Below are positions 1 through 64,000 of a stretch of DNA of 64,000 bases, in pieces. This stretch comes from Candidatus Omnitrophota bacterium (lineage in GTDB: Bacteria > Omnitrophota > Gorgyraeia > Zapsychrales > Zapsychraceae): contig JAIORP010000030.1 in the NCBI GenBank assembly GCA_021108075.1, forward strand, positions 133 through 64,132. Direction: 5' to 3'. The notes below the pieces were generated by a model. It ran no database searches. It saw nothing but the letters and a program-made list of their open reading frames with translations, and was not told the DNA's origin. Numbering within the stretch: position 1 is the stretch's first letter; every line of letters begins with the position of its first letter. A program made the position numbers and the translations under genes.

Positions 1-150
1 TAAATAGCTCTGATGTTTATGTTTAAGGATTTTTGCGTGAAGGGGAATTAAGCGACGGCAAGACAGGTCGTATCAATGTTACTTTGTTCCGGTGGAAATA
101 TGCGGTCTGTATGATGACGCCCCGTAAAAATGGACTGAAAATTGAAGGGA

Positions 151-783
151 TTACTCCACGAGGTTATTTTTTATGGCGTAATGGGTGATTTCAGCATTAT
201 TTTTCATGTTCGTTTTTTCAAGAATGCGTGCCCGGTAGGTGCTGATGGTTTTGACGCTTAAGGCCATCTCATTGGCAATCTCGGAAACGGTCTTCCCGGA
301 CGCGATTTTGCAAAACACTTCGTATTCGCGGTCAGAAAGTGTTTCATGCAAAGGCCGTTTTTTATCCAGCCCAATATCGTAAGCTAACCGTTCCGCCAAT
401 GTCTCGCTGATATATTTCCGTCCCGAAGCCACCTTTTCTATGGCACCGATTAACTTGCTTGTTTCAGAAATTTTTGTGATATAACCGGCTGCCCCGGCCC
501 GAATAGAGCGGATAGCGTATTGTTCTTCCGGGTGTGTGCTGATGATTAAGACGGGGGGATGCTTTTTCATATCAGAGATTTGTTTAAGGGTGTCAATTCC
601 GCCTTTTCCGGGCATTGAGATATCTAAGAGAATAACATCAAATATTTTTTTTTTGATTAAGGCAAGGACCTCTGAACCATTGTCTGCTTCGGCTGTTACT
701 TGAATGTGGCCAGCATCATTCAGGATTTGTTTTAGACCTGCTCGAACAATAGGGTGGTCATCAGCAATGAGTATTTTAATCAT
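151..783 (-). CDS. Two-component response regulator, NarL/FixJ (LuxR-type HTH) family
   Basis: The N-terminus has a receiver motif (IADDHPIVRAGL, phospho-acceptor D in LLDISMPG). The C-terminus is a LuxR-type HTH (LSDREYEVF...GKTVSEIANEMALSVKTISTYRARIL). It sits immediately downstream of a HisKA_3-type kinase on the same strand. Confidence 0.85.
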   Translation of the reverse strand: MIKILIADDHPIVRAGLKQILNDAGHIQVTAEADNGSEVLALIKKKIFDVILLDISMPGKGGIDTLKQISDMKKHPPVLIISTHPEEQYAIRSIRAGAAGYITKISETSKLIGAIEKVASGRKYISETLAERLAYDIGLDKKRPLHETLSDREYEVFCKIASGKTVSEIANEMALSVKTISTYRARILEKTNMKNNAEITHYAIKNNLVE

Positions 784-789
784 AGTATT

Positions 790-2451
790 TTAATATATCT
801 GTTTATTCAGCTCCATGTTCTCGGAGATGGGTATTGATATTGAAATGAGAGTACCTTCTTTTTCTGACCCAACGATGGAGATTGTGCCTGAAAGGAATGT
901 CACGCGTTCGTTCATCCCGATCAGCCCAAATGATTTTTTGTTTTCAATATTGTTTTTTTTGATGCCGATGCCGTTATCCTGAATTGTTAAAGAAATATAT
1001 TTTCTCCCGATGCGTAACGTTGTCGATACCTTTGTCGCTTGTGCATGCCGGGCAATATTTGTCAGGGATTCCTGGTACAGGCGAAATATATTTGTTGCCA
1101 GATCCTTAGTCGGAAGGTCAGGACCTTGGATTGTTAATTCGAAATGGACGTTATTCCTTTTTCTGAATTCTTCTGTGTACCATTCAATGGCGGCAAACAA
1201 CCCCAGATCATCAAGAATACGGGGTCTTAATTCTTTTGTTAATCGTTGAGTGGTCGTAATCGTATTGTTCACAATTTTCATCGATTCTCGAATTTTTTTC
1301 TTTATCGTCTTTTGACCGAATATCCTTTTATGAATCCATTCCAGGTCAAAATGTAATGCGGTAAGGGCGTTGCCTAATTCGTCGTGAATATCACGGGCGA
1401 CATTTGTTCGTTCTTCCTCGCGAATTTTCATCAAGTGTTGGGCTAATGACCGGAATTGTTCTTTGGAATTTTCGAGGGCTTTTGTTCGATTGAGGATCGT
1501 TTTTTCTAAGTCCCGATGATACCGTTCAAGTATTTGTTCATTATTAACACGATCATTGATGATTCTGGCGATGGCTAAGATCGTTTTATTGTCAGGTTGC
1601 CTGCTCAAAACCCATTCGATCCAGCCGTAGTTTCCCTCGCTTCCAAGGCAATGGCCCTGAAAATTAGCCGGAGTTTCTCCCTGCATCAGTTTTTCGAATT
1701 GGTTTTGTAGACGTAAGCGGTCTTCAGGGTGCATGAAATCAAATAACGTTTTATTAAAAATATCATCTAATTTAAATCCTAATTCTATTTCACAGGCTTT
1801 GTTGATTTTAATAAACCGTCCTTTAGGGTCGACCTCCATTATGGCGAGGTTAGACCGTTTGATGATATCATTGAGCCTGAGATTGACATGATTGGAGATT
1901 AAGTTATGATGTTTATGTGTTTTTAATGTTAAATGTTGTCCCAGAAAATTAGCCATGATTTCGATGCTATAAATATCCTTGTCTGTGAAATCAGATGTTT
2001 TTGATCCTGTTGAAGCAAAGCATAATGTGCCGTAAAGTTTTTCTCTGACATATATAGGTGTGCCGATGTATGTTATGAGACCTAATTGTTCAAAGTAGTT
2101 TTGCTTTTCAGACTTAAAGGTGTTTGATTTGCGAGTGAACCAAACGGTTTTGCTTCCTCTGATAATTTCAGCACAATAGGTCTGATCGAGTACCAGGATA
2201 TTATTTGTCTGAAAGTGGATGTGTGGGCTTTGCACGGCAAGTATTTTATAGTTTTGACCATTGACTTTGCTGAGTAATCCATTCTCCATCCCAAATAGTT
2301 GAATCCCGGTTTTCAAGTAAGCATTAAACATCTTCGATGAATGAGTAAAATTTTGCTGAGTCAGGGAGTGTATCGCGTGAAGCGCTGTGTTGTTTGATTC
2401 CTTATGGCGAGTTTTCTTTGTTTTGGTGTGATAGATGTTTTTCATAAACAT
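790..2451 (-). CDS. Cytoplasmic sensor histidine kinase with GAF-like and PAS-like modules plus HisKA_3/HATPase
   Basis: It has an H-box (RDIHDELGNALTALHFDLEW), an N-box (LYQESLTNIARHA) and a G-box (DNGIGI...FGLIGMNER). No transmembrane segment is visible. It pairs with the adjacent LuxR-type regulator. Confidence 0.75.
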   Translation of the reverse strand: MFMKNIYHTKTKKTRHKESNNTALHAIHSLTQQNFTHSSKMFNAYLKTGIQLFGMENGLLSKVNGQNYKILAVQSPHIHFQTNNILVLDQTYCAEIIRGSKTVWFTRKSNTFKSEKQNYFEQLGLITYIGTPIYVREKLYGTLCFASTGSKTSDFTDKDIYSIEIMANFLGQHLTLKTHKHHNLISNHVNLRLNDIIKRSNLAIMEVDPKGRFIKINKACEIELGFKLDDIFNKTLFDFMHPEDRLRLQNQFEKLMQGETPANFQGHCLGSEGNYGWIEWVLSRQPDNKTILAIARIINDRVNNEQILERYHRDLEKTILNRTKALENSKEQFRSLAQHLMKIREEERTNVARDIHDELGNALTALHFDLEWIHKRIFGQKTIKKKIRESMKIVNNTITTTQRLTKELRPRILDDLGLFAAIEWYTEEFRKRNNVHFELTIQGPDLPTKDLATNIFRLYQESLTNIARHAQATKVSTTLRIGRKYISLTIQDNGIGIKKNNIENKKSFGLIGMNERVTFLSGTISIVGSEKEGTLISISIPISENMELNKQIY

Positions 2452-2923
2452 TTATTTTTTTATTGGTTTAAAAGATGTTCCCCCATATGAATTTATTATA
2501 ATACATAACTGTTGTTGGTCAATTATTCTTTATCAGAGTTTGTCTGACAAAATCCTGGTTTAAATCAAATATAGCATATGAGATCGACGTCCTTAAAGAA
2601 CAAGCATTTCTATCTTTTGATGGGGAAATGTGTCGCAACTTATAAAACCTGAAAGAATAAAAAATACTTAAACCCTATAGGTAAATTTAGCACGAATCAC
2701 GAAACTGTTTTTTTTGGGGGGTATGTGAACATGAAACGAGACAGGCCCAAAAGGAATAGTATAACCTGACGTGTCGCAATGAACCAGGGCCTTTGCGATC
2801 AATAAATGCTTATGCTAAAACAGAGGCGTGGTATGGGCCAGACTTAAGGAATGATAGTCAATAGTGACGGGGATGTCGATAATATCCGTAAAATTCGCGC
2901 ATGAAGATCACCGTTATTTTTTC

Positions 2924-2951
2924 TTGACATTTCAGAACAAGATGATATACT
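2924..2951 (+). promoter_or_regulatory. Sigma70-like promoter upstream of rplM-rpsI (TTGACA-16-TATACT)
   Basis: TTGACA at 2924-2929 and TATACT at 2946-2951, about 55 nt before the rplM start codon. Confidence 0.4.
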
Positions 2952-3004
2952 TTCATATCCATGACAATAGAGCACAATTTTTTTTAATAATAAAGTGGTG
3001 AAAT

Positions 3005-3439
3005 ATGAAACAAAAAACTTACATGGCAAAAGACTCAGACGTTGTAAAAAAGTGTTATTTGATTGACGCTACTGATAAAGTTCTTGGTCGGGTGGCAACA
3101 AAAGTCGCGACCATTCTACGCGGCAAACATAAACCCACGTATACACCGCATGTGGATACAGGGGATATGGTTGTCATTATAAATTCCGAGAAGATTAGAG
3201 TAACAGGTAACAAGACAAAAGCAAAAGAATACCAGCGTTATTCCGGTTACCCATCAGGGCAGAAAACATTGACTTTTGAGAAGCTCATGGCTAAGGCTCC
3301 TAATCGAATTATGCAATTAGCTGTCAAACGCATGATTCCGCGCGGTCCGCTTGGCTACAAAATGATCACAAAGTTGAAAATATACTCAGGAGCTGAACAT
3401 CCGCATCAAGCTCAAAAACCAATTCTATTAGAAGTATAG
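3005..3439 (+). CDS. rplM: 50S ribosomal protein L13
   Basis: It aligns along its whole length to the bacterial L13 pattern (VIDA..KVLGR.A...[17 protein letters not shown]). Confidence 0.92.
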
Positions 3440-3464
3440 TTTGAAATAGGAGAATATTAATATT

Positions 3465-3860
3465 ATGGTTGAAATGGTTAAATATGGCGCAACTGGCCGA
3501 CGTAAATGCTCTGTCGCTCGAGTCAATCTTATACCTGGAGCAGGTAGAATTCGAGTGAACAAACGTGATTTTGAATCATATTTTAAACGCGAGACAGATC
3601 GAATCAGTATTCTACAACCTTTAAAACTCACCAACACATTTGGTAAGTTCGATGTTGACGTTAAAATTATTGGTGGAGGTATGACGGGCCAGGCAGGAGC
3701 ATTCCGCCTGGGTTTATCCCGTGCCTTATCTCTTTGTGACCCAGAAAACAAAACGATTTTGAAGAAAGCTAACCTTTTAAGCCGGGATCCCAGGATGAAG
3801 GAAAGGCAGAAACCTGGTCAGAAGGGGGCTAGAAAACGATTTCAATGGGTTAAACGTTAA
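3465..3860 (+). CDS. rpsI: 30S ribosomal protein S9
   Basis: The C-terminus ends in the S9 signature ...KGARKRFQWVKR. It has the canonical position directly after rplM. Confidence 0.92.
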   Translation: MVEMVKYGATGRRKCSVARVNLIPGAGRIRVNKRDFESYFKRETDRISILQPLKLTNTFGKFDVDVKIIGGGMTGQAGAFRLGLSRALSLCDPENKTILKKANLLSRDPRMKERQKPGQKGARKRFQWVKR

Positions 3861-4032
3861 TCTGAACTATCATTTCTTTTCTTACGACCACCTTTATTTC
3901 CTGAATTGATTAAATGTAGCAAACATCATTTATTGGAAATGACTCTCTAATTAGTACAATTGAAGTATGGATAAATGTAATTTTGATATTTTTATGACAT
4001 ATCATTATGAGTCGTTTATATATATAAAAAAG

Positions 4033-4061
4033 TTGACGGACTGTTGTTTTTATTTTATCAT
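4033..4061 (+). promoter_or_regulatory. Candidate sigma70 promoter for the arg operon (TTGACG-17-TATCAT)
   Basis: TTGACG at 4033-4038 and TATCAT at 4056-4061, in the 245-bp AT-rich gap before argC. Confidence 0.35.
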
Positions 4062-4120
4062 AATCCATCATCTCTCAAGATCGTCGTGAAAAAAATATTT
4101 CTATCATGAAGAGGTTAACT

Positions 4121-5140
4121 ATGATTAAAATTGGTATTGTTGGAATCAGTGGTTATTCAGGCTTGTCCACACTGGAAATATTATTAAATCATCCGAACGT
4201 GCGTGTTATGTATGTCAGTGCGAATAACACGAGGGGAAAACTTAATGATATTTGGCCCCGGTTAAAAAGCCGGACAAAACTTTTTTGTGACAGATACAAT
4301 TCTGAGATTGCTATAAAAGAATGTGATTGTCTTTTTTTAGCTGTTCCACATACGGTGTCGATGATGATTACGCCTCAATTAATAAAGGCCGGAAAACGTG
4401 TTATTGATTTAAGTGGCGACTATCGCCTTGATCGTGTTAGCGAGTTTAAACGGTGGTATCATTCGGCACATCAAGATGGCAGGAATTTAAAGAAAGCTGT
4501 TTATGGCTTGCCGGAGTTATACCGGGCGGATATTCAGAAAGCGCAGCTGATTGCTAATCCAGGCTGTTTTCCGACAGCGGCGATACTCGGTTTGGCTCCT
4601 GTTGCCGCCATGTATGCGGATCAGATCCAGTCGATCATCATTGATGCTAAATCGGGGGTTAGTGGGGCTGGTAAGAAAGCGACATTAGGATTTAGTTATT
4701 GTGAGGTCAACGAAAATTTTAAGGCTTATCGAGTCTTGAACCATCAACACACGCCTGAAATCGATTTGTATTTATCGCAATTGAGTGGGACGAAGATGAC
4801 TGTCCATTTTGTCCCGCATTTGTTGCCGGTGAGCAGAGGGATACTTGAGACAATTTATGTGCAATTGTCCAGTAATATTAGTCCAGGTAAATTGATGACA
4901 CAGTATAAACGTTTTTATAAAACAGAACCTTTTGTGCGTGTCATGGATGCTGGGCAGCAGGTCGAGTTAAAAAATGTTCAGAATTCGAATTATTGTGACA
5001 TCAGTTTAGCTTTCAGCCCGGATAAAAGACTGCTTGTGATTACTTCCGTTATTGATAATCTTTTAAAAGGGGCCGCTGGTCAGGCTGTTCAGAATATGAA
5101 TATTATGTATGATATCGAAGAAAATACAGGTTTAAAGTGA
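4121..5140 (+). CDS. argC: N-acetyl-gamma-glutamyl-phosphate reductase
   Basis: It has the N-terminal NAD-binding motif MIKIGIVGISGYSG and the catalytic Cys motif NPGCFPTA. An alternative ATG at 4106 is possible. The preferred start has GAGGT 5 nt upstream. Confidence 0.85.
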   Translation: MIKIGIVGISGYSGLSTLEILLNHPNVRVMYVSANNTRGKLNDIWPRLKSRTKLFCDRYNSEIAIKECDCLFLAVPHTVSMMITPQLIKAGKRVIDLSGDYRLDRVSEFKRWYHSAHQDGRNLKKAVYGLPELYRADIQKAQLIANPGCFPTAAILGLAPVAAMYADQIQSIIIDAKSGVSGAGKKATLGFSYCEVNENFKAYRVLNHQHTPEIDLYLSQLSGTKMTVHFVPHLLPVSRGILETIYVQLSSNISPGKLMTQYKRFYKTEPFVRVMDAGQQVELKNVQNSNYCDISLAFSPDKRLLVITSVIDNLLKGAAGQAVQNMNIMYDIEENTGLK

Positions 5141-6288
5141 ATAAAAAGATAAAGAAAATAAAAGGAAATGTTACTGCTCCGTTAGGGTTTAAGGCTAAGG
5201 GGTTATGGTGCGGCTTGAAGCGTTCCAATCCTGATATCGCCCTCATTATGAGTGATGCTCCGGCATCTGCCGCAGGAGTTTTTACAAAGAACTCGATAAA
5301 AGCTGCGCCTTTGATCGTGAGCCAAAGACATTTAAGAAACGGCAAAGCGCGTGCTATTGTCGTCAATAGTGGTAACGCGAATTGTTTCACGGGAAGTTTC
5401 GGTCTGGTCTATGCCAACCAGACAGCGGAAATTTTCAGTCAACTGTTAGGCGTCAATAAATCAGACGTGATTGTCGCATCAACGGGCATCATTGGCAAAC
5501 CTTTGCCATTTGAGAAAATAAAGAAATCAGCGCCGCAACTTGTATCAAAACTGACAACAGCCCAAAAGAATACCGTCTCGGAAGCCATTTTAACGACGGA
5601 TAAAAAAACGAAAGAGAGCGCTGTTGAAATTGTGTTGGGTCATAAAAAGGTTACGATTGGTGCCTGTGCCAAAGGCTCTGGCATGGTTGCCCCTGATATG
5701 GCAACCATGTTGTGTTTTATCACAACAGATGCCGCTATTGAACCGGCATTACTTAAATCAGCCTTGTCGAAGGCGATTGAACTGTCGTTTAACTGCATTA
5801 CCATTGATGGTTGTATGAGTACCAATGACATGGTTGTTATCTTGGCGAATGGGCAGGCTCAAAATAAGACCATTAAGGCGAAGGATAAGGATTATGCATT
5901 GTTCACCGCCGCAGTGACGTCTATTTGTGAAGATTTAGCGAAAATGATTGTTATGGATGGTGAGGGCGCGACAAAATTGATCCAGATCAACATTCGCGGG
6001 GCAGGAACGAAACAGCAGGCCCAGAAATTAGGATTAGCCGTCGCTAATTCGAATCTGGTTAAAACGGCCGCTTTTGGCAACAATTCCAATTGGGGCCGTG
6101 TTGCTGCAGCCATAGGTTCACTGGGGATAAAGAGAATCAATGACTCAAATTTAAAAATTAGTTTTAGTCCATTTCACAAGAAAGAAATTATCATAACTGT
6201 TGACGTTCAATTGGGTGATGCCCAGGCTGTTGTCTACACGTCCGACCTTTCGTATGAGTATGTGCGGATTAATGTCGAATACAATTAA
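5137..6288 (+). CDS. argJ: Bifunctional glutamate N-acetyltransferase / ornithine acetyltransferase
   Basis: It has the ArgJ autoprocessing site ATMLCFITTDA and a GFKAKGL N-terminus. Its start overlaps the argC stop. Confidence 0.85.
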   Translation: MNKKIKKIKGNVTAPLGFKAKGLWCGLKRSNPDIALIMSDAPASAAGVFTKNSIKAAPLIVSQRHLRNGKARAIVVNSGNANCFTGSFGLVYANQTAEIFSQLLGVNKSDVIVASTGIIGKPLPFEKIKKSAPQLVSKLTTAQKNTVSEAILTTDKKTKESAVEIVLGHKKVTIGACAKGSGMVAPDMATMLCFITTDAAIEPALLKSALSKAIELSFNCITIDGCMSTNDMVVILANGQAQNKTIKAKDKDYALFTAAVTSICEDLAKMIVMDGEGATKLIQINIRGAGTKQQAQKLGLAVANSNLVKTAAFGNNSNWGRVAAAIGSLGIKRINDSNLKISFSPFHKKEIIITVDVQLGDAQAVVYTSDLSYEYVRINVEYN

Positions 6289-6305
6289 CAAAAAAGAAAC
6301 GATCA

Positions 6306-7156
6306 TGGATGAGTTTATCAAGAAAGCAAGTGTTTTAATTGAGGCTATTCCGTATATCCATTCTTTTAGACGGAAATTATTTGTCATTAAATATGGTGGA
6401 AGCATACTGGATGACGTTGAGATCCGGCGAAAAGTTTTAGAAGATATCGTCTTTTTGAGCTATGTGGGGATCCGGACGATCCTAGTGCATGGCGGCGGCC
6501 CTCGTATCAGCTCGAGGGTTAAAGAGGCGGGACTAACGCCGGAGTTTCATGATGGCATTCGAGTCACGGACGAAAGCACGTTGAGTATCGTTAGCGAAGA
6601 GTTGGACAGGCTGAATAAAAAGATCGTTGAAGAAATCACTTCGCTCAAAGGTGATGTCACCGGTTTGAAGGGAAGTGAGAATATTATCCATGTCGAAAAA
6701 AGAAAATCAGAAAGAGATTTAGGATTCGTTGGGAGGATTACGGCGATTGATCATGATCAACTTCAGGCTCATTTGCGGCAAGGACATATCACGGTTATAT
6801 CCCCTATGGGGATCAGTGTTGATCAGCAACCACATAATGTTAATGCTGATGAAGTTGCCAGTGCCATATCCGCATCCATGGGCGCTGAGAAATTGGTGTT
6901 GCTGACAAATGTCCATGGCGTCTTAAAGGAAGCTCAGGATATATCATCATTGATTTCCACCCTGCGTATCAATGAGATCAGTGATTTGATCAATAAAGAC
7001 ATTATTCATGGGGGAATGATCCCCAAAGTAACGGCCTGTGTGGATGCCTTACGCAGTGGGGTAAAGAAAACTCACATCATTGATGCCAGAATCGAGCATG
7101 CTTTGCTTCTCGAGTTTTTTACCAACCGTGGTGTGGGAACCCAAATTATTCATTAA
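6306..7156 (+). CDS. argB: Acetylglutamate kinase
   Basis: It has the amino-acid kinase motifs FVIKYGGS and LVHGGGP. The ORF-track start at 6200 runs into argJ, so the start is placed at ATG 6306 (MDEFIKK...). Confidence 0.85.
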
Positions 7157-7182
7157 TGCTGAAAGACAACAATACATTGTTA

Positions 7183-8402
7183 TGAAAAAAGACGACATCA
7201 TAAAAGATTATCAAGAGTATATTTTATCGACGTATACGCGTACTCCGGCGGTATTTGTAAAGGGCAAAGGCATGCAATTAACCGATATCCACGATAAGAA
7301 ATATTTGGATTTTTTTCCTGGCTGGGGTGTGAATAATGTTGGTCATTGTCATCCTAAGGTCATGTCTGCTGTGCGTGATCAAGTTAATAAGTTGATTCAC
7401 ATCCCTAACAATTTTTACCACCCGCAACAGGTCAAGCTTGCCAGGGAGATCATTTATCAGTCTTTTCCAGGGAAATTGTTTTTTTGTAATAGCGGGGCGG
7501 AAGGATGTGAATCCGCTATTAAATTTGCGCGGGCTTACGGGCGAGGGCAGAGATATGAAATTATCTCGATGAATAAATCTTTCCATGGACGCACATTGGG
7601 CGCATTATCGGCAACAGGTCAGGCCCAATATCAGGAAGGTTTTCATCCATTGCCGGAAGGTTTTAAGACGGTCGATTTTAATGATATTGGTGCGGTCAAG
7701 AAGGCGTTGACTGAAAAGACCGTGGCGATTATGTTGGAACTTGTTCAGGGAGAAGGTGGGATTCATATCGCAACCAGAGATTATGTCGATTCTTTGAGGG
7801 CTTTATGCGATGAGAAAGATTTACTTTTGATCTTTGATGAAGTGCAGACAGGCATGGGACGTACAGGAGAAATGTTCGCGTATAAACATTATTCTGTGAT
7901 ACCTGATGTGATGGTTTTAGCCAAGGCCTTGGGCGGTGGTTTGCCGATCGGGGCCATTGTTGTCAAGAAAGATAAGGCTGATGTTTTTAAGCCCGGGATG
8001 CACGCTTCGACGTTTGGTGGCAGCCCATTGGTCTGCAAGGCAGCTTTAGGCGTGTTTAAAGCGATTCAGTCCGACAAGATGTTGGTAAATTGTCAGAAGA
8101 TGGGACTGTATATTATAGAACAGGTTGAAGGGCTGAAGAATCAAATTGATTGCATTAAGGATGTGAGAGGATTAGGATTGATGATTGGAATTGAGTTGAA
8201 TATCCCGGGCGCAGAAATCGTCGAGGAGTGTTTTCGTTTGGGTCTCATCATCAATTGCACGCAAGGTCATATTCTGCGTTTTATGCCGGCGTTGAACGTC
8301 ACTCAGAAACAAGTCGATAAAGCGATAAATATATTGAAAAAATCGATGACAACTGTGGCGGGTCGTAAAATAATAAATAGCGTTGAACTAGAAGAGGGTT
8401 GA
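7183..8402 (+). CDS. argD: Acetylornithine aminotransferase (class III PLP aminotransferase)
   Basis: It has class III aminotransferase motifs (GHCHP, the PLP lysine in FDEVQTGMGRTG..., and the region LAKALGGGLPIGA). The start is placed at MKKDDII; the upstream ORF extension overlaps argB. Confidence 0.85.
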
Positions 8403-8404
8403 AA

Positions 8405-9331
8405 ATGAAAAGAGATTTGCTGAGCCTGCAGGATCTAACTCGTCCAGAAATATTTCGTGTTTTAGATTTAACCGAAAAGGTGAAATCTGACCGATCCGGT
8501 TATCAGACGGCTTTGCAGGGAAAATCGATCGCCCTTGTTTTTCAGAAGCCTTCTAATCGCACGCGCGTTTCCTTTGAAGTCGGCATCAATCAATTAGGGG
8601 GTAACTGTATTTACCTGGGACCGACGGAAATTAACCTGGGTGTCCGCGAGTCGGTTGAAGACGTCTCAAAAACATTGTCCCGTTATTTGGATGGGATTAT
8701 TGCGCGGACTTTTTATCATCAGGATATTGTTGAATTAAGTAAGAATTCTTCAATATCTATTGTTAATGGTTTATCCGATTTATATCATCCTTGCCAGGCC
8801 TTAACAGATATATTTTCATTTAAGGAAAAGGTTGGAACGCTTGAAGGCCGGACGCTTGCCTATATCGGCGATGGCAATAACGTCTGTCATTCCTTGTTGT
8901 TAGCCTGTTCTAAGGTCGGGATTAACATGAACATTGCCACGCCTCCGGGCTATGAGCCTGATGTTGAAATACTGAAGATTGCACAAGCATCAGCCGATTT
9001 GACAAATGCCAAATTATTTTTGACGCATGATCCCCTGGAAGCTTCGGATGGCGTTGACGTTATATATACGGATGTTTGGGTCAGTATGGGGCAGGAAGAA
9101 GAGCAAAAGAAACGTTTATCTGATTTTCAAGGATTTCAAATCAATAGCAATTTTTTTGCGCGAGCCAATTCGAACGCTATCTTTATGCATTGTTTGCCCG
9201 CTCATAGGGATCAGGAAGTTTCCGTCGAGGTTATCGATGGTCCTCAGTCAATTGTTTTTGATCAGGCCGAGAACCGTCTGCATACCCAGAAAGCAATCCT
9301 ACTGTTTTTGATGGAGGGATTGTCGTCATAA
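8405..9331 (+). CDS. argF: Ornithine carbamoyltransferase
   Basis: It has STRTR-type carbamoyl-phosphate binding (SNRTRVSFE), an HPCQ motif and HCLPAHR. Confidence 0.88.
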   Translation: MKRDLLSLQDLTRPEIFRVLDLTEKVKSDRSGYQTALQGKSIALVFQKPSNRTRVSFEVGINQLGGNCIYLGPTEINLGVRESVEDVSKTLSRYLDGIIARTFYHQDIVELSKNSSISIVNGLSDLYHPCQALTDIFSFKEKVGTLEGRTLAYIGDGNNVCHSLLLACSKVGINMNIATPPGYEPDVEILKIAQASADLTNAKLFLTHDPLEASDGVDVIYTDVWVSMGQEEEQKKRLSDFQGFQINSNFFARANSNAIFMHCLPAHRDQEVSVEVIDGPQSIVFDQAENRLHTQKAILLFLMEGLSS

Positions 9332-9445
9332 CTTTCATGCATTATTCAACAATATTATCGGATGTTTTTTGTGGGACCGTAATGTTTGAACCCCGATGAA
9401 TTATTTATCTCAATACCATTTCAATTGTTTAAAAGAGAGGAAAGC

Positions 9446-10615
9446 ATGAAAAAAGTTGTTTTGGCTTATTCCGGAGGCTTAGATACGTCTTGCATCATTC
9501 CTTGGATGAAGGATAAAGGTTATGAAACAATCGCGTTTATTGCGAATGTCGGGCAAGGTTCCGATTTCAAAGCGATTAAACAGAAGGCTTTGAAAACAGG
9601 GGCGTCGAAAGTTTATTGTCTTGATTTGCAAAAAGAATTTATTGAGGACTATGTTTTCCCAGCCTTGAAAGCAGGCGCTCTTTATGAAGAAAAGTATGTT
9701 TTGGCATGTGCTTTATCCCGTCCTTTGATCGCTAAACATCAAGTCCTGATTGCTCAAAAAGAAAAGGCTGATGCGATCGCGCATGGCTGCACCGGCAAGG
9801 GGAATGATCAGGTTCGCTTTGAGGTAACAGCCAGAATGATGTCTCCGGATATTGATATCATCGCGCCTGTTCGGACGTGGGAATTAAAGACGCGTGAAGA
9901 AGAAATGGAGTATTTGAAATCGAAGAATATTCCCATTGAAGTCACGAAGAAAAGCCCCTATAGTATCGATGTCAATATTTATGGCCGGGCGGTTGAGTGT
10001 GGTGTTTTGGAAGATCCCTGGTCCGAGCCGCCTGAAAATATTTACGCGCTGACGGTTGATCCTCGCAAGGCTCCGAATAAGCCTGCTTATATTGATATTG
10101 GTTTTGTCAACGGGATACCAAAAAAAATCGAAGGTAAGGGATATAAACCGATTGATTTAGTTCGCCAATTAAATGAGATCGGCGGGAAGAATAGTGTTGG
10201 ACGCATGGATATGATCGAAAATCGCCTCGTCGGCATTAAATCGAGAGAGATTTATGAGAATCCAGCCGGTACAATTTTGCATGTTGCCTTGAAAGAGTTG
10301 GAGAGCCTTGTTCTTGACCGTGAGACCATGCGTTTTCGGCAATTATTAGCCCAGAAATATGCGACTTTAATTTATAATGGGTTATGGATTATTCCATTGC
10401 GTGAACAACTGGACGCTTTTTTTGATAAACTGCATGAGAGAACGACTGGCACGGTTCGTTTGAAATTGTTAAAAGGAAGTTGCGTTCCTGTTGGACGAAA
10501 GTCTACCTATTCCCGCTACAAACTGAAGATGGCAACATATGGTCAAGGAGATGTTTTTGATCAGACTTTATCCGAAGGTTTTGTTAAATTGTGGGGCACG
10601 CCGTTTCAAGAATAA
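9446..10615 (+). CDS. argG: Argininosuccinate synthase
   Basis: It has the PP-loop AYSGGLDTS and the argininosuccinate synthase signature GCTGKGNDQVRFE. The start is placed at MKKVVLAYSGG with AGAGAGG upstream. Confidence 0.9.
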   Translation: MKKVVLAYSGGLDTSCIIPWMKDKGYETIAFIANVGQGSDFKAIKQKALKTGASKVYCLDLQKEFIEDYVFPALKAGALYEEKYVLACALSRPLIAKHQVLIAQKEKADAIAHGCTGKGNDQVRFEVTARMMSPDIDIIAPVRTWELKTREEEMEYLKSKNIPIEVTKKSPYSIDVNIYGRAVECGVLEDPWSEPPENIYALTVDPRKAPNKPAYIDIGFVNGIPKKIEGKGYKPIDLVRQLNEIGGKNSVGRMDMIENRLVGIKSREIYENPAGTILHVALKELESLVLDRETMRFRQLLAQKYATLIYNGLWIIPLREQLDAFFDKLHERTTGTVRLKLLKGSCVPVGRKSTYSRYKLKMATYGQGDVFDQTLSEGFVKLWGTPFQE

Positions 10616-10636
10616 TTCAAAATAAAGGATTGTGTT

Positions 10637-12010
10637 ATGACTAAACTCTGGGGAAGCCGTTTTGAGCGGGGGACTGATTCTTTGGCAGACCAATTTAGCT
10701 TCAGCATTAGCTATGATCAACAGTTAGCTTTGTACGATGTTATCGGCGGCATAGCCCATGCCCGTATGCTGGGCACGGAAAATATCATTGCTCAGCCGGA
10801 TGCGAATAAGATTGTCAAAGGATTAAAAGAGATTGCGCAAGAAATTGAAGAAGGAAAATTTAAGGTTAACCTTCGTTCAGAAGATATTCATACACATGTT
10901 CAGTCCGTTTTAAAAAATAAAATAGGCACAGCTGCTGATAAGCTGCATACAGCCAGATCGCGGAATGATTTAATCGTATTGGATATGAAATTGTATTGTT
11001 TGGTTGAGTTGACACTTATCATTAATCTTTTAGCCCGCCTGCAAAAATCTATTTTAAAATGCGCACAAGAAAATATTGAGGTTATCATACCGGCTTACAC
11101 CCATTTACAAGCCGCTCAGGTGGTATTAGCCTCGCATCATTTGCTTGCGTACATAGAGATGTTAGAGCGGGATAAAGAGCGACTGTTGGGCGCATTGGAC
11201 CGGACAGATATGATGCCATTGGGTAGTTGTGCCTTGTCGGGAACGTCTTTGCCGATCAACCGTAAGAAAGTCGCGGAGGAACTGGGATTTTCCGGAATTA
11301 CGAATAACAGTATGGATAGTGTTAGTGACCGGGATTTTATCGTTGAAGCGATCGCGAATATGGCCATCATTGTCATGCACACATCACGGATGTCTGAAGA
11401 TTTGATTGTATGGGCGACCAGTGAGTTTAATTTTGTGGATATTGACTGGGTGTATTGTACTGGTTCTTCGATTATGCCGCATAAAAAAAATCCGGATATA
11501 CTAGAACTCATTCGGGGTGAAACAGCAACTGTATATGGTTATCTGCAACAAATATTGGTCTTAAACAAAGGATTGCCATTAACATACAACCGTGATTTGC
11601 AATTAGATAAACCCCCGCTTTTCAACAGTGTTGAGAAAATTAAAGAGATTGTGACCTTGTTGGAACGTGTTTTCGCAACATTGTCTTTTAAGAAAGATGT
11701 TTTATCAAAACGCATTACCGCCGAAGCATTTTTTTCCGTTGATATAATGGAGTATTTGATAGAAAAAGGCGTTTCCTACCGTGACGCGCACGATACGATT
11801 GGACGGATGATAAAGGAGTGTGTCGACAAAGGCAAAAAGATTGCAAGCCTGACGAAAGAAGAATTGCAGGCCTATCATCCGGTTTTTGAGTTGGATGTAA
11901 AGAAGCGCTTAAATCCGTTCACATCAGTCCGTTTAAAGAAATCATTTGGTTCAACGAGTCCTCGCATGGTTAAGAGTCAAATGAAGAGGTGGCAGAAAAA
12001 GATTGGTTAG
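10637..12010 (+). CDS. argH: Argininosuccinate lyase
   Basis: It has the fumarate-lyase family signature GSSIMPHKKNPD and the N-terminus LWGSRF. Confidence 0.9.
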   Translation: MTKLWGSRFERGTDSLADQFSFSISYDQQLALYDVIGGIAHARMLGTENIIAQPDANKIVKGLKEIAQEIEEGKFKVNLRSEDIHTHVQSVLKNKIGTAADKLHTARSRNDLIVLDMKLYCLVELTLIINLLARLQKSILKCAQENIEVIIPAYTHLQAAQVVLASHHLLAYIEMLERDKERLLGALDRTDMMPLGSCALSGTSLPINRKKVAEELGFSGITNNSMDSVSDRDFIVEAIANMAIIVMHTSRMSEDLIVWATSEFNFVDIDWVYCTGSSIMPHKKNPDILELIRGETATVYGYLQQILVLNKGLPLTYNRDLQLDKPPLFNSVEKIKEIVTLLERVFATLSFKKDVLSKRITAEAFFSVDIMEYLIEKGVSYRDAHDTIGRMIKECVDKGKKIASLTKEELQAYHPVFELDVKKRLNPFTSVRLKKSFGSTSPRMVKSQMKRWQKKIG

Positions 12011-12040
12011 GTCCTTATTAAGAAGAAAGGCTGACAAATT

Positions 12041-13297
12041 ATGCATTGTTTTCAGTATAAAAAGAATCAACTGTATTGCGAAAATGTCCGTATCCAGAAA
12101 ATCGCTGATGAATGTGGAACGCCTTTATATATCTATAGCTACCATACCCTGATTGATCATTTCAATAAGATTAAGAACGCGTTTAAGAAAATTAAACCCA
12201 TAATTTGTTTCGCGGCCAAAGCCAATGATAATCTGGCGGTTCTTAAATCTTTAATTGATCAGGGTGCAGGATGTGATATCGTTTCGGAGGGTGAACTGAG
12301 AAAAGCGATGAAAGTTAATGCCGATCCCGCAAAAATTGTATTTGCGTCTGTGGGAAAGACCGATCAAGAAATCGAATTAGCGCTCCGGACAGACATTCTT
12401 TTTTTTAACGTCGAGTCATTACCTGAACTTGAACAAATCAACCGTATTGCCAAATCGATGAAGAAGCGCGCCCGGGCAGCTTTAAGGATTAATCCGGATG
12501 TTGATGCCGCGACACATCAACGGATAACAACAGGAACGTTAAAAAATAAATTTGGGATTGACTTTTCAACAGCCAGAGATATTTTACGCCAACGTGATTG
12601 TTTTTCTTTTGTCCAGATTAATGGTTTGCATATTCACATCGGGTCGCAGATCACAACGCTGGACCCTTATATCTTTTCTATCAAGAAGGTTCTGAAGTTT
12701 CTTGAAGAGTTGAGGAGTGAAAATATTGATATTGAGTATTTTGACCTGGGCGGCGGTTTCGCTATCAATTACAAGGATAGTGACGCTAAAACCGCGGATG
12801 AAATAGCTGAAGCGATTGTTCCGTTGCTGCAAGAAACCGGTCTGAAGATTATTTTAGAGCCGGGGCGTTTTATTGCCGGAAATGCCGGTGTTTTTGTGAC
12901 AAAGGTTCTTTATCTGAAAGATAATGGTTTTAAGAAATTTCTTATTGTTGACGGGGGGATGAATGATTTGATCCGTCCGACATTATATGACGCTTATCAT
13001 GAAATTGTTCCGGTTCAACGGACCACAGCAGAAAGTGTAAAGGTCGATGTTGTTGGACCTATTTGTGAGAGTGGAGATTACTTTGCGAAAGACAGGATCT
13101 TACAAGGCATGAAAAAGAATGAATTCATGGCCATTATGAGCGCCGGGGCGTATGGTTATGTCATGTCCAGCAATTACAATGTCAGAGGCCGGCCGGCAGA
13201 GGTTATGGTCAAAGGGAACAAGTTTGAAGTGATCAAAGAACGGGAAACATTTAAGGATTTGATCCGGGGTGAAAGAGTCCCGAGCTTTTTGTCCTGA
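12041..13297 (+). CDS. lysA: Diaminopimelate decarboxylase
   Basis: It has the Orn/DAP/Arg decarboxylase fold, with the PLP-binding lysine in CFAAKAN, the region HIGSQ and EPGRFIAGNAG. Confidence 0.85.
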   Translation: MHCFQYKKNQLYCENVRIQKIADECGTPLYIYSYHTLIDHFNKIKNAFKKIKPIICFAAKANDNLAVLKSLIDQGAGCDIVSEGELRKAMKVNADPAKIVFASVGKTDQEIELALRTDILFFNVESLPELEQINRIAKSMKKRARAALRINPDVDAATHQRITTGTLKNKFGIDFSTARDILRQRDCFSFVQINGLHIHIGSQITTLDPYIFSIKKVLKFLEELRSENIDIEYFDLGGGFAINYKDSDAKTADEIAEAIVPLLQETGLKIILEPGRFIAGNAGVFVTKVLYLKDNGFKKFLIVDGGMNDLIRPTLYDAYHEIVPVQRTTAESVKVDVVGPICESGDYFAKDRILQGMKKNEFMAIMSAGAYGYVMSSNYNVRGRPAEVMVKGNKFEVIKERETFKDLIRGERVPSFLS

Positions 13298-13378
13298 TAA
13301 CGTTTCTTGTCGGGCCGGTTGTTCTCTGCCCGATTGAAGATTTTTTTGTAATATCCTGAATATTGAGGAAGGGACGCA

Positions 13379-14206
13379 ATGAATAAGAAACTTGCTTTTT
13401 GCAAAATGGTAGGGGCCGGGAATGATTTTATTATTCTTGATCATCCCGCTCGGATGAATTTCAAGAAGCTCGCTCCTGTTATGTGTGATCGAACCAACGG
13501 TATCGGCGCGGACGGATTGCTGGTGCTGTCGCCATCACGAAAGACAGATTTTCGAATGCGTATCATTAATGCGGATGGGTCTGAAGCTGAGATGTGTGGC
13601 AATGGCGCAAGATGCATGGCCGCTTATATCGTTCGATATAAAAAACCTAAACAGAAGTTGTTTGGGGTCGAAACCATCGCCGGGCTTATTATGAGTGAAG
13701 CGAAAGGACAAATCGCGAATGTCCATCTTAGTGACCCTCTGGGTTACAAGGAGAGCATCAAGCTTAAAATTAATAAGCGCGTAATGCATTTGAGCTATAT
13801 TGACACAGGTGTGCCGCATGTGATTGTCTTTGTGGACAGCCTGATGCAAATCCCTGTCAATGTTATTGGTGAGCAAATCCGCTACCATAAAAATTTTTCT
13901 CCTAGAGGAACGAATGTGAATTTTGTTGAGCAATTATTGGATGATTTAGTAGCTGTCCGGACATATGAGCGCGGGGTCGAAGGTGAAACAAAGGCCTGTG
14001 GGACTGGCAGCGTTGCGGCTGCGCTTGTCAATTATTTGAAAGGATATGCGGCAGGGCGGGATAAGAAGAAGGCGAAGATGAAAGTCCTGACACAAAGCGG
14101 TGAAACATTATTCGTAACTTTTGATGTTATTAATGGTCAACCCAAAAATGTTTGGTTGAAAGGCAGCGCTAAATTCATTGCTAAAGGCGAATATTTTATA
14201 AAATAA
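13379..14206 (+). CDS. dapF: Diaminopimelate epimerase
   Basis: It has both catalytic Cys motifs (MCGNGARC and ACGTGSVAA) and the N-terminus KMVGAGNDFIILD. Confidence 0.88.
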   Translation: MNKKLAFCKMVGAGNDFIILDHPARMNFKKLAPVMCDRTNGIGADGLLVLSPSRKTDFRMRIINADGSEAEMCGNGARCMAAYIVRYKKPKQKLFGVETIAGLIMSEAKGQIANVHLSDPLGYKESIKLKINKRVMHLSYIDTGVPHVIVFVDSLMQIPVNVIGEQIRYHKNFSPRGTNVNFVEQLLDDLVAVRTYERGVEGETKACGTGSVAAALVNYLKGYAAGRDKKKAKMKVLTQSGETLFVTFDVINGQPKNVWLKGSAKFIAKGEYFIK

Positions 14207-14242
14207 TGATTAATGAAAGCATCAAATAAAAAGGAGTCTGTT

Positions 14243-15133
14243 ATGTTTAGAGGATCTATTGTCGCGTTAGTTACTCCGTTCAAGGATGGAAAGATTGATG
14301 ACGCTAAAATAAAAGAGCTTGTTCAATTTCATCTTGATCATGGTACCAACGGCATTCTACCCTGTGGGACAACGGGGGAATCCCCGACATTATCTCATGA
14401 TGAACATAAACGCGTTGTTGAGCTTTGTATAGAGGTGGCAGGGGGCAAGGTGCCGATCTTGGCAGGCACTGGATCAAATTCTACTTCAGAGGCGGTCGCC
14501 TTGACAAAACACGCGGCCAGGGCCGGGGCTGATGCGGCTTTAGTTGTGACTCCTTATTACAACAAGCCGATGCAGGAAGGATTGTATCAGCATTTTAAGG
14601 CCATTGCTGATAATGTTGATATTCCGATCATTCTTTACAATATCGTCGGGCGTACGGCTCGCAACATCGAGACTGAGACTGTGGTTCGTTTGGCGAATGA
14701 TTGCAAAAATATCATTGGTGTTAAAGAAGCCTCAGGTTCATTAGATCAAATGCAGGCCGTTAAGCTCTATTGCCCTGAGGGGTTCATTTTGTTATCAGGC
14801 GATGACGCGTTAACCCTGCCATTATTAAGCATTGGGGGCCAGGGCGTGGTTTCTGTGGTTGCGAATATCATCCCCGACCAGACCGCGAAGTTGGTCAATC
14901 TTTTTGACGCAGGTAGGATTGAGGAAGCCAGGACATTGCATTTTAAGATGTTGCCATTGGTCAAAGCCATGTTTCTGGAAACCAATCCGATTCCTGTTAA
15001 GACGGCTATGGGACTGTTAGGTCTTTGTGATGACACGTTAAGATTACCATTAACGAGTATGAGTGATAGCGATAAGGTTAAATTGCAATCGGCCATCAAA
15101 GCTTATGGTTTGGTTGAGAAAACTTTAGTGTGA
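14243..15133 (+). CDS. dapA: 4-hydroxy-tetrahydrodipicolinate synthase
   Basis: It has the N-terminus GSIVALVTPF, and GTTGESPTLS. The start is set at MFRG with AAGGAG upstream. Confidence 0.85.
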   Translation: MFRGSIVALVTPFKDGKIDDAKIKELVQFHLDHGTNGILPCGTTGESPTLSHDEHKRVVELCIEVAGGKVPILAGTGSNSTSEAVALTKHAARAGADAALVVTPYYNKPMQEGLYQHFKAIADNVDIPIILYNIVGRTARNIETETVVRLANDCKNIIGVKEASGSLDQMQAVKLYCPEGFILLSGDDALTLPLLSIGGQGVVSVVANIIPDQTAKLVNLFDAGRIEEARTLHFKMLPLVKAMFLETNPIPVKTAMGLLGLCDDTLRLPLTSMSDSDKVKLQSAIKAYGLVEKTLV

Positions 15134-15229
15134 AAATGACGATTTTTTTGATCCCGCTCGATGCCTGTTCAGGGAAAAAAGACATGAGGCGGTAACGGGA
15201 TGTTTAAAAAATTAAAAAGGAATAAAAAA

Positions 15230-15952
15230 ATGATTAAGTTAGCTGTGACGGGTGCCCGGGGGAGAATGGGGCAAAGAATAACACTCTTGGCCTTAAAAGA
15301 TGATTGTTTCACGATTGAGGCATTATTGGAACGTCCGGATCATCCTGAAATCAATGCCAAGATGCAGGGGATCGGTCTTCAGACAGATATAGCTACGGCC
15401 ATTAAGGCTGCTGACGTTTTGATCGATTTTACATCGCCTGATTCGACCATGAAAAATATCGAGCATTGTTGCGCCGCTAACGTCAAGCTGGTTATCGGTA
15501 CGACCGGTCTTACAGCTGAACAGTCAAAGACGATTAATGCCGCCGGGGCGAAAATCCCTGTCGTTTTTTCATCCAATATGTCCGTCGGAGTTAATTTGTT
15601 GTTTAAGCTGACCCAGGTGGCCGCGATGACGACGAAGGATCAATATAAGATGTCCCTCACAGAAGCTCACCATGTGCATAAAAAGGATGCTCCTTCCGGA
15701 ACGGCAAAAACATTGGCCCGGTTGGCCGAAGCCGCGTCCCGATCTGCGGTTGAGAAGATTGATTCTCTTCGAGAAGGCGAGATCATCGGAGATCATAGCA
15801 TTGTTTTTGAGAGTCCGGAAGATATTATCACAATTTCGCATCATGCCAAGACGCGGGATATTTTTGCTAAGGGGGCTCTTGTCGCCGCGAAATTTTTAGA
15901 AGATAAAAGTTCAGGTATTTATACGATGCAAGATGTTTTGGGTCTCATTTAA
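15230..15952 (+). CDS. dapB: 4-hydroxy-tetrahydrodipicolinate reductase
   Basis: It has the N-terminal NAD-binding stretch MIKLAVTGARGRMGQ and the motif EAHHVHKKDAPSGTA. Confidence 0.85.
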   Translation: MIKLAVTGARGRMGQRITLLALKDDCFTIEALLERPDHPEINAKMQGIGLQTDIATAIKAADVLIDFTSPDSTMKNIEHCCAANVKLVIGTTGLTAEQSKTINAAGAKIPVVFSSNMSVGVNLLFKLTQVAAMTTKDQYKMSLTEAHHVHKKDAPSGTAKTLARLAEAASRSAVEKIDSLREGEIIGDHSIVFESPEDIITISHHAKTRDIFAKGALVAAKFLEDKSSGIYTMQDVLGLI

Positions 15953-16057
15953 ATAAATTTCAAGCCTGTGGTTGTCAATATGTGTTTGAAGTTTTAAAGC
16001 GATACATGCCTTGACGAACACGTATGATAATTTCAAATAGAATAGAAAGGAATGGGT

Positions 16058-17224
16058 ATGTCTTTTAATATTGAATTCTCCGATAGATTAAAAAAATTAC
16101 CGCCATATCTCTTTATTGAGATTGAAAAAGCTAAGCGCGAAGCGCTTGCCGATGGCCGTGATGTGATTAATTTAGGCGTGGGGGATCCTGATATTCCGAC
16201 GCCACAACACATTATAGATGCCATGAAAGAAGCTGTTCAGGACCCGAATAATCACCACTATGCGTTGGATGCCGGTTTGGCGGCGCTAAGATCGGAGATC
16301 GCGAACTGGTTTGGGCAACGTTTTTCCGTTTCCCTGAATCCGGAAACAGAAATTTATCCGGTCCTGGGATCCAAAGAAGGGTTAGCGCATTTGCCCTTAG
16401 GTATCATTAATCCGAAAGATAAGATCCTTCTGACAGATCCTGCTTATCCTGCCTACCGTCCGACGATCACGTTTGCCGGAGGCCGAATCATGAATGTTCC
16501 TATGAAAGCGGGCAACGCCTTTTTGCCGAATATTTCAAAAATAGCCGAGTATAAGGATATCAAAATGCTGGTCATCAATTATCCTAATAATCCGACGGCG
16601 GCAACGGCGACCAAAGAATTTTATCAAGACCTTGTTGATCTGGCCAAAGAGAAGGGTTTTATTATTTGTTCGGATATGGCGTATTCAGAGGTGTATTTTG
16701 ACGGAGAAAAGCCGCCGAGTATTTTAGAAATTGACGGTGCCAGAGAGGTCGCGATAGAATTTCATTCTTTTTCAAAAACATATGCCATGACGGGCTGGCG
16801 AATCGGCTGGGCGTGTGGTAACGAAACTTTAGTTGCGGCTTTAGCTAAAGTTAAGTCAAATTATGACTCTGGAATTTTTCAGGCTGTCCAATGCGCGGGG
16901 ATCGCCGCCCTTAAAACAGATCCGGTCATATTGGATGATATGCGCGGTTTGTTCCAGGATCGCCGTGATTATCTGATTAATGGTCTCAGATCCATCGGGT
17001 GGAAGATTCCTTCGCCTAAAGCGGCTTTTTACGTTTGGGCTAAGATCCCGAAGGGCTTTAAGGATTCAATGGAAACAGCCCGAATTTTTTTAGATAAGGC
17101 TGATATCGTCATAACTCCGGGAGTCGGGTTTGGCCCTGAGGGTGAAGGCTATATCCGTATGGCCTTGACTGTTCCCGTTGACCGTATCAATGAAGCTGTT
17201 GGCCGTATAGCTAAGATATTGTAA
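16058..17224 (+). CDS. dapL: LL-diaminopimelate aminotransferase (DapL-type class I aminotransferase)
   Basis: It has the N-terminus RLKKLPPYLFIEIEKAK...VINLGVGDPDIPTP characteristic of DapL. Its genomic context is lysA-dapF-dapA-dapB, with no dapD, dapC or dapE. An alternative start at 16052 is possible. Confidence 0.6.
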   Translation: MSFNIEFSDRLKKLPPYLFIEIEKAKREALADGRDVINLGVGDPDIPTPQHIIDAMKEAVQDPNNHHYALDAGLAALRSEIANWFGQRFSVSLNPETEIYPVLGSKEGLAHLPLGIINPKDKILLTDPAYPAYRPTITFAGGRIMNVPMKAGNAFLPNISKIAEYKDIKMLVINYPNNPTAATATKEFYQDLVDLAKEKGFIICSDMAYSEVYFDGEKPPSILEIDGAREVAIEFHSFSKTYAMTGWRIGWACGNETLVAALAKVKSNYDSGIFQAVQCAGIAALKTDPVILDDMRGLFQDRRDYLINGLRSIGWKIPSPKAAFYVWAKIPKGFKDSMETARIFLDKADIVITPGVGFGPEGEGYIRMALTVPVDRINEAVGRIAKIL

Positions 17225-17227
17225 CTT

Positions 17228-17331
17228 ATACCAATTCCATTAAATAATTTTCAAAACCGATTCTGTTTTTTTCGACGTTTAAGCAAGAATATCAGAATTG
17301 AAATAGAACAATTAATGAATGGGTTTGGTAT
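17228..17331. repeat. Palindromic intergenic repeat element, copy A (about 100 bp, with an imperfect 21-nt terminal inverted repeat)
   Basis: ATACCAATTCCATTAAATAAT ... ATAGAACAATTAATGAATGGGTTTGGTAT, with an inner hairpin GATTCTG/CAGAAT. A second copy lies at 25857-25939. Confidence 0.7.
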
Positions 17332-17354
17332 TAGTTGATTTTGAGGAGTACATT

Positions 17355-17777
17355 TTGGCAATCGTATTTATTGCTTTTGGATCCAACTCAGGTAATCGAC
17401 GAAATTATATCTCTCAAGCATTAAATAGCATGGAGGAACTTGGGATTGAGCTCCTTCAGGTTTCCTCTTTTCATGAAACAGAACCTGTCGGTGGCCCCTC
17501 TGGTCAGATGAAATATCTTAACGGCGTTGCCAAAGTGAAGACATCATTAACGCCTGTTCTATTTTTGGACCGACTGCAGCAGATTGAAAAGAATTTAGGC
17601 CGTGAACGGAGTGTTCCTGACGCTCCGCGAACTATCGATCTGGATATCCTGTTATATGATGACTTGAAAGTGCAGACAGATCGTCTAACCATCCCCCATC
17701 CTCGCATGTGGCAACGCACGTTTGTCCTGAACCCTCTGGAAGAAATAGCCCCTGAAATTGTAGAAGGAGGTCCTTGA
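17355..17777 (+). CDS. folK: 2-amino-4-hydroxy-6-hydroxymethyldihydropteridine pyrophosphokinase (HPPK)
   Basis: It has the HPPK core ...IAFGSNSGNR...ETEPVGGP...RTIDLDILLY...PHPRMWQRTFVL. The ORF-track ATG at 17319 lies inside the repeat element. A likely TTG start at 17355 has GAGGAG 7 nt upstream. Confidence 0.75.
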   Translation: MAIVFIAFGSNSGNRRNYISQALNSMEELGIELLQVSSFHETEPVGGPSGQMKYLNGVAKVKTSLTPVLFLDRLQQIEKNLGRERSVPDAPRTIDLDILLYDDLKVQTDRLTIPHPRMWQRTFVLNPLEEIAPEIVEGGP

Positions 17778-18640
17778 TGCTGATCATAAAAAATATTAAA
17801 TCGATTAATAGCAAAATAAATAGTTTGAAACGTTCCGGAAGGTCAATTGGTTTTGTGCCGACGATGGGGGCATTGCACGAAGGTCATTTATCTATCATGC
17901 GAAGAGCTCGTCGACAAAACGACATTGTTGTTGTGAGCGTTTTTGTAAATCCGAAACAGTTCGGCCTGAATGAGGATTTTGCCCGATATCCCCGTCAAGA
18001 AAAAAAAGATCATTTGTTGGCAAAAAAAGAAAAAGTTGATATAATATTTTATCCGTCGATAGAAGAAATCTATCCGACCAGATATTTGACATACATTAAC
18101 GTTGAAGGTATCAGCCGCATTCTTTGTGGTCATGACCGCCCCGTCCATTTTAAAGGGGTAACGACAATCGTCGGAAAGTTGTTGAATCTTGTCCGTCCGG
18201 ATAATCTTTACCTCGGACAAAAAGATGCTCAACAAGTGATCGTATTAAGAAAAATGATTGTTGATTTGAACTTTCCGGTCAAAGTTCGTGTTTGTCCGAT
18301 TGTCCGTGAACCGGATGGTTTGGCCCTGAGTTCGCGCAATAAATATTTAACAAATCAACAACGTCTTGAATCACCGGTTTTGTTTCAGGCTTTAAAAAAA
18401 GCGAAAATCAAAGCCTTGAAAGAAAACGTTTCTGTTAAAGGTGTCCTCAACCTAATGAAATCAAATATAACAAAAAATAGTTCTGGTTCTATTGATTATA
18501 TTGCATGTGTTGATGCTGATTCATTAGTCCCGCTCGACGTCATTAAAGGTCGGGTGATGATCGCATTAGCCGTGAAGTTTGGTAAAACCAGGCTGATTGA
18601 TAATATCGTTTTTAGAAAAGACGATGGCAAAAAAAAATAA
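17774..18640 (+). CDS. panC: Pantoate--beta-alanine ligase
   Basis: It has the motifs GFVPTMGALHEGHLSIM and ...GKTRL. Confidence 0.85.
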   Translation: MMLIIKNIKSINSKINSLKRSGRSIGFVPTMGALHEGHLSIMRRARRQNDIVVVSVFVNPKQFGLNEDFARYPRQEKKDHLLAKKEKVDIIFYPSIEEIYPTRYLTYINVEGISRILCGHDRPVHFKGVTTIVGKLLNLVRPDNLYLGQKDAQQVIVLRKMIVDLNFPVKVRVCPIVREPDGLALSSRNKYLTNQQRLESPVLFQALKKAKIKALKENVSVKGVLNLMKSNITKNSSGSIDYIACVDADSLVPLDVIKGRVMIALAVKFGKTRLIDNIVFRKDDGKKK

Positions 18641-19448
18641 TTGGAAAATTGGTGTTCTTGGGTGCGGCGCTGTTGGTTCTCGTCTGGCAAATTTTGTCAC
18701 AACGGGACTTAAGAGTCCATGCCGTTTAACGGCCCTTTATGACGTCGATGTGGACCGTGCGAAATCCCTGGCTAAGAAATTAGCGATTCCTCATGCTGTC
18801 TGCCCTTCATTTTCTGCTTTCTTAAAGAAATCGAATTTTATTATTGAAGCCGTCAATGCTAACAATGCGCGTGCTCTCATTGAGAAGATATTAATAGCTA
18901 AAAAACATTTGCTCGTCATGAGTGTCGGGCAAATGCTTCATTCAAAAAAAATATTTGATATTGTAGAACAAAATCAACTGTCTTTATTAGTTCCTTCCGG
19001 TGCTATCGCCGGGGTTGACGCGCTAAAATCAGCGAGTCATAAGCAGATCGAACGGATCACCTTAACAACACGGAAACCACCAAAAGGATTGGCGGGTAAT
19101 CCCTACTTTGAGCAAAAAGGAATTGATTTAACAAAAATAAAGAAGGAGACAGTTGTTTTTGACGGCAATGTCAAACAGGCGGTTAAAAATTTCCCGAGGA
19201 ATATAAACGTTGCGGCAACAATCGCGTTGGCTTCACGGAAGCCAGCCAGGATGAGAGTCCGTATTATTACCTCGCCAGAGTTCAAAACAAATTCTCATGA
19301 GCTTGAAGTTGTTGGAGATTTCGGTCGTTTTGTAACACGGACGGAAAATGTCGCTTGTCCGGATAATCCCAAAACAAGCTATTTAGCGGTTTTGTCCGGA
19401 ATGCAAACATTAAAACAGTTTTTTGAAAATAGCTATTTAGGAACGTAA
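18627..19448 (+). CDS. L-aspartate dehydrogenase-like (NadX family) NAD(P)-binding protein
   Basis: It has the N-terminal Rossmann motif KIGVLGCGAVG and an aspartate-DH-type C-terminal domain. Its start overlaps the panC end. Confidence 0.5.
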   Translation, partial: AKKNNWKIGVLGCGAVGSRLANFVTTGLKSPCRLTALYDVDVDRAKSLAKKLAIPHAVCPSFSAFLKKSNFIIEAVNANNARALIEKILIAKKHLLVMSVGQMLHSKKIFDIVEQNQLSLLVPSGAIAGVDALKSASHKQIERITLTTRKPPKGLAGNPYFEQKGIDLTKIKKETVVFDGNVKQAVKNFPRNINVAATIALASRKPARMRVRIITSPEFKTNSHELEVVGDFGRFVTRTENVACPDNPKTSYLAVLSGMQTLKQFFENSYLGT

Positions 19449-19641
19449 ATGGATCTGTGGATAAAGACGGTTTCGATGATCCCTTGATGTAATAACCGTG
19501 TGAGTATGCTCGATTGATTGAGTGTATCTTGAATTCTGTCGGGGCCTTAGAGTTTGCTTCGCCTGCTTGTACTCTGGGACGACGTTCAGATTTTGATCAC
19601 ATCTACTGATTTAAATAAGTGAATAGAAAGGAGGTGAATTC

Positions 19642-20058
19642 ATGGCTAAAAAGGTTGCCAAAGTCGGTGTAAAGAAAGAAGCTGGTTTCTTGTACTTCGT
19701 TGACAAGGATGGTGATATTTCTTGTGCAAAGATGGCGCGCGGCAATAAAAAAGGGGGAAAACCTAAAAAAGCAGCTAAGGTTGGAATCACTAAGGAGTCA
19801 GGTTTACTGTACTTTATAGACAAAGATGGTGATATCTCCTGCGCAAAAATGGTTCGTGGCGGTAAGAAAAAGAAAAAAGCTGCTAAGAAAAAAACAGCCA
19901 AAAAGACAGTTGTTAAGAAAAAAGTTGCCAAGAAAAAAGTAGTCAAGAAAAAAGCAGCCAAGAAGAAAGTCGTTAAGAAAAAGGTTGTAAAAAAGAAAGC
20001 AGCAAAGAAAAAAGTCGTTAAGAAAAAACCAGCTAAGAAAAAAGCTAAAAAGAAATAG
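19642..20058 (+). CDS. Lysine-rich histone H1-like protein with a tandemly duplicated roughly 30-aa N-terminal module
   Basis: The module KVGVKKEAGFLYFVDKDGDISCAKMARG occurs twice. It is followed by a (V/A)KKK(V/A)(V/A)KK tail encoded by tandem 24-nt repeats. A strong AAGGAGG site and a downstream terminator are present. Confidence 0.6.
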   Translation: MAKKVAKVGVKKEAGFLYFVDKDGDISCAKMARGNKKGGKPKKAAKVGITKESGLLYFIDKDGDISCAKMVRGGKKKKKAAKKKTAKKTVVKKKVAKKKVVKKKAAKKKVVKKKVVKKKAAKKKVVKKKPAKKKAKKK

Positions 20059-20082
20059 TAGTATAACGACTGCTAGAAAAGA

Positions 20083-20121
20083 ATGGTCCTTATCCTTAAT
20101 TTGAATGAGGGCCATTTTTTT
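20083..20121 (+). terminator. Rho-independent terminator after the lysine-rich gene
   Basis: The stem AATGGTCCT...AGGGCCATT is followed by T7. Confidence 0.5.
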
Positions 20122-20327
20122 ATGCCGGAGGACTGCCTGCGGTTTTTCCCCAGTGACGGATATATTGTTTATTCCGACCTGTTTGTTGATATGTTGCACG
20201 GAATATGATTTGACTTTTGAGGTGAGAGCGATTATTCTGTAGTCACCTTTTTAAGAATATTACCCTCTACGATGATGACAGTTAACCGTAAGATATCAGA
20301 CTGTTTCACGACTAATTTAACAATATC

Positions 20328-23129
20328 ATGAAAAAAGAATATATTATTATCCGGAAAGCGAGAGAACATAATTTGAAGGAGATCAATCTTAAGATCCCGC
20401 GCAATCAATTCGTCGTTATTACGGGATTGAGCGGATCGGGAAAATCTTCATTAGCTTTTGATACGATCTATGCAGAAGGCCAACGCCGATATGTCGAGAG
20501 TTTGTCCGCGTATGCCCGTCAATTTTTGGAACAGCTTAAAAAGCCCGATGTTGAACATATTGAAGGTTTATCGCCAACCATATCCATCGAACAAAAAACC
20601 ACCAGCCGAAATCCCCGCTCGACAGTGGCCACACAGACGGAGATCAATGACTATCTTCGTCTTTTTTTTGCAAGAGTGGGAACGCCGTATTGTTCAAAAT
20701 GTGGCAAAAAGATTGAACGACAGACGATTGAAGAGATTATCCAGTCAATTATCCTGAACATGACCGATTCCAAGATCATTATTCTGGCACCATTCATTCG
20801 AGGGCGTAAGGGAGAATATCGTCAAATTGGACAAAAGGTTGCCAGGGCAGGTTTTTCCCGTTTACGGATTGACGGACAGATTTTTCATGTCGAAGATGAC
20901 ATCTTATTGGATCGTTATAAAGTGCATAATATCGAAGTCGTTGTTGACCGGTTGACACTCAAGGAGAAAATTTTGGGCCGTTTGACAGATTCCCTTGAGA
21001 CTGCGCTTGAGTTGGGCAAAGGGATTGTTATTATTTCCGACGTGAATGACTCTAATCACGAAACAATGTATAGTGAGAATTATGCCTGCATTGATTGCGG
21101 TCTGAATATCCCTGAAATTGAACCAAGAAATTTTTCTTTCAATTCTCCGTATGGGGCGTGCGTAGAGTGCAATGGTTTGGGAACAAAAATGGAAATTGAC
21201 CCGGATTTACTTGTGCCTGATGACAAGAAGGTCTGGATCAATGCTATCGCACCAGCACGGAGAGGACGACGCGCATTTTTAATGTATTTTCGTGCTGTTA
21301 TGCGTGAGTTCGCGAAACTGTATGATTTTGATCTGACGATCCCTTTTAACAAGCTCGGTAAATCTTTTCGGCAAAAAATGTTTTATGGCTCTGATACAGA
21401 TATGATCTGGGGTAAGTGCTATGAGGGTGTTATTCCGTATTTGGAGCGTTTATTTAGGGAAACCGATAATGATTGGCTCAAGGATGAGATATCTAACTAC
21501 ATGTCCGAGTTGCCTTGTCCGAACTGTAAAGGGACCCGATTGAAGTCCGAGTCTTTATCCGTGAAAGTTGATGGACGTAATATTGCCGAAGTTAATAGGT
21601 TTTCTATCAAACAGGCGAGGTTGTTTTTTGAAAAATTGCGTTTAAACCCATCCATGCGGATAATCAGTGAGCCTATCGTCAAAGAAATTATCCGTCGGTT
21701 GGATTTTTGTATCGATGTGGGTCTTGAATACTTAACGTTAGACCGTAAGAGCTCAACCTTATCCGGTGGTGAAGCGGAGAGGATAAGGCTGGCAACCCAG
21801 ATCGGATCCGGATTAGTGGGGGTTGTGTATATCCTGGATGAGCCGAGTATCGGCTTGCACCCCAAGGACAATGAGCGGTTGTTGCGGACGTTACACGCCC
21901 TGCGGGATTTGGGGAACACGTTGATTGTCGTTGAGCATGACGAGGAAACAATCCGGCAGTCGGATTACATTATTGATTTGGGGCCAGGCGCAGGTGAACA
22001 TGGCGGGGAGGTTCTTCATGCGGGATCTGTGGCGAGTTTGTTGCGGTCGAGAAAGTCTTTAACGGGGCAGTATTTGCGGGGCAAATTAATGATTCCGGTT
22101 CCCCGGCAAAGACGCTCCCAGACAGATAAATGTATTATAATTTATGGCGCGGCTGAGAATAATTTAAAAAAAATTACCGTTAAAATCCCTTTGCAGAACT
22201 TTGTTTGTGTCACGGGGGTCTCAGGTTCTGGTAAATCGACGCTGGTGGATGAAATTCTTTATAAGGCTTTGGCCCAAAAGATTTATAAGTCTAAGTTAAG
22301 ACCCGGAGTGCATAGAAAGATAGACGGGATTGAGCATATCGATAAGATCATTGAGGTTGACCAATCTCCGATAGGGCGAACGCCACGTTCAAATCCAGCG
22401 ACGTATACAGGTGTTTTTAGTCATATCCGCGATGTCTTCAGCCGTCTTCCCGAATCAAAAATGCGTGGATTTAAACCCGGCCGATTTAGTTTTAATGTGA
22501 AAGGTGGTCGTTGCGAGGTCTGTCGCGGTGATGGTATCCGTAAGATCGAAATGCATTTTCTTCCTGATGTGTATGTTGAATGTGAGGTCTGTAAAGGTCA
22601 ACGCTTTACAGGTCAGACCTTAGAGATAACTTATAAAGGCTATAATATCGCGCAGATATTGAGTATCTCCGTTCTTGAGGCCTTGCATGTTTTTGACAAT
22701 ATTCCCCGTATCAAGCGGGTATTAACAACATTGAATGATGTCGGCCTTGGTTATATCAGACTGGGGCAGCCAGCGACCACACTTTCCGGCGGGGAGGCGC
22801 AACGAGTGAAGCTTGCTGGCGAATTATGTAAACCTTCAACAGGGCGAACATTGTATGTCCTTGATGAACCGACCACCGGTTTGCATTTTGCTGATGTGCA
22901 TAAATTATTAAATGTCTTGCAATGTCTCGTGGATAAAGATAATACAGTATTGGTCATCGAGCATAACTTGGAAGTCATTAAGAATGCGGACTATGTTATC
23001 GATCTTGGCCCTGAGGGGGGGGATCTTGGTGGTGAAATTGTTTATGCGGGTACCCCTGAGGATCTTATGAAACAAAAAAAGTCGTACACGGGGCAATATT
23101 TAAAATCCTTCCTGTGTAAATTTTCTTAA
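20328..23129 (+). CDS. uvrA: Excinuclease ABC subunit A
   Basis: It has two ABC ATPase modules (GLSGSGKSSL and GVSGSGKSTL), LSGGE signatures, zinc-finger Cys clusters and a length of 933 aa. Confidence 0.95.
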   Translation: MKKEYIIIRKAREHNLKEINLKIPRNQFVVITGLSGSGKSSLAFDTIYAEGQRRYVESLSAYARQFLEQLKKPDVEHIEGLSPTISIEQKTTSRNPRSTVATQTEINDYLRLFFARVGTPYCSKCGKKIERQTIEEIIQSIILNMTDSKIIILAPFIRGRKGEYRQIGQKVARAGFSRLRIDGQIFHVEDDILLDRYKVHNIEVVVDRLTLKEKILGRLTDSLETALELGKGIVIISDVNDSNHETMYSENYACIDCGLNIPEIEPRNFSFNSPYGACVECNGLGTKMEIDPDLLVPDDKKVWINAIAPARRGRRAFLMYFRAVMREFAKLYDFDLTIPFNKLGKSFRQKMFYGSDTDMIWGKCYEGVIPYLERLFRETDNDWLKDEISNYMSELPCPNCKGTRLKSESLSVKVDGRNIAEVNRFSIKQARLFFEKLRLNPSMRIISEPIVKEIIRRLDFCIDVGLEYLTLDRKSSTLSGGEAERIRLATQIGSGLVGVVYILDEPSIGLHPKDNERLLRTLHALRDLGNTLIVVEHDEETIRQSDYIIDLGPGAGEHGGEVLHAGSVASLLRSRKSLTGQYLRGKLMIPVPRQRRSQTDKCIIIYGAAENNLKKITVKIPLQNFVCVTGVSGSGKSTLVDEILYKALAQKIYKSKLRPGVHRKIDGIEHIDKIIEVDQSPIGRTPRSNPATYTGVFSHIRDVFSRLPESKMRGFKPGRFSFNVKGGRCEVCRGDGIRKIEMHFLPDVYVECEVCKGQRFTGQTLEITYKGYNIAQILSISVLEALHVFDNIPRIKRVLTTLNDVGLGYIRLGQPATTLSGGEAQRVKLAGELCKPSTGRTLYVLDEPTTGLHFADVHKLLNVLQCLVDKDNTVLVIEHNLEVIKNADYVIDLGPEGGDLGGEIVYAGTPEDLMKQKKSYTGQYLKSFLCKFS

Positions 23130-23323
23130 TGCGATTCTGTCTATACGCGTGAATTCTTTTTTTGTCATATGTGAAAAAATTTATATTTTAATTGGAGTTT
23201 ATCAAATTTTTACTAAAATTATATACAACATCCAAGACAACATTTGTATAAGGTTAATATGGAGCGGTTAAATCGTGATGAGCCCATATTGAAAAAAAGG
23301 TCAGAACTGATATAATATCTCGC

Positions 23324-25840
23324 ATGAAATTAAAAATATTAATATTACTTTTTAGTGTTCTCTCATTCACTTCCATATTCCAACCTGACATGCTTTTTTC
23401 TACCGCTTGGGCTAAGAATCAGGAGAAGGAATTGTTCCTGGTTGCTCAAAAAGCATTTGAAGATGGTTTTTATGATGTCGCGATTAGATACATTGAACAA
23501 TTGATACAGGAATATCCACAGACGGAACACCTGGTGCAGTCGAAATTATTGTTAGGTCAATGTTATTTCTTCCAGAGCCAATATTTAAAGGCCTATGATA
23601 TTTTTAACAGCTTGCTTAAATATGCCGAATTTAAGGATGCGACATTATTTTGGTTGGGAGAAACTTTTTTAAAAGGCATGGATTATGGCCAGGCAGAAAA
23701 GAATTACCGGCAGTTGATCGCATTATTTCCCGAGTCATCCTATGCGCCGCAGGCGTATTATTCTTTGGGGTGGACATATTTTGAACAGGAAAAATATGCG
23801 GATTCCCAACAATCGTTTGCCGAATTCGTTGATAAATACCCGCGCCATCAGTTAGCAGAAGATGCCGCTTTTAAGGTCGGTGAGTCTTATTTTCATTTGC
23901 GGGAATATAATGACGCGATTAATGCCTTTAAGAATTATTTGCAGTATTATCAACAAACAGGCCGCCATGCTGAAGCCTATTTTTATTTGGCCGAATCTTT
24001 TTATTACCAGGATGAATATCAGCAAGCTGTTGATTATTACCGTTTGTCTGTGGATAAGGCATTAGATAAGAGGTTGATTATGATGAACAGTTTAAGCTTG
24101 GGATGGGGTTATTTAAAATTGATGAATTATGAGGACTCGGAACGCAGTTTTAGAGCGGCTTTAGAACTGTCTTATGAGAAAAAAATTCCTTCGGATGATA
24201 TTTATTTAGGGTTAGCGGGGTTATATGTTGAGCAAAAGAGGTTTAATGAAGCTTTAACAGCATATGATAAATTGATTCAGGAATATCCCCAAAGTTCAAG
24301 AATGATTGACGCTTTACTGGGCAAAGCCAATATCCATTATTTGCTTGAAGAATACGATCAAGCGATAACGACATATAAAACTGTCATTGAAAATTTTATT
24401 GCATTAAATTCAGACGGAAACACCTTGTCCGACCAAATGTATGATGACCTTTTGGAAAAAACATATTTTGGGCTTGCTTGGGCTTATTTGAAAAAGGGAG
24501 ATCTGAATCAATCGATCATAGCTTTTGAGACGATTAAAGACAAAGCCAAAAGTAAGGTTGTTAAGATTAGTGCCTTAACGCAGATTGGTGATGCTTTTCA
24601 AGATGTTGACCAGCTTGAGCGGGCCGTTGGTATTTACGATCAGATCCTAAAGGACTATACGGATAGTCCCTATGCGGACTACGTTCAATATCGTCAAGGA
24701 ATTGCTTTGTTGAAAATGGGTGAGATTGAAGCTGCAACGCTTTCTTTTCAAAGCCTGCAATTGAACTTTCCACAAAGCAGCTATCTCAATGATGTTGAGT
24801 ACTATCTTGCAGTAGCCTATTTTAAAAAAGGTGATTGGTTGACAGCAAAAGACCATATCGAGAAATTTTTAACAGACAAATCTTATAATTATGAGTTCGG
24901 AGCCGAGGCTTATTATATTTTGGCGCTGACCAATTTTAATATCCCGGACTATCAGGCGGCCTTAAAGACATTCCAGAAAATTGTTAGGGGTTATCCTCAA
25001 GAAAGAATGATTATTCGGACGTCTGAACTTAGTATTGCCAAGTGTTATTATAAATTGGGCAAGGTTAATGAAGCGTTAAAGAAATTTAAAATACTTATTT
25101 TTAAATATCCTGAAACAGAAATATCCCAGGAAGCTTTGATTTGGTTGGGGGATCATTATTTGGAAGCAGGCGATTATAATAATGCGGTTGCTTATTATAA
25201 ACAATTTATTGAGATTTTTCCCGGCAGCCCTAAAATTAGCATCATTTATTATGAGCTCGGTCAAGCTTATATCGCGTCAGAAGCCTATGACAAGGCTGTT
25301 AATGTGCTGAAGAAAGTTAGTGACCCAAAAGACGGGGATGTTTATGTCAAAGCCAAGTTAGCCATCGCCGATATTTTTGCCCGGGACTTTGAATCTGAAT
25401 CTGCCATTGAAACTTATGAAAATATTATCTATCATTCTCCAGAATTTAAGCGTGACGCCTATGTGAAAATGGCGGGTGTGTATAAAAAGATTTCCGACTA
25501 TGATAATACGCTGGTCGCGTATCAAAAAGCTTTAGAATCTAAAAGGGGGTTGAGTGCCATCAAGAACGTGCAGTTACAGTTTTTTATTGCTGAAACGTAT
25601 GAAATTTTGAATCAAAGAGACCTGGCGGTCAAAGAATATTTTAGAATTCCGTATTTATATGAAAAAAAAGTCGAATGGGTTGTGCGGTCCTACTTAAGGA
25701 TCGCGAAATTATTTGAGCACCAGGAGAGGTGGGATGATGTTAAGCTGATTTATCAGAAAATTATTGAGTTAAAGACAGATGAATCGGTTTTTGCTGAAGA
25801 ACGTATTGAATGGCTTCGTGAGCATAATCACATCAAATGA
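23324..25840 (+). CDS. Large secreted tetratricopeptide-repeat (TPR) protein (838 aa)
   Basis: It has an N-terminal signal peptide (LILLFSVLSFTSIF...AWA). More than 15 TPR-like units (YY.LG..Y, AI..Y..L...YP) run throughout. It heads the ExbBD and pilus gene block. Confidence 0.7.
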   Translation: MKLKILILLFSVLSFTSIFQPDMLFSTAWAKNQEKELFLVAQKAFEDGFYDVAIRYIEQLIQEYPQTEHLVQSKLLLGQCYFFQSQYLKAYDIFNSLLKYAEFKDATLFWLGETFLKGMDYGQAEKNYRQLIALFPESSYAPQAYYSLGWTYFEQEKYADSQQSFAEFVDKYPRHQLAEDAAFKVGESYFHLREYNDAINAFKNYLQYYQQTGRHAEAYFYLAESFYYQDEYQQAVDYYRLSVDKALDKRLIMMNSLSLGWGYLKLMNYEDSERSFRAALELSYEKKIPSDDIYLGLAGLYVEQKRFNEALTAYDKLIQEYPQSSRMIDALLGKANIHYLLEEYDQAITTYKTVIENFIALNSDGNTLSDQMYDDLLEKTYFGLAWAYLKKGDLNQSIIAFETIKDKAKSKVVKISALTQIGDAFQDVDQLERAVGIYDQILKDYTDSPYADYVQYRQGIALLKMGEIEAATLSFQSLQLNFPQSSYLNDVEYYLAVAYFKKGDWLTAKDHIEKFLTDKSYNYEFGAEAYYILALTNFNIPDYQAALKTFQKIVRGYPQERMIIRTSELSIAKCYYKLGKVNEALKKFKILIFKYPETEISQEALIWLGDHYLEAGDYNNAVAYYKQFIEIFPGSPKISIIYYELGQAYIASEAYDKAVNVLKKVSDPKDGDVYVKAKLAIADIFARDFESESAIETYENIIYHSPEFKRDAYVKMAGVYKKISDYDNTLVAYQKALESKRGLSAIKNVQLQFFIAETYEILNQRDLAVKEYFRIPYLYEKKVEWVVRSYLRIAKLFEHQERWDDVKLIYQKIIELKTDESVFAEERIEWLREHNHIK

Positions 25841-25856
25841 TGTTTTGTGCCATCTA

Positions 25857-25939
25857 ATACCAATTCCATTAAATAATGACCAAACCCAATTCTGCTTTTC
25901 AGAATTAAGATAGAACAATTTATTAATGGATTTGGTATA
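25857..25939. repeat. Palindromic intergenic repeat element, copy B
   Basis: ATACCAATTCCATTAAATAAT ... ATAGAACAATTTATTAATGGATTTGGTATA, with the inner hairpin ATTCTG-CTTTT-CAGAAT. It is homologous to copy A at 17228-17331. Confidence 0.7.
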
Positions 25940-25988
25940 ACTTTGAATGAATTGAAACCGTTGTTTGTAACCGGAGGAGGAATCGATA

Positions 25989-26645
25989 ATGAGTAATGGT
26001 ATCTGGGAAATGAATTTGTGGCAGTTAATTAAGACGGGCGGGCCGATAATGTACCCGATATTGCTTTGTTCCCTTTTTGCTTTTGCCATTATAATCGAGA
26101 AAATAGTTTATTTTTCGATTATCAGAGAAAATGTTCCTGCTTTAAAAAGACAGGTTTTTGAGCATGTGAAAAAGAATAAAATCAAAGAAGCCATAGCGGT
26201 TTGTGATAATCAACGGACACCGGTAGCAAAAATACTCAAGGCCGGGATCGTCAAATTTGGAGCTTCCCGTGACAAAATAAAAGAAAATATTGAAGATATA
26301 AGTTTGTTTGAAATACCGAAGTTAGAAAAGAGATTGCCGGCGTTGGCGACGATAGCGCATATTACCCCGTTGTTGGGATTATTAGGGACGGTAACTGGTA
26401 TGGTTTCCAGTTTTCATACGATTCAGGTCCGTGCGGCTACTATGAACCCTGTGACGCCAGGTGATTTAGCTGGAAGTATTGGGGAAGCCTTGTTTACAAC
26501 GGTTGCCGGATTAATGGTGGCTATTCCGACTTTTGTTGTTTACAACTACCTTGTTAGCCGGGTTAATGGTTTTATTTTAGAGATGGAAAGAGGCGCAACC
26601 GAGATTGTTAACCTCATCTGCCAAATTTCTGAATCGGGAGTTTAG
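25989..26645 (+). CDS. MotA/TolQ/ExbB-family proton channel
   Basis: It has three transmembrane segments and the family motif ...TPLLGLLGTVTGMVSSF... It is 218 aa with a GGAGGAGG ribosome-binding site. Confidence 0.8.
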   Translation: MSNGIWEMNLWQLIKTGGPIMYPILLCSLFAFAIIIEKIVYFSIIRENVPALKRQVFEHVKKNKIKEAIAVCDNQRTPVAKILKAGIVKFGASRDKIKENIEDISLFEIPKLEKRLPALATIAHITPLLGLLGTVTGMVSSFHTIQVRAATMNPVTPGDLAGSIGEALFTTVAGLMVAIPTFVVYNYLVSRVNGFILEMERGATEIVNLICQISESGV

Positions 26646-26687
26646 TGAAGACGACATTTCTATTGGAAAATTAAAAGTGGAGTTCCT

Positions 26688-27089
26688 ATGAGATTCAGAA
26701 GACGAACGAAGTTAGAATATGGATTGGAGCAAATTGATATCGCGCCTTTGGTCGATGTTATTTTTCAGCTTTTGATATTTTTTATGTTATCGTCCTCATT
26801 TACATATCATTCGAGTATAAACGTGAAGCTTCCTAAGGCTGTTACGAGTGACTTGATTAAACAAGAAAATTTTGTCGTTACGGTGACAGAAGATAATGTG
26901 CTCTATTTAAATGGGGATATTATTTCATTGAAAGATTTAAAAAAGTCCTTGTCGACCTACAAAAAGGATCAACCCATTCTTATCAAGTCTGATCGACGTG
27001 CATATCTCGGTAGGATCGTTGATGTATGGGATTTATGCCGTAACCTTGGAATTGACAAGATTAACATCGCGACAGATCAAAATAACTAA
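26688..27089 (+). CDS. ExbD/TolR-family biopolymer transport protein
   Basis: It has a single N-terminal transmembrane segment (IDIAPLVDVIFQLLIFFM) and is 133 aa. It is canonically placed after ExbB. Confidence 0.8.
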   Translation: MRFRRRTKLEYGLEQIDIAPLVDVIFQLLIFFMLSSSFTYHSSINVKLPKAVTSDLIKQENFVVTVTEDNVLYLNGDIISLKDLKKSLSTYKKDQPILIKSDRRAYLGRIVDVWDLCRNLGIDKINIATDQNN

Positions 27090-27520
27090 TGGCAAATAAT
27101 ATTTTAAATCATGAATGGCTACGGCCAGTTAAATTCCTTATGGTGTCCTTGGGCTGCCATCTAATCGTGATCCATTTGTTCTCGGTCTCTTTCACCGCCC
27201 AGCCAGTCATGCCGAAACCGAATTTTGTTTTTTTGGGATCGATTTTAGATTCTAAAGATATTTCTCGATATGTTTCGCAAACCCCATCGAATAGTGACGC
27301 CGTAGAAGACTCTCACATTGATTTTTTCGGTCGTCATTTATATCAATATAAGATGAGCAAGCCGTTCGTTCAGAATGTTAAGGCCCGCCACAAGCAGACA
27401 GAGATGCGGACTGTGTTTGAAATTGAATCAATCGAGCCGGAAGAAGGGGTGATGAGAGATACCGCTGAAGAAGAATTCGAGTTCAAGATTCCTGAGTATA
27501 ATCCGTTACGGTTGCAATAA
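27089..27520 (+). CDS. Hypothetical membrane-anchored protein in the TonB/TolA position, lacking a TonB C-terminal domain
   Basis: It has an N-terminal transmembrane helix followed by QPVMPKP and an acidic C-terminus. Its start overlaps the ExbD stop (TAATGG). Confidence 0.35.
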   Translation: MANNILNHEWLRPVKFLMVSLGCHLIVIHLFSVSFTAQPVMPKPNFVFLGSILDSKDISRYVSQTPSNSDAVEDSHIDFFGRHLYQYKMSKPFVQNVKARHKQTEMRTVFEIESIEPEEGVMRDTAEEEFEFKIPEYNPLRLQ

Positions 27521-27535
27521 TGGCGGGATAATTCC

Positions 27536-27769
27536 ATGATCACATTAAGTTTTTCTTTTGCCATTTCATTTTTTTTATCTTTATGGATATCCATTGTTTT
27601 TGTCATGTGGATATTATATAATGACCACGATAGTTATGTTCTGAAAGAATTATTAAAGGTTGTCCAATGTCCTTATTGCACACATGTTTTTTGGGGAATG
27701 GCTGATAAAGAACTGTCTTCCTGTCCGCATTGTAAGAGTTATGTTAACCTTGAGGAGCCGAAAAGATAA
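27536..27769 (+). CDS. Small membrane protein with a C-terminal Cys4 zinc ribbon
   Basis: It has a transmembrane segment (ISFFLSLWISIVFVMWIL) followed by CPYC...CPHC. Confidence 0.4.
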   Translation: MITLSFSFAISFFLSLWISIVFVMWILYNDHDSYVLKELLKVVQCPYCTHVFWGMADKELSSCPHCKSYVNLEEPKR

Positions 27770-28084
27770 ATGCTAAAAGTTCTGTCCGAAAATAATAAAG
27801 GCGTTGTCTTTGTGACGGTCATAATGATCATTATGGTGATTATGGTGCTGGCCGTCAGTATTGTGAGTGTGAATTTAAACCAAGTGATAGCAACGGAAGA
27901 AGAATATAAGAGGGCTCAAGCGGAGATTCTTGCTATGGGGGCTTTCAGGTATTTTCACGCGAACTATGTGGACAGTGCTTCAGCCAACTCTTTGGTGTAT
28001 TTAAGAACCATTGATGATGTGACCTACACCGTTAATTCGATTTTGTCCGCATCCGGACAATTAAATATTGTTGTTACATACTAG
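27770..28084 (+). CDS. Hypothetical single-pass membrane protein, possibly pseudopilin-like
   Basis: It has one N-terminal hydrophobic helix (VVFVTVIMIIMVIMVLAVSIV) and no G/FTLIE prepilin motif. Its start abuts the previous stop. Confidence 0.3.
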   Translation: MLKVLSENNKGVVFVTVIMIIMVIMVLAVSIVSVNLNQVIATEEEYKRAQAEILAMGAFRYFHANYVDSASANSLVYLRTIDDVTYTVNSILSASGQLNIVVTY

Positions 28085-28255
28085 ATTTTTTTAAAAATGA
28101 CATCCTGCCAATAAGTTAAATAAAATATTCGACAGAAAAAAATCACATTTGAATTGACAAAGAAGTGCCTGTATTGTCTAATATTTTTAGTATTATATTC
28201 TATTAAAAATATATATATTCTTAATCATTAAACTTAGAAGAGTGCGGGCATTAAT

Positions 28256-29875
28256 GTGGTCTTAAAAATTATTTTTAAGATGATGTTATCGCGTCAGAAG
28301 CTCTTCCAATACGACATTACACACATGGGGGAAAAAAAACAGATAGCAACTTTTTGGGGAGACAATGCCCTCTATTTTATAGAGGCAAATCAGTCTTCCG
28401 CCTCCAACGGATTCCATGTCCCGTTTGATCACAAGCGAACGTCTGCCGATGAGAATCAAGTCCTTACGTCGGATAATATGGAACTGTGTTCCCGCGTTCA
28501 AAACGCTTTCCATCAGAACAACATACAAAATGCTATTGTCAACCTGTCTTTGCCGATTAAAGACATCATTTTTCGTTCCTTTATGATCCCCATGATGCAG
28601 TCTAACGAAGTTGCCGGGGTTATCGCCTTTGAAGTGAAAAAATATATTCCGTTTTCTTTAGATGAACTTTCTTATTCTTTTCATCCGGTTGTTGTCGATG
28701 GTGCCAATGATAAGAGGATACGCATTATCTTTGTCGCTATTAAAAAGAACTCATTGGAAAAATATATAGATATTTTGGAACAAGCTTCTTTAAATGTTGA
28801 CGTGATTGAACCCGCTCCGTTGAGTTTGATACGCCTTTTAGTGCATAAAAATATCCTTTCTTCTCAAAAAGCTTTGGCCCTTGTTGAAAAAGAAGATATG
28901 ACAGGTAAGATTATTATCGTTGAGAACAATATCCCCCAGTTTGTTCGGGAATTTCATCTTCGGTCAGCTGCTGACTCTCAAGACCCGGATGAAGATCAGA
29001 CTATCAACCGTTTGATCAATGAAATTCGGATTTCTTTAGATTATTTTAACCGACACGAAAATCAAATTTCTATCGAACAGATGTATCTTTTAACCGATCA
29101 GTATGGAACCAGGATATCAGAGCAAATAAAGGATGAGTTGGAGGTTGATGTCGTGCTTGTCGATAAAGCTCAGCTTATGGAGGGGATTCCCGGACATGAT
29201 TCGGGATTTTTAAAGGCCTACGGGGCGAGCTTGGCCGGTGTCATAACGATGCCCGCTTCGTTTAATTTATCCGGTGGAAAACCGCGTTCGATTAGTCTCG
29301 ATAAAAATAGCATTAATGTTAAGGCGTTAGTCGCATCCCTGTTGAAAGTTTCTATTTGTTGTGTTCTAGTCCTTGGTTTAGCTTTTTATGCGAAGGTTAA
29401 AATTGTTAGCGGAACAAAGCAAGAGATGATTGCTTTTACGCAGAAATTGGATATGAATAAAGATTCTTTGAAGGAAAAATTGGAACAGCATAATATAACT
29501 TTACAAAATCGATTTGATAATATTAAGAGTATTCGTTCCCATAGTCAAGTCGGTTTTTTTTTGGATACGATCCCGACTTTTTTATTGGATGGGATGTGGA
29601 TCAAGTCTTTAGAAATTTATTATCCGCCTGCAATCCTTAACTCAACCGGTGGTGCCCCGCAAGACGCTGGTCCGGTGATCAATTTATCGGGCTATGCTTA
29701 CGTTGATGATAAGAAGGAACAGTTCAGCATAATAACTTTATTCCTGAAGAGCTTGAAGTCCAATAAAGATTTAAAAAAGTATTTCAATGAAATCGATTTA
29801 GAGACAGTTACGGCTCAGAAGTTTAATGAATACGATGTTACTTTTTTTAAAATTAAATTTCGGAAAAAATTATGA
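28256..29875 (+). CDS. Type IV pilus assembly PilM-like (actin-like ATPase) fused to a PilN-like transmembrane domain
   Basis: It is 539 aa. The cytoplasmic N-terminal part is PilM-like (IRIIFVAIKKNSLEKYIDILEQASLNVDVIEPAPLSL). An internal transmembrane helix (LLKVSICCVLVLGLAFYA) is followed by about 170 aa of PilN-like periplasmic sequence. PilO, PilP and PilQ genes follow. Confidence 0.5.
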   Translation: MVLKIIFKMMLSRQKLFQYDITHMGEKKQIATFWGDNALYFIEANQSSASNGFHVPFDHKRTSADENQVLTSDNMELCSRVQNAFHQNNIQNAIVNLSLPIKDIIFRSFMIPMMQSNEVAGVIAFEVKKYIPFSLDELSYSFHPVVVDGANDKRIRIIFVAIKKNSLEKYIDILEQASLNVDVIEPAPLSLIRLLVHKNILSSQKALALVEKEDMTGKIIIVENNIPQFVREFHLRSAADSQDPDEDQTINRLINEIRISLDYFNRHENQISIEQMYLLTDQYGTRISEQIKDELEVDVVLVDKAQLMEGIPGHDSGFLKAYGASLAGVITMPASFNLSGGKPRSISLDKNSINVKALVASLLKVSICCVLVLGLAFYAKVKIVSGTKQEMIAFTQKLDMNKDSLKEKLEQHNITLQNRFDNIKSIRSHSQVGFFLDTIPTFLLDGMWIKSLEIYYPPAILNSTGGAPQDAGPVINLSGYAYVDDKKEQFSIITLFLKSLKSNKDLKKYFNEIDLETVTAQKFNEYDVTFFKIKFRKKL

Positions 29876-30459
29876 ATTTATTAAAAAAATTAAACAGTAT
29901 TGATATGCAAGATCTAAAAAATATTGATGTCGGCCAACTTGTTGATCTTTTGCGGTCGCGTGTCGATCTTTTAGCTAATGTTATTGTTGTTCTGTTGACG
30001 ATCATCCTTGCCGTCTATTGGCCGATCCAAAGCCTAAAACAAAAAAAGGATAATCAATCTTCAATTAATCAATACAAAGAAAAACAGGATATTTTGGACC
30101 AGCACGCCGTGATTGAGTCTGATTACAATGCCTATGTCGAAACATTTCCTAAATCGGTTTCAAGTGATCAATTGACAAATATCATTTCGATCATGGCTGT
30201 TAAAAACAGTGTACAGATTGTATCTTTTTCTCCGGCACAAAGAAATTCAAACGATTATCGTGATATTATAAATGTTCGAATTCAAATTGCGTCAGAAGAT
30301 TATGCCAATATAATACTATTTGTGAAAGATCTGGAGGCTTCAGAATATTCGATGCGTGTCGAAAGGTGGATCAGTGACTCCGCGCGTACGATATATAACG
30401 AACAAGGGAGTATGATTAAGGCGGATTTAGAAATCGCTTCCGTGTCTTTAAAATTATGA
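29872..30459 (+). CDS. PilO-like type IV pilus assembly protein
   Basis: It is 195 aa, with a single transmembrane segment near residue 35 and a periplasmic domain. Its position is between pilM/N and pilP/Q, and its start overlaps the previous stop. Confidence 0.45.
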   Translation: MNLLKKLNSIDMQDLKNIDVGQLVDLLRSRVDLLANVIVVLLTIILAVYWPIQSLKQKKDNQSSINQYKEKQDILDQHAVIESDYNAYVETFPKSVSSDQLTNIISIMAVKNSVQIVSFSPAQRNSNDYRDIINVRIQIASEDYANIILFVKDLEASEYSMRVERWISDSARTIYNEQGSMIKADLEIASVSLKL

Positions 30460-30962
30460 AAGATTGCATTTTATTGATTATCATTTTGGGATTTTTGATG
30501 AGTTTTGATTTTGTTTGTGCGAATGAACAAACAAAAGAAGACAGTGTTTCTGATGATACGATCGAAAAAATGAGGGTAAATTATTCGATGAACCCGTTTA
30601 AACCACAGTTACCGAAAAAGACAGTTCCGCCGGTAAACACCTCTGTTCGACAACCGCCGCGACAGCTTCCGGTTAACCCTTCGAAGAAAACACCGTCGAA
30701 CAGGACGCCGTCCGCTGTGCCGCAGACAACCTCAAATCAAACGGACCCTCAGAACATCGATATCCCGATTGTTGATCCGGTGGTGACGTTGCCCCCATTG
30801 GATATTTCAGGGTTGATTTGGGATACCGATCGGCCTCAGGCTATTATTAATAATAAAATTTTGGAAATTGGTGATATTGTTGATGAATTTAAAATAATAC
30901 ACATCTATAAGCAGGGTGTTACCGGGCATTATCAGGGAAAGGATTTTACGATAACACCTTAA
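30456..30962 (+). CDS. PilP-like secreted protein
   Basis: It is 168 aa with a signal peptide, a Pro-rich linker and a C-terminal beta-domain (ILEIGDIVDEFKIIHIY). It lies immediately upstream of the secretin gene. Confidence 0.4.
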   Translation: MKDCILLIIILGFLMSFDFVCANEQTKEDSVSDDTIEKMRVNYSMNPFKPQLPKKTVPPVNTSVRQPPRQLPVNPSKKTPSNRTPSAVPQTTSNQTDPQNIDIPIVDPVVTLPPLDISGLIWDTDRPQAIINNKILEIGDIVDEFKIIHIYKQGVTGHYQGKDFTITP

Positions 30963-30978
30963 TGAGGAGTATGCAATA

Positions 30979-32586
30979 ATGAGACAAAAGCTTCCTTGCT
31001 TGGTTTTCTGGACGTTTTTATCGGTTCTCTTTTTCGTCCAGCCTGTTTTGAGTTACGACTGGGACGAATATGATTTATATTCAGGTGACAACGAAAACTT
31101 AAAGATCATTTCTATGGATTTTAAGAATGCGGCTTTAGGCGATGTGTTAAAGATTTTTTCTCAACAATCCGGCATGAATTTTATTTCTTCATCAGAAATT
31201 GCTGATAATAAAATTAATCTTTATCTGGAAAATGTTCCGGTTAAAGAAGCGCTTGAGCGGATTTTGACCGCTAACCAATTAACATATGAGTTAAAAACAG
31301 GCAGCAATATTTTTGTTGTTAAACCATTAAATGTCCCTGAACTTCAACTTGAAACAAGAATTTATCAGCTAAAACATGCAACGGTGCCTTCATCTAAAAT
31401 AAATTCGACTTTGTCTGGCTTCGGTGACGAGCAGGGCTCAGAAGAGGGGGGTGGTTCTGGCGGTGAATCGGGGGAGAGTGGCGGTAGCGGAGGGGAGTCC
31501 GATGATAGTAAGGGCATTCTTGGAATGGTTAAAAATATGTTATCAGAAAAGGGCAACATGGTTGAAGATGCCCGTACGAACAGCATTATCATCACCGACA
31601 TTTCAACGCAGTTCGCCAGGATTGAACTTGCCATCGCCCGTCTGGATGTACGCATTCCGCAAATTTTGATTGAGGTTGAGATGCTGGATATTTCATCCAA
31701 TACAGCTGATTTGATAGGGACCAAATTTGGGGATACTCCTGTTACTTTTTCCGCCGGGGAGAAAGACGGCTCGTTCCCTTTTGAAGAAGATAATATCATT
31801 GATGATGCTGGCGGTATCCGGACGACTGCCTATGAGGACGCGCAGTATCGGGTCAGTACGCTTTCTTTTAAAGGACTTACATTTTTAATGCAGTTTTTAC
31901 GCACACAGACAGATACGAACAATTTAGCCCGGCCTCGTATTTTAACGTTGAATAATGAAACAGCCGAGATTCATATTAAAACAGATGAAGCGATCGGTAT
32001 TTCTGCGAATACGACTTCCGCTGAAGGAACAGCAACGAGTGTCAATGAAGCTGAACGTGTTGCGACGGGTGTGTTTTTGACTGTGACGCCGCAAGCAAAT
32101 ACACACACCGGAGAAATAATGCTGGCGATTGAACCGAAGGTGATTCAGGCCAGGACCGGAGGAACGTTTAGCGGGCAGTCTTTCAAGGATCCTGAAGAAC
32201 GTGGCACAAAATCTATCTTACGTGTACAAAGTGGTCACACGGTTGTGATCGGCGGGTTGTTGCGCACAGACATTTCTGAAGTTAAGACGAAGGTGCCCCT
32301 GTTGGGTGATGTGCCTGTTGTTGGTAAAGTTTTTCAGCATTTGGATAAGACCGAAACGAAACGGGAGCTTATTATTTTTATTACTCCAAGTATCGTAAGT
32401 GAAGATCGAGCAAAAATTTCTTACTCAGAAAGGGAACCTATGATGCGCGAACGGTCCTTTTACAACGAGCGCAATGAATCGATCCGGGAAGACTTACAAC
32501 GTGAAGAGTTGAGAGATAACATTTTGAAGCGTGAAGACGCGACTCCGTATTATTCCATTGGTATTGATAAAGAATTAAATCATTAG
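30979..32586 (+). CDS. Secretin (PilQ/GspD family)
   Basis: It has a signal peptide and an N0-like domain (NFISSSEIADNKINLYLENVPVKEALERIL). It has the secretin C-domain motif VPLLGDVPVVGKVF...RELIIFITPSIV. It contains a Gly/Ser/Glu-rich insert. Confidence 0.85.
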   Translation: MRQKLPCLVFWTFLSVLFFVQPVLSYDWDEYDLYSGDNENLKIISMDFKNAALGDVLKIFSQQSGMNFISSSEIADNKINLYLENVPVKEALERILTANQLTYELKTGSNIFVVKPLNVPELQLETRIYQLKHATVPSSKINSTLSGFGDEQGSEEGGGSGGESGESGGSGGESDDSKGILGMVKNMLSEKGNMVEDARTNSIIITDISTQFARIELAIARLDVRIPQILIEVEMLDISSNTADLIGTKFGDTPVTFSAGEKDGSFPFEEDNIIDDAGGIRTTAYEDAQYRVSTLSFKGLTFLMQFLRTQTDTNNLARPRILTLNNETAEIHIKTDEAIGISANTTSAEGTATSVNEAERVATGVFLTVTPQANTHTGEIMLAIEPKVIQARTGGTFSGQSFKDPEERGTKSILRVQSGHTVVIGGLLRTDISEVKTKVPLLGDVPVVGKVFQHLDKTETKRELIIFITPSIVSEDRAKISYSEREPMMRERSFYNERNESIREDLQREELRDNILKREDATPYYSIGIDKELNH

Positions 32587-32603
32587 AAAAAGGAAATATT
32601 TAA

Positions 32604-34343
32604 ATGGCCCGATTAAAACTAGGTGAGATTTTAATCAATCAAGGTTTAATTTCTCAAGAGCAATTGCAAAAGGCAATTGATACTCAGAAGAGAGAGAAAC
32701 GCGGCCGGATTGGAGAAGTTTTAATGAAGCTTGGAATCATCACCGAAGAGTCCATGAATTCGGCGTTGGCATCCCAGTTGGGCATTCCGTATTATTCTTC
32801 GGATAATACGGATCTTCTCAAACCTCGCGAAGACCAGGGATTAGAGTCCATCCTGGACGGTGATTTTGCCAGAAAAAATTTGGTCCTACCCCTTTCCAAA
32901 CATATGAATTCGTTAACCTGTGCGGTCAATGATCCCCTTGATTTGCTTTTGCTAGACAATTTAAGGCGAATTGCGGGCTGTGAGGTCAATATCGTTTTGA
33001 CCACGAAGAATGCTTTGCAAAAAGCGATTGCGGATTTTTATTATTCTGATAAAGGTGATGGGAAATCGAGCATGCTTAATCAGGCCGTTGAAAAATCTTA
33101 TTCATCAAATCAATCCAGTTCCTTTGTGACATCCGGGCAGAAAGAATCGGCTTCGGCTGAATTAAGTTTAGACAAACTGATCGAGAAGGCCGGTGAGGCC
33201 CCTGTCGTAAAATTGGTCGATCTGATCATCCGTCAGGCGATTGATGAGCGGGCGAGTGATATTCATATTGAGCCCTATAACAGTAAAATCAATTTACGAT
33301 ACCGGATTGATGGCAAGTTGTATAATATCCCACCGCCTGCGCCACATTTGCATTTACCGATTGTTTCACGTATTAAGATTTTATCCAAACTGGATATCGC
33401 TGAAAAACGTTTGCCTCAAGATGGCGCGATTTCTGCCAAGCTGGAAGACAGGACGGTTGATATTCGTATCTCAACAGTTCCAACGGTCTGGGGTGAGAAA
33501 GTTGTTATGCGTATTCTCGATAAAGGGGCTGTTCCTCTGGAACTCGCCAGCTTGGGATTTTCCCCTAAGCAGATTGATATGCTGCGCAACGCGTTAAGCT
33601 CGCCTTACGGCCTGTTTTTTGTTACCGGACCGACAGGAAGTGGTAAGTCAACAACACTCTATGCGGCCTTAAACGAGACAATTGACCCATCAAAAAATGT
33701 TATGACCGCGGAAGATCCGGTCGAATATAAGATCGACGGGATTAATCAGGTCGCCATTCGAACCGAAATCGGATTGACTTTTGCGATAGCACTAAAAGCG
33801 TTCCTACGTCAAGATCCGGATGTCATTATGGTCGGGGAGGTCCGTGATATTGAAACAGCGTCTATCTGTGTCCGCGCCGCTTTGACGGGTCACTTTGTCT
33901 TGAGTACGTTGCATACGAATGATGCCGCATCAGCAATAACTCGTTTGATTGATATTGGCGTGCCGCATTATTTGTTAACGCCATCTTTGATCATGATTTT
34001 AGGGCAACGGTTATGTCGTCGATTGTGTTCAAAGTGTAAGGAACCTTATGAGCCCACACCAGACCAACACGCCGGGAATAAATTTACCAGTGATTTAATT
34101 TACAGGGGCAAAGGTTGTGAAGACTGCAACAGCACCGGCTATAAAGGCCGTCTTGTTATATCAGAGGTCCTGGCTATCGATGATTCGATTCGAGCGGCGG
34201 TTTCAAATGGAGCAACATGGGCTGAATTAAAAGAATTAGCCCGTAAGAATGGGATGGATACGATTTTTGAATCAGGACTCCGTTTAATTGAACAGGGTTT
34301 AACAAGCTACGATGAGGTTTGTCGAGTGACAATGGAATATTAA
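32604..34343 (+). CDS. Type IV pilus / T2SS assembly ATPase (PilB/GspE/MshE family)
   Basis: It has Walker A GPTGSGKSTT and a tetracysteine zinc motif (CSKCK...CEDCNSTGYKGR). Its N-terminal domain carries two tandem MshEN-type motifs. Confidence 0.9.
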   Translation: MARLKLGEILINQGLISQEQLQKAIDTQKREKRGRIGEVLMKLGIITEESMNSALASQLGIPYYSSDNTDLLKPREDQGLESILDGDFARKNLVLPLSKHMNSLTCAVNDPLDLLLLDNLRRIAGCEVNIVLTTKNALQKAIADFYYSDKGDGKSSMLNQAVEKSYSSNQSSSFVTSGQKESASAELSLDKLIEKAGEAPVVKLVDLIIRQAIDERASDIHIEPYNSKINLRYRIDGKLYNIPPPAPHLHLPIVSRIKILSKLDIAEKRLPQDGAISAKLEDRTVDIRISTVPTVWGEKVVMRILDKGAVPLELASLGFSPKQIDMLRNALSSPYGLFFVTGPTGSGKSTTLYAALNETIDPSKNVMTAEDPVEYKIDGINQVAIRTEIGLTFAIALKAFLRQDPDVIMVGEVRDIETASICVRAALTGHFVLSTLHTNDAASAITRLIDIGVPHYLLTPSLIMILGQRLCRRLCSKCKEPYEPTPDQHAGNKFTSDLIYRGKGCEDCNSTGYKGRLVISEVLAIDDSIRAAVSNGATWAELKELARKNGMDTIFESGLRLIEQGLTSYDEVCRVTMEY

Positions 34344-34365
34344 TTTATTAATAAAGGGATAAAGA

Positions 34366-35604
34366 TTGCCAAAATATTCATATATCGTTAAAAATAAGGC
34401 CGGTGTTGAAGAAAAAAATGTTGTGGATGCCGTTAGCCAACAATCTCTTATAGAGAAGTTGCAACGCGAAGGTTACTTTATTGTTCGCGTGTTAGAAATC
34501 AAAACGACGTCCCATTTAAAGAAGAAAACATCCAAAAAAAACGAAAAGAGAAAATTTAGTCGTAAAAAAACTAAGTTGGAGGATCTTTTATCTTTTTCCC
34601 GTCAGTTAGCAACGATGTTAGAAGCGGGGGTTTCACTGATCCGCAGCCTTGATGTCATCCTGATTCAGGTGCAGAGTGAAGAGCTATACAATATATTAAA
34701 AGCCTGCAAGAAAGATGTCGAACAGGGTATCGCGTTAAGTGTTTCTTTGTCCAAGTATCCGAACGTCTTTAACCAGTTTTGGGTCAGCCTTATTGAAGTG
34801 GGTGAGGCTTCGGGTACTGTCCCTGTCGTTTTAAACAAACTTTCTTTTTATTTAGAACAACAGGCTGAATTCCGGGCGACCATTATTTCGGGCCTCATTT
34901 ATCCCGCTATTTTATTTATGGTCGCTGTTGGGGCTATTGCATTTTTTGCCCTGTTTGTGGGTCCGCGTTTTCAGTCGATTTTTGATTCAATGAACGTGGA
35001 TTTACCGATGATTACGGTTGTTTTATTGGCATCCTTTTCTTTTCTTAAAAAGAACATATTTTTGATTATCGCCGGAATCGTCGCGGGTGTATTCTTTTTA
35101 AAAAAATATATCAAAACATATCAAGGTAAATTACTTTTTGAAAAAGCTATGTTCAATATGCCTGTTTTTGGTGAGGTGTACCGTTTAATTATTGTTGAAC
35201 GCTTTACATCTCAGATGTCCATCTTGATTGATGCCGGTGTACCCATTTTATACGCCTTGGATATATCCGAACGTTTAGTCGATAATAATTCTTGTGCCAT
35301 GATTATCAGCACAATTAAAGAAGGCGTCCGCGAAGGGGAATTATTGGTCGCGCCCATGACGCGCAGTGGTTTCTTTCCAGCTATGTGTTTGCAGATGATT
35401 ATGGTCGGGGAAGAAACAGGTGAATTGAGTAAAATGTTGAAACACGTGTCAGCTTATTATCAAGATCTGGTTTCAACTTTTATGAAAAGGTTTGCGACGA
35501 TTGTTGAGCCATTTATGTTGGTTTTTATGGGGGGTGTCATCGGAACCATTGTTCTGGCCATGTTTTTACCAATGTTTAATATCGCACAACTAGGGGGAGG
35601 TTGA
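34366..35604 (+). CDS. Type IV pilus inner-membrane platform protein (PilC/GspF family)
   Basis: It has two GspF repeats and about 412 aa of polytopic membrane sequence. Confidence 0.85.
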   Translation: MPKYSYIVKNKAGVEEKNVVDAVSQQSLIEKLQREGYFIVRVLEIKTTSHLKKKTSKKNEKRKFSRKKTKLEDLLSFSRQLATMLEAGVSLIRSLDVILIQVQSEELYNILKACKKDVEQGIALSVSLSKYPNVFNQFWVSLIEVGEASGTVPVVLNKLSFYLEQQAEFRATIISGLIYPAILFMVAVGAIAFFALFVGPRFQSIFDSMNVDLPMITVVLLASFSFLKKNIFLIIAGIVAGVFFLKKYIKTYQGKLLFEKAMFNMPVFGEVYRLIIVERFTSQMSILIDAGVPILYALDISERLVDNNSCAMIISTIKEGVREGELLVAPMTRSGFFPAMCLQMIMVGEETGELSKMLKHVSAYYQDLVSTFMKRFATIVEPFMLVFMGGVIGTIVLAMFLPMFNIAQLGGG

Positions 35605-35741
35605 TAATATATAAGAAGCTTCAGAATATGTTTATAAATATTAGTTATACGCATTAAAAAAAATAAGTTTTATCTATCTATTCAATAGAAAATCGGTTAA
35701 ATTATAAATGTAAAAAAAATGAAAAAATTTATCCGCTCTCT

Positions 35742-35770
35742 TTGACAACTATCGATTTATATGGTATACA
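35742..35770 (+). promoter_or_regulatory. Sigma70 promoter, TTGACA-17-TATACA
   Basis: TTGACA at 35742-35747 and TATACA at 35765-35770, about 290 nt upstream of the major pilin gene. Confidence 0.5.
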
Positions 35771-35940
35771 TTTCTTAGAAACATGTTGAGCTTTATTGTT
35801 AAATGTAAACTACTCGTAAGGGTACGACACAAAACTATAGGGCCCTGGAAGTGCGGTATTTGAGCACTTTAATTTATAGATGAAGGAATAAAACGACATC
35901 TGCAGGGGTAGCCAGTTGCCAATAAAAAAGGTTGTGTATA

Positions 35941-35974
35941 CCTATTCTACGATAGCTAGAATAGGTTTTTTTTT
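35941..35974 (+). terminator. Intrinsic terminator or attenuator inside the pilin leader region
   Basis: The stem is CCTATTCTA / TAGAATAGG (9 bp perfect) with loop CGATAGC, followed by T9. Confidence 0.6.
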
Positions 35975-36058
35975 GAGGCTTCTTGGAGAAAGGGAAATTA
36001 GAAAAAATAGAACAATAATGTCAGGAAAATCAAAAAGGAAAGTAAGTAAAAAAGGAGC

Positions 36059-36481
36059 TTGAACATGAATTTAAATAACAAAAGTGGTTTTACATTACTC
36101 GAAATTATCATTGTCATCATCATCGTTGGTGTACTCGCCAGTTTAGCATTACCTCGATTTTTCAGCACCGTGGAATTCTCCAGAAGTACAGAAGCTCTTT
36201 CAGCATCAAGTTCAATCCGTCAATCATTAGAGCGATGTTATTTAGGGAATAATGGGAATTATGTCGGCTGTACGCTAGCCGCGATTGACTTAGCTGATCC
36301 CGGCGGATCACCAGGTGCTCATTTCGCGTATGCTATTGCTGGTCAAAGCGCCACAGGATACACAATCACAGCGACAAGAAACGCTATTAATGGCGGTGAC
36401 GGCACATCAGCAATCACCCTCACTCAATCTGCTGCGGGTGTTGCAAGAGCGGGTACAGGCGTTTTCGTTGGCATTAAATAA
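36059..36481 (+). CDS. Type IV pilin (probable major pilin)
   Basis: It has the class III signal ...KSG/FTLLEIIIVIIIVGVLASLALP. AAGGAG sits 6 nt upstream. A long hairpin follows it. An alternative start at 36065 is possible. Confidence 0.85.
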   Translation: MNMNLNNKSGFTLLEIIIVIIIVGVLASLALPRFFSTVEFSRSTEALSASSSIRQSLERCYLGNNGNYVGCTLAAIDLADPGGSPGAHFAYAIAGQSATGYTITATRNAINGGDGTSAITLTQSAAGVARAGTGVFVGIK

Positions 36482-36510
36482 AACGGGTTGATTTTTTAAC
36501 CTTTTAAGGT

Positions 36511-36565
36511 CCTAAATAGCGACATCGAAGTTTTATTCATTAAGACTTCGATGTCGCTATTTAGG
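36511..36565 (+). promoter_or_regulatory. Perfect 21-bp inverted repeat (hairpin) between the major and downstream pilin genes
   Basis: CCTAAATAGCGACATCGAAGT-(13-nt loop)-ACTTCGATGTCGCTATTTAGG. There is no U-tract. Confidence 0.6.
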
Positions 36566-36591
36566 CGTCCTGAAACAAATGGTGATTGCTT

Positions 36592-36975
36592 ATGATATTC
36601 AGTCAGAAAGGTTTCACATTATTAGAGGTATTGATCACTATGATCATTATTGGGGCAATGGCTTCCATCGCCTGGCCCAGCTTTGTTGTCACAATTGAAC
36701 GGGCAAAATCGGCTGAAGGGGTTCAGATCCTGGAAGTCATAATGGGTTCCCAAAAGATATATAAATTAGAAAATGGGGTTTATTCCAATACTATGGCAAA
36801 CTTAGAAGTCTCAATCCCTGCCGCCAGTAATTTTAATGCCCCGACATTGAGCACGTCCAATCCAATCGCTTCTATTCAACGAAAAGATAATTTATATACA
36901 TTGTCCATTACGGACGCCGGGGTAATCGCCTGTTCCAATGGTACTGTAACATACTGTCAAAAGATAGGGTATTAG
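36592..36975 (+). CDS. Type IV pilin or minor pilin
   Basis: It has the leader MIFSQKG/FTLLEVLITMIIIGAMASIAWP. Confidence 0.8.
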   Translation: MIFSQKGFTLLEVLITMIIIGAMASIAWPSFVVTIERAKSAEGVQILEVIMGSQKIYKLENGVYSNTMANLEVSIPAASNFNAPTLSTSNPIASIQRKDNLYTLSITDAGVIACSNGTVTYCQKIGY

Positions 36976-36978
36976 AAC

Positions 36979-37404
36979 ATGAAGAACTTAAAGGGTTTTA
37001 CATTGCTGGAAATTATTATTGTTGTCATTTTGCTGAGTATTATCGCGGGATTTGCTATTCCCTCGTATAACAAATCCATGCGCCGCACGCATGAACAGGA
37101 TGCTGTTGTTCAATTGACAGCCCTGCATGTGGCAAATGAATTATATGAAGCTCAGGCTGATCAATATTTACAGGGTGCGGGACTATCGTTGACGCAGGTT
37201 AACAATGGACTCCACATCAGTATCATGGCCAATGAGATGACTTATAGCTATACGTCAGGGGCTGGCAGTTATGCCGCAACATCTTCGTGGAACGAGACAG
37301 GAACAAGCCATGACTTCACTTTACGGGTGAATCAAACAACGATTTCTTCGTCCAATCCCTGTTGTTCAGCGGGTACTTGTCCAACGGTTGCTAATTGTTC
37401 TTAA
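36979..37404 (+). CDS. Type IV pilin or minor pilin
   Basis: It has the leader MKNLKG/FTLLEIIIVVILLSIIAGFAIP. Confidence 0.8.
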   Translation: MKNLKGFTLLEIIIVVILLSIIAGFAIPSYNKSMRRTHEQDAVVQLTALHVANELYEAQADQYLQGAGLSLTQVNNGLHISIMANEMTYSYTSGAGSYAATSSWNETGTSHDFTLRVNQTTISSSNPCCSAGTCPTVANCS

Positions 37405-37418
37405 AAAGAAGGTTATTG

Positions 37419-37760
37419 ATGTTACGGATAAGAAAGAAAAATGGGGTGTCTATCGTTGAAGTCGTTGTTACGGCCATTATTTTTTCCATTGCGGCTTTTG
37501 GGGTTTTTTCGACCATCGCTGTTCTGCGTCCACAGGGCCAGGATTCAATGAAAAAGCTGCAGGCGCTTTATACGGGGAAGAGTATTTTAGATGAATTGAT
37601 TATGGCTGTTGATGCTCACACGTGGGGTTCTGGTTTGAGTAATTTGGCCCTGGGACATCATAGTCGTGTGATCGGTAATTACACCATTAATTATTATGTA
37701 GCCGATGTTACCGGCCAGGGTTTGCGGCAAGTCTATATGAATGTGAGTTATCCGGATTAA
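37419..37760 (+). CDS. Minor pilin-like protein with a degenerate prepilin motif
   Basis: It has ...KKNG/VSIVEVVVTAIIFSIAAFGVF. The start is chosen at ATG 37419 with AAGAAGG upstream. The ORF track extends to 37395. Confidence 0.55.
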   Translation: MLRIRKKNGVSIVEVVVTAIIFSIAAFGVFSTIAVLRPQGQDSMKKLQALYTGKSILDELIMAVDAHTWGSGLSNLALGHHSRVIGNYTINYYVADVTGQGLRQVYMNVSYPD

Positions 37761-37761
37761 T

Positions 37762-38367
37762 ATGAAGTATATTTTTTTAAAAAATAAAAAAGGTCTGACG
37801 TTAACGGAACTGATTGTTGCCACCGTCATGATCGCGATTGTCATGGTCGGCGTTGCCGCCTTTACGTTTGCGGTGAAAAGCATTCAAGGCACAAGTAGAA
37901 AGGCGTCGATCACGTCCATGCGTTTAGCAGCTGTTATGAGCAAGCTGCGCAAGGATGCGATGCTTGCTGTCGGAGACATTAATAATCTCGGCATCGTTTC
38001 TAACAATACAGGAGATGATAGAGGATTGTGTTTCCGACATGATGCAGATAATGATCCAGCGACGTATACGGGTGATCAATGGGTCTGTTATGTGACATAT
38101 GGCACCGGAGATACCGGTTTGCGAGTTTGTGAAGGATTAGCCTCAGCAGATACCGATTGCGGCCAGGCTGGTCCACCGAACGATAAGCAGTTAATTGAAT
38201 TAACAAGCAAGAATTATTTTTCCATCTCATTGGACGGACAAGGGCGTTTAGCTGAATTGCAGATAACGCTAACTGCTCGGGATGATTCTTCTGCCGTGGC
38301 AGACCCGTTAGAAAATCCTGAGTACACACTCACCACAAAGGTCTTTCCTGTTGGGCATAGCTGGTAA
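37762..38367 (+). CDS. Minor pilin-like protein
   Basis: It has ...KKG/LTLTELIVATVMIAIVMVGVAAF. It is 201 aa. Confidence 0.6.
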   Translation: MKYIFLKNKKGLTLTELIVATVMIAIVMVGVAAFTFAVKSIQGTSRKASITSMRLAAVMSKLRKDAMLAVGDINNLGIVSNNTGDDRGLCFRHDADNDPATYTGDQWVCYVTYGTGDTGLRVCEGLASADTDCGQAGPPNDKQLIELTSKNYFSISLDGQGRLAELQITLTARDDSSAVADPLENPEYTLTTKVFPVGHSW

Positions 38368-38471
38368 TGATTTGTATATTTATTCTGTCTCTCCCCAAAT
38401 ATATGGAAATGCTTGTCATAAATCTTGTGTTTTGATAATATGAAATCTCCAAAATGAAATTTATATTAATT

Positions 38472-38544
38472 GGGTCGGTAGCTCAATTGGGAGAGCACAT
38501 GGTTCGCAATCATGAGGTTGGGGGTTCGATCCCCCTCCGATCCA
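38472..38544 (+). tRNA. tRNA-Ala (anticodon CGC)
   Basis: It folds into a cloverleaf by hand. The acceptor stem GGGTCGG/CCGATCC has the G3:U70 Ala identity pair. The D-loop is AATTGGGA and the anticodon loop is TTCGCAA. The T-loop is TTCGATC and the discriminator is A73. CCA is not encoded. A TTGTCA-17-TAATAT promoter lies upstream. Confidence 0.8.
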
Positions 38545-38571
38545 TTCTTAATAATTTTTTTTAATTTGTAT

Positions 38572-39312
38572 ATGTATCGATTTTATACTCCAAACTTAGA
38601 TTTATCAAAAGATGACGTTATTTTGGCTAACGCTAAAGAGCGCCATCACCTGCAACATGTTTTACGTTTGAAGGCAGGGACGGTCGTTTATTTGTTTGAT
38701 GGCGATGGTAATGAGGTTCAGGCTAAAATTAACCATTTTGAAGAGATGCGGATTCATTTCGATGTCGTTTCCAGGAATTTTAAGTCTTTATCTGTGCCAC
38801 AAATTATTTTAGCATGTGCGATTCCCAAAAGATCTAAATTTGAACTCATCATTGAAAAAACGACAGAGTTGGGCGTTGCTGAAATTTATCCGATGATCAC
38901 TCATCGAACAGAATTGAAAATGAAAAAGGAAGGGTTGCACAGAAAGGACGAACGCTTTTCATCTGTGGCTGTTAATGCTGCGAAACAAAGTCAGAGAGCG
39001 CATGTCCCGGTCATTCATCCGATCGAGCCGTTCAAGTCCGTTTTGCCCGTGCTTGCCGAAAGAGGTGTTACCCTTATCCCGAGCTTAATCGGTGAGCGAA
39101 AGCCATTATGGCAAGTGATCCGGCATTTAGACAAACCTGATCTGATATCGTATTTCATCGGGCCTGAAGGTGACTTTACTCCACAGGAATATGAACATGC
39201 TTTTCGTTGTGGTTGTCAATCAGTTTCTTTAGGTGAAACGATTTTGAAGGTCGAAACCGCTGCAATCTGTGTGATTTCAGCTCTGCATTTATTTTATTCT
39301 GATGACTATTGA
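38572..39312 (+). CDS. rsmE: 16S rRNA (uracil1498-N3)-methyltransferase
   Basis: It has the RsmE-type N-terminus MYRFYTP... with a PUA-like domain followed by a SPOUT methyltransferase domain (YFIGPEGDFTPQE). The start is moved to 38572 so that it does not overlap the tRNA. Confidence 0.7.
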   Translation: MYRFYTPNLDLSKDDVILANAKERHHLQHVLRLKAGTVVYLFDGDGNEVQAKINHFEEMRIHFDVVSRNFKSLSVPQIILACAIPKRSKFELIIEKTTELGVAEIYPMITHRTELKMKKEGLHRKDERFSSVAVNAAKQSQRAHVPVIHPIEPFKSVLPVLAERGVTLIPSLIGERKPLWQVIRHLDKPDLISYFIGPEGDFTPQEYEHAFRCGCQSVSLGETILKVETAAICVISALHLFYSDDY

Positions 39313-41104
39313 TAATAAAAGAATTCGCGATTTGTGTGTTGTTTTCTTTTTTGCATTATTATTACGAATAGTCTATGTCTTGTTCACCCGTCAATTTTAT
39401 TTTTTTTATCACCATCCCAGCTCAGATGTGATGTATTACCAGCATTGGGCTCAAGAATTAGCCCGGACGAATTTTGTAGGACTGCGGGTTTTTTCAGGAT
39501 TGCCGCTTTACCCGTATTTTCTCGCTGTCCTGTACCGCTTGTTTCTAGCTTCTGTACCTTTAATCCGGTTTGCGCACCTGGTGCTAGGGGCCGTGAATTG
39601 TTTGCTTGTCTACCTGATATCGGCACAGCTATTTGGCCGAAAGGTGGCCATGGGATCGGCCCTTTTAGTCGCGGCGCATTTTTCATTCATTTACTATGAT
39701 TGCCTGATGATGCCGGTGGGTTTAAATATTTTTTTTAGTCTTTTGATTGTATTGTTTGTTTTACGGTCCAATCAATTGCAGACGAAACGCAGTATGTTTT
39801 TTCTTGGTCTTGTTATCGGATTGGCGTGTCTAGGTGATGGCAAGATGATATTGTTTTTAGTTTTTTTAGTTTTGAAGTTCCTGCACGGTTGTCTATTTAA
39901 GAAAAGTTATAAACGTCAATGCTTTCGTGTGATGTGTTTCGTCATTGGTTTTTGGGTCATTATGATATCCGTTGGTCTGAGAAACTGGATAGTCAGCGGA
40001 GAATGGGTTTGGATCAGTGCGCAGAAGGGATTAAGCCTCTATGTCGGGAACAATATCAATGCCAAAGGATATTATAAGCATCCAGATTTCTTGCGGCCGG
40101 ATCATCATGGACAAGATGAAGATATGGTTCTCAATGTTTCCCGGGCATTAAACCATCCCGTCTCCGTCAAGCAAGCTTCTCAGTATTGGCAAGATCAAGC
40201 TTTTATCTATATCCGGCAACATCCTAAAGGTTTTTTCAAGTTGCTGGGTAAGAAATTTTCCCTTTTTTTTACAGATACACAAGAAGCCTACGACCTGGAT
40301 TTGATTCTTCAAGGTGAATGGAAGAATCGGCTGGAATGGAATCATTTTTGGATCATTTTCCCTCTAGGGGGATTGGGCCTGTATTTTGCCCGTAAGAAAA
40401 AAGGGGTGTTGATGATTGCCGTTCTCATCGTATGCCAATTGTTATTTACGTTGGTATTTTTTTTACAGCATCGGCATCGCATGACAATTATTCCGTTTTT
40501 CATCATGTTTGAGGTCTTTGCCTTTTTAGAAATTTATCAGTCTGTCAGAAAGCGGGAATGGAAGCTTCCTATTTTGGCTTGTGTTCCTATTTGTTTATAT
40601 ATCGTAATTTTCCCCACACAGAAAATATCTGGCCAAATGTTGGAATATATTCATGCCACAAAAGCAGGTAATGTTTATGAGGGGCGTCAGGATTTTCTAC
40701 AAGCGAAAAAATCCTATCAAAAGGCTTTGCGGATTCATCCTCAGGATACAAATGCCCTTTATAATTTGGCTAATGTTCATTTTTCTCTTGGGGATACTAA
40801 TGAGGCTGTTCGTTTGTATCAGAAGGTTTTAAGGATTAATCCGTATCATGCTGACGCTTTGTATAACCTCGCATTTCTTTATAAAATGACCGGTTCTACG
40901 GAGAATGCCCTGGAAGTTTTTTTGACCTTACATCAGTGGCAACCGCAGAGTCCGGATGTGAACCTTCAGCTAATACTGATTTACCGTTCACAAGATAACT
41001 GCGCTGAAACCCTAAACTACTATCATTTTTTAAAGCATAAGAATGTCAATTTAGGTGAAGAACTTGAAATTTTTATAAAATCTTGTACTGATAATGGCTT
41101 TTAA
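39302..41104 (+). CDS. Polytopic membrane GT-C-like glycosyltransferase (ArnT/PMT-2-like) with C-terminal TPR repeats
   Basis: About 11 predicted transmembrane helices run over the first roughly 430 aa. They are followed by three or four TPR units (ALYNLANVHFSLGD..., ALYNLAFLYKMTG...). Confidence 0.45.
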   Translation: MTIDNKRIRDLCVVFFFALLLRIVYVLFTRQFYFFYHHPSSDVMYYQHWAQELARTNFVGLRVFSGLPLYPYFLAVLYRLFLASVPLIRFAHLVLGAVNCLLVYLISAQLFGRKVAMGSALLVAAHFSFIYYDCLMMPVGLNIFFSLLIVLFVLRSNQLQTKRSMFFLGLVIGLACLGDGKMILFLVFLVLKFLHGCLFKKSYKRQCFRVMCFVIGFWVIMISVGLRNWIVSGEWVWISAQKGLSLYVGNNINAKGYYKHPDFLRPDHHGQDEDMVLNVSRALNHPVSVKQASQYWQDQAFIYIRQHPKGFFKLLGKKFSLFFTDTQEAYDLDLILQGEWKNRLEWNHFWIIFPLGGLGLYFARKKKGVLMIAVLIVCQLLFTLVFFLQHRHRMTIIPFFIMFEVFAFLEIYQSVRKREWKLPILACVPICLYIVIFPTQKISGQMLEYIHATKAGNVYEGRQDFLQAKKSYQKALRIHPQDTNALYNLANVHFSLGDTNEAVRLYQKVLRINPYHADALYNLAFLYKMTGSTENALEVFLTLHQWQPQSPDVNLQLILIYRSQDNCAETLNYYHFLKHKNVNLGEELEIFIKSCTDNGF

Positions 41105-41208
41105 TAAAGATAATTATTTAAATCGCATTACGGTTACCGCCAGATTGCGGCAAGCATATAAAGGTTTGGGAAATAATAATTTATGTCAATGGTGAATTTT
41201 ATGTTTTA

Positions 41209-41237
41209 TTGACAATAAATATATACTCATGTATAAT
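41209..41237 (+). promoter_or_regulatory. Consensus sigma70 promoter for recA (TTGACA-17-TATAAT)
   Basis: TTGACA at 41209-41214 and TATAAT at 41232-41237. Confidence 0.55.
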
Positions 41238-41315
41238 TCCATTCCACATAAACATTTACCCTTTTGATTTATTCCCCTAGAAATCAATGTAAACCTAGGA
41301 ATGGCGAGGTAGCTC

Positions 41316-42335
41316 ATGGCAGAACAAAAAAAGACAGTTGAGGTCGAACAAAAGAAAAAAGCTTTGGAATTAGCCTTAGCGCAAATCGAAAAACAATTTG
41401 GCAAGGGATCAATTATGAAAATGGATAGCGGAGCAATACAAGATATTCCTGCCATTCCAACCGGTTCTTTATCCTTAGACTCAGCCTTGGGTATTGGCGG
41501 AGTTCCGCGTGGAAGAGTTACTGAGATTTATGGTCCTGAGTCTTCAGGAAAGACGACATTGACGTTAAGTATCATTTGTGAACTTCAGAAGCTGGGCGGA
41601 ACGGCCGCATTTATAGACGCTGAGCATGCCTTCGACGCTGTTTACGCACAGAAAGTCGGAGTCAAATTAGAAGAGCTGTTGATCTCTCAACCGGACACAG
41701 GCGAACAAGCTTTAGAAATCGCGGAAACACTGACCAGATCGAGTGCCGTGGATTTGATCGTTATCGATTCTGTTGCCGCGTTAACGCCACGCGCCGAGAT
41801 TGAAGGGGATATGGGTGATTCCCATATGGGCCTGCAAGCGCGCTTGATGTCTCAAGCCTTGCGTAAATTGACAGCGGCCATCAATAAGTCAAAAACCTGT
41901 GTTATTTTTATCAACCAAATCCGTATGAAGATCGGCGTCATGTTTGGTTCTCCGGAAACAACAACAGGTGGACGGGCCTTAAAGTTTTATTCTTCTGTGA
42001 GAATTGATTTAAGGCGGATAGAGACGCTGAAAAAAGGGGATCAATTTATTGGAAACCGGGTCAGGGCTAAAATTGTTAAGAATAAAGTCGCGCCGCCTTT
42101 TAAAGAAGCAGAATTTGAAATCCATTTTAGTGAAGGCATTTGCCGCTCTGCTGATGTTTTAGATTTAGCTATCAAGCAAGACATTGTTCAAAAGGCCGGT
42201 TCATGGTTTTCATATGAAGGGGAGAAAATCGGACAGGGAAAAGAGAATTCCCGTAGGTATCTCGTTGATAATCCCAAGCTTTATAATAAAATTGAGAAGC
42301 AAATTAGGACGAATTTGTCTAAATTGAATTCTTGA
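41316..42335 (+). CDS. recA: Recombinase A
   Basis: It has Walker [11 protein letters not shown] and L2-loop motifs, and is 339 aa. Confidence 0.95.
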
Positions 42336-42345
42336 TCAAAAAAAT

Positions 42346-42813
42346 ATGCAGGACGCTTCCGTTCATAAAGCCAAGGCTTATGTTTATCGACTGCTGAATA
42401 TCCGTTTGCGTAGTGAGCAAGAGATCAGGGATCGGTTGATCCGCAGGGCTTATTTGCCTGATTGCGTTGAGCGTGTCATTCAGTATTTTTCAGAACTGCG
42501 TCTCATAGATGACTATGAATTCAGTTGTCAATGGGCAACATGCCGATTCGTACGTCATTATGGTATACAGCGTGTCAAGTATGAGCTTATTCAAAAAGGC
42601 ATTGCCAAAGAGGTCATCGATACTGTTTTGGCTCAAACGTACGACGCCCAAAAAGAAGGGGAAGTGATTCGGGCGTTGCTGAGTAAATGTTTACTGAAAT
42701 ACTCTATCAGTGATTTGCCGAAGAATAAGCGACGAGTCTATGACTACCTGAAGAGGAGAGGTTTTAATACTAACACAATAAACAGAGTGTTTGATCAATA
42801 TGACTGGAAATGA
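42346..42813 (+). CDS. recX: RecA regulator RecX
   Basis: It is a 155-aa helical-repeat protein directly downstream of recA, with the RecX-like pattern A..YLLRLL..R.RSE.E...L. Confidence 0.7.
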   Translation: MQDASVHKAKAYVYRLLNIRLRSEQEIRDRLIRRAYLPDCVERVIQYFSELRLIDDYEFSCQWATCRFVRHYGIQRVKYELIQKGIAKEVIDTVLAQTYDAQKEGEVIRALLSKCLLKYSISDLPKNKRRVYDYLKRRGFNTNTINRVFDQYDWK

Positions 42814-45451
42814 GATTCGATCAAAATTTTTAACATATTTTCAATCAAAAGCGCACACGATTGTTAAAAGTGATTCTTTGGTGCCCAAAGAGGATCCAAC
42901 CGTGCTCTTTACAACGGCAGGGATGCAGCAGTTCAAACGTCAATTTTTGGGTGATATCGAAAATTATACACGGGCAGCAACATCCCAAAAATGCATGCGT
43001 ACCGATGATTTGGAGGAGGTCGGGCAAACGGATTTTCACCATACTTTTTTTGAAATGTTGGGGAATTTTTCTTTTGGAGATTATTTTAAAAAAGAAGCCA
43101 TTAATTGGGGCTGGGAATTTTTGACCAAAGAATTGGATATTTCTGCTGACCGATTATGGGTTTCTGTTAATAAAGATGATACGGAAGCACGGGACATCTG
43201 GCTCAATGACATAGGTATTCCTGAGAAAAAAATATTTTTATTAGGTGATAAAAGCAATTTTTGGCCCTCAAACGCTCGGGAGGCCGGCCCAAATGGTCCC
43301 TGCGGGCCTTGTTCAGAGATTTTTTATGACTATGACCCTGATGATCAGACTGTTCCCAAAGACCCGGATGACATCCCCGGGCGCTTTTCAGAAGTTTGGA
43401 ACCTGGTGTTCACGCAGTCTGAGCGCAAAGAGGGTGGGCAGCTAGACCCCTTGCCCAACAAAAATATCGATACTGGTATGGGTTTAGAACGTTTGTGTGC
43501 CGTGATTCAGGGGAAAAAAAATAATTTTGAGACAGACCTTTTTACTTCAATTTTGAAAAGAATTGATCGGATTGTCGGAGCCAATATTAGTTTGAAACAG
43601 AAGAGGATCATTGCCGATCACATTCGCGCGATTACTTTTGGGATCAATGATGGGGTGGTTCCATCCAATGAAGGTCGCGGTTATGTTATTAAGAAATTGA
43701 TTATTATCATCTCAGATATCGCCCAATCCCTTGGCTTAACTGAGCCATGCATTTATAAGTTGGTTCCGAGTGTGCTTGAGGCCATGGAACAACCTTATCC
43801 GGAACTCAAAAAAACGGCAGACAATGTGTCTCAAGTTATCAAGGGGATTGAGGAAGCGTATATCAGTGTCCGCGCTCAACGCATTCCTGAGCTAGCACAA
43901 GAGGCCCTAAAAATCAAAAAAGAATCTCATCCGGATACTGATTTAGCCCAACGTTTGGGCGAGTTGATTTTCAAGTATCGCGATACATACGGATTGACAT
44001 TGGATACGATCGACAACGTTATTAAGCGCAATCCCGTCGATATCTCAGGGGAAATATTAAAGATAGCTTATGAGCGTTTTAATGCCCTTCTGAAAGAGCA
44101 ACAAGATCGTGCGCGTGCTTCCAGTAAGATGACCGGCGATGTGTTTACAGACGCTGAGATTGATTTGAACGTACCGAAAACAGTATTTATGGGCTACAAG
44201 CATAGCCGCACAACAAATACGATATTAAAGATTTTTATCGGCAATGAAATGACCAATGAAGTTAAACTTGGGGATGAGGTTAAGATCATTTTAGATAAGA
44301 CCCCTTTTTATGCCGAGTCCGGAGGGCAGGCCGGCGATACGGGTTGCATTCGAACCGAATCTGGCGTTGCGCGGATAACCGATACGAAGAAGGTTGCGGA
44401 TGTCTTTATTCACATCGGTTTCATTGAAGAAGGAATCATGAAGCGTAATGAGCAGGTCCATGCAGAAATAGATATTGACAGACGGCTTTCGATTATGCGC
44501 CATCATACGGCCACGCATTTATTGCAAACCGCTTTAAGAGCAGTTTTGGGTTCGCATGTTCAGCAGCAGGGTTCATATGTTGATGCCGACCGGTTACGCT
44601 TTGATTTTACCCATCCAAAGGCCCTTAATCAGGATGAGATCATCAAGGTTGAAGACTATGTCAATCGGCTGGTCCTCGCTTGCGACACCGTGACCAAGGA
44701 ATATCTTTCGATTGAAGAAGCACAGCATACGGGCGCATTAGCGTTTTTTGCGGAGAAGTATGGGGATGTTGTGCGCGTTGTTTCGGTCGGGGATTATTCA
44801 AAAGAATTCTGCGGGGGCACACATTTAGATATTACAGGGCAGATAGGCTTATTTAAAATCGTTCAGGAAAGTGCGATCGCTCAGGGGATAAGACGGATCG
44901 AAGCAAAAACAGGCTATTCTGCTTTGAGCCTCGTCCATGAGAAACAGAATACGTTAGAATCATTATCTAAACTATTAAAGGTGCCTGAAACAGAGATACT
45001 TGACCGGATTAAAGTTCAGTCTAAAAAAATAAAACAGTTGCAGAAAGATATTGAGCAATACCGCTTCATGGCGATTAAGGATGATGTCGCTCAAGTGATT
45101 GAACAAGCCGCGCAGCTTAAAGGGTTTAACCTCATAACAGCCTATTTCAAAGACGTTGATATGGCCTTACTGCGCCGTATTTCTGATTTAATTCGACGAA
45201 AGGTTCAAGATTCAATTATTGTGCTTGGCGGAAGTACAGATGAAAACGCGTCATTGCTTATCGCTGTTACAGACTCTTTAGTTGAAAGGGGAATTAAGGC
45301 GAATGAATTAATCAATCTGATAGCACCGATTATGAATGGCAAAGGTGGCGGCCGACCACAATTAGCCCAAGCTGGCAGTAAAGAGATTACGAAAATCGAA
45401 ACGGCTATTAAACAAAGCAATCAGATAATAAAGGAAAAAGTGTCGTTATGA
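42800..45451 (+). CDS. alaS: Alanine--tRNA ligase
   Basis: It has class II aaRS motifs (FTTAGMQQFK, HHTFFEMLGNFSFGDYFK), an editing domain HxxxH/CxxxH (HHTATHLL...C) and a C-terminal DHHA1 domain. Confidence 0.92.
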   Translation: MTGNEIRSKFLTYFQSKAHTIVKSDSLVPKEDPTVLFTTAGMQQFKRQFLGDIENYTRAATSQKCMRTDDLEEVGQTDFHHTFFEMLGNFSFGDYFKKEAINWGWEFLTKELDISADRLWVSVNKDDTEARDIWLNDIGIPEKKIFLLGDKSNFWPSNAREAGPNGPCGPCSEIFYDYDPDDQTVPKDPDDIPGRFSEVWNLVFTQSERKEGGQLDPLPNKNIDTGMGLERLCAVIQGKKNNFETDLFTSILKRIDRIVGANISLKQKRIIADHIRAITFGINDGVVPSNEGRGYVIKKLIIIISDIAQSLGLTEPCIYKLVPSVLEAMEQPYPELKKTADNVSQVIKGIEEAYISVRAQRIPELAQEALKIKKESHPDTDLAQRLGELIFKYRDTYGLTLDTIDNVIKRNPVDISGEILKIAYERFNALLKEQQDRARASSKMTGDVFTDAEIDLNVPKTVFMGYKHSRTTNTILKIFIGNEMTNEVKLGDEVKIILDKTPFYAESGGQAGDTGCIRTESGVARITDTKKVADVFIHIGFIEEGIMKRNEQVHAEIDIDRRLSIMRHHTATHLLQTALRAVLGSHVQQQGSYVDADRLRFDFTHPKALNQDEIIKVEDYVNRLVLACDTVTKEYLSIEEAQHTGALAFFAEKYGDVVRVVSVGDYSKEFCGGTHLDITGQIGLFKIVQESAIAQGIRRIEAKTGYSALSLVHEKQNTLESLSKLLKVPETEILDRIKVQSKKIKQLQKDIEQYRFMAIKDDVAQVIEQAAQLKGFNLITAYFKDVDMALLRRISDLIRRKVQDSIIVLGGSTDENASLLIAVTDSLVERGIKANELINLIAPIMNGKGGGRPQLAQAGSKEITKIETAIKQSNQIIKEKVSL

Positions 45452-46671
45452 AAGTTTTGACACAAAAAGGTCAAGGAATTCAAAAACTCTATCATCGTCA
45501 CCTTTACGCCTACAAAGATCATATTTACGAAAAAGTTCGACGAATCATCAACGATGTGCGGCTGCATGGTGATGATGCCGTTATTAGATATACCCGGAAA
45601 TTTGATAAAGCTAAATTAACTCCGAAGGAATTACGTGTGCCTGAACGTGAGATAAGCGGGGCGTTTCAAAATATCACCAGTGATTTTGTCTCAACATTGA
45701 AAATCATTTTGAATAATGTTTCTCAGTTCTATAAAAAACAAATCCCAAAAGGGTGTTGCGTCCGGAACAAAGATGGTGTTTTATTAAAAGAACACATTAC
45801 GCCTTTGGATTCTGTCGGTGTTTATGTCCCCGCGGGAACTGCGCCACTGGTTTCGACTGTGTACATGACCGTGTTGCCAGCAAAAGTCGCGGGTGTGAAG
45901 CGTATCGTTATTGCGACACCGCCGGATATGAATGGACATATCAATTCGCATATACTGGCTGTCGCGAATTTGTTAAAAGTAAATGAGATCTATAAGATGG
46001 GCGGTGCTCAAGCGATTGCGGCTCTGGCATTAGGAACAAAGACCGTTACGAAGGTTGATAAAATAATTGGTCCAGGCAATTTGTATGTTACTGAGGCGAA
46101 GCGTCAAATGTTTGGTTTTGTTGATATCGATATGTTAGCCGGTCCATCTGAATTGGCGATTATAGCCAATAGACACAGTAACCCGGATTTTGTGGTTGCG
46201 GATATGGAAGGGCAGATCGAGCACTTAGGTGGCATATCTATTCTTGTAACGACGTCAAAGCAGTTATTAAAACAGGTTCGCAAGCGTTTAACGAAAGGAT
46301 ACGGTATCTACGCCAAGAATATTGATGAAGCCGTTGATATCGTTAATAAGATAGCGCCGGAACACTTACAAATTATGACAAACAATCCGCGTACGGTCGC
46401 CAACAAGATCAGGAACGCTGGTGCGATTTTTTTAGGGCCCTACAGCCCGACCGCTCTTGGCGATTATGCTGCCGGGCCAAGTCACGTTCTCCCGACGATG
46501 GGGTCGGCCCGGTTTTTTTCTGGATTAAGTACCTCGGATTTTGTTAAGAAAAGTCATATTATATCCTACTCTAAGCGAGCCCTGGAAAAAGTGCGTGAGC
46601 CGATTGAAAAAATCGCTTTGCTGGAGGGATTACAAAAGCATTATGAATCGGTTGTCGTTCGTTTTGATTGA
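45448..46671 (+). CDS. hisD: Histidinol dehydrogenase
   Basis: It is 407 aa with HisD motifs (GPGNLYVTEAKR, AGPSELAIIAN). Its start overlaps the alaS stop. Confidence 0.85.
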   Translation: MKVLTQKGQGIQKLYHRHLYAYKDHIYEKVRRIINDVRLHGDDAVIRYTRKFDKAKLTPKELRVPEREISGAFQNITSDFVSTLKIILNNVSQFYKKQIPKGCCVRNKDGVLLKEHITPLDSVGVYVPAGTAPLVSTVYMTVLPAKVAGVKRIVIATPPDMNGHINSHILAVANLLKVNEIYKMGGAQAIAALALGTKTVTKVDKIIGPGNLYVTEAKRQMFGFVDIDMLAGPSELAIIANRHSNPDFVVADMEGQIEHLGGISILVTTSKQLLKQVRKRLTKGYGIYAKNIDEAVDIVNKIAPEHLQIMTNNPRTVANKIRNAGAIFLGPYSPTALGDYAAGPSHVLPTMGSARFFSGLSTSDFVKKSHIISYSKRALEKVREPIEKIALLEGLQKHYESVVVRFD

Positions 46672-46695
46672 GTTATGGAAAGATAAGGGGTGATT

Positions 46696-47319
46696 ATGTC
46701 AGATAATCGTGAAGCACAGTTTGAGAGAAAAAGTAAAGAGACGCATATTACTGCCAATTTGAATATTGACGGAACAGGGCAAACGTCGATTAAGACAAAT
46801 ATCGGTTTTCTTGATCATATGCTTGAATTGTTTGCGTTTCACGGATATTTTGATCTTTCATTGGAAGTCAAGCGGGGTGATTTTGAAATTGATATCCATC
46901 ATACCAATGAGGATATCGGTATTGTGTTAGGCAAACTTTTTAAAAAAGCTTTGGACGAGATGATGGGTATTAGACGGTACGGTACGGCTTCAGCCCCGAT
47001 GGAATCCACATTAGGGACAGCTGTTGTGGATATCTGTGGCCGTGGTCATGACCATTTATTGATCGGAGATCAGGGTGTTTCTTATCCCAACATACGGGAT
47101 GAAGATGGTTATAATATTCATTATTTGGAACACTTTTTAGAATCTTTTGCGAAGAACCTTGGAGCGACAATTCATTTATATATTAAAAATCCAACCGAAG
47201 ATTTACATACTGATGTTGAGTGCTGTTTTAAAGCATTAGGCCTGGCATTAGATCATGCCACTCAAATGGATCCAAGACGTCAGTCGGAAGTTCCTTCGAC
47301 CAAAGGAATTATTGACTAA
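46696..47319 (+). CDS. hisB: Imidazoleglycerol-phosphate dehydratase
   Basis: It has IGPD motifs (DHMLELFAFHG, HHTNEDIGIVLG, HYLEHFLES). A GTG start at 46690 is also possible. Confidence 0.85.
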   Translation: MSDNREAQFERKSKETHITANLNIDGTGQTSIKTNIGFLDHMLELFAFHGYFDLSLEVKRGDFEIDIHHTNEDIGIVLGKLFKKALDEMMGIRRYGTASAPMESTLGTAVVDICGRGHDHLLIGDQGVSYPNIRDEDGYNIHYLEHFLESFAKNLGATIHLYIKNPTEDLHTDVECCFKALGLALDHATQMDPRRQSEVPSTKGIID

Positions 47320-47434
47320 CAAATTTTTTTTATTTTGTCGTAAAGACTATACTAATATAAGCAGAATGACCGTTAAAAGAAATAGGGTGGGTGTGTATCT
47401 TTCTCGATTTCTTTAAAGGTTTAGGGGCTTTTGA

Positions 47435-48043
47435 GTGATAGCAGTTATTGACTATGGTATTGGCAACTTACACAGTGTTCAAAAGGCTTTAGAACGGGTC
47501 GGGGCAGACGTGTGCGTGACGCATGATGTCGAGACCATCAGAGCCGCTGATAAAATTGTTCTTCCAGGCGTCGGGGCGATGCAGCCGGCCATGGAGAAAT
47601 TGAGTCGTTTGAATTTGATACCCGTGCTAGATCAAGCGGTGCAGGACCAAAGACCATTTTTAGGTATTTGTTTGGGGTATCAGCTTTTATTTGAATACAG
47701 TGATGAAGGTGGACAGGTTAAGGGGCTTGGTTTTCTTCAGGGCCGTGTCGAAAAGTTTTCGTCTCAATCCGGACTTAAGATTCCTCACATGGGTTGGAAT
47801 CGAATCGTGATTGAACAAGAGGCCTGTCCGATATTTCAGGACATCACAGACGGAGCGGATGTGTATTTTTGTCATTCGTATTTTGTTAATCCCACCCAAC
47901 AGGATATCCGGGCAACCAAAACAGACTATGGGATTGATTTTGCGTCTTCTGTCGCTAAAGATCATCTGTTTGGCGTTCAGTTTCATCCGGAGAAAAGTCA
48001 GGTCGTAGGTCTGAAAATATTAAATAATTTCAATAATATGTGA
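47435..48043 (+). CDS. hisH: Imidazole glycerol phosphate synthase, glutaminase subunit
   Basis: It has the class I GATase triad context (GICLGYQLL, ...HSY). It uses a GTG start. Confidence 0.85.
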   Translation: MIAVIDYGIGNLHSVQKALERVGADVCVTHDVETIRAADKIVLPGVGAMQPAMEKLSRLNLIPVLDQAVQDQRPFLGICLGYQLLFEYSDEGGQVKGLGFLQGRVEKFSSQSGLKIPHMGWNRIVIEQEACPIFQDITDGADVYFCHSYFVNPTQQDIRATKTDYGIDFASSVAKDHLFGVQFHPEKSQVVGLKILNNFNNM

Positions 48044-48061
48044 TAATAGCAGGAGGACAAT

Positions 48062-48787
48062 ATGATTATCTATCCGGCGATTGATATTAAAGATGGAAAA
48101 GTCGTAAGGTTGTTGCAGGGTAAATTTGATCAGGTTACCGAGTATTCGCAAACTCCTGTCGATGTGGCTCAACATTGGAAAGATGAAGGGGCCCAGTGGT
48201 TGCATGTTGTTGATTTAGACGGCGCGCGTACGGGTGAGGTGGTGAATATGGATTTGATTCATCAGATTGCCAGGGAGGTTTCCATCTCTGTACAGATGGG
48301 CGGGGGCGTGCGTCAGCTAGAAGATATCCAACGCCTGTTAGAGGGGGGTGTCTCGCGGGTTATTCTCGGCACAAAGGTTGTCCAAGACCTGGCATTTTTA
48401 AAAGAAGCCCTTTCAAAATGGGGGGAACAGATCGCGGTCAGCTTGGATTGTTCGAACGGTTTCATCGCAACCATGGGCTGGACACATACCTCGGAGTTGA
48501 AAGTGATCGACTTTATTAAAGAAATTGACGCGATGGGAGTAAAGAATATCATCTATACGGATATCGCGCAAGATGGCATGTTGTCCGGACCAAATTACAC
48601 GGCGATAAATGAGTTGCTCAGTTGCACCAATATCCCTGTGATTCTGTCAGGCGGTGTCGCAACGATAGATGACGTTAGAAAAATAAAACGAATGTCTGAG
48701 AACAGCGTTAAGGGTATTATTATTGGAAAAGCTCTGTACGAAAAGAAACTTGACTTAAAAGAGGCATTAGCCATAGCGAGATTGTAA
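48062..48787 (+). CDS. hisA: ProFAR isomerase
   Basis: It has the N-terminus MIIYPAIDIKDGKVVRL and a (beta/alpha)8 fold. Confidence 0.85.
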   Translation: MIIYPAIDIKDGKVVRLLQGKFDQVTEYSQTPVDVAQHWKDEGAQWLHVVDLDGARTGEVVNMDLIHQIAREVSISVQMGGGVRQLEDIQRLLEGGVSRVILGTKVVQDLAFLKEALSKWGEQIAVSLDCSNGFIATMGWTHTSELKVIDFIKEIDAMGVKNIIYTDIAQDGMLSGPNYTAINELLSCTNIPVILSGGVATIDDVRKIKRMSENSVKGIIIGKALYEKKLDLKEALAIARL

Positions 48788-49543
48788 ATGTTGAAGAAAA
48801 GAATCATTCCTTGTTTGGATGTCAAAGACGGACGTGTTGTTAAGGGAACAAATTTTGTCAATCTGCGGGACGCAGGTGACCCGGTAGCTATTGCTGAGAT
48901 TTATGATCAACAGAAAGCAGATGAAATTGTTTTTTTAGATATCACGGCCAGTTATGAAAAAAGAGGCATCATCCTTGATATCGTTCGCAAGACATCTGAG
49001 AAAGTTTTTATGCCTTTGACGGTTGGCGGTGGGATTAAAAGTGTTGAAGATATTCGCGCATTGCTTAACGCAGGAGCTGATAAAACCTCGATGAACACGT
49101 CGGTTGTTCAAAACCCAAAACTAATCCAGCAAGGCGCTCAACGGTTTGGTAATCAGTGCATTGTCGTCGCTGTTGACGCGAAATGGCAGGACGATCATTT
49201 CGAGGTTTATATTCACGGTGGACGCACTCCGACGGGTAAGGATGCGATTGAGTGGGTCAAAGAAGCGGAGTCTCTTGGCGCGGGAGAAATATTGTTGACG
49301 AGCATGGACGGTGATGGGACGAAAGATGGATATGATTTGCCATTAACAGACGCGGTCTCAAAGGCCGTAAATATTCCGGTCATCGCTTCTGGCGGTGCTG
49401 GTAAGTTGCAAGATTTTTATGATGTGTTCGCTGAAACAAAAGCGGATGCCGCTTTAGCAGCGTCCGTTTTTCATTATAAAGAATTTTCTGTAGGAGATGT
49501 GAAACAATTTTTATCAGAGAAAGGAATTATGGTTCGATTATGA
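48788..49543 (+). CDS. hisF: Imidazole glycerol phosphate synthase, cyclase subunit
   Basis: It has the N-terminus [17 protein letters not shown] and the motif ...SGGAG. Confidence 0.88.
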
Positions 49544-49902
49544 AGAAAGAAGAAATTACAATAACGTTAGATAATTTGGCGGACCTAACTTTTAACAAAG
49601 ACGGCCTTATCCCTGCCATAGCGCAGGATTATGAGACACAGGAAGTTTTAATGATGGCTTATATGAATATCGATTCATTAAGAGAGACCATCACGGGCGG
49701 AAAGGCTTGTTATTGGTCCCGTTCTCGACAGGAATATTGGGTCAAGGGCATGACCTCGGGACATTTTCAACACGTTAAAGGAATTTTTTATGATTGCGAT
49801 TGCGACACACTACTTATAAAGGTTGAACAAATAGGTTCAGCCTGCCATACGATGAAGCGTAGTTGTTTTTATCGCTCGATAGACCTGCCTAAGAACGAGT
49901 AA
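49540..49902 (+). CDS. hisI: Phosphoribosyl-AMP cyclohydrolase
   Basis: It is 120 aa. It has the metal-binding motif CDCDTLL and the motif ...AYMN....T. Confidence 0.8.
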
Positions 49903-49922
49903 CTATAAAGAATATATAAAAT

Positions 49923-51440
49923 ATGATCTATCCAACAAAAAAAGAATTTTTGGCACTAACAAAGAAAGGTAATTTGATCCCGGTTTACAAAGAGATCCTC
50001 GGTGATCTTGAAACACCGGTTTCGGCTTATTACAAGTTGGCGGCGAAAACAAAATTTTCTTTCCTATTAGAGTCGGTTGAAGGGGAGGAGAAAATCGCGC
50101 GGTATTCTTTTTTAGCCAGTGAGCCTGAACTGGTTCTGAAGACCAAAGGTCTGCAGGCGAGCATTCTCCGCCGGAAAGGCCGGAAGTTTACAAAAGAGAA
50201 TATTTCGTTTAACAATAATCCGTTAAATCTCATTCGGGATATCATGAGTCAATATCAATTTGTTCCGGTTAAAGGTCTTCCGCGCTTTTGCGGCGGGATG
50301 GTAGGATTTATGAGCTATGATACCGTTCGTTTTTTTGAGCGGTTACCACAGAAGACTGAGGATGATTTGAAGCTGCCGGACAATTTGTTTATCTTGGCAA
50401 AGAATATTCTTATTTTTGATCATTTGTCGCATAAGATTAAGATTGTGAAGTGTGTGGATATTCCCGGAAACAGTACTCGAGCGGACAAAATGAAAATTTA
50501 TGATCAAGCGCAGGCCTATTTCAATGATATGCGGTTGATATTAAAAAAACCTTTGAGGATGAATAAGCGTGATAAAAAAGTGACAGATAAGAAAAAAATA
50601 TCTTTGCGGGTCACTTCAAATTTTGACGAGAAAGAATTTAAGCATATTGTTCAGAAGGCGAAGAAAGAAATTCGTGCCGGTGAGATTATTCAGGTTGTTC
50701 TTTCGCAACGTTTCGAAGTTTCCTTGCACACGGACCCTTTTAATATTTATCGAATGCTGCGGGCCTTGAACCCGTCTCCGTACATGTACTATTTGAATTA
50801 CGATGACATTCAAATTATCGGATCTTCTCCGGAATTGCTTGTCCGTTGTGAAAACGGTATTGTCGAAACCCGCCCCATTGCAGGCACCCGTCCGCGCGGG
50901 CGTGATGACAAACATGACCAGGAATTGGCTGAGGATTTATTGCAGGACCCCAAAGAGCGTGCGGAACACATTATGCTCGTTGATTTAGGCCGAAATGACC
51001 TCGGTCGCGTTTCAGAGGCGGGCAGTGTCAAACTCACTGAATTTATGAAAATCGAGAAATATTCCCACGTCATGCACATCGTTTCCAATGTCCAGGGTCA
51101 CTTGAAGAAATCCTATGATGATTTTGATGTGCTCCAGTCCGCATTCCCGGCGGGGACCGTATCAGGGGCTCCTAAAATTCGTGCGATGGAGATCATTGAC
51201 GATCTCGAAAAAACGGCACGCGGCCCTTATGCTGGATGTATCGGTTATTTTAGTTTTTCCGGTAATCTGGATACCTGTATTACGATTCGAACGATCGTCG
51301 CGCATAAAGGTAAGGCTTATGTGCAAGCTGGCGCAGGGATAGTGGCTGATTCTAAACCCCAGAAGGAATACCAGGAGACAGTCAGTAAGGCCAAATCGCA
51401 AATTCTTGCGATTGAAATGGCCCATAGAACGGATTATTAA
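49923..51440 (+). CDS. Anthranilate synthase component I family (TrpE/PabB)
   Basis: It has a chorismate-binding fold (LLESVEGEEKIARYSFL..., ...GAPKIRAMEIIDDLE...). No adjacent trpG or trpD is present. Confidence 0.65.
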   Translation: MIYPTKKEFLALTKKGNLIPVYKEILGDLETPVSAYYKLAAKTKFSFLLESVEGEEKIARYSFLASEPELVLKTKGLQASILRRKGRKFTKENISFNNNPLNLIRDIMSQYQFVPVKGLPRFCGGMVGFMSYDTVRFFERLPQKTEDDLKLPDNLFILAKNILIFDHLSHKIKIVKCVDIPGNSTRADKMKIYDQAQAYFNDMRLILKKPLRMNKRDKKVTDKKKISLRVTSNFDEKEFKHIVQKAKKEIRAGEIIQVVLSQRFEVSLHTDPFNIYRMLRALNPSPYMYYLNYDDIQIIGSSPELLVRCENGIVETRPIAGTRPRGRDDKHDQELAEDLLQDPKERAEHIMLVDLGRNDLGRVSEAGSVKLTEFMKIEKYSHVMHIVSNVQGHLKKSYDDFDVLQSAFPAGTVSGAPKIRAMEIIDDLEKTARGPYAGCIGYFSFSGNLDTCITIRTIVAHKGKAYVQAGAGIVADSKPQKEYQETVSKAKSQILAIEMAHRTDY

Positions 51441-51599
51441 ACTTTTGATGAAAATACGCTGACAGGTTTGGTTATAACTGTCTGTGATAGATCGTTTTTT
51501 GATCAAAATATATTTTTCTTGCATTATCATGCTTATTGATATAAACTTCTACATTATTGTTAATATATTAATATGGTTAGAGTTAAGGAGAACGATTTA

Positions 51600-51872
51600 A
51601 TGGAAGTAAGATTACGGTTACAAAAATCAGGAAAGCCTGCCAAGGGAAGATACAATTATCGAGTCGTTGCGATCGCTCGTTCGAAGGGGCGCGATGCTCG
51701 TCATTTGGAAATTCTGGGGCATTATGATCCAGCAAAAGAACCGGCTAATTTATTTATCAATCTTGAAAAAGCGGATAAATGGATTCAGAGCGGGGCTCAA
51801 ATGAGCGATACCGTTAAAAGTCTTGTTAACCAAGAACGTGATAGACAAGCATCTGAAGCGGTACAATCATAA
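51600..51872 (+). CDS. rpsP: 30S ribosomal protein S16
   Basis: It has the N-terminus MEVRLRLQKSGKPAKGRYNYRVVA with AAGGAG upstream. The start is set at 51600, not the ORF-track 51573. Confidence 0.88.
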   Translation: MEVRLRLQKSGKPAKGRYNYRVVAIARSKGRDARHLEILGHYDPAKEPANLFINLEKADKWIQSGAQMSDTVKSLVNQERDRQASEAVQS

Positions 51873-51989
51873 GATATAAAAAATGCTTAGTGCTATAGCT
51901 CGAGGATTAGTCATCTTGAAGGATTACATCTATAGTTTTAAGCATTATTTTATGTATATCCTATAAACCTCAATGAAAGGATATTTTAT

Positions 51990-52292
51990 ATGCCTACGGA
52001 ACAAGCTGCAAATTCAGTGTTTTTTTCTAACCTGATTCCCATGCTCCTCGTTTGTCTTGTTTTTTATTTTGTGCTGATTAAACCAGAAAAGCAGAAGAAA
52101 AAAGACAAAGAGTCGATGCGGGATTCTATAAAGAAATCAGATAAAATAGTGACAGCCGGTGGGATTCATGGAACAGTTGTGATGGTTAAAGACAAGACTG
52201 TCATATTGCGATTAGATGATAATGTGCGCGTTGAATTTGATAAGGAAGCTATATCGACAATCACGAAAGCGAAAAATAAAACGGAAAGTTAA
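51990..52292 (+). CDS. yajC: Preprotein translocase subunit YajC
   Basis: It is 100 aa with a single transmembrane segment plus the conserved region KGDKIVTAGGIHGTV. It lies upstream of secDF. Confidence 0.8.
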   Translation: MPTEQAANSVFFSNLIPMLLVCLVFYFVLIKPEKQKKKDKESMRDSIKKSDKIVTAGGIHGTVVMVKDKTVILRLDDNVRVEFDKEAISTITKAKNKTES

Positions 52293-52315
52293 AAATATAT
52301 ATTTGTGGGGGGCTC

Positions 52316-54520
52316 ATGAATAAAAAACTTCGTAATAAAGTGTTAATTATCATAGGTGTTATTATTGGCTCGCTCCTGCTCACCTTTCCTCCTGAGAAAC
52401 ATATTAATTTAGGGCTTGATTTAAAGGGCGGGATGCATCTTGTCCTCAGGGTTGAACTGGAGAAACTTGATGCTAATGCTAAGAAAGATGCGGTTGACAG
52501 GGCCATCGAAATCCTGCGCAATCGAATCGATGAATTGGGGGGGCGGGAAGTTGTTATTCAAAAACAGGGCGTATCAAAAATACTCGTCCAAATTCCAGGT
52601 GTTGTTGACAGGCAGGAAGCACAGAAATTAATTGTTGGTGTGGCCCAATTGAATTTTCATCTTGTGCATGATGATAACAAAATGTTGGAACAAGCCTTGA
52701 ACAATGAAGCGATTCCTGAAGGATTTATTTTCAAACGGCTCGAGAAAGAAGATGATGAGGCCTTGATTCTGGAGGCGACGCCAGCCATGACAGGTGAAAA
52801 TGTCACCGATGCCCGTGTCGATTTCAATTCTTCCGGTTTTAATGAACCGCAGATTTCCCTTCAGTTTAACTCTAAGGGGGCGAAAGAATTTGCCAAGGTG
52901 ACTCGAGACAATGTCAACCGCCGTTTAGCGATTGTTTTGGACGATACCGTTTTATCCGCTCCGAATATTAAAGAAGCCATCCTGGGTGGCCGCGGACAAA
53001 TCACGGGCCGTTTTAGTTTTGAAGAAGCAAATCTGCTCGCCTTATCTTTGCGTTCGGGTGCTCTTCCAGCGCCGATGAAGATTGAAGAAGAACGGACAGT
53101 CGGACCATTGTTAGGAAAAGATTCGATTGATGCGGGTATTCGCGCAACCATTATTGCCGGTATTTTAGTTTTTATTTTCATGCTTGTTTATTACCGGAAA
53201 GCAGGGGTTATCTCCGATTTGGCATTGGCCATCAATTTGCTGCTGATCTTTGGAGTCATGGGCTTTTTTAACGCGATGATGCCTGACTCTCAACTCACAT
53301 TAACCCTGCCGGGTATTGCCGGTATTATCTTGACGTTAGGTATGGCCGTCGACGCCAATATTCTGATCAATGAACGCATTCGAGAGGAATTAAATTCCGG
53401 CCGGCCGTTGCAAACAGCGGTTAGCAATGGATTCAGCAAAGCGTTGAAGGCGATCGTCGATTCGAATACGACAACTCTTATTGCCGCGTTGATGCTGTTT
53501 ATTTTTGGTTCAGGCCCGATCAAAGGTTTCGCGGTAACACTCTCCATCGGTTTGGCCGCCAGTTTGTTTACAGCTTTGTTTGTAACAAGGACATTGTTTG
53601 AGGTGTTGATCAGTAACAAAATGCTGAAAACTCTGCCCATGAGGAGCTTCTTTGATAAATCCAATATAAATTTTATTTCCAAACGCTGGGTTTGTTTTGT
53701 CCTGTCTTTGATCCTGGTTGGTGCTAGTGTCTTTGTTTTTTTACAAAAAAAATCGGATGCTTATGGTATCGATTTTGCTGGTGGTCAGATTCAGGAATAT
53801 CGTTTTAATAAGGAAATTCCCGTGGACAGTATTCGCCAAACTTTAAAGTCTGTTGGATTAGACGAGGTTGTTATTCAGCAATTCAAAGAAAGTCCTGAGA
53901 GTGTTATGATCCGCTCTGCAGATGAAACCGATAAAATCGTCGTTGAAGCCTTTAAGAAATCGTATCCGGAAAATCCTTTTGATGTATTAAGGGTTGAACT
54001 CGTTGGTCCTGTCGTGGGTAAGGATTTAAGGAATAAGGCTTTAGCATCAATCATTTGTGCTGTCGGGGCCATTCTTCTTTATGTTGGATTTCGTTTTAAG
54101 CACTTCGATTTTGGAACGGCGGGTGTTATCGCCTTGTTGCACGACGTTATTGTCACGACGGGAATTATTGTCTTTATGGGTCGGCAAATTGATCTGCTTG
54201 TTGTAACCGCTATGTTGACGATCGCTGGTTACTCGATTAATGATACGATCATCATTTATGATCGTGTTCGCGAGAACATGGTCAATCACCAAAAGAAAAG
54301 GTTAGCGGACATTATTAATATCAGCATTAATCAAACATTAAGCCGGACGCTTTTAACAACATTAACGACCTTTATCGTAGTGGTAACTTTGTTTATTAAA
54401 GGTGGCGAGGTTCTCAATACATTCGCATTATGTTTGATGGTCGGTGTCTTAGCCGGTACCTATTCGACTATTTTTATCGCGTGTCCTCTGGCTTTGGTCT
54501 GGGATAAAAAGAAAAAGTAG
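52316..54520 (+). CDS. secDF: Fused protein-export membrane protein SecDF
   Basis: It is 734 aa with two SecD/SecF transmembrane bundles and large periplasmic domains. Confidence 0.88.
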   Translation: MNKKLRNKVLIIIGVIIGSLLLTFPPEKHINLGLDLKGGMHLVLRVELEKLDANAKKDAVDRAIEILRNRIDELGGREVVIQKQGVSKILVQIPGVVDRQEAQKLIVGVAQLNFHLVHDDNKMLEQALNNEAIPEGFIFKRLEKEDDEALILEATPAMTGENVTDARVDFNSSGFNEPQISLQFNSKGAKEFAKVTRDNVNRRLAIVLDDTVLSAPNIKEAILGGRGQITGRFSFEEANLLALSLRSGALPAPMKIEEERTVGPLLGKDSIDAGIRATIIAGILVFIFMLVYYRKAGVISDLALAINLLLIFGVMGFFNAMMPDSQLTLTLPGIAGIILTLGMAVDANILINERIREELNSGRPLQTAVSNGFSKALKAIVDSNTTTLIAALMLFIFGSGPIKGFAVTLSIGLAASLFTALFVTRTLFEVLISNKMLKTLPMRSFFDKSNINFISKRWVCFVLSLILVGASVFVFLQKKSDAYGIDFAGGQIQEYRFNKEIPVDSIRQTLKSVGLDEVVIQQFKESPESVMIRSADETDKIVVEAFKKSYPENPFDVLRVELVGPVVGKDLRNKALASIICAVGAILLYVGFRFKHFDFGTAGVIALLHDVIVTTGIIVFMGRQIDLLVVTAMLTIAGYSINDTIIIYDRVRENMVNHQKKRLADIINISINQTLSRTLLTTLTTFIVVVTLFIKGGEVLNTFALCLMVGVLAGTYSTIFIACPLALVWDKKKK

Positions 54521-54627
54521 TTTGCTGAATATTATGAATGATATAGAGTTGCAGCATCCCTTTTGGCGGAAACGGATTAACGATGATTTTGTTTTCGCAA
54601 TAACATATAGTAACGATATATGATGAA

Positions 54628-54670
54628 ATCACCATAAGACCAGGGCCTGGGACTATGGTGATTTTGTTTA
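54628..54670 (+). terminator. Rho-independent terminator after secDF
   Basis: The stem is ATCACCATA / TATGGTGAT. The loop contains the CCAGGGCCTGG palindrome. TTTTGTTT follows the stem. Confidence 0.5.
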
Positions 54671-56625
54671 TAGGGAGAATGGCAGTGGATTCAGTTTTTC
54701 ATTCCATGGAACTATTTGTTGGTCAGGATATTGATCTTGAAATTGTTGTTCAACGGTTGGCAGCGTTTCAATATGTGCGGGATAAGAAGGCCCTTGCCGA
54801 GGGAACGTTTAGCGTCCGCGGCGGCATTCTCGATGTTTATCCGATTAATTTTGAAGGGCCGATTCGGATTGATTTTGATGATGATCAAATTATGCGGATT
54901 GCCTCGGTCAATATGAAGACCGGTAAATCTATCTGGCAACATAAGATTGTTATTGTTCTGCCGAAGAAACAAGATGGCCGACAAATATTCTCAGCCGATA
55001 TTCCTTTGAACAATTTTGTGGACATTCAAAAAGGTGATTATGTCGTTCACAACCATCATGGCATTGGTAAATTTCTTGGTATTAAAAGCATTGAGGTTGG
55101 AGAACAGAAAAAGAAACATCTGGTTATCGAATATGATGGGGGTGACCGCTTATATGTTCCGCAACATGATATGCGCATGATCCAGAAATATGTAAGTTTT
55201 AATAAAAAACCACCGCGAATTTATCGACTTGGCAGTAAGGAATGGAAACGTGTTCGGGCTTTAATTCAAAAAAAGATTCAGCGTTTGGCTGCTGAATTAT
55301 TACATACCCAGGCCTTAAGGGCCTCATTGCAGGGATACCGTTTTGATTCTGACTCCCCGTGGCAAAAAGACATGGAGGAAAAGTTTCCTTATGAAGAAAC
55401 GCCTGACCAGGTTATCGCGACAGAAGCCGTGAAGAAGGATATGGAAGAGGGCCAACCCATGGACCGTTTGTTGTGCGGTGATGTTGGTTATGGGAAGACA
55501 GAGGTCGCTTTGCGGGCCGCCTTTAAGGCGGTTATGAGTGGAAAGCAGGTCGCCATCTTGGTGCCGACGACAATTTTAGCGGAACAACACTTTATTAACT
55601 TTTCAAACCGTATGCGGGATTTTCCTGTGAATGTGTCAATGTTAAGCCGATTTCGAACAAAGTCGGAACAAACCAAAATCATTGAAGAGGTACATAAGGG
55701 GGCCGTGGATATTATTATCGGCACACACCGGTTGTTATCCGGTGATATTGGTTTTAAGGATTTAGGTTTAATCATCATAGACGAGGAGCAGCGTTTCGGA
55801 GTTAAATCGAAAGAGCGTCTTAAGCGTTACCGTTTACTCGCCGATGTCTTAACCTTAACCGCTACGCCGATTCCTCGTACATTGCATATGGCATTGACGG
55901 GCGCGCGGGATATGTCTGTGATATCCACACCTCCGCAAAATAGGTTGCCTGTTAAAACAGAAGTGATCAGTTTCGATGAAGATATCGTCCGTAAGGCTCT
56001 TCATCGGGAATTAAGGCGGAAAGGCCAAGTGTTTTTCTTGCATAATCGCATTGAAGATATTGAACAAATTGGTACAATAATAAATAAGTTGGTCAGTAAG
56101 GCCAGAGTGGCCGTTGCTCATGGCCAAATGTCTGGTCGCTTGCTAGAAGATATCATGTTGAAATTTTTGAACAAAGATATTGATGTCCTTGTATGCACGA
56201 CGATTATCGAATCAGGAATTGATATACCGAACGCGAATACGATCATCGTTAACCGGGCCGATTTATTTGGCTTAGCAGACCTGCATCAGTTGCGTGGACG
56301 TGTCGGCCGAGAAAACAAAAGAGCTTACGCTTATTTTGTTGTTCCAGACCGAAGAACCATATCCGCCCTCGCGCAAGCAAGGATAGATGCCATTGAGAAA
56401 TATTGCGGTCTGGGTGCGGGTTTTCATATCGCTTTTGAAGATTTGCAGATTCGCGGTGCAGGAAATTTATTAGGAAAAGAACAACATGGTTTTATCACCA
56501 CGATCGGGTTTGATCTTTATTGCCGTATGTTGAAAGAATCTGTGGAAAATTTAAAAAAGACAGGGTTTGAGCAATATTTAAAAGAGAAAGTTAAGGTTGA
56601 GCAGAAGGAGGAATTAGTTCGATGA
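54655..56625 (+). CDS. Mfd-like transcription-repair coupling factor lacking the N-terminal UvrA-binding region and the C-terminal D7 domain
   Basis: It has the RNAP-interacting CarD/TRCF domain (GDYVVHNHHGIGKFLGI...GDRLYVP). It has the SF2 translocase motifs GDVGYGKTEVALRAA and DEEQRFG, and the TRG motif LRGRVGR. It is only 656 aa. The true start is probably downstream of 54655, since the annotated start lies in the terminator stem. Confidence 0.7.
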   Translation: MVILFIGRMAVDSVFHSMELFVGQDIDLEIVVQRLAAFQYVRDKKALAEGTFSVRGGILDVYPINFEGPIRIDFDDDQIMRIASVNMKTGKSIWQHKIVIVLPKKQDGRQIFSADIPLNNFVDIQKGDYVVHNHHGIGKFLGIKSIEVGEQKKKHLVIEYDGGDRLYVPQHDMRMIQKYVSFNKKPPRIYRLGSKEWKRVRALIQKKIQRLAAELLHTQALRASLQGYRFDSDSPWQKDMEEKFPYEETPDQVIATEAVKKDMEEGQPMDRLLCGDVGYGKTEVALRAAFKAVMSGKQVAILVPTTILAEQHFINFSNRMRDFPVNVSMLSRFRTKSEQTKIIEEVHKGAVDIIIGTHRLLSGDIGFKDLGLIIIDEEQRFGVKSKERLKRYRLLADVLTLTATPIPRTLHMALTGARDMSVISTPPQNRLPVKTEVISFDEDIVRKALHRELRRKGQVFFLHNRIEDIEQIGTIINKLVSKARVAVAHGQMSGRLLEDIMLKFLNKDIDVLVCTTIIESGIDIPNANTIIVNRADLFGLADLHQLRGRVGRENKRAYAYFVVPDRRTISALAQARIDAIEKYCGLGAGFHIAFEDLQIRGAGNLLGKEQHGFITTIGFDLYCRMLKESVENLKKTGFEQYLKEKVKVEQKEELVR

Positions 56626-57566
56626 AAATAGTTTGCCGAATGATTCACGTGATGATGTTATTATCATTTTTGTGCGTTGCCGTGCCATCCAGTTGGGCTG
56701 TCGTTGACGCAATCATTGCTATTGTTAATGACGAGTTGATCACCCTTAAGGACCTAAAAGATTATTTGCGCAATACATTTGTCAGTCTTAATGCCGAAGG
56801 AATGCCGGAGAGAAAAATTAGAGCCATTATGGCCGATTTAGAAAAGGATGGTATCCGAAGTTTAATTGAAGATAAATTGATTTTAAGCCGTGCCAATGAA
56901 ATGGGTCTGGAGGTCAGTGAAAAAGCCATTGCAGGCCGGTTAGCCAAAATCAAAGAGAAGTATCCGTCGGAAGAAGAATTCCTAAAAGGTTTAATTGATA
57001 ATGGTGCAAGTGTAACGGATTTGCGCAACAAGATCACCGAGCAGTTGAAAATTAAGTATGTCGTCGAGCATGAGGTCCGTTCAAAAATTTATGTGAATCC
57101 CCAAGAGGTGACCAATTATTATGAGCAAAATAGGCAACAGTTTAAACGCAAAGAACGGATCAATTTGGATTCCATTTTTATCAGCCTCGTAGAAGGCAAA
57201 AAGCGTGCGAGAGAGAAGGCCCAACAGGCTTATGATTTGATTGAGAGCGGAAAAGATTTTTTGGAAGTTGCCCGGGTTTATTCAGACGCCCCTTCAATTG
57301 GAGTCATTGAAAAAGGTCAATTGATTCTTGAGATTGAACGGGTCATTTTTGGTTTGAAAGACAGTCAGCTCTCTGAAATTATTGAGGTTGATGCCGGTTT
57401 TTATATTCTAAAGCTCAGAGGCCGTATCGCATCTCAAATTGCGGGTCTGTTGGAAGTCAAAAAAGAAATTTACGATTACATCTATGAAGAGAAATTTAAG
57501 AGAAATCTCACCCGATGGCTAGCCCAGTTGAAAGCAGAGGCTTTTATTGATATAAAGGAACAGTAG
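56622..57566 (+). CDS. SurA-like periplasmic chaperone with one parvulin PPIase domain
   Basis: It has a signal peptide, a SurA N-terminal domain (DAIIAIVNDELITLKDL) and a PpiC-type PPIase domain. It forms a surA-pdxA-ksgA arrangement. Confidence 0.7.
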   Translation: MKIVCRMIHVMMLLSFLCVAVPSSWAVVDAIIAIVNDELITLKDLKDYLRNTFVSLNAEGMPERKIRAIMADLEKDGIRSLIEDKLILSRANEMGLEVSEKAIAGRLAKIKEKYPSEEEFLKGLIDNGASVTDLRNKITEQLKIKYVVEHEVRSKIYVNPQEVTNYYEQNRQQFKRKERINLDSIFISLVEGKKRAREKAQQAYDLIESGKDFLEVARVYSDAPSIGVIEKGQLILEIERVIFGLKDSQLSEIIEVDAGFYILKLRGRIASQIAGLLEVKKEIYDYIYEEKFKRNLTRWLAQLKAEAFIDIKEQ

Positions 57567-57571
57567 GGTTT

Positions 57572-58540
57572 ATGATGCAGCGCATCCGTGTAGGGATAAC
57601 GATGGGGGATCCGGCCGGAATCGGTCCTGAGGTCATTTCCAAATCACTTGCTCACGATGATATCCGCGAACAAGCGGATTATATTATTGTCGGTGATCGG
57701 CGTTTTTATCATAAGCATGCGTCCTCGATTGATCCTTCTGTGCAATTTGTCGACATGGCGAATGTTCCCGCGGGTATTCGAACGGGCATGGTTAGTCGAG
57801 AAGCGGGTCTCGCTTCATATCAATATCTTGAAAGAGCCGTTCGTTTGATAAAGGATGGTGACATCCAGGCGCTTGTCACAGCACCTGTTTGTAAGGAGGC
57901 CATTTCTTTAAATCAAATTCCATTTCAAGGCCATACAGAATTCCTCGCGCAATCGTTTAACGCCAACAACATCGGCATGCTTTTCGTCGCGGGAGAAATG
58001 AGAACAATTATCGTGACACGTCACCTGCCTTTATGTGAAGTGCCTCGAGCCATCACGACGGAAAGTGTTTATCAAACTATTCAGATAACAAATCAGGGCT
58101 TAAAGTGTTTGTTTAATATTGAAAAACCTGTGATCGGTGTGTGTGGATTAAACCCGCATGCCGGTGAAGGGGGTCGACTGGGTGATGATGAAAGGAATAC
58201 GATTATTCCTGCTATTGAACAATCCTTAAAAAATGGTCTCGATGTCCACGGGCCGTTCGCTTCAGATACATTGTTTCAACCTTCCTGGGAAAAACGCTAC
58301 GATGCTATTGTCGCCATGTATCATGATCAAGGATTAATTCCCATAAAGACATTGTCCATGCATCGTCTGGTTAATTTGACCCTTGGTTTGCCTTTTATCC
58401 GCACGTCTCCCGCTCATGGGACAGCCTTCGATATCGCCGGCCAGAACAGAGCTCATTCTGATTCGATGGTGGAGTCGCTTAAACTTGCGGTCCAACTAAC
58501 ACAACTTCAACTTCCCGGTAACTCGCAGAAAGAGGGCTGA
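57572..58540 (+). CDS. pdxA: 4-hydroxythreonine-4-phosphate dehydrogenase
   Basis: It has the N-terminus ITMGDPAGIGPE and metal-binding His motifs (HTEF, ...MYHDQG...). Confidence 0.85.
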   Translation: MMQRIRVGITMGDPAGIGPEVISKSLAHDDIREQADYIIVGDRRFYHKHASSIDPSVQFVDMANVPAGIRTGMVSREAGLASYQYLERAVRLIKDGDIQALVTAPVCKEAISLNQIPFQGHTEFLAQSFNANNIGMLFVAGEMRTIIVTRHLPLCEVPRAITTESVYQTIQITNQGLKCLFNIEKPVIGVCGLNPHAGEGGRLGDDERNTIIPAIEQSLKNGLDVHGPFASDTLFQPSWEKRYDAIVAMYHDQGLIPIKTLSMHRLVNLTLGLPFIRTSPAHGTAFDIAGQNRAHSDSMVESLKLAVQLTQLQLPGNSQKEG

Positions 58541-59340
58541 TGACATTTATAGCGAAGAAATCATTAGGCCAGAATTTTTTAGTCAATTCACATTACAGAA
58601 ATAAAATACTTGAGGCCTGTTGTTTGGGTCCAGATGATATTGTTTTAGAAATAGGACCGGGACGGGGTGCTTTGACTTTTGAGTTGGCTAAAAGAGTCAA
58701 GAAGGTTATCGCTGTCGAAGTCGATGACGAGTTGTTTGCCTGGCTTTCCCAACAGCAAGCGGATTCCAATATAGAATTTATCCACCAATCGATATTGGAT
58801 TTTCCTTTAGATCGATTGCCTGAGGGAACGATTGTTGTCAGCAACCTGCCGTATAATATCGCCACCCCAATTATTGAAAGAATTTTAGCTTGCCGAAATA
58901 GGATAAAGAAATTTTATATGACTGTTCAATTAGAATATGGTCAGCGGATTGTTGCGAGCCCGGGAAGCAAGAAATACGGATCGTTCAGTTGTTTTGTTCA
59001 ATATTACGCGTCAACACGGTTTCTTTTTAAAATACCTCCAGCAGCTTTCCGTCCTGTCCCAAAAGTATACTCCTGTTTTTTATGTTTAAATATTTCTCCT
59101 TCAAAAGGTCATGCGCAAAAAGATGAAGACTTTTTGTTTCGATTGATTCGAACAGCCTTTCAGCAAAGGCGAAAAAAGTTGGCTAATGCCTTATGCGCCA
59201 TTATGTCTAAAGACGATATGGAAAAAATTTTATTGCAAACAGAGATCCCTTTAGATTTTCGGGCGGAAAGCGTTTCATTAGAACAGTATATGCAGATTGC
59301 GGTACGTGCACAGCAGGGGATGGACAGCCAAAGGGATTAG
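58540..59340 (+). CDS. rsmA: 16S rRNA (adenine1518/1519-N6)-dimethyltransferase
   Basis: It has SLGQNFL and the SAM motif EIGPGRGALT, and NLPYNI. Confidence 0.88.
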   Translation: MTFIAKKSLGQNFLVNSHYRNKILEACCLGPDDIVLEIGPGRGALTFELAKRVKKVIAVEVDDELFAWLSQQQADSNIEFIHQSILDFPLDRLPEGTIVVSNLPYNIATPIIERILACRNRIKKFYMTVQLEYGQRIVASPGSKKYGSFSCFVQYYASTRFLFKIPPAAFRPVPKVYSCFLCLNISPSKGHAQKDEDFLFRLIRTAFQQRRKKLANALCAIMSKDDMEKILLQTEIPLDFRAESVSLEQYMQIAVRAQQGMDSQRD

Positions 59341-59346
59341 GCCGTA

Positions 59347-59811
59347 TTAATTTGTTTGATCATCCGGAACTTCGGGGGTTTTTATCTCCGTTGAAACAGA
59401 TTCTCCGATAGACGTCCATCCGTTAAACCATTTATTGACCATGTCTGATTTATTGATTTCAAACGCATGCTCGTAAATGAGATTACGATCTGGATCACTG
59501 ATATACTTGAATCTGATGCCCAACTTTTTTTCTTTACCGTTTATGCTTGTCCAAATAACTTGTCCTTTGATGTATATGGATTTCGCCGGGGCAAGCAAGA
59601 TTTTGAGCCAGAGAATGTCAGATGTGGGATTTTGGGTGTCTGTAATGACACAGGTTCCTACATAATTGAGGTCTTTTGTGAATGCGGAATAAAGCGTCGT
59701 ATCCTGGGGGAGATGGTAATGGACATGATTACGGGCCAGCCATCGGGGGAGATATCTAGCATCCGAAGGTTTTAAATTGTTAACAGTACCATTTGTTTCA
59801 GGCAGAATCAT
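59347..59811 (-). CDS. Hypothetical protein, possibly PilZ-like
   Basis: It is 154 aa. It has an RxxxR-like motif (RYLPR) ahead of a beta-rich region. The assignment is weak. Confidence 0.25.
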   Translation of the reverse strand: MILPETNGTVNNLKPSDARYLPRWLARNHVHYHLPQDTTLYSAFTKDLNYVGTCVITDTQNPTSDILWLKILLAPAKSIYIKGQVIWTSINGKEKKLGIRFKYISDPDRNLIYEHAFEINKSDMVNKWFNGWTSIGESVSTEIKTPEVPDDQTN

Positions 59812-60217
59812 TCTCCTTAATCATGCCTAATTTTATAAGCATTGTATATAAGAAATAAATCTAACTGATATTTGTTCAGATAGAATTAAATTACCATATT
59901 TAGTATGAATGTAACATGGATGAAATTAGACATCAAGTTATATTTAATTTTTTAAAATAGCTATAAAAATGTTTGTTCTTTAGTAAAAATCATTTTGGAC
60001 ACTATGATGGAGATATTTATTTCCAGCGGGAATACCCCGCCTATGAATGCGGGGATGAGAGATACGCTCAGAAACGAAGTTTCCGGACAATGATTAGCGC
60101 CAATAACGCTTGTAACAGTAAGTCCAACGGGTGTGAACCCGTGGGAATCTATTTAACAATCAGTGTGATAAGTGCTAGAAATTTTTTTCAATTAATTATT
60201 ATTTTAGGAGAAGACCT

Positions 60218-60601
60218 ATGGAAAAAACAATTTTTTATCATGATACAGATGCCGGTGGTGTTGTCTATTATGCTAATTATTTGAAATATATGGAAGAGGC
60301 CCGGACGGTTTTTTTTATTCAGAAGGGGATAGCTTTAGAAGATTTAAAGGATGGTCAATTTTTTTATGCTGTCCGCAAGTGCTCCGTCACGTATCAAAGT
60401 CCGGCCAGATATGGTGATACGATAATATGTGAGACTCAACTGGAAAAAATCACGGCCGCTCAAATATTTTTCAAGCAAAATATTTATAATAAACAGGACA
60501 ATCGGATACTCGTAACAGCGGATGTGACACTCGTTTGTTTAACGGCTGATTTTAAGGCCACAACAGTCTCCGAAGAAGTGAAACAAAAGTTATCAGCTTA
60601 A
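60218..60601 (+). CDS. Acyl-CoA thioesterase, YbgC/4HBT family
   Basis: It has the N-terminus YHDTDAGGVVYYANYLKYMEEAR, a hotdog fold and a length of 127 aa. Confidence 0.8.
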   Translation: MEKTIFYHDTDAGGVVYYANYLKYMEEARTVFFIQKGIALEDLKDGQFFYAVRKCSVTYQSPARYGDTIICETQLEKITAAQIFFKQNIYNKQDNRILVTADVTLVCLTADFKATTVSEEVKQKLSA

Positions 60602-60700
60602 TTTTTAATGCCGAGTAAATGATTTAGGTCTTGTCAATGGATGTGTTTAATGGTACTATAAAATTTCAATTTTTTATTAAATTAATGAACAATAATAACT

Positions 60701-60985
60701 ATGCTGTCAGAAAAACAAGTCCAACAGATAGCGTCTTTAGCGCGAATTCATTTAAATCCAAATGATATCAGCTTTTTGCAAAAGGATTTAGAGAAAATAC
60801 TGGATTACATTGACCAATTAAACAATTTGGATGTTAAGGATATTGAGCCGACCAGTCATGTCTTGCCGCTTAAGAACGTCTTTCGGGATGATGTGCTCAA
60901 GGAATCTCTCGATCAAAATACCGCCTTGAGTATCGCTGTAGAGAAGAAAAATGGTTCATTTAAAGTCCCCAAAATCATTGAATAA
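60701..60985 (+). CDS. gatC: Glutamyl-tRNA(Gln) amidotransferase subunit C
   Basis: It is 94 aa with a GatC pattern (ARI.L...D......L..IL.Y...L). It lies upstream of gatA. Confidence 0.85.
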   Translation: MLSEKQVQQIASLARIHLNPNDISFLQKDLEKILDYIDQLNNLDVKDIEPTSHVLPLKNVFRDDVLKESLDQNTALSIAVEKKNGSFKVPKIIE

Positions 60986-61003
60986 TGAAACTCTGTCTTT
61001 CTT

Positions 61004-62443
61004 ATGGAATTATATGAATTAACAGCGCATGAATTGCTGGATCAAATAAAAAATAACGCAACAACTCCGCGGGATATTCAACAATCGCTTAAAGAACAAA
61101 TTGAGCGGGTTGATCAGAAGGTTCATGCCTATGTGCGCCTGTTTGCTGATGGTTTGAATGCAATTCCTGATCCCCAGAATGCTTGTCCGATTCCCATTGC
61201 GATTAAAGATAATATGTGTGTGTCGGGGCAAGAAACGACATGCGCGTCAACCATTCTGGCCGGTTTTGTCCCGCCGTATGATGCCACGGTTATTCAAAGG
61301 ATTAAGACACAGGGTTGTCCGCTTATCGGCCATGTGAATATGGATGAATTTGCCTTCGGATCATCAACAGAAACGTCTTGTTACGGTCCGACGTCTAATC
61401 CCTGGAATTTGGAATGTGTGCCAGGTGGTTCGAGCGGTGGATCAGCTGCTGTTGTCGCGTCCAGTGAATCGGTCTGGGCGATTGGCTCTGATACAGGCGG
61501 ATCGATTCGTCAACCAGCTGCTTTATGTGGAATCGTCGGGATGAAGCCAACCTACGGACGTGTCTCCCGTTATGGTCTGATCGCCTTTGCCTCTAGCTTG
61601 GACCAGATTGGACCCTTAACTAAGGATGTGCGCGACTCCGCGTTATTGCTGAATATTATCGCCGGACCTGATCCGATGGACTCGACTTGTATTGACCGAC
61701 CGGTTCCAGACTATACACAATCTTTGGTCAATGATGTCAGGGGATTGAAAATCGGCATTCCCAAAGAATATTTTATTGAAGGAATGCAACCTGACGTCAA
61801 GGCCCGCGTTTTAGACGCGATTAAATTGTTGAAAAAGCAAGGGGCAGAATTTGTCGATATCACCCTGCCCCATACTGAATATGCGGTCGCAACATATTAT
61901 ATCATTGGTACGGCTGAAGCGAGTTCAAACTTAGCCCGTTATGATGGTGTTCAATACGGTTTACGCAAACAACCGGATCACTTGCGAAAGTCCACATTAG
62001 TCGATATGTATGAAGAAACCCGTTCGCGTGGTTTTGGCAAGGAAGCGAAACGTCGGGTGATGTTAGGTGCGTATTCTCTATCGGCCGGATATTATGATGC
62101 TTATTATTTAAAGGGTTTAAAGGTCCGCACATTGATCAAGCAAGATTTTGATAAAGCTTTTGATATTGTTGATGCGATTATTACACCGACATCTCCGACG
62201 ACAGCGTTTAAAATCGGGGAAAAGATTGATGACCCATTAGCGATGTATTTATCGGATATTTATACCATTTCAGCAAATCTAGCCGGTATCCCCGCGATCT
62301 CAATCCCGTGCGGTTTTGGGAATGATGGCTTGCCGGTTGGTCTACAAATTATGACGAAACCGTTTGACGAAGAAATGATGTTTCGTGTTGCTTACGCGTA
62401 TGAACAAAACACAGAGTGGCATAAGCAGCGTGTCCAACTATAG
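61004..62443 (+). CDS. gatA: Glutamyl-tRNA(Gln) amidotransferase subunit A
   Basis: It has the amidase signature [13 protein letters not shown]...GSDTGGSIR. Confidence 0.92.
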
Positions 62444-62460
62444 AAGGCATGACATAACAG

Positions 62461-63906
62461 ATGAATCAATTAAAACAAGAATTTGAAACAGTTATTGGAT
62501 TGGAAGTCCACTTGCAGCTTAACACAGCAACAAAGATTTTTTGTGGTTGTGCAAACGTGTTCGGCGATGATCCCAATACGAATACGTGTCCGGTTTGTCT
62601 GGGATTGCCGGGTACGTTGCCTGTCTTAAATAAACAGGCCTTGTTCTCTTCGATCAAAATCGGTCTGGCTTTGAATTGTCAAATCAATCCTTATATTAAA
62701 TTTGACCGCAAGAACTATTATTATCCTGATCTTCCCAAAGGTTATCAAATTTCTCAATTTGATTTGCCGGTTGCATGGGATGGGCATATTGATATCAGCG
62801 TTGGGAACGGTCAAAAGAAGACGATCCGGATCAAGCGCGCGCATATGGAAGAAGATGCGGGAAAGCTGATCCATGACAATAATGCTGACTGCAGTCTCGT
62901 TGATTATAACCGGACGGGAACACCTCTGATGGAGATTGTGACCGAACCGGATTTGCGCTTCTCACAGGAAGCTTATGATTATTTACATATCCTTAAATTG
63001 ACGTTGCAGTACTTAAACATTTCTGACTGCGACATGGAAAAAGGAAGCTTGCGTTGTGATGCCAATATTTCAATCCGTCCTAAAGGGCAAACAACACTCG
63101 GGACTAAGACAGAATTGAAAAATATGAATTCTTTTAAAGCTGTAAAAGCTGCTTTGGAGTATGAAGAAAAACGGCATCGCAAGGTCATTCTTGACGGCGG
63201 TCAAATTAGTCAAGAGACGTTGTTGTGGGATGAGAACCGACAACGGACTTTAACGATGCGTACAAAAGAAGACGCCCATGATTACCGTTATTTTTCCGAA
63301 CCGGATTTAGTACCATTTGTCGTTGATGAGAAGGCAATCCAGGATATTAAGAATTCATTGCCGGAAAACCCGGACGAGAAATTAGAGAGATTTATTCGTG
63401 ATTATGAATTGTCATCATATGACGCGGGCATCCTGGTCGCGGACTTATCTTTGGCCAATTTTTTTGAGGACTGCGCGAAAATGTATCCCGACACAAAGAA
63501 AATTTGTAACTGGATCAACGGAGCCTTGTTACAGGAACTAAATGCCCGCAAGCTCAACCTAAAAGACATTGATCTGTCGGTCAACGATTTTATTGCGATC
63601 ATTAAGAAAGTCGATGGAAATATTTTAAGCAATTTAGCGGCAAAGGACGCTTTGCGGTATGTTATTGATACAGGCAAAAGTACGGAGGAGATTATTAAGG
63701 AAAAAGGATTGGCCCAGGTTTCTGATGAGGGGTCGTTGCTGGTAGTTATCGATGAAGTTATAAAGGAAAATGAAACGGTGGTTCAAGAGATTAAGTCCGG
63801 TAAAGAAAGCGCAATCGGTTTTCTGATCGGGCAGGCCATGCGCAAAACTAAGGGGAAAGCCAATCCTAAAAAAGTTGGCGATTTGATCAAACAAAAATTA
63901 CTATAA
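62461..63906 (+). CDS. gatB: Glutamyl-tRNA(Gln) amidotransferase subunit B
   Basis: It has the N-terminus ETVIGLEVHLQLNT...KIFC and a GatB/YqeY C-terminal domain. Confidence 0.92.
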   Translation: MNQLKQEFETVIGLEVHLQLNTATKIFCGCANVFGDDPNTNTCPVCLGLPGTLPVLNKQALFSSIKIGLALNCQINPYIKFDRKNYYYPDLPKGYQISQFDLPVAWDGHIDISVGNGQKKTIRIKRAHMEEDAGKLIHDNNADCSLVDYNRTGTPLMEIVTEPDLRFSQEAYDYLHILKLTLQYLNISDCDMEKGSLRCDANISIRPKGQTTLGTKTELKNMNSFKAVKAALEYEEKRHRKVILDGGQISQETLLWDENRQRTLTMRTKEDAHDYRYFSEPDLVPFVVDEKAIQDIKNSLPENPDEKLERFIRDYELSSYDAGILVADLSLANFFEDCAKMYPDTKKICNWINGALLQELNARKLNLKDIDLSVNDFIAIIKKVDGNILSNLAAKDALRYVIDTGKSTEEIIKEKGLAQVSDEGSLLVVIDEVIKENETVVQEIKSGKESAIGFLIGQAMRKTKGKANPKKVGDLIKQKLL

Positions 63907-63947
63907 ATTTTATGTTTTACTCATTTTTCAATAAGGAGGATGATATA

Positions 63948-64000
63948 TGAAAAAGAAGTTTCTTACTTTCTTGTCGGCATCTGTTATCTTATTTTCATTA
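63948..64000 (+). CDS. 5' fragment of a secreted protein (signal peptide only; truncated by the window end)
   Basis: MKKKFLTFLSASVILFSL follows GGAGGA. Confidence 0.3.

Follow-up and report, generated by a model that had tools for sequence, protein, structure and literature searches.

Directly downstream of dapL, in the 64-kb stretch of Candidatus Omnitrophota DNA analyzed here (the window), lies a palindrome of roughly 100 bp that overlaps the predicted start of folK. The locus raises two questions, namely what kind of element this is and where folK begins. An earlier note, made from the sequence, had left the first question open between a REP- or MITE-like repeat, a terminator, and a regulatory hairpin. 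The MITE option stood, based on the terminal inverted repeats (TIRs), a 3-bp target duplication, many insertion sites, and IS630-type termini, whereas the REP and terminator options did not. We conclude with high confidence that the repeat is a MITE, a non-coding, internally deleted derivative of an IS630-family (Tc1/mariner-type DDE) element with TACCAATTCC… ends.

Anatomy of the two copies and the start of folK

The window holds two homologous, hairpin-forming elements, copy A at 17229–17330 (102 nt) and copy B at 25858–25937 (80 nt), both on the plus strand. The earlier note had recognized both, at 17228–17331 and 25857–25939, and the borders given here refine those positions. When the 64-kb window was searched with the family profile, just these two copies were returned, each in the plus orientation and 8.6 kb apart, with 74.6 bits for copy A (profile positions 1–104) and 45.9 bits for copy B. 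The two copies are 86% identical to each other over aligned positions, and their identity to the 103-nt family consensus, again over aligned positions, is 83% for A and 90% for B. Pairwise alignment revealed that 22 central nucleotides of copy A are missing from copy B, in which the top of the inner hairpin is deleted. A repeat search of the window likewise paired the left halves of the copies (46 nt, 85%) and their right halves (45 nt, 84%). Exact copies of the 21-mer ATACCAATTCCATTAAATAAT stand at 17228 and 25857, and a reverse complement with three mismatches lies at 25918–25938, which makes three matches in the window compared with 0.02 expected from dinucleotide-preserving shuffles.

The element proper runs from TACCAA to TTGGTA, between 3-bp direct repeats. 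Its outer 20 nt are the TIRs, complementary at 16 of 20 positions in copy A, 17 of 20 in copy B, and all 20 in the family consensus, in agreement with the imperfect reverse-complementary arms described before. In copy A, the target-site duplication TTA (17226–17228, identical to 17331–17333) encloses a left TIR, TACCAATTCCATTAAATAAT (17229–17248), identical to the consensus TIR, and a right TIR at 17311–17330 (reverse complement, TACCAAACCCATTCATTAAT). Between them, an inner hairpin at 17259–17299, with the previously noted arms GATTCTG (17259–17265) and CAGAATT (17293–17299), encloses a degenerate GTTTTTTTCG/CAAGAATATC stem and corresponds to the conserved inner helix of the family. Copy B is flanked by TAA (25855–25857, identical to 25938–25940), begins with the same left TIR, TACCAATTCCATTAAATAAT (25858–25877), and ends in a right TIR at 25918–25937 (reverse complement, TACCAAATCCATTAATAAAT); its residual inner hairpin, AATTCTG-CTTTT-CAGAATT, occupies 25888–25906 (arms at 25888–25894 and 25900–25906). 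Apart from the target-site duplications, these parts are assigned to the plus strand. The G+C content of the elements is 27.5%, compared with 41% for the window, and they have no coding capacity, being too short for a transposase. Both copies follow a plus-strand gene at the 4–17 nt reported earlier, as the dapL stop codon ends at 17224 and that of a TPR-protein gene at 25840.

The ATG at 17319 from which the ORF track had started folK belongs to the repeat, as had been proposed; it lies inside the right TIR of copy A and is a spurious start. The proposed alternative, TTG 17355 preceded by GAGGAG, proved sound. This codon is in frame, 6 nt past the GAGGAG at 17343–17348, and opens a 140-aa product (MAIVFIAFGSN…) that covers the full Pfam HPPK profile (1–116 of 116) from residue 5; the corrected folK (HPPK) feature spans 17343–17777 on the plus strand, with its stop codon at 17775–17777. 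In the contig that carries the closest DapL relative (78% identity), dapL and folK are separated by 24 nt, the HPPK gene starts ATG GCC ATT GTT, and its N terminus from the annotated start (MAIVYLGIGSN) aligns with that of the window protein. Subtracting the element and one TTA from the window's spacer leaves 25 nt, compared with 24 nt in this relative, and the locus would then read …TAAC-TTA-GTTGATTTT…. For annotation, this means that the element creates a false folK start codon and would do so for other genes that adjoin it. ORFs artificially stretched into the element were seen at several loci.

Copy B lies 14 nt past the stop codon of the TPR-protein gene and upstream of exbB. The contig with the closest DapL relative, 47 kb long, loses synteny with the window after uvrA, and relatives of ExbB were used for this locus instead. 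One contig with a conserved uvrA-TPR-exbB order has a 220-nt, G+C-rich TPR-exbB spacer that lacks the element. Another (JGI 3300009513, ExbB 77% identical) carries a 34-nt element remnant in the same spacer at 2248–2290, which reads TAA-TGCCAAAT AGGACAATTATTTAATAG ATTTGGCA-TAA, with the TPR stop codon as its left TAA. Either the insertion is old and shared, or the spacer is a hot spot. These empty-site comparisons draw on relatives with about 75–78% protein identity, whose spacers are too diverged for base-level alignment.

Insertion sites and target-site duplication

The earlier note had raised the possibility that the element is absent elsewhere; many further loci were found, in other MAGs and in metagenome contigs. 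A scan with ATACCAAWYCCATTMAWWAAT, covering one genome per species, returned at least 46 loci. Contigs with paired plus and minus TIR matches about 84 nt apart were numerous in CAZIRV01, a MAG labeled "uncultured Planctomycetales" in which the element is densest, and in JAJDCA01 (Candidatus Omnitrophota OFTM38); some of these contigs hold five or six copies per 8 kb. A second, family-specific pattern matched 19 metagenome contigs (VAPK01, the vent metagenome UOGJ01, and a marine-sediment assembly), part of which duplicate CAZIRV01 loci. We tabulated 38 full copies, in which one site is counted twice (L016/L072), corresponding to at least about 37 distinct insertion sites; at least about 35 of these lie in other genomes, beyond the two copies in the window. 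The source genome of the window, a Candidatus Omnitrophica MAG as judged from DapL and ExbB, which are 100% identical to MAG proteins at NCBI, was absent among the matches listed, and no counterpart of copy A was found by blastn among 72,556 plasmids.

Independent assemblies bear on the copy number in the organism itself. Three short-read contigs from the same organism break within the two copies, one (L051) ending within copy A (window 17228–17258) and two (L085 and L086) beginning within copy B (window 25887–25937). Assemblers typically break at multi-copy repeats, so such breaks are expected, and they suggest that the element is multi-copy in those samples.

The aligned family copies measure 102–111 nt and have in common the TIRs, a GACCAAAA box, and an inner stem GCTTTTCTCG/CGAGAAnAGC, and their internal asymmetry gives every aligned copy a clear orientation. 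All examined copies are intergenic, the seeming overlaps being ORFs stretched to a start codon within the element, as with folK. By our reading of the gene context, divergent genes flank six copies and convergent genes flank two; between co-directional genes, seven have the orientation of the genes and six the opposite one.

Identical 3-bp sequences flank 27 of the 38 tabulated copies (TAA in 18, TTA in four, TGA in three, and TCA in two, one of the TCA pairs being the duplicate site), and the other 11 have imperfect duplications. When the right triplets were permuted among the copies, matches averaged 13.2 and stayed below 27 in all 100,000 permutations (p < 1e-5). An inverted rather than a direct relation between the triplets fits only five of the 38 copies, and T-N-A stands on both sides in 35 of 38. 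Plain TA duplication with a 1-nt asymmetric or ragged end was also considered and is excluded by the TGA/TGA and TCA/TCA pairs and by the invariant third base. When the triplets are read along the orientation of the element itself, 18 of the 38 copies have a TAA duplication and four a TTA duplication, which suggests that insertion is oriented relative to an asymmetric target. The left triplet coincides with the stop codon of the upstream ORF in five of 36 copies, compared with 3% under a rough null (p = 0.004); since TAA and TGA are stop codons, this use of stop codons fits a T-N-A target.

Classically, IS630/Tc1/mariner elements duplicate TA (PMC7386202, PMC6400869). The flanks found here are 3-bp T-N-A and not the canonical IS630 TA, so that the mechanism departs from the textbook for this family; judged from these flanks, the element group would work like IS630 but with a variant stagger. 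If confirmed, the T-N-A duplication would deviate slightly from the TA rule that holds for IS630/Tc1/mariner elements, a point of interest to transposition biochemists.

Relation to IS630-type elements

The ends of the MITE recur on full-length transposons. In Psychromonas marina contigs, TACCAATTCCATT(A/C)ATTAAT lies directly past the C terminus of an IS630-type transposase (…PYSPELNPIEQVW…), and the sequences TACCAATTCCATTAATTAAT (L007) and TACCAATTCCATTCATTAAT (L015) adjoin the 3′ end of the transposase gene, whose product (…HAVVIMDGASWHQ…PPYSPELNPIEQVWSWMRQN…) is an IS630-type DDE transposase. A tblastn search of plasmids retrieved elements annotated in RefSeq as "IS630 family transposase," three of which are complete and had borders that could be read: TAA-TACCAATC…GATTGGTA-TAA in the Vibrio sp. 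HDW18 plasmid NZ_CP049914, TAA-TACCAATCAGATT…GATTGGTA-TAA in the IMP-1 plasmid pN260-3 of Enterobacter roggenkampii (NZ_AP023450), and TTA-TACCATTCC…GGAATGGTA-TTA in the Pseudoalteromonas plasmid NZ_CP058973. Closer relatives in metagenomes are 1092–1119 bp long, carry an HTH ORF and a DDE_3 (PF13358) ORF, with ORF-B 75–90% identical, and have TACCAATTCC(A/G)… borders between TAA/TAA (L056, L058, and L059) or TTA/TTA (L060/L064). The 3-bp flanks match in seven of seven full-length insertions. In these full-length relatives, as opposed to the window element, the ORFs match PF13358 DDE_3 and HTH_23/29/32 and contain the motif PYSPELNPIEQVW.

The likeness extends inward from the tips. The MITE terminus agrees at 15–20 of 20 nt with the IS of the Psychromonas/L056 type, whose ends are identical to the first 15–16 nt of the left TIR of copy A, and over the first 8 nt with the plasmid IS; its right end matches the Psychromonas right end over about 25 nt (TACCAATTCCATTAAATAATTGCTC compared with TACCAATTCCATTCATTAATTGCTC), and its left subterminal GACCAAAAT resembles the GATCTAAT box of the IS left ends. 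IS630 elements with TACCAAT termini thus have the terminal sequence, the TAA/TTA 3-bp duplication, and the subterminal right end in common with the MITE, but they are about 1.1 kb long with an HTH and a DDE_3 ORF, whereas the window elements have 80–102 nt and no ORF, and their known hosts are Gammaproteobacteria or unassigned metagenome contigs, whereas the window MITE is from Omnitrophota. Since full-length IS630 elements end alike and show the 3-bp duplication as well, the MITE is a non-autonomous IS630 derivative, presumably mobilized in trans. It has what defines a MITE: it is small and non-coding, it carries TIRs with target duplications that differ between copies, it occupies many unrelated loci, and its termini are those of a transposase-bearing element.

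On this origin, an IS630-type transposase supplied in trans would bind both TIRs and excise the element, which would reinsert at a T-N-A site by a 3-nt staggered cut, and repair of the stagger would yield the flanking TTA/TTA of copy A and TAA/TAA of copy B. Copy A would have landed 1 nt past the dapL stop codon, within a former dapL-folK spacer of about 25 nt, and copy B would have landed at the 14-nt distance from the TPR-gene stop at which it is now found. Both copies are probably old, fossil-like, and immobile now, as suggested by their 83–90% consensus identity, their degenerate right TIRs, and the internal deletion in copy B. A tblastn search found no IS630-type partner transposase in the 64-kb window or beside the MITE copies examined. 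About 400 nt from a MITE copy in a hydrothermal vent metagenome contig (UOGJ01000123), the 3′ end of an IS630-type gene (…LPSYSPNLNLIERLWKFVKK…) occupies 9077–9318. We rejected this gene, the only match of the search, as the partner, as it belongs to a different subgroup and its end lacks a MITE-type TIR.

Several further arrangements were seen among the relatives. A 159-bp MITE-like element with TAA/TAA flanks lies beside the full IS in contig L056. Two JGI metagenome contigs (L062/L063, 1–1800) carry IS630 copies head to tail, a 5′ part from position 4 and a complete copy at 704, with outer flanks TTA…TTA and an internal TAA, an arrangement suggestive of nested insertion or of a tandem dimer. 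The 20-nt TIR also bounds elements of 83, 141, 177, and 182 nt in Bdellovibrionales MAGs (L001, L002, L017, L027, and L028) and one of 179 nt in Paraglaciecola chathamensis (L042); past the TIRs, their interiors gave no profile match, and TAA/TAA flanks occur in several. They are apparently distinct MITE families that this IS630 lineage drives in other phyla, and the presence of one TIR on elements of several lengths indicates that the transposase lineage spawned several MITE families. Near-identical ends in marine Gammaproteobacteria and Bdellovibrionales MAGs point to a transposase lineage that is widely shared or moves horizontally.

MITEs are a commonplace form of selfish DNA, but the present family appears to be undescribed so far. 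Our literature search found no MITE report for Omnitrophota and no bacterial IS630 subgroup with T-N-A duplications, although ISfinder, which lay outside this search, may already list such a subgroup. The element puts a mobile-element family on record for the uncultured phylum Omnitrophota, and it is unusual in duplicating TNA instead of TA, in frequently targeting stop codons, and in having near-identical transposon ends in distant lineages.

RUP of Streptococcus pneumoniae and Stowaway of plants are non-coding MITEs of about 100 nt, derived from IS630/Tc1-mariner elements, with TIRs taken from the parent. Like the window MITE, they are intergenic, hairpin-forming, and mobilized in trans, but they duplicate TA, whereas the present family duplicates 3 bp (T-N-A) and has no sequence similarity to them. 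Correia elements of Neisseria also duplicate TA and have no known parent transposase; effects on promoters, termination, and RNase III processing are documented in their case. Their resemblance to the window MITE lies in size class, TIRs, intergenic position, and hairpins. They are described as MITEs (CREE/NEMIS) of 100–155 nt with 20–26-nt TIRs, abundant between genes, often co-transcribed, and hairpin-forming, in a 2024 review of prokaryotic MITEs that treats Correia, RUP, BOX, and SPRITE as comparable, with occasional regulatory side-effects (PMC10969869). Within the IS630-Tc1-mariner group, the Fot elements of fungi (pogo superfamily) have a TAA rather than a TA duplication and were called a "new type" (PMC7386202). 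They differ from the window family in being eukaryotic and much longer, with pogo-type DDD transposases, and no TGA or TCA duplications are reported for them (PMC7386202).

Hairpin conservation, alternative origins, and other features of the window

Folding, which the earlier note had proposed as a check, placed both copies far below shuffled sequences: copy A folds at −27.0 kcal/mol (z = −4.35) and copy B at −21.7 kcal/mol (z = −6.09). Over 23 copies, 89% of the helix cells are paired, 95.6% in the TIR helix and 81% in the inner helix; RNAalifold returned the TIR helix alone, and the inner helix was set by hand. In controls with the helices slid out of register, pairing falls to 28–48%. Ten pairs are changed on both sides, a number that three of 500 shuffles reached.

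These figures, together with the position of both window copies just past stop codons, speak for a dispersed RNA hairpin evolved by the host, acting after genes as an intrinsic terminator, an mRNA stabilizer, or a small-RNA gene. We nevertheless consider such an origin very unlikely. Paired TIRs would be expected in every inverted-repeat transposon, since one protein binds at both of its ends. The stems are A+T-rich, and a terminator scan of copies A and B found no G+C-rich stem followed by a T-run. Nor did Rfam offer a match: none was found for the whole window at gathering thresholds, and at permissive thresholds the sole match of copy A at E ≤ 1 was a chance snoRNA (E = 0.43). A host element acting on transcripts is also at odds with the 7-to-6 split of orientations between co-directional genes and with the six copies between divergent genes. 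The minus strands of both copies fold with a stability comparable to that of the plus strands.

A secondary, co-opted RNA effect of the MITE may nonetheless exist. Selection on hairpins in DNA or RNA may account for the inner helix, or the helix may simply stem from the palindromic origin of the element. Effects of the insertions on the host would be by-products, one possibility being a stable hairpin of about 100 nt in the dapL-folK and TPR-exbB transcripts. A promoter scan gave a weak 9/12 promoter-like match that overlaps the left TIR of copy A. A broader proposal would join an IS630-type clade and its MITEs through a 3-nt T-N-A stagger, a preference for stop codons in which the duplication regenerates the stop, and an inner hairpin co-opted in Omnitrophota as an operon RNA element; as a whole, we regard it as rather unlikely.

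Being intergenic, palindromic, hairpin-forming, and dispersed, the element could also be likened to a REP/REPIN-type palindrome, spread without target duplication by a RAYT (IS200/IS605-like) single-strand transposase. REP/REPIN sequences lack the TIR-plus-duplication architecture and depend on RAYT, whereas the copies described here bear 3-bp direct target duplications and 20-nt TIR ends common to DDE-type IS630 elements, in units of 80–107 nt compared with a 20–40-nt palindrome. None of the inspected stretches showed an obvious RAYT-type gene, and we judge this reading to be extremely improbable.

A 3-bp TNA/TWA duplication is classic for Tourist MITEs (PIF-Harbinger) and for the IS1031 group of IS5, and the T-N-A duplication seen here, mostly TAA or TTA, is of the same kind. 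An IS5/Harbinger origin was in fact first favored for the TWA duplication, and it was dropped when the termini were found on IS630-type elements. The transposase superfamily differs, as the termini and the 3-bp duplication of the MITE are those of IS630-annotated HTH plus DDE_3 (PF13358) elements with the …YSPELNPIE… motif, and no IS5-type element with MITE-like ends was seen. That the MITE derives from an IS5 or PIF-Harbinger-type element is now scarcely credible. Virtually no weight attaches to a local segmental duplication or a chance palindrome, for which one could cite that the window has just two copies, separated by 8.6 kb and oriented alike: a duplication taking in flanking coding sequence, which the earlier note had considered, is excluded because the likeness of A and B is confined to the element borders and their flanks are unrelated beyond the 3-bp repeats, the sites in other genomes argue against a local event, and only 0.02 TIR matches are expected by chance.

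With the IS630-derived MITE as the preferred reading of copies A and B, three other features of the window can be set apart. A hairpin at 36511–36565 is near-perfect, its 25-nt arms being 96% complementary around a loop of 5 nt (CCTAAATAGCGACATCGAAGTTTTA/TAAGACTTCGATGTCGCTATTTAGG); it occupies the spacer between the plus-strand ORFs 36059–36481 and 36586–36975, has no T-run, occurs once in the window, and is unrelated to the MITE. At 19642–20058, a Lys/Ala-rich ORF of 138 aa shows a 15-nt (KKKxx) periodic repeat and has no Pfam match; a 144-aa ORF fills the same syntenic slot in a relative (L055), between an aspartate dehydrogenase-like gene and uvrA, and the product may be a histone-like or DNA-binding protein. 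Finally, a short repeat, GC(T/A)G(A/T)T(G/A)ATTAAGACGGG(G/C)GG, is present in three copies at 538–558, 26021–26041, and 48206–48226. The middle copy lies near the 5′ end of a MotA/ExbB-family gene (25989–26645), and paralogous exbB genes may lie at the other two.

Follow-up and report, generated by a model that had tools for sequence, protein, structure and literature searches.

The conserved two-module core of a lysine-tailed Omnitrophota protein defines an unannotated family of candidate nucleoid-associated proteins

We describe a 138-aa protein encoded at positions 19642..20058 (+ strand) of a 64,000-nt stretch of DNA from a Candidatus Omnitrophota bacterium; this whole stretch is referred to as the window. 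The protein consists of two closely similar modules, each predicted to form three beta-strands, followed by a 64-aa lysine-repeat tail. What the family conserves as its functional unit is the double module, to which the long tail has been added in particular lineages. A candidate nucleoid-associated protein is the most plausible reading: judging from its charge, its translation signals and the nuclease fusions of its relatives, we put at roughly one half the probability that it is an abundant cytoplasmic nucleic-acid-binding protein, probably associated with the nucleoid. The concept of a small basic protein carrying a lysine-repeat tail is not new, while the core family and its fold are undescribed.

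Results

The gene and its expression signals

The ORF is a genuine gene: it starts with ATG on the + strand and yields the 138-aa product that had been read from it in the original prediction. The product has a mass of 15.1 kDa, a pI of 10.6 and a net charge of +50, with lysine at 56 of its 138 positions (41%). The gene, its signals and its neighbours are laid out as follows:

18597..19448, + strand: aspartate dehydrogenase-like gene (aspDH), the upstream neighbour, with no functional link (from orthologues with Pfam Asp_DH_C/NAD_binding_3)
19449..19626, + strand: upstream intergenic spacer, with no conservation in orthologues (orthologue comparison, promoter scan)
19627..19637, + strand: Shine-Dalgarno sequence AAAGGAGGTGA, with GGAGG ending 7 nt before the ATG (duplex energy)
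19642..20058, + strand: coding sequence, 138 aa, stop codon included (ORF reading)
20077..20121, + strand: intrinsic-terminator-like hairpin with the G+C core TGGTCCT/AGGGCCA, an A-tract in the 5′ arm and U7 at 20115-20121 (folding)
20328..23129, + strand: uvrA, the downstream neighbour, in Omnitrophota synteny (from orthologues with UvrA Pfam domains)

Both of the predicted signals, a very strong Shine-Dalgarno sequence and a terminator after the gene, were found. When the canonical anti-Shine-Dalgarno sequence is assumed, the pairing energy of −16.2 kcal/mol is the strongest among the 57 ORFs of the window, and strong pairing is a family-wide property, with a median of −15.0 kcal/mol and values of −10 kcal/mol or stronger in 72 of 80 loci. 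The hairpin at 20077-20121 folds with a ΔG of −26.9 kcal/mol (z = −6.46; 0 of 200 shuffles fold as well), and this strong terminator separates the gene from uvrA in the window. A simple terminator scan missed the hairpin because its loop is longer than 8 nt. The idea that the gene forms a transcription unit of its own could not be upheld: in close orthologues about 20-40 nt separate aspDH from the gene, and conservation does not extend to the window's 193-nt spacer. No sigma-70-like site was found upstream of the gene on the + strand. We also considered a conserved 5′ leader or riboswitch and rejected it, with no Rfam match near the gene and no conservation of the upstream spacer.

The gene thus described encodes a very basic protein of 15 kDa and is probably translated at a high level. 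Its sequence has no N-terminal hydrophobic segment and therefore no signal peptide; we infer that the protein is cytoplasmic and highly abundant.

Two near-identical modules form a conserved core

The first 74 residues are made up of two modules joined by a short linker:

19648..19743, + strand: module 1, residues 3-34, KKVAKVGVKKEAGFLYFVDKDGDISCAKMARG, three predicted beta-strands (AlphaFold2 strands 3-6, 16-20 and 26-30, pLDDT > 90)
19744..19764, + strand: basic Gly/Lys linker, residues 35-41, NKKGGKP (conservation across 42 homologues)
19765..19860, + strand: module 2, residues 42-73, KKAAKVGITKESGLLYFIDKDGDISCAKMVRG, three predicted beta-strands (AlphaFold2 strands 42-45, 55-59 and 65-69)

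The modules are identical at 25 of 32 residues, with a period of 39 aa, and their DNA copies are 70% identical. A duplicated unit of about 30 aa had been noticed in the original prediction; that unit matches itself at 23 of 30 positions, a score that none of 200,000 composition-preserving shuffles reached (maximum 12), and the duplication is therefore borne out with a true span of 32 aa. Each three-stranded unit carries the signature G-[YF]-L-Y-F-[VI]-D-K-x-G-[DN]-[VI].

An alignment of 42 homologues has 17 invariant positions. These include G15, L17, Y18, K22, G24 and M31 in module 1, G54, L56, Y57, F58, D60, K61, G63 and M70 in module 2, and K37 in the linker, where K36, G38 and K40 are nearly invariant. 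Many lysines and arginines are likewise almost fixed, the conserved basic positions being K4, K7, K11, K22, R33, K36, K37, K40, K46, K50, K51, K61, K76 and K77. Every position that is invariant in the family is present in the 138-aa protein, which also has the family layout of two modules, GG and a basic tail. Without the tail, the 74-aa core still has a net charge of +10 and a pI of 9.8.

Across species, first modules are on average 0.76 identical to each other and second modules 0.74, compared with 0.70 for first against second modules within one protein and 0.69 between proteins. Because orthologous modules are slightly more alike across species than paralogous ones, the duplication is ancient, and the two halves have been kept under almost the same constraint.

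A large family in bacteria and archaea without a curated model

With residues 1-74 as the query, 1,664 homologous proteins were retrieved from a collection of 5.8 billion clusters, with E-values down to 1e-45. None of them has a Pfam domain, and each is either unnamed or 'hypothetical'. A profile search of 1.84 billion representatives yielded 1,162 clusters when grouped at 50% identity, of which 424 reach E ≤ 1e-10, and at least 579 GTDB species genomes have a stretch that encodes a relative. The labels among the GTDB matches listed include Omnitrophota, Elusimicrobiota/Endomicrobiia, Babeliaceae (Dependentiae), Myxococcota and Woesearchaeota/Nanoarchaeota. Most members are free-standing soluble proteins, and most measure 75-90 aa, of which about 5-10 aa are tail. 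Viral contigs contain hardly any members, with 7 diverged copies in 2.9 million.

The 138-aa protein is 64-92% identical to its homologues, and bacterial and archaeal members share about 65-75% of core residues. The archaeal loci lie amid archaeal-type genes (PolX, OapB/OapC, HerA and an Mre11-like phosphoesterase), and several are found on contigs of 90-200 kb binned as Woesearchaeota, so the distribution across the two domains is probably real.

Neither the whole protein nor residues 1-74 matched a model in Pfam, NCBIfam, PHROGs or PADLOC, where all matches were sub-threshold or of low complexity. We rejected those to DUF7053, Psb28, the choline-binding regions of PspA/PspC, and the K-rich tails of Rpf, a sigma factor and TopA. 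The duplicated module thus matches no curated family in these four libraries, just as it had been called unrecognised at the outset, and a match to a well-characterised non-DNA-binding family, named in advance as contrary evidence, was looked for and not found. Because the family has no Pfam or NCBIfam model it is invisible to annotation pipelines. We found no paper on the core family when searching for the Omnitrophota nucleoid, for nucleoid-associated proteins of DPANN archaea and for the core motif; a survey of prokaryotic histones reports other, histone-fold proteins in these phyla (PMC11390915).

The predicted fold

The AlphaFold2 model of the core, built on the 42-sequence alignment, has a mean pLDDT of 89 and a pTM of 0.71. 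It consists of six beta-strands, three per module, with no helix anywhere in residues 1-74; the linker region (the block of residues 31-40) has a pLDDT of 91. The full-length model keeps the six-strand core and draws residues 75-127 as one long helix (pLDDT 67-89), to which we give little weight because the alignment depth in the tail is nil.

Foldseek searches with the core model found nothing similar in the PDB (best E 0.84, TM ≤ 0.35) or in BFVD. Sequence searches of the PDB were equally non-significant: the single sequence gave an EF-hand kinase as its best match (E 1.3), the two-module profile gave a choline-binding protein (E 1.3 over 21 residues), and a single-module profile built from 74 diverse modules gave the YWTD hairpins of LRP6 (E > 3). 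No likeness of the core to any known DNA-binding domain was found, either in sequence or in fold, which speaks against a DNA-binding role.

A pentapeptide tail of variable length

The remainder of the protein is a single repetitive feature:

19864..20055, + strand: lysine-repeat tail, residues 75-138, KKKKK followed by [A/V/T/P][A/V]KKK pentapeptides and ending in AKKK (Tandem Repeats Finder, autocorrelation)

The tail measures 64 aa, somewhat less than the approximately 70 aa first estimated, and contains 12 pentapeptides of the form xxKKK plus the terminal AKKK. Lysine makes up 40 of the 64 residues (62%), giving a charge of +40; the tail is Val-rich and has only 1 Pro. The repeat unit differs from the octapeptide (V/A)KKK(V/A)(V/A)KK, encoded by near-identical 24-nt repeats, that the original prediction had described. 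Specifically, Tandem Repeats Finder gives 15, 45 and 60 nt as periods, and the self-identity of the tail DNA is 0.68-0.73 at offsets of 15, 30, 45 and 60 nt while it falls to the background value of 0.25 at 24 nt. Since self-identity peaks at multiples of 15 nt and not at 24, the 8-aa/24-nt unit must be a mis-registration. Nor are the DNA copies near-identical: they are about 70% identical, with synonymous differences in their Ala and Val codons. No exact repeat exceeds 17 nt (the length of the one at 19966 and 20011), and no A run exceeds 7.

These measurements also bear on the suggestion that the tail expands and contracts easily. Because the repeats are neither 24-nt nor near-identical, easy slippage in this gene has a weak basis, and the degeneracy of the copies speaks against very rapid slippage. 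No conspecific contig was found for a comparison of tails, and the exact protein is absent from a collection of 15 billion proteins. The other part of the suggestion, that tail length changes, does stand when relatives are compared: those with at least 85% core identity to the 138-aa protein have tails of 5-75 aa, so between species tail length is labile. The closest metagenome relative (L110) has 92% core identity and a 71-aa tail.

The family norm is a short tail, with a median of 5.5-9 aa. Measured from the final GG, the tail has a median of 5.5 aa over 80 species-level loci, with at least 30 aa in 8 loci and at least 63 aa in 4; of 158 complete homologues taken from both genomes and metagenomes, 20 have at least 30 aa and 7 at least 60 aa. 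A basic C-terminal stretch is nevertheless present in every family member. Long tails are spread over Omnitrophota, Endomicrobia, Woesearchaeota, Myxococcota-like and further lineages, and their units vary (xVKKK, AVKK, TKKTA, ATKKK and AAKRK, with AKKAP in high-GC organisms). The recurrence of long Lys/Ala/Val/Thr/Pro tails with different units argues for selection on generic polyanion binding. One Woesearchaeota-labelled relative (L008) matches the 138-aa protein both in total length and in its xVKKK unit. We rejected a recent inter-domain transfer of the long-tailed form between this locus and the window, since synonymous differences are found throughout and the flanks are unrelated; the likeness would reflect either convergence or an old transfer.

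Gene neighbourhoods and fusion proteins

In about 49 Omnitrophota-type loci, as in the window, the gene is flanked by an aspDH-like gene and uvrA. Counted by cluster, aspDH lies immediately upstream in 48 loci and uvrA downstream in 41, and the wider Omnitrophota block reads dapA-dapB-aminotransferase-folK-panC-aspDH-gene-uvrA-TPR. By its place the 138-aa gene is the positional orthologue of the 83-84-aa genes that lie between aspDH and uvrA in Omnitrophota, and the shared arrangement assigns the window to an Omnitrophota-like genome. HerA/Mre11-like genes are found within three genes of about 8 archaeal loci, and in Elusimicrobia the gene lies near translation-related genes, for an EpmB-like radical-SAM lysine aminomutase and for TsaB. 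Neighbourhoods differ between phyla, which counts against the DNA-binding reading; no partner gene conserved across phyla was found, and the adjacency to uvrA and HerA may be plain lineage synteny.

Larger proteins carry either the module pair or arrays of 4-8 modules, so that the copy number ranges from 2 to 8 overall. In two of these proteins the modules are fused to nucleases: one contains an Mrr_cat restriction endonuclease (P0230, E 8e-32, which also matches the PADLOC ZorD and mREase_IV nuclease models), and the other a nuclease-like region with a match to PDC-S18, a PADLOC candidate system (P0192, E 2e-12). Other partners are a HIT/DcpS-like nucleotide hydrolase (P0220), DoxX (P0185), OmpA behind a TM segment (P0123) and, in P0168, zinc ribbons together with GAF and a prokaryotic RING; many further fusions are otherwise unannotated TM proteins. 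For the membrane-protein fusions P0121, P0123 and P0185 the TM positions and the positive-inside charge predict that the modules lie on the cytoplasmic side. The partner domain of the 'VPKKY' architecture has no relative in Pfam or the PDB. The heterogeneity of the partners, most of which are unrelated to DNA, is a further point against the DNA-binding reading.

Comparison with known basic proteins

The original prediction called the protein histone H1-like. The term is valid only for an H1-like tail, because the domains that define the families in question were looked for and not found. Linker histones H1/H5 were rejected, with no match to Pfam Linker_histone at E up to 10 and no GH1/GH5 winged helix, the core being predicted as all-beta. 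Hc1 was rejected as well (no Pfam or NCBIfam match, and an N-terminus that is an unrelated double beta-module), as was HU/IHF (no match to Bac_DNA_binding in Pfam). The likeness to lysine-rich tails of the H1/Hc2 type is one of composition.

Hc2 is a DNA-condensing protein of lysine-rich pentamers with a 36-aa higher-order element, and its length varies between strains (PMC2848022). The pentameric organisation of the tail is closest to that of Hc2 (chlamydial hctB; the Hc2-like proteins of Bordetella/Burkholderia): both have consecutive lysine-rich pentamers with evenly spaced charge and A/V/T/P elsewhere, and both vary in protein length via repeat number. They differ in that the Hc2 pentamer has 2 basic and 3 neutral residues whereas the pentamer here has 3 Lys and 2 A/V, and hence a higher charge density, and in that the higher-order element of Hc2 is 36 aa (108 nt) while those in the tail DNA here are 45 and 60 nt. 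Hc2 varies between strains, whereas here the DNA copies are degenerate and conspecific variants were not found. Hc2 is also without the double beta-module; homology to the 138-aa protein was not detected, and none of the 1,664 homologues bears its name.

Several other proteins likewise have a Lys/Ala-rich, low-complexity C-terminal tail on a folded domain: H1, AlgP/PhaF with KPAA repeats, actinobacterial HupB/HupS, TopA and Ku. The H1-like KPAA tail of AlgP binds DNA, with AlgP itself localising to polyP granules (PMC9239181), and DNA is also bound by the lysine-repeat tails of actinobacterial TopA (PMC5714199) and of Ku, where the repeat is PAKKA (PMC3553676). Tails of this kind raise DNA affinity or processivity, or condense DNA (PMC9239181, PMC5714199, PMC3553676). 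In contrast to these, the tail here is Val-rich with 1 Pro in 64 residues, is modelled by AlphaFold2 as a helix (at the low weight given above) instead of disorder, and is attached to an unrelated all-beta domain.

The core itself can be compared with small archaeal chromatin proteins. Sul7d/Sso7d and Cren7 are abundant, very basic proteins of about 7 kDa that contact DNA through a small antiparallel beta-sheet with lysines and exposed hydrophobic or Met residues. The core resembles them in size, charge and all-beta make-up, and also has invariant Met and aromatic residues. It is not a member of that group: Sul7d and Cren7 are single SH3-like five-stranded barrels, whereas the core is a duplication of two three-stranded units; their structures are in the PDB, yet the Foldseek search did not match them, and the sequences are not similar.

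A local G-aromatic-x-Y-[FY]-x-D-x-x-G motif is shared with choline-binding repeats (CW_binding_1), YWTD/PQQ propeller blades and the Cache hairpin, but these likenesses are sub-threshold (E 1.3 to 7) or involve one hairpin only. We rejected the choline-binding repeats: there is no Pfam match to CW_binding_1, the PDB profile match has an E of 1.3, their repeat length is about 20 aa against 39 aa here, and the protein here is highly basic and has no signal peptide.

Discussion

We consider DNA the most likely ligand, with about even odds. Our reasons are the fusions to nucleases, the repair genes found nearby in two domains of life and the published behaviour of lysine-repeat tails. On the other side, tails rich in lysine can bind RNA and polyphosphate as well. 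In the mechanism that we propose, the two near-identical modules would present two equivalent basic beta-sheet surfaces, made up of the conserved lysines and arginines together with exposed aromatic and Met residues. These surfaces would bind nucleic acid, likeliest chromosomal DNA, without sequence specificity, in the manner of the small archaeal beta-sheet chromatin proteins. The 64-aa tail with its charge of +40 would add affinity and charge neutralisation and would probably bridge or condense DNA, much as is reported for the lysine-repeat tails of H1, Hc2, AlgP, actinobacterial TopA and Ku, and its length would be a lineage-specific parameter that can be adjusted in evolution.

The first alternative, which we think unlikely, is that the protein is associated with RNA or the ribosome, acting for instance as an RNA chaperone or as an accessory factor of the ribosome or of translation, and that it binds rRNA or mRNA and not DNA. 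Small size, strong basicity and a strong Shine-Dalgarno sequence would suit RNA binding equally well, and the EpmB-like and TsaB genes in Elusimicrobia, an MMR_HSR1-type GTPase near several archaeal loci and the HIT/DcpS-like fusion all agree with such a role. However, no ribosomal-protein or RNA-binding family is matched in Pfam or NCBIfam, a ribosomal-protein operon context is found in 0 of 165 loci, the Mrr_cat and PDC-S18-like nuclease fusions point to DNA, and a tail that ranges from 0 to 75 aa is hard to square with a fixed ribosomal binding site.

Less probable again is that another polyanion or surface is bound, such as polyP granules or acidic membrane phospholipids, so that the protein would organise a granule or membrane and the modules would be a generic cytoplasmic docking domain. 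This would account for the many membrane-protein fusions with cytoplasmic modules (TM plus OmpA, DoxX, multi-TM), and an H1-like tail is known to associate with polyP granules in AlgP (PMC9239181); the beta-hairpin is also weakly like a choline-binding repeat (E 1.3) and a sub-region of sCache_2. The likenesses to ligand-binding hairpins are, however, non-significant or confined to a single hairpin, most family members are free-standing and soluble, no polyP-metabolism genes are conserved nearby, and the nuclease fusions would be left unexplained.

The double module could also be a domain for protein-protein interaction or regulation, in an adaptor or anti-factor, with the basic tail as incidental low complexity, and to this we assign a similarly small chance, if anything slightly smaller. 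The module is promiscuous, occurring in 2-8 copies beside GAF/RING/zinc ribbon, HIT, OmpA and nuclease domains, and it has no detectable kinship to nucleic-acid-binding folds. Against this, the positively charged positions are very strongly conserved and the basic C-terminal stretch is always there; that bacterial members are 65-75% identical to archaeal ones speaks for a universal ligand over a lineage-specific partner, and no partner gene is conserved across phyla.

Finally, a spurious ORF without function, arising from low-complexity, A-rich DNA, is effectively refuted on the conservation data: the tail DNA does have these properties and does spawn two long spurious antisense ORFs over the gene (F/L-rich mirror images of its Lys codons), but the N-terminal 74 aa are kept in more than 1,000 clusters and two domains of life with synonymous divergence, the gene position is conserved in Omnitrophota, and both start context and terminator are optimal.

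Returning to the nucleoid-associated reading, a bolder version can be put forward tentatively, and we would expect it to fail sooner than hold. According to this version the double module would represent a new structural class of major nucleoid-coating protein, common to bacteria that are ultrasmall or depend on a host (Omnitrophota, Elusimicrobiota, Dependentiae) and to DPANN archaea, probably by horizontal transfer, with the tail as a rapidly evolving 'dial' of DNA compaction between lineages.

If the double module does bind DNA, a new and widespread family would join the short list of prokaryotic chromatin proteins, one with a fold of its own and in lineages (Omnitrophota, Elusimicrobiota, DPANN) whose cell biology is nearly unexplored. 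The 65-75% identity between bacteria and archaea makes the family a marker of inter-domain gene exchange among ultrasmall organisms, and tails of 0-75 aa on one and the same core provide a natural series for relating tail length to polyanion binding and condensation.

Sequence features of the gene and its surroundings

In the 62%-lysine tail of the basic protein (19864-20055) the longest homopolymeric A run is only 7, because KKK is coded mainly as AAG-AAA-AAA, and the codons for A and V vary from repeat to repeat. This choice of codons may reflect avoidance of poly(A) tracts, which are slippery, as well as of long exact repeats. The two antisense ORFs listed below simply mirror the AAG/AAA lysine-codon repeats on the opposite strand; they are almost certainly not genes.

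Features in and around the basic-protein gene and elsewhere in the window
19611-19961, - strand: antisense ORF, 116 aa, Phe- and Leu-rich, overlapping the basic-protein gene
19804-20199, - strand: antisense ORF, 131 aa, Phe- and Leu-rich, overlapping the basic-protein gene
20210-20238, + strand: sigma-70-like promoter match between terminator and uvrA
20317-20345, + strand: sigma-70-like promoter match between terminator and uvrA
38472-38544, + strand: single tRNA gene, Rfam match at gathering threshold

The two promoter-like matches are consistent with separate transcription of uvrA and the basic-protein gene, although such matches are not more numerous than in shuffled sequence. At the Rfam gathering threshold the tRNA is the sole match in the whole window.

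Gene order and relatives in other genomes

The basic-protein gene lies within a conserved Omnitrophota block, dapA-dapB-aminotransferase-folK-panC-aspDH-[basic-protein gene]-uvrA-TPR protein (window 13379-25840), which is found at loci L001 and L005 and at approximately 40 further loci. The dapA-to-uvrA-TPR block is also carried by several MAGs whose taxonomic label is Planctomycetales, Halanaerobiales or Deltaproteobacteria (e.g., loci L016, L039 and L011), and because the block is an Omnitrophota one, these labels are probably wrong.

One Woesearchaeota-labelled contig (L008, 4001-4417) encodes a 138-aa homologue that matches the window protein in total length and in its tail of xVKKK pentapeptides. 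Synonymous differences run throughout the two genes and their flanks are unrelated, so the likeness is due to convergence or to an old transfer. At five Woesearchaeota loci (L004, L008, L027, L082 and L083) two ORFs of ∼195 and ∼230 aa, neither with any Pfam match, lie immediately 5' of the family gene on the same strand (the pair being placed ∼1.3 kb upstream, + strand), and may be an archaeal operon partner. Approximately eight archaeal loci have HerA (DUF87) and Mre11-like genes at most three genes from the family gene. The two-module protein also occurs on predicted viral contigs, in seven copies that have diverged (L166-L172); one of them, on a 103-kb IMG/VR contig (L166, 3983-4234), has 83 aa and lacks a long tail.

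Larger architectures of the module

One architecture recurs in five representative proteins (P0166, P0200, P0235, P0265 and P0269), in which a Lys-rich linker joins two modules to a conserved ∼90-aa C-terminal domain that ends in VPKKY and has no relative in Pfam or the PDB. In P0121 (886 aa) and P0122 (354 aa) the module is present in 4-8 tandem copies; those of P0121 are preceded by a large domain, predicted to be extracytoplasmic, and a TM segment. The repeat array is thus a further form in which the module works.

Follow-up and report, generated by a model that had tools for sequence, protein, structure and literature searches.

A putative ExbB/ExbD–TonB-like accessory cassette in a candidate type IV filament locus of Omnitrophota

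An ExbB/ExbD-type motor encoded in the same run of genes as a type IV pilus-like machine raises the question of whether the motor serves the machine or simply adjoins it. We examined a 64-kb window, the whole stretch of DNA analyzed here, from a Candidatus Omnitrophota MAG; it has the character of a housekeeping chromosome stretch. An earlier note had described a one-strand gene block within it, and the positions and strand given there held for 17/17 ORFs, all on the + strand. This co-directionality is unremarkable, since the + strand carries 44/46 window ORFs ≥150 aa. Domain calls in the same note were upheld by Pfam and NCBIfam, which support the TPR protein, MotA_ExbB, ExbD, PilM_2/T2SSL, PilO, secretin, T2SSE with MshEN, and T2SSF. 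Our favored reading, which as a whole has moderate confidence, is that the block forms a single locus, conserved in Omnitrophota, which encodes a type IV filament machine of mixed T4aP/MSHA/T2SS character, and that an ExbBD cassette within it is functionally coupled to that machine. Features of the locus are as follows.

23324..25840, +, 838-aa periplasmic TPR protein; Sec signal peptide (…STAWA/KN) without lipobox Cys
25989..26645, +, ExbB/TolQ/PocA-type proton-channel subunit, 218 aa (PF01618, 102 bits)
26688..27089, +, ExbD/TolR-type subunit, 133 aa, with transmembrane Asp23 (PLVDV) (PF02472, 98 bits)
27089..27520, +, TonB/TolA-like anchor, 143 aa; N-terminal TM helix with S-x3-H (His24)
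27536..27769, +, membrane-anchored zinc ribbon, 77 aa; TM helix, then CPYC…CPHC; weak Zn_ribbon Pfam matches
27770..28084, +, PilX/GspK-like minor pseudopilin, 104 aa; Gly11, then ~22 hydrophobic residues, no Glu5
28085..28324, no strand, AT-rich 240-bp intergenic region with promoter-like sites
28256..29875, +, PilM–PilN fusion of GspL/MshI-like architecture (PilM_2 and T2SSL Pfam matches)
29872..30459, +, PilO/GspM-like protein (PF04350, 25.3 bits)
30456..30962, +, PilP-position periplasmic protein with GspB (T2SSB)-like C-terminal domain (PF16537, E = 4.7e-5, below cut-off)
30979..32586, +, secretin with STN/N0, Secretin_N and Secretin domains (Pfam)
32604..34343, +, assembly ATPase, PilB/GspE/MshE family (T2SSE 442 bits; N-terminal MshEN 55 bits)
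34366..35604, +, platform protein PilC/GspF (T2SSF x2)
35795..35924, +, c-di-GMP-I (GEMM-I) riboswitch-like aptamer; second hairpin with ~50-nt insertion
35940..35975, +, intrinsic-terminator-like hairpin (10-bp stem and T9 run)
36059..36481, +, prepilin 1 (G/FTLLE; N_methyl and ComP_DUS Pfam matches)
36586-36975, 36979-37404, 37395-37760 and 37762-38367, +, four further prepilin genes, tightly packed
38471-38545, +, tRNA-Ala(CGC), 103 bp past the last pilin; conserved downstream boundary of the locus

Predicted parts of the machine are a GspL-like PilMN fusion, PilO, a GspB/PilP-like protein, a secretin, a c-di-GMP-sensing ATPase, a platform protein and 5+1 pilins. NCBIfam scores nearly tie for the secretin (PilQ 184 versus GspD 181 bits), and stand at PilB 599 versus GspE 581 bits for the ATPase and GspF 327 versus PilC 289 bits for the platform protein. 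MshEN is the c-di-GMP-binding domain of the ATPase, which also matched the c-di-GMP motif NF053729. PilN (PF05137) was already annotated on PilMN homologues; the PilMN family consensus begins at residue 24, and Met24 (28325) is the likely true start. The L088 orthologue of the PilP-position protein also has a PF16537 match, an unmarked one. The earlier report that the block lacks PilT and a prepilin peptidase was correct, and neither was found among the 46 ORFs ≥150 aa of the 64-kb window.

Prepilin 1, the probable major pilin, likely starts at ATG 36065 behind an AAGGAG site, and each of the four further prepilins has Gly-1 and Glu5. N_methyl supports five pilins, with the fourth falling under the cut-off (19.2 versus 21.2 bits). 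The protein at 27770-28084, previously described only as single-transmembrane, is now identified as PilX/GspK-like and therefore brings the pilin-like genes of the locus to six. It matched the N-terminus of NCBIfam GspK (E = 7e-5), its Gly11 is invariant across the family alignment, and homologues are named 'Tfp pilus assembly protein PilX' by JGI, one with PF14341. An AF2 model (pLDDT 72.7) displays a 58-residue helix and a 3-stranded sheet; Foldseek returned no significant match.

The TPR gene on one side and the PilX-like gene on the other enclose the genes for ExbB, ExbD, the TonB/TolA-like anchor and the membrane-anchored zinc ribbon. Judged from sequence and gene order, these four genes behave as one cassette inserted in the pilus locus, with an accessory rather than core role. 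Three membrane proteins here had been called orphans: besides the PilX-like pseudopilin, these are the anchor, which had been placed by position as TonB and does have a TonB/TolA-type S-x3-H helix, and the zinc ribbon, confirmed as membrane-anchored with four Cys. ExbB matched NCBIfam TolQ best (108 bits, under the equivalog cut-off), and 66/66 relatives share its TM threonines in the GTV and TT motifs. In the window genome ExbD keeps its transmembrane Asp, the residue that carries protons in Ton, Tol and Mot systems that have been characterised. Among 63 relatives, 24 have Asn instead and 2 have some other residue at this site; the 24 Asn-type lineages may be without a functional motor. The predicted cytoplasmic zinc ribbon may represent an uncharacterised fourth cassette subunit. 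Pattern searching found a four-Cys ORF between ExbD and PilM in 65/65 ExbD-bearing loci, tblastn with the window protein as query recovered the ribbon in 51/62 loci, and its gene is missing wherever ExbBD is missing.

The sole invariant residue of the anchor family is the transmembrane His, within S/A-x3-H; the protein also has a conserved FxFLGSIL motif and a low-complexity tail with a PYxPLRL end. Together with the Pfam membership of ExbB and ExbD, the S-x3-H anchor would suit a classical energiser of TonB-type uptake, as would long-form anchor relatives that carry a TonB/TolA-like C-terminal domain and the implication of TonB2 in A. baumannii natural transformation, according to the title of PMC8811193. 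We nevertheless consider such a role improbable. The anchor of the window's lineage has no globular C-terminal domain, and so none to bind a TonB box, Pfam TonB_C matches not even the long form, and no TonB-dependent transporter was found among the 46 ORFs ≥150 aa of the window or in ~90 related loci inspected.

The arrangement recurs in 56/60 species-level genomes with enough upstream flank. Counted over PilM-anchored species-level loci, the region upstream of PilMN contains ExbB in 56/60, ExbD in 58/62 and the TPR gene in 50/52, and linkage persists down to 24% PilMN identity. Co-localization of ExbBD with pil genes in related genomes, on which the proposed motor–pilus link had been staked, was thereby found. 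In the reverse direction, UvrA-TPR-ExbB-ExbD precedes the TonB-like gene in 6/6 contigs anchored on it, and pil genes follow in the 5/5 that reach past the cassette; the sixth ends at the TonB-like gene. Junctions are tight. In the window ExbD and the anchor gene meet at -1 nt and the zinc-ribbon and PilX-like genes at 0 bp; family median gaps are -4 bp for anchor/zinc ribbon and 2 bp for zinc ribbon/PilX-like (≤40 bp in 96%, n = 52), and the median from TPR to ExbB is 18.5 bp versus ~58 bp from the unrelated UvrA to TPR. Short gaps are, however, common because the genomes are compact. Pilus genes and the cassette are interleaved as well: the PilX-like gene comes after the zinc-ribbon gene in every case, and L086 has an extra Pfam N_methyl pilin between zinc ribbon and DUF2582.

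Linkage of this kind could instead reflect two independent systems, with TPR-ExbB-ExbD-anchor(-zinc ribbon) serving Omnitrophota as their Tol-like or Ton-like system for envelope maintenance or cell division and lying beside pil genes only through frozen gene order in a streamlined, strongly strand-biased chromosome region. We regard this as possible but doubtful. HPPK, PanC, AspDH, UvrA, tRNA-Ala and RsmE, all housekeeping neighbors, keep the same order, and the UvrA, PanC, AspDH and RsmE flanks are as conserved as the cassette linkage. Synteny alone is therefore no proof of coupling, and gene order in Omnitrophota is frozen regardless of function. The strand bias of the window, the TolQ match of ExbB and the tol_pal_ybgF (CpoB) repeats that best match the TPR protein point the same way, as does the reported maintenance of membrane integrity by P. 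putida TonBm-PocAB, cited in PMC8597729. Yet neither TolB nor Pal occurs in the locus or among the 46 ORFs ≥150 aa of the 64-kb window, every NCBIfam Tol and Exb equivalog cut-off was missed by the locus proteins, and a pseudopilin gene adjoins the last cassette gene family-wide.

The TPR protein had been suggested as a PilF/Tgl-type pilotin or CpoB-like Tol component, and is neither a pilotin nor a canonical CpoB. It matched TPR_6, TPR_2 and YfiO in Pfam, and repeated YbgF-type and BamD-type repeats above cut-offs in NCBIfam; it is not a lipoprotein pilotin, its lipobox Cys is missing, and PilW and Tgl scored far under cut-offs. Its gene stays with pil genes rather than with ExbBD. In a cassette-less clade (L073, L078, L091-L093), the cassette's four genes, and no others, are gone while the TPR gene, directly upstream, the PilX-like gene and all pil genes are kept, and in L093 the TPR gene still adjoins pil genes although UvrA is replaced. 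Cassette-less loci group together beside cassette-bearing lineages, a placement that indicates one derived loss, of the cassette as a unit. Retention of pilus genes without the cassette speaks for independent systems, but a clean deletion would be unexpected for an essential envelope system, unless relocated. In L043 and L071 pil genes occupy a different genomic context with neither cassette nor TPR gene upstream.

Coupling of the cassette to the pilus machine is thus favored by linkage across genomes in both anchoring directions, tight junctions with pilin genes inside the unit, a clean four-gene indel, a TPR gene that travels with pil genes and the functional precedents described below; frozen synteny, dispensability of the cassette beside pil genes and Asn-type ExbD count against it. 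The earlier suggestion of a PMF-assisted pilus or secretion apparatus gains from the linkage and interleaving, with equal flank synteny, the cassette-less clade and L043/L071 leaving room for adjacency. A cassette inside a pilus/type II secretion-like cluster suggests that the machine may draw on membrane energy for its assembly or operation. ExbB and ExbD would act as an inner-membrane stator powered by PMF, to which the His-bearing anchor would couple; spanning the periplasm, the anchor would act on the outer part of the machine, most plausibly the secretin STN/N0 domain, the GspB-like protein or the TPR protein, and promote secretin assembly, placement or gating.

PocA/PocB/TonB3 and GspB/ExeB appear to be the closest functional precedents. 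In P. aeruginosa both production and localisation of type IV pili depend on PocA/PocB/TonB3 (PMC5285504), and contact between TonB3 and the PilQ N0 domain has been proposed (PMC6321873); TonB-like ExeB binds secretin N0N1 domains (PMC4098917). A motor–pilus link is therefore not new in itself. PocAB-TonB3, the ExbBD-TonB homologue for type IV pili, is however encoded elsewhere in the Pseudomonas genome, and GspB/ExeB is not encoded inside a pilus locus either, whereas the Omnitrophota module lies inside one, as known in the window genome and at least 56 related species.

Of the two gaps previously termed regulatory, the 460 bp before the major pilin (35605-36064) hold a c-di-GMP-I riboswitch-like element and terminator. 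The window aptamer matched RF03167 at 35.2 bits, under the gathering score (E = 5.5e-5); at the same position in 5 related loci RF01051 was above gathering (42-64 bits versus 35). By nhmmer (E < 0.01), 20 related loci have the element ahead of their first pilin, and the core of the element is conserved in the alignment of relatives. Promoter-like TTGACA-17-TATACA precedes it at ~35743-35771, and the terminator hairpin is the probable expression platform. This heavy c-di-GMP control, by MshEN and riboswitch, would accord with a trans-envelope signalling device in which ExbBD-anchor-zinc ribbon senses secretin or pilus state through the STN domain, FecA-FecR-like, and relays it to small DNA-binding proteins (DUF2582 wHTH, HTH_17) flanking the cassette in relatives to control pil expression. 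The secretin N-terminus matches Pfam STN and, weakly, FecR_C; HTH_17 and DUF2582 genes lie between cassette and pilM in many relatives, an excisionase-type HTH_17 gene occupying the equivalent of 28085..28324 in 39 related loci; and L071 has FecR-domain and GGDEF genes before pilM. We judge this reading very unlikely, as neither HTH gene is in the window, the HTH genes remain after cassette loss, and Pfam and NCBIfam revealed no recognised anti-sigma or DNA-binding signature in the zinc ribbon.

At its downstream end the block stops 103 bp before tRNA-Ala, in agreement with the ~100 bp first estimated, and L004, L005, L010, L013 and L026 likewise have a co-oriented tRNA (RF00005) after their pilin genes. 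Because the listed RsmE ORF overlaps the tRNA, RsmE probably starts at ~38572.

The locus lies in an ordinary chromosomal setting. Genes for a two-component system, arginine and lysine biosynthesis, HPPK, PanC, AspDH and UvrA precede it in the window; downstream are RsmE, a PMT/TPR protein, RecA, RecX, AlaRS, histidine genes, TrpE and SecDF and, further on, Mfd, a SurA-like protein, PdxA, KsgA, a PilZ gene and GatA/GatB. The ORF map agreed exactly with the layout listed in the earlier note, which had described a co-directional block joining a TPR protein, an ExbB/ExbD motor and a type IV pilus-like machine and ending about 100 bp before a tRNA-Ala gene. The measured distance from the last pilin to tRNA-Ala(CGC) (38471-38545) is 103 bp. 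The shared strand, correctly reported, is not distinctive: 44 of the 46 large ORFs of the window are on the + strand, and co-directionality is therefore uninformative and was ruled out as operon evidence. As listed, the RsmE ORF (Methyltrans_RNA plus PUA; 38512-39312, +) begins within the tRNA gene; translation probably begins at the ATG near 38572 (MYRFYTP…). Public metagenome contigs carry exact proteins of the locus, and homologues and an identical copy of the 104-aa protein encoded at 27770-28084 are labelled Candidatus Omnitrophica/Omnitrophota MAGs.

Features of the locus, in window coordinates
23324-25840, +, TPR protein of 838 aa; YbgF/BamD-type repeats, Sec signal peptide, no lipobox
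25989-26645, +, MotA_ExbB (PF01618)
26688-27089, +, ExbD (PF02472)
27089-27520, 27536-27769 and 27770-28084, +, three small ORFs; no strong Pfam or NCBIfam match
28256-29875, +, PilM-PilN fusion; PilM_2/T2SSL above cut-off, PilN recorded on homologues
29872-30459, +, PilO; 25.3 bits, cut-off 22
30456-30962, +, PilP-position protein; weak T2SSB match alone
30979-32586, +, secretin with STN domain (PF00263, 127 bits)
32604-34343, +, T2SSE ATPase with MshEN c-di-GMP domain (PF00437, 442 bits)
34366-35604, +, T2SSF platform protein (PF00482 twice, 169 bits)
35795-35924, +, c-di-GMP-I (GEMM-I)-type aptamer; RF03167, 35.2 bits, sub-threshold (gathering score 59)
35940-35975, +, intrinsic terminator hairpin, just upstream of the probable major pilin gene
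36059-38367, +, five N_methyl prepilins; G|(F/V/L)xxxE in all five, N_methyl above cut-off in four

By Pfam, the core of a type IV filament machine is present, with the secretin, an ATPase of the PilB/GspE family and the PilC/GspF platform protein, as is a PilM/PilN/PilO alignment subcomplex whose PilP-position protein has only a weak T2SSB match. NCBIfam models gave 599 bits for PilB (cut-off 676) versus 581 for GspE (cut-off 630) on the ATPase, 327 for GspF versus 289 for PilC on the platform protein, and 184 for PilQ versus 181 for GspD on the secretin, the last two pairs also below cut-off. Since these scores do not separate T4aP from T2SS and component traits are mixed, the locus is, as judged from its predicted proteins, a type IV filament machine of mixed T4aP/MSHA/T2SS character. 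It shares with these systems a complete assembly set, PilO/GspM and a PilP/GspC/GspB-like protein included, and one major pilin with several minor pilins, including a GspK/PilX-like one; the fused PilM/N is built like GspL/MshI, and the ATPase shares its MshEN domain with MshE. It differs from them in having neither PilT nor prepilin peptidase in the window, in its embedded ExbBD-type genes, and in a large non-lipoprotein TPR protein in place of the PilF/Tgl pilotin. Omnitrophota loci of this sort have been classed as T4aP and are near-universal in the phylum (Seymour et al. 2023). The absence of PilT and prepilin peptidase (PilD/GspO) from the block, reported earlier, extends to the whole 64-kb window, judged on its 46 ORFs of 150 aa or longer; the peptidase gene may be located elsewhere in the genome. 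The description of a complete machine with five pilins stands for the assembly set and the five prepilins, to which the gene at 27770-28084 adds a sixth pilin-like gene. Pilin 1 (36059-36481) and pilin 3 (36979-37404) matched ComP_DUS, the fold of the DNA-uptake-sequence receptor pilin, at 29.6 and 27.5 bits, scores that so barely exceed the Pfam cut-off of 27.3 that they are too weak to infer DNA uptake. The F1-like 'symbiotic ATPase' found beside Omnitrophota pili by Seymour et al. is absent; the ORFs of 479 and 481 aa found at 61004-63906 encode GatA/GatB.

Between the TPR gene and the pil genes lie ExbB, ExbD and the three small ORFs, the orphan membrane proteins of the earlier note. We refer to the first two of these as the anchor and the zinc ribbon, which with ExbB and ExbD form a four-gene cassette (25989-27769), and to the third as PilX-like. 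The channel residues Thr134 and Thr171 of ExbB were invariant in 66/66 relatives. ExbD of the window has the transmembrane Asp23 (26754-26756); at the corresponding position, 24 of the 63 Omnitrophota orthologues (L004-L090) have Asn and two have some other residue. Changing this Asp in characterised ExbD, TolR and MotB abolishes function. This pattern suggests that the module may be used structurally in some lineages, and an Asp-less ExbD may mark those whose module no longer conducts protons.

The anchor belongs to a family of which a profile search recovered 235 relatives, mostly about 210 aa long. Among 29 diverse orthologues the sole invariant column is His24 in the N-terminal transmembrane helix, and the residue four positions ahead of it is in most cases Ser or Ala, the S-x3-H signature known from TonB and TolA anchors; in the ~210-aa relatives S12 and H16 are invariant. 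The long forms carry a conserved C-terminal domain (…IKRKISSGNLEADLL…) that Pfam does not recognise, with no match to TonB_C, and that AF2 models as a short helix-strand-strand-helix-strand topology (pLDDT about 70-79). On the basis of the transmembrane motif and this modelled domain we call the family TonB/TolA-like, with moderate confidence; a PDB-sequence profile search for the anchor returned nothing meaningful. The window copy (143 aa) has no globular domain and ends in a conserved PYxPLRL motif. Its earlier description as a TonB-position membrane protein fits the S-x3-H-type anchor that it carries.

The zinc ribbon consists of a transmembrane helix followed by CPYC…CP(H/R)C. A pattern search located a four-Cys zinc-ribbon ORF in 65/65 ExbD-bearing loci, tblastn with the window protein as query recovered it in 51/62 loci, and every locus devoid of ExbD was also devoid of the zinc ribbon. 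In the PilX-like protein Gly11 is invariant and a stretch of about 22 hydrophobic residues comes next; residue 5 is Thr, so Glu5 is missing. It matched the GspK N-terminal profile at E = 7e-5, yet with 22.5 bits against a cut-off of 130 (NCBIfam); PF14341 is recorded on one homologue, and many homologues are named PilX by JGI. An AF2 model shows a 58-residue helix and a three-stranded sheet in a 'lollipop' shape, for which Foldseek and PDB-sequence searches gave no significant match. Its identity therefore rests mainly on sequence features, which predict a PilX/GspK-like minor pseudopilin.

To examine conservation, we scanned one genome per species with a PilMN profile, which yielded 342 relatives, and fetched the best 80 of the 342, essentially all Omnitrophota. 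Among these, counted over loci with enough flank around PilMN, ExbB lay upstream in 56/60, ExbD in 58/62, the TPR gene in 50/52 and UvrA in 41/42, and PilQ (66/66), PilB (60/60) and PilC (54/54) lay downstream. Look-ups anchored on the TonB-like gene returned a UvrA-TPR-ExbB-ExbD context in 6/6 contigs and downstream pil genes in the five that reach beyond the cassette; the sixth stops at the TonB-like gene. The search across genomes for linked ExbBD and pil genes that the earlier note proposed thus found them co-localised. PanC, AspDH, UvrA, tRNA-Ala and RsmE are conserved equally, however, so that synteny alone cannot discriminate coupling from adjacency and was rejected as proof of coupling. 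That the cassette and the pil genes are independent systems that merely adjoin is a serious rival, which we consider less likely than the coupling discussed below. The flanking order HPPK-PanC-AspDH-(about 80-aa ORF)-UvrA … tRNA-Ala-RsmE (17319-23129 and 38471-39312 in the window) also occurs in L084, L086, L088, L089 and L091, and is kept between lineages whose PilM is only about 24% identical, an unusually frozen arrangement for unrelated housekeeping genes.

Distances between neighbouring genes of the locus
UvrA to TPR, median about 58 bp
TPR to ExbB, median 18.5 bp
ExbB to ExbD, median 5 bp
ExbD to anchor, -1 nt (window value)
Anchor to zinc ribbon, median -4 bp
Zinc ribbon to PilX-like, median 2 bp
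PilX-like to PilM, 240 bp (window value)

Five loci (L073, L078, L091, L092 and L093) are without exactly ExbB, ExbD, anchor and zinc ribbon upstream of PilM, and retain TPR, DUF2582, the PilX-like gene, HTH_17 and the genes from PilM on. In L093, TPR still adjoins the pil genes even though UvrA has been replaced. The five group together by PilM and PilB similarity, beside cassette-bearing lineages, a clustering that implies one derived loss of the four genes as read from these similarities. The gap sizes and this pattern of loss mark the cassette as a unit that lies amid pilus-associated genes and is accessory, not core. In L086 the unit holds an extra Pfam-positive pilin gene. L043 and L071 have their pil genes in other contexts, the cassette-less locus of L071 (2851-8407) being preceded by HD-GYP-type (HD_5), FecR-domain and CHASE2-GGDEF genes, a c-di-GMP signalling neighbourhood. 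In many relatives an HTH_17 (excisionase/MerR-type) gene of roughly 60 aa stands immediately before pilM, and one class has an additional 68-aa DUF2582 winged-helix gene between the PilX-like gene and PilM (examples of such genes: L004 11184-11369; L084 11807-12064 and 10898-11104). Both genes are absent from the window, where the 240-bp gap holds promoter-like sites alone and no remnant of HTH_17 was found.

The TPR protein fitted neither identity that the earlier note had offered. NCBIfam scores for PilF/PilW/Tgl pilotins were far under cut-off, and a lipobox Cys is missing from its signal peptide. The repeated YbgF-type units (NCBIfam) recall CpoB, a Tol component of roughly 260 aa; the size and context of the 838-aa protein do not suit a canonical CpoB, and it stays beside the pil genes where ExbBD has been lost.

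Similarity to Ton/Tol-Pal extends to MotA_ExbB, ExbD, the channel Thr residues, the ExbD Asp in the window genome, the S-x3-H anchor and, next to the cassette, a TPR protein whose repeats are of YbgF/CpoB type. The differences are that the window proteins reach none of the NCBIfam equivalog cut-offs (exbB, exbD, TolQ, TolR), that the window anchor has neither TonB_C nor TolA domain III, that many ExbD relatives have Asn for Asp, and that TolB, Pal and a TonB-dependent transporter are absent from the same 46 window ORFs; the transporter was likewise absent from the related loci inspected.

In Pseudomonas, the poc/tonB3 genes are scattered, outside the pilMNOPQ and pilBCD operons. PocA, PocB and TonB3 of P. 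aeruginosa are ExbB, ExbD and TonB homologues needed for T4aP production and localisation: type IV pili are not made by pocB or tonB3 mutants, and in pocA mutants the PilMNOPQ subcomplex is mislocalised (PMC5285504, PMC6321873). Carter et al. proposed that TonB3 contacts the N0 domain of PilQ, on account of the likeness of N0 to the signalling domain found in TonB-dependent receptors (PMC5285504; also PMC6321873). The Poc complex (TonBm-PocAB in P. putida) and the cassette are both ExbB/ExbD/TonB-homologous inner-membrane modules, with a role for Poc other than nutrient uptake, and the likeness, taken at the level of ExbBD or TolQR in general, lies in domain content and genomic association. 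Unlike Poc, the window module is encoded within the pilus locus and directly adjoins a predicted pseudopilin gene; it includes a zinc ribbon as fourth subunit, and its anchor lacks the C-terminal domain in this lineage. A second parallel is ExeB, a TonB-like bitopic inner-membrane protein that binds the N0N1 domains of the secretin and is needed for its assembly (PMC4098917). GspA/GspB (ExeA/ExeB) resemble the locus in the weak C-terminal T2SSB (GspB) match of the PilP-position protein and the STN/N0 domain on the secretin. The partner of ExeB is the peptidoglycan-binding ATPase ExeA, not a proton channel; the window locus has no ExeA homologue, and ExbBD would replace it as energy source.

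Given the Poc/TonB3 and ExeB precedents, the idea that a module of ExbBD/TonB type can serve type IV filament machines is already known, and the functional link flagged as unusual in the earlier note is to that extent precedented. New are the physical placement of the module within the pilus locus, its zinc ribbon and the truncation of its anchor. Literature searches turned up no earlier description of ExbBD within pilus loci of Omnitrophota; the T4aP account of Seymour et al. 2023 does not mention ExbB or TonB, and two Omnitrophota preprints do not report an ExbBD-pilus association either.

Functional coupling of the cassette to the pilus/secretion machine is the best-supported reading, with about an even chance of being correct. 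Of the two possibilities that the earlier note left side by side, a PMF-assisted apparatus or two adjacent systems, the first has gained from the co-localisation, which does not decide the matter. A stronger form of coupling, unlikely to hold in full, is that a PMF stator of ExbB/ExbD, TonB-like arm and zinc ribbon is an integral, co-expressed and mechanically working part of the pilus/T2SS-like machine in much of Omnitrophota. Such a stator would act on the secretin or periplasmic ring, in gating or insertion through the wall, or might even serve filament retraction, no PilT being apparent nearby. The result would be a hybrid machine powered by both ATP and PMF. To our knowledge, the reason for the proton-motive-force need of type II secretion is still unexplained, as is the influence of ExbBD/TonB-type motors on type IV pili (Poc complex); with the genes scattered in model organisms, partners are hard to guess. 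In dozens of Omnitrophota species, motor, arm, zinc-ribbon subunit, TPR protein and minor pilin form one tight unit within the pilus locus, which supplies a small, defined set of candidate partners. The cassette-less clade provides natural "deletion mutants", and the ExbD Asp-to-Asn relatives natural variants. The cells of Omnitrophota are ultra-small and probably host-dependent or predatory, and their attachment is thought to depend on these pili (Seymour et al. 2023).

Within the 460 bp that separate pilin 1 from the preceding gene lie, in order, a promoter-like site, the c-di-GMP-I-type aptamer and the strong terminator hairpin (35743-35975, +). Orthologous elements in L004, L005, L010, L011 and L013 pass RF01051 with 42.2 to 64.1 bits (gathering score 35), and nhmmer located such an element ahead of the first pilin in 20 related loci (E < 0.01). 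The aptamer core is conserved across aligned copies. The window copy has a roughly 50-nt insertion and U where 13/16 aligned copies have an unpaired G, changes suggesting that its ligand may differ from the usual one. Control by c-di-GMP seems to act on the locus at more than one level, namely the ATPase with its MshEN domain and the predicted riboswitch ahead of the major pilin. Taken with these, a stand-alone PilZ-domain gene (59347-59811, -), one of only three large minus-strand ORFs in the window, points to several putative layers of such control. The end of L010 carries a group II intron D1-D4 fragment (1-54, -; RF02001, 46.8 bits).

Follow-up and report, generated by a model that had tools for sequence, protein, structure and literature searches.

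Tandem MshEN motifs in the assembly ATPase of an Omnitrophota pilus-like locus: a predicted c-di-GMP receptor near a riboswitch-like pilin leader

Background

More than 10,000 proteins are known to contain MshEN domains, and the ATPase described here, from an uncultivated Omnitrophota bacterium, is a further member of an already known receptor family. MshE of V. cholerae is the ATPase that powers extension in a type IV filament machine. In MshE and in PilF of T. thermophilus, binding of c-di-GMP governs pilus extension as well as twitching and adhesion (PMC7096442, PMC11731258), and both twitching and adhesion are reduced when PilF lacks c-di-GMP binding (PMC11731258). The GSPII-B domain of PilF, available with c-di-GMP bound (8PDK), natively carries Lys at position 1 of motif I and has a Kd of 6 nM; its K167R form binds 25-fold weaker (PMC11731258). 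In MshE, Leu-to-Ala changes in the hydrophobic triads cost more than 10-fold in affinity. The non-binder XpsE differs by G11V, I19R, L29R, R38G, G40L, L54H, L58C and Q61V (PMC5013675), and XpsE and the Xanthomonas PilB N-domain show an alternative use of the fold, as a protein-docking module.

Control may also be exerted on the pilin transcript. In C. difficile, a c-di-GMP riboswitch and a terminator lie directly upstream of the major T4P pilin gene pilA1 (PMC6366702). Omnitrophota are uncultivated and mostly ultra-small, and T4P-like machines have been proposed to serve their attachment to host or prey (PMC10066038); c-di-GMP control of these machines goes unmentioned in the genomic surveys of the phylum considered here. 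If the reading developed below is true, host attachment in Omnitrophota would be switched by c-di-GMP, with the motor ATPase as one sensor and, in this clade, a pilin-operon riboswitch as another.

The assembly ATPase and its tandem motifs

The window (the whole stretch of DNA that was analysed, 64 kb) encodes an assembly ATPase with two tandem 24-residue MshEN motifs within its first 58 residues. Its features are as follows.

32604..34343, + strand: GspE/PilB-family assembly ATPase, 579 aa, translation beginning MARLKLGEILINQGLISQEQLQKAIDTQKREKRGRIGEVLMKLGIITEESMNSALASQLGIPYY
32616..32687, + strand: MshEN motif I, residues 5-28, KLGEILINQGLISQEQLQKAIDTQ, found by regular expression and aligning to MshE R9-Q32
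32688..32705, + strand: spacer, residues 29-34, KREKRG, 6 residues against the canonical 5
32706..32777, + strand: MshEN motif II, residues 35-58, RIGEVLMKLGIITEESMNSALASQ, found by regular expression and aligning to MshE R38-Q61
32781..33053, + strand: MshEN C-terminal alpha/beta subdomain, residues 60-150, Pfam PF05157 'MshEN', 55.3 bits
33186..34325, + strand: N2 and C-terminal ATPase core (T2SSE), residues 195-574, Pfam PF00437

The ATPase core matches Pfam T2SSE at 442 bits (profile positions 2-370 of 370). Walker A (GPTGSGKST), the His box (TGH..STLHTN) and the tetracysteine (CxxC...CxxC) are invariant in 120 orthologs, as is the Walker B region, which reads DPDVIMVGE-RD. With the T2SSE domain and these four motifs, the protein belongs to the GspE/PilB secretion ATPase superfamily.

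The initial annotation had placed the motifs at residues 4-27 and 34-57. Both peptides are present and both fall inside 32604-32790, but this numbering is one too low. It had also described motif I as matching the published consensus almost exactly, and motif II as matching it too. Against the strict consensus of 2016, RLGxx(L/V/I)(L/V/I)xxG(L/V/I)(L/V/I)xxxxLxxxLxxQ, with its 12 specified positions, 'almost exactly' is fair for motif I, which agrees at 10 and has K in place of R at position 1 and I in place of L at position 21. For motif II the wording would be a little generous: 9 positions agree, and the deviations are I in place of L at position 2, M at position 7 and M in place of L at position 17. 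All these deviations are conservative, and both motifs fit the relaxed search pattern of the consensus authors and the extended consensus of 2024, (R/K/L)LG.... At the six key residues (positions 1-3, 17, 21 and 24), motif I has K-L-G/L/I/Q and motif II R-I-G/M/L/Q. The relaxed motif occurs twice in a six-frame translation of the window, at these two sites; among random 60-mers drawn from the composition of the ATPase, a single match arises at a frequency of 5.5e-5 and a tandem match in 0 of 200,000 trials.

Alignment bears out the MshEN register that the initial annotation had assumed. The NCBIfam profile NF053729, an MshE-related c-di-GMP-binding domain, matches residues 5-58 over its full length (positions 1-53 of 53), scoring 59.7 bits where the cutoff is 38 (E = 1.8e-16). 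In a phmmer alignment to MshE (5HTL), R9/L10/G11/L25/L29/Q32 correspond to K5/L6/G7/L21/I25/Q28 in motif I, and R38/L39/G40/L54/L58/Q61 to R35/I36/G37/M51/L55/Q58 in motif II. The sole indel is one extra residue, placed in the spacer in this alignment and in that to NF053729. The register also holds in the alignment of the N-domain to PilF GSPII-B, which starts with LKLGE. The Pfam profile that had been proposed for this comparison, MshEN/T2SSE_N (PF05157), does match the protein but aligns solely to residues 60-150 and leaves the motifs uncovered, so it neither confirms nor refutes their register; we judged the register from NF053729 and the direct 5HTL alignment instead.

Conservation of the ligand site

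The predicted ligand-contact Gly and Gln show little or no variation across 120 Omnitrophota orthologs: in motif I, G7 is found in 120/120 and Q28 in 119/120; in motif II, G37 and Q58 are each found in 120/120. L6 is kept in 110/120 (the rest have I or V) and R35 in 114/120, and position 5 is K in 94 and R in 24. Spacer residue R33 is an insertion that is absent from 113 of the 120. Both motifs are present in 87 orthologs, of which 81 have a 5-residue spacer and 6 have one of 6 residues; the spacer found here is thus in the minority, which we count against the binding prediction. We found no assayed MshEN example with a spacer of exactly 6 residues. Spacers read from alignments vary in PilB too: Geobacter has 7 residues where Myxococcus has 5.

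A background set of diverse PilB/GspE relatives was obtained by scanning collections of genome and metagenome contigs for the generic ATPase peptides VWGEKVVM, QDPDVIMV and AEKRLPQD; it is uninformative on the riboswitch. Among the matches listed, these relatives come mostly from other phyla, at 40-45% identity. By regular expression, 21 of the 162 relatives among the matches listed keep both motifs and 69 keep neither, so the site is often lost in this family. Such frequent loss favors a reading in which the N-domain retains its fold and motif for structure or for docking, to PilM/GspL or to a PilZ-type adaptor, without physiological affinity for c-di-GMP. The near-invariance of the ligand-contact Gly and Gln in the 120 orthologs argues against this, as does the NF053729 score, more than 20 bits above its curated cutoff.

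Predicted fold and c-di-GMP pocket

Modelled with AF2 (pLDDT 85.9), residues 1-150 form helices at 6-12, 18-31, 36-42 and 48-59, with the spacer as the loop joining helices 2 and 3, followed by an alpha/beta subdomain of three strands and three helices (residues 60-150, pLDDT about 90). Foldseek ranks 5HTL ('MshE with cdg', TM 0.77/0.83) and 8PDK (PilF GSPII-B, TM 0.79/0.84) as the best matches to this model; other good matches are XpsE (2D27/2D28), PilF GSPII-A (9G1W) and the X. citri PilB N-domain (7LKO). Non-binders among these matches (XpsE, GSPII-A and the PilB of the PilB-PilZ complex) share the fold, which again suits docking; on this model the fold by itself does not separate c-di-GMP binders from non-binders. 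Known non-binders are disrupted at Gly, Gln or Leu, including GSPII-A in motif II, whereas all 22 key motif positions here are identical to MshE or conservative. None of the XpsE changes has a counterpart in the Omnitrophota ATPase, and neither motif holds a disruptive substitution. Likewise, the Xanthomonas PilB-PilZ-FimX relay (7LKO) and XpsE (2D27) have the same N-terminal fold but have lost c-di-GMP motif residues that are all retained here.

A possible PilZ-like gene had been cited in the initial annotation as support for c-di-GMP control; its presence in the window could also be held to favor docking.

59347..59811, - strand: PilZ-domain ORF, 154 aa, Pfam PilZ (PF07238) 31.9 bits, cutoff 22.5

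The domain is real, with a Pfam match above cutoff. R19YLPR23 fits RxxxR, but D47LNYVG52 reads DxNxxG, with Asn for the Ser of (D/N)xSxxG, so that DxSxxG is absent. Because the gene is unlinked, 25 kb away among unrelated genes (rRNA dimethylase, PdxA and thioesterase), it adds little to the case for c-di-GMP, and its distant, unrelated setting also tells against docking. All considered, we regard a purely structural or docking role of the N-domain as quite unlikely. A Xanthomonas-like partnership of the PilZ ORF with the ATPase was considered separately and rejected, there being no linkage or synteny evidence for it. No GGDEF, EAL or HD-GYP domain was found in the 64-kb window among the gene-like listed ORFs of at least 100 aa, which counts against the c-di-GMP reading; we infer c-di-GMP turnover in this genome from phylum-level literature only.

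The ATPase resembles MshE in its tandem 24-residue motifs with all key positions in register, its four-helix bundle, its alpha/beta subdomain, its GspE-type ATPase and its structural match. It differs in an overall identity of only about 27%, in K rather than R at motif I position 1, in three triad Leu replaced by I or M, in a spacer of 6 rather than 5 residues, and in its uncultivated host, where binding is predicted. The replacements are I36, I25 and M51, which stand where Leu is expected; judged from sequence, they count against a confident prediction of binding. With PilF GSPII-B the domain shares the LKLGE start of motif I, Lys at position 1 and a close structural match. By analogy with PilF, this Lys is to be read as a validated high-affinity state, and the c-di-GMP field would gain one more MshEN member with a Lys-first motif, a type associated with very high affinity. 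PilF, however, has three consecutive GSPII domains where there is one here, and its motif II is Leu-first and one residue shorter, where ours is Arg-first and of full length. The PilB proteins of Myxococcus, Geobacter and Chloracidobacterium (3JC8, 5TSG, 5ZFR) likewise have a single N-terminal MshEN before the PilB ATPase and are the best full-N-domain sequence matches after PilF (E = 2e-18 to 9e-15); the Omnitrophota ATPase is about 40-45% identical to such PilB relatives among the matches listed. Unlike it, they carry Arg as the first residue of each motif and lie in canonical T4aP loci with PilT.

By homology with MshE and PilF GSPII-B, the two 24-residue motifs would share one c-di-GMP molecule, each clamping one of its guanines. 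Backbone amides, those of G7/E8 and G37/E38, would recognize the Hoogsteen edges of these bases, K5 and R35 would stack on their outer faces and the triads L6+M51+L55 and I36+L21+I25 on their inner faces, while Q28 and Q58 would hold the ribose-phosphate ring. On binding, the N-terminal bundle would change its orientation to the alpha/beta subdomain (residues 60-150), and this in turn would alter the engagement of the hexameric motor with the PilM/PilC-like platform, so that the c-di-GMP level would set filament assembly. By analogy with MshE and PilF, the effect on the motor would be activation of extension. All the computational checks that might have overturned this reading came out in its favor. 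From the motifs, their register and conservation, the predicted fold and the machine context, we infer both binding and motor coupling, and consider it probable that the MshEN pocket binds c-di-GMP and that its level sets filament assembly.

The pilus-like machine locus

The ATPase gene lies between the secretin and platform genes, with five prepilins downstream, an arrangement that we count in favor of the c-di-GMP reading. The genes around it are the following.

28256..29875, + strand: PilM/GspL-like inner-membrane assembly protein, 539 aa, Pfam PilM_2 45 bits, T2SSL 27.6 bits
29872..30459, + strand: PilO-like protein, Pfam PilO 25.3 bits
30456..30962, + strand: small accessory protein, weak Pfam T2SSB match, 23.4 bits, under cutoff
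30979..32586, + strand: outer-membrane secretin, Pfam Secretin, Secretin_N and STN
34366..35604, + strand: platform protein (PilC/GspF family), Pfam T2SSF in two copies
36059..38367, + strand: five consecutive prepilin-type genes, Pfam N_methyl (36059-36481, 36586-36975, 36979-37404, 37395-37760 and 37762-38367)

The PilM/GspL-like gene is syntenic in all relatives compared, and relatives hold a gene at the position of the small accessory gene. N_methyl matches all five prepilins, the fourth at 19.2 bits, below the 21.2-bit cutoff; four of the five pass the TIGR02532 cutoff and the fourth has no match. The first prepilin probably starts at the ATG at 36065, after an AAGGAG ribosome-binding site, giving the leader MNLNNKSG/FTLLE. 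No prepilin peptidase was found in the window among the gene-like listed ORFs of at least 100 aa.

The ATPase had been called PilB-type in the initial annotation. Membership of the GspE/PilB family stands, but assignment to PilB is unsettled: the protein scores 599.4 bits against the PilB equivalog TIGR02538 (cutoff 675.65) and 580.7 bits against the GspE equivalog TIGR02533 (cutoff 630.25), falling below both. The ligand site might then be functional in a type II secretion-like pseudopilus, where c-di-GMP would gate secretion and not piliation. Such a machine would contest the wording 'pilus motor' and leave the binding claim intact. In its favor, T2SS ATPases of the MshEN type are known c-di-GMP binders. 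The platform protein scores higher with GspF than with PilC (327 against 289 bits) and the secretin about equally with PilQ and GspD (184 and 181 bits), none of them reaching its cutoff; the 539-aa PilM-like protein, at 62 bits under the cutoff of TIGR01175 pilM, also matches T2SSL. The genes run in an order reminiscent of gsp operons (L-like, M-like, small gene, D, E, F, five prepilins), and no PilT retraction ATPase was found in the window among those ORFs. Against a secretion machine, no GspK-like (T2SSK) or GspC match was found among the window ORFs, the last prepilin has just 201 aa, and Omnitrophota genomics labels such loci type-4a pili, expressed in V. archaeovorus (PMC10066038). We hold a secretion pseudopilus to be unlikely and continue to describe the locus as pilus-like.

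A riboswitch-like leader in the pilin operon

The intergenic region ahead of the first prepilin contains two elements of a predicted riboswitch.

35795..35924, + strand: GEMM-I (c-di-GMP-I clan) riboswitch-like aptamer in the pilin leader, RF03167 35.2 bits
35940..35975, + strand: intrinsic terminator with a 10-bp stem and T9 (hairpin 35940-35966, then T9)

RF03167 is the best clan member for the window aptamer (E = 6.3e-7), which stays below its GA of 59. The same intergenic site carries an aptamer element in ten Omnitrophota relatives. L033, L168 and L014 pass RF01051 (57.8, 51.8 and 48.5 bits; GA 35) and L164 passes RF03167 (60.7 bits against GA 59); the element of L169 was found by pattern only. 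Because syntenic relatives pass Rfam thresholds, we take the window leader to be a c-di-GMP-I riboswitch homolog with a putative c-di-GMP-aptamer function, and we count the presence of such a homolog at the machine locus in this clade in favor of the c-di-GMP reading of the ATPase. G20 and C92 have described roles in ligand contact (PMC6140456). At the ligand-contact positions G20/A47/C92 (Vc2 numbering, by our own column mapping), eight aligned relatives read G/A/C and the window reads U/A/C (AAAUGUAAAC). In the window aptamer, the outer pair of the first hairpin is broken and the second hairpin carries an insertion of ~55 nt. The earlier remark that the structured pilin leader fits c-di-GMP control is therefore upheld as to homology and weakened by a window copy that is sub-threshold and has U at G20.

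A variant ligand site in the relatives, raised by a best match to the 'GGC' variant model, was rejected: the A47 equivalent is A and not G, and their CACAAA, against GCGAA in the variant, gives the canonical G/A/C combination. Minimum-free-energy folding of the leader gave no useful information (z = -1.9), and the RNAalifold consensus of eight relatives pairs GGUAA with UUGCC, at odds with the Rfam architecture; the aptamer reading rests on the Rfam alignments.

The U at G20 also touches the ligand of the ATPase, as this position sets c-di-GMP versus cGAMP specificity (GEMM-I, GEMM-Ib) and the MshE N-domain binds cGAMP with a Kd of 3.3e-4 M (PMC5013675). That affinity is about 600-fold below the one for c-di-GMP, the guanine-reading Gly-x backbone and hydrophobic triads are kept in both half-sites, the relatives' riboswitches show the c-di-GMP-specific G20/A47/C92 combination, and no cGAMP synthase was seen among the window ORFs scanned. 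Another cyclic dinucleotide, such as 3'3'-cGAMP, is in our view very improbable as the physiological ligand.

The 5' arm of the terminator, CCUAUUCUACG, keeps its sequence in the relatives, where it is complementary to the first-hairpin loop and 3' strand of the aptamer; the same complementarity is weaker in the window (duplex energy -6.1 kcal/mol). From this pattern the terminator is the predicted expression platform, coupled to the aptamer, and the architecture would point to an OFF switch. An OFF-type pilin riboswitch would oppose an activating role of c-di-GMP at the ATPase. The Omnitrophota pilus locus appears to be under two-level c-di-GMP control, with signs that are possibly opposite. 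At high c-di-GMP, the riboswitch would terminate the pilin operon while the MshEN pocket turns the assembly ATPase on, an incoherent circuit that could yield a pulse of piliation. Given the U at G20 and the weakened antiterminator in the window, the RNA and protein sensors may differ in ligand specificity; alternatively, in this genome the RNA arm may be decaying and the protein arm retained. The joint reading, an OFF riboswitch and an ON MshEN domain at one locus, with the window RNA diverged or decaying, is offered as a speculative and rather unlikely model.

The leader invites comparison with C. difficile pilA1, where riboswitch and terminator likewise precede a pilin gene. The C. difficile element, Cdi-2-4, belongs to class II and is an ON switch, whereas the Omnitrophota element is of class I (GEMM-I) and predicted OFF, and in the Omnitrophota locus the ATPase and platform genes precede the pilin genes.

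Tandem MshEN motifs in a GspE/PilB-family ATPase

Two 24-residue MshEN motifs, separated by the spacer KREKRG, stand in tandem at the N-terminus of a GspE/PilB-family ATPase:

32604-34343, + strand: ATPase ORF, 579 aa, N-terminus MARLKLGEILINQGLISQEQLQKAIDTQKREKRGRIGEVLMKLGIITEESMNSALASQLGIPYY

With Met counted as 1, motif I spans residues 5-28 (nt 32616-32687) and motif II residues 35-58 (nt 32706-32777). Both peptides quoted in the initial annotation are present, and its numbering (4-27 and 34-57) is one too low. It had also claimed a nearly exact consensus match for the first and a match for the second. The strict 2016 consensus specifies 12 positions. Motif I fits 10 of them, with K instead of R at position 1 and I instead of L at position 21; motif II fits 9, having I at position 2 and M at position 17 where the consensus has L, and M also at position 7. 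All deviations are conservative and fall within both a relaxed pattern proposed by the authors of the 2016 consensus, [RKPN]hGxxhhxx[GAS]hhxxxxhxxxhxx[QNKRYWST] (PMC5013675), and the extended 2024 consensus, (R/K/L)LG... (PMC11731258). The relaxed pattern occurs exactly twice in the six-frame translation of the whole 64-kb window, as motif I and motif II. Composition-matched random 60-mers gave a single match at a rate of 5.5e-5 and no tandem match in 200,000 trials; a chance origin of the pair is excluded.

The motifs are in register with MshEN, as the initial annotation supposed. A dedicated NCBIfam model covering both motifs (NF053729, 'cyclic di-GMP-binding domain, MshE-related') aligns residues 5-58 with its positions 1-53 of 53, scoring 59.7 bits (cutoff 38, E = 1.8e-16). 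In a phmmer alignment with the V. cholerae MshE domain of known crystal structure (5HTL), R9/L10/G11, G18 and L25/L29/Q32 of MshE correspond to K5/L6/G7, G14 and L21/I25/Q28 in motif I, and R38/L39/G40, G47 and L54/L58/Q61 to R35/I36/G37, G44 and M51/L55/Q58 in motif II. Only the spacer contains an indel (MshE has KNTGR, the ATPase KREKRG), and R3 is the counterpart of MshE R7, which contacts a phosphate (PMC11731258). The domain is also in register with Thermus thermophilus PilF GSPII-B, which starts LKLGE.

Pfam recognizes T2SSE at residues 195-574 (442 bits), and its 'MshEN' family, PF05157, aligns to residues 60-150 only (window 32781-33053). Since PF05157 is the C-terminal subdomain and the binding motifs lie outside it, a match carries no information on ligand binding, and the Pfam alignment suggested in the initial annotation is uninformative. 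Loss of binding in XpsE has been attributed to G11V, I19R, L29R, R38G, G40L, L54H, L58C and Q61V (PMC5013675); none of these eight substitutions has an equivalent in the ATPase motifs. Nor is Lys at position 1 of motif I a defect, since it is the native residue in PilF GSPII-B, which binds with a Kd of 6 nM and whose K167R variant binds 25-fold more weakly (PMC11731258).

Conservation, predicted fold and proposed mechanism

The nearest database proteins come from Candidatus Omnitrophota (Omnitrophica) metagenome-assembled genomes (68-76% identity). Across an alignment of 120 orthologs, G7, G37, Q58 and Q20 are invariant, Q28 is kept in 119 and R35 in 114; position 6 is L, I or V in all 120, while at position 5 94 orthologs have K and 24 have R. 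A regular expression recovered both motifs in 87 of the 120. Among these the spacer has five residues in 81 and six in 6, so the window's extra R33 is a minority feature; no tested protein with exactly six residues came to light. The spacer has seven residues in Geobacter PilB and five in Myxococcus PilB. Among the matches listed, 162 PilB/GspE relatives from other phyla comprise 21 with two motifs, 72 with one and 69 with none. To judge from these sequences, the intact pair is a retained trait rather than a family-wide default.

AlphaFold2 modeled residues 1-150 (37 orthologs in the input) with a mean pLDDT of 85.9, placing helices at 6-12, 18-31, 36-42 and 48-59, followed by a subdomain of three strands and three helices. 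The predicted domain has the MshEN_N plus MshEN_C architecture (PMC11731258). In a Foldseek search of the PDB, the model matched best 5HTL and 8PDK: the former, 'MshE with cdg', at TM 0.77/0.83 with an rmsd of 2.7 A and E = 1.5e-8, the latter, PilF GSPII-B with bound c-di-GMP, at TM 0.79/0.84. Further matches included XpsE and PilF GSPII-A, neither of which binds c-di-GMP, and the PilZ-binding N-domain of Xanthomonas PilB. Because non-binders are also matched, the fold is evidence of homology only, and the ligand prediction rests on the motif residues.

By analogy with MshE and PilF GSPII-B, the N-terminal bundle most likely binds one c-di-GMP. Following residue roles from the literature, including PMC11731258, the backbone amides of G7/E8 and G37/E38 would contact the guanine Hoogsteen edges, K5 and R35 would stack against the outer guanine faces and the triads L6/M51/L55 and I36/L21/I25 against the inner ones, while Q28 and Q58 would grip the ribose-phosphate ring. 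Occupancy would then affect how active the hexameric motor is or how it engages the platform. In V. cholerae MshE, c-di-GMP binding promotes extension, and a G11I mutant lacks pili (PMC7096442); in T. thermophilus PilF, loss of binding lowers twitching and adhesion (PMC11731258).

More than 10,000 proteins with MshEN domains had been reported by 2016, PilB and GspE among other architectures (PMC5013675), and a curated NCBI model already recognizes this one. The annotation is therefore correct and well supported, and it places the domain in a known family.

Gene cluster and machine type

The cluster has an identical gene order in every Omnitrophota relative fetched:

27770-28084, + strand: small pilin-like ORF, 104 aa, no Pfam match
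28256-29875, + strand: PilM/GspL-like gene
29872-30459, + strand: PilO-like gene
30456-30962, + strand: small T2SSB-like gene
30979-32586, + strand: secretin gene, directly before the ATPase gene
34366-35604, + strand: PilC/GspF platform gene, after the ATPase gene
455 nt between the platform gene and the first prepilin gene: leader
36059-38367, + strand: five prepilin genes
downstream of the prepilin genes: tRNA-Ala and RsmE-type methyltransferase gene

The machine is probably either a type-4a pilus or a T2SS-like system. Against PilB the ATPase reaches 599 bits and against GspE 581, each under cutoff; for the secretin, PilQ and GspD tie, and the platform protein scores better against GspF. 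No PilT was found in the 64-kb window. Such Omnitrophota loci have been called type-4a pili (PMC10066038).

The first ORF, with its hydrophobic pilin-like N-terminus (MLKVLSENNKG/VVFVTVIM...), is conserved 5' of the PilM-like gene in relatives (locus L161, 225-569; 39% identity, E = 3e-24) and may encode a further part of the machine, pilin-like or membrane-bound. For the first prepilin ORF the listed start is TTG 36059; translated instead from ATG 36065, which follows AAGGAG, the product has the short leader typical of class III (MNLNNKSG/FTLLE). Downstream, tRNA-Ala (CGC; 38471-38545, +) overlaps the called start of the methyltransferase ORF (38512-39312), whose real start must be farther downstream.

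A c-di-GMP-I riboswitch homolog in the pilin leader

The structured leader noticed before the pilin gene proved real and relevant. A permissive Rfam scan of the spacer between the platform and pilin genes placed a homolog of the c-di-GMP-I (GEMM-I) clan at 35795-35924 (+), the best model, RF03167, scoring a sub-threshold 35.2 bits against a gathering score of 59 (E = 6.3e-7). An intrinsic terminator (35940-35966) and a T9 run follow, so that element and terminator span 35795-35975 (+). Ten related Omnitrophota loci carry a riboswitch element at the same intergenic site (that of L169 identified by pattern only), and four exceed the gathering score (RF01051: 57.8, 51.8 and 48.5, threshold 35; RF03167: 60.7, threshold 59).

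At the equivalents of Vc2 G20, A47 and C92, by our own column mapping and with the roles of G20 and C92 from PMC6140456, relatives have the c-di-GMP-specific combination G/A/C; their assignment to a 'GGC' ligand-variant class was rejected from the alignments. The window copy departs from eight aligned relatives at two positions on which these all agree: the G20 equivalent is U, and a G-to-C change disrupts the outer pair of the first hairpin. In addition, about 55 nt are inserted into the loop of its second hairpin. Large insertions there, from tens to about 100 nt, occur also in L165 (8267-8371) and L169 (about 6672-6833), so that this feature alone is no sign of decay. The RNAalifold consensus disagrees with the Rfam architecture, and the minimum free energy fold was uninformative.

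The 5' arm of the terminator, CCUAUUCUACG (35940-35950), is conserved in sequence across the loci compared (L014, L033 and L164-L169) and can form 11 bp with CGUAAGGGUAGG (35817-35828) in the aptamer, from the first-hairpin loop and 3' strand. Most loci adopt this pairing when the leader is folded without the terminator 3' arm, and in L033 a GUGA loop is matched by a UCAC arm, a single compensatory change. In the window the duplex is weak (-6.1 kcal/mol). A conserved arm complementary to the aptamer suggests an antiterminator competing with it, the layout of an OFF switch; from thermodynamic folding, we predict that a ligand-stabilized aptamer would let the terminator form. Such a switch would oppose an activating role of c-di-GMP at the motor, suggesting either an incoherent two-level circuit or inhibition by c-di-GMP in this lineage.

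In Clostridioides difficile a pilin gene is under a c-di-GMP riboswitch (PMC6366702); that one, however, is a class-II ON switch, whereas the Omnitrophota leader is GEMM-I and predicted OFF. We found no literature linking Omnitrophota pili to c-di-GMP. In one Omnitrophota clade an MshEN ATPase and a GEMM-I pilin leader occur together as a conserved pair, which adds modest interest.

Other features of the window

The initial annotation had also cited a possible PilZ-like gene in support of c-di-GMP control:

59347-59811, - strand: PilZ-domain ORF (Pfam PilZ, 31.9 bits against 22.5)

The domain is confirmed, with RxxxR present (R19-R23) and D47LNYVG52 in place of DxSxxG. It stands 25 kb away from the pilus cluster, with genes for rRNA dimethylase, PdxA and a thioesterase around it; given the altered motif and housekeeping neighbors, it adds little to the case. 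No GGDEF, EAL or HD-GYP gene was found in the 64-kb window; GGDEF domains and PilZ genes are reported in Omnitrophota (preprint, 10.1101/2023.11.21.568195).

Gene-like ORFs are almost all on the + strand, and each 4-kb block has a positive GC skew (0.08-0.17); the window seems to be leading-strand sequence from a single replichore. Gene sets for arg, dap/lys and his biosynthesis are present and largely complete, and a two-component pair at the beginning of the window (151-2451, -) combines a GAF-PAS histidine kinase carrying HisKA_3 with a LuxR-type response regulator.
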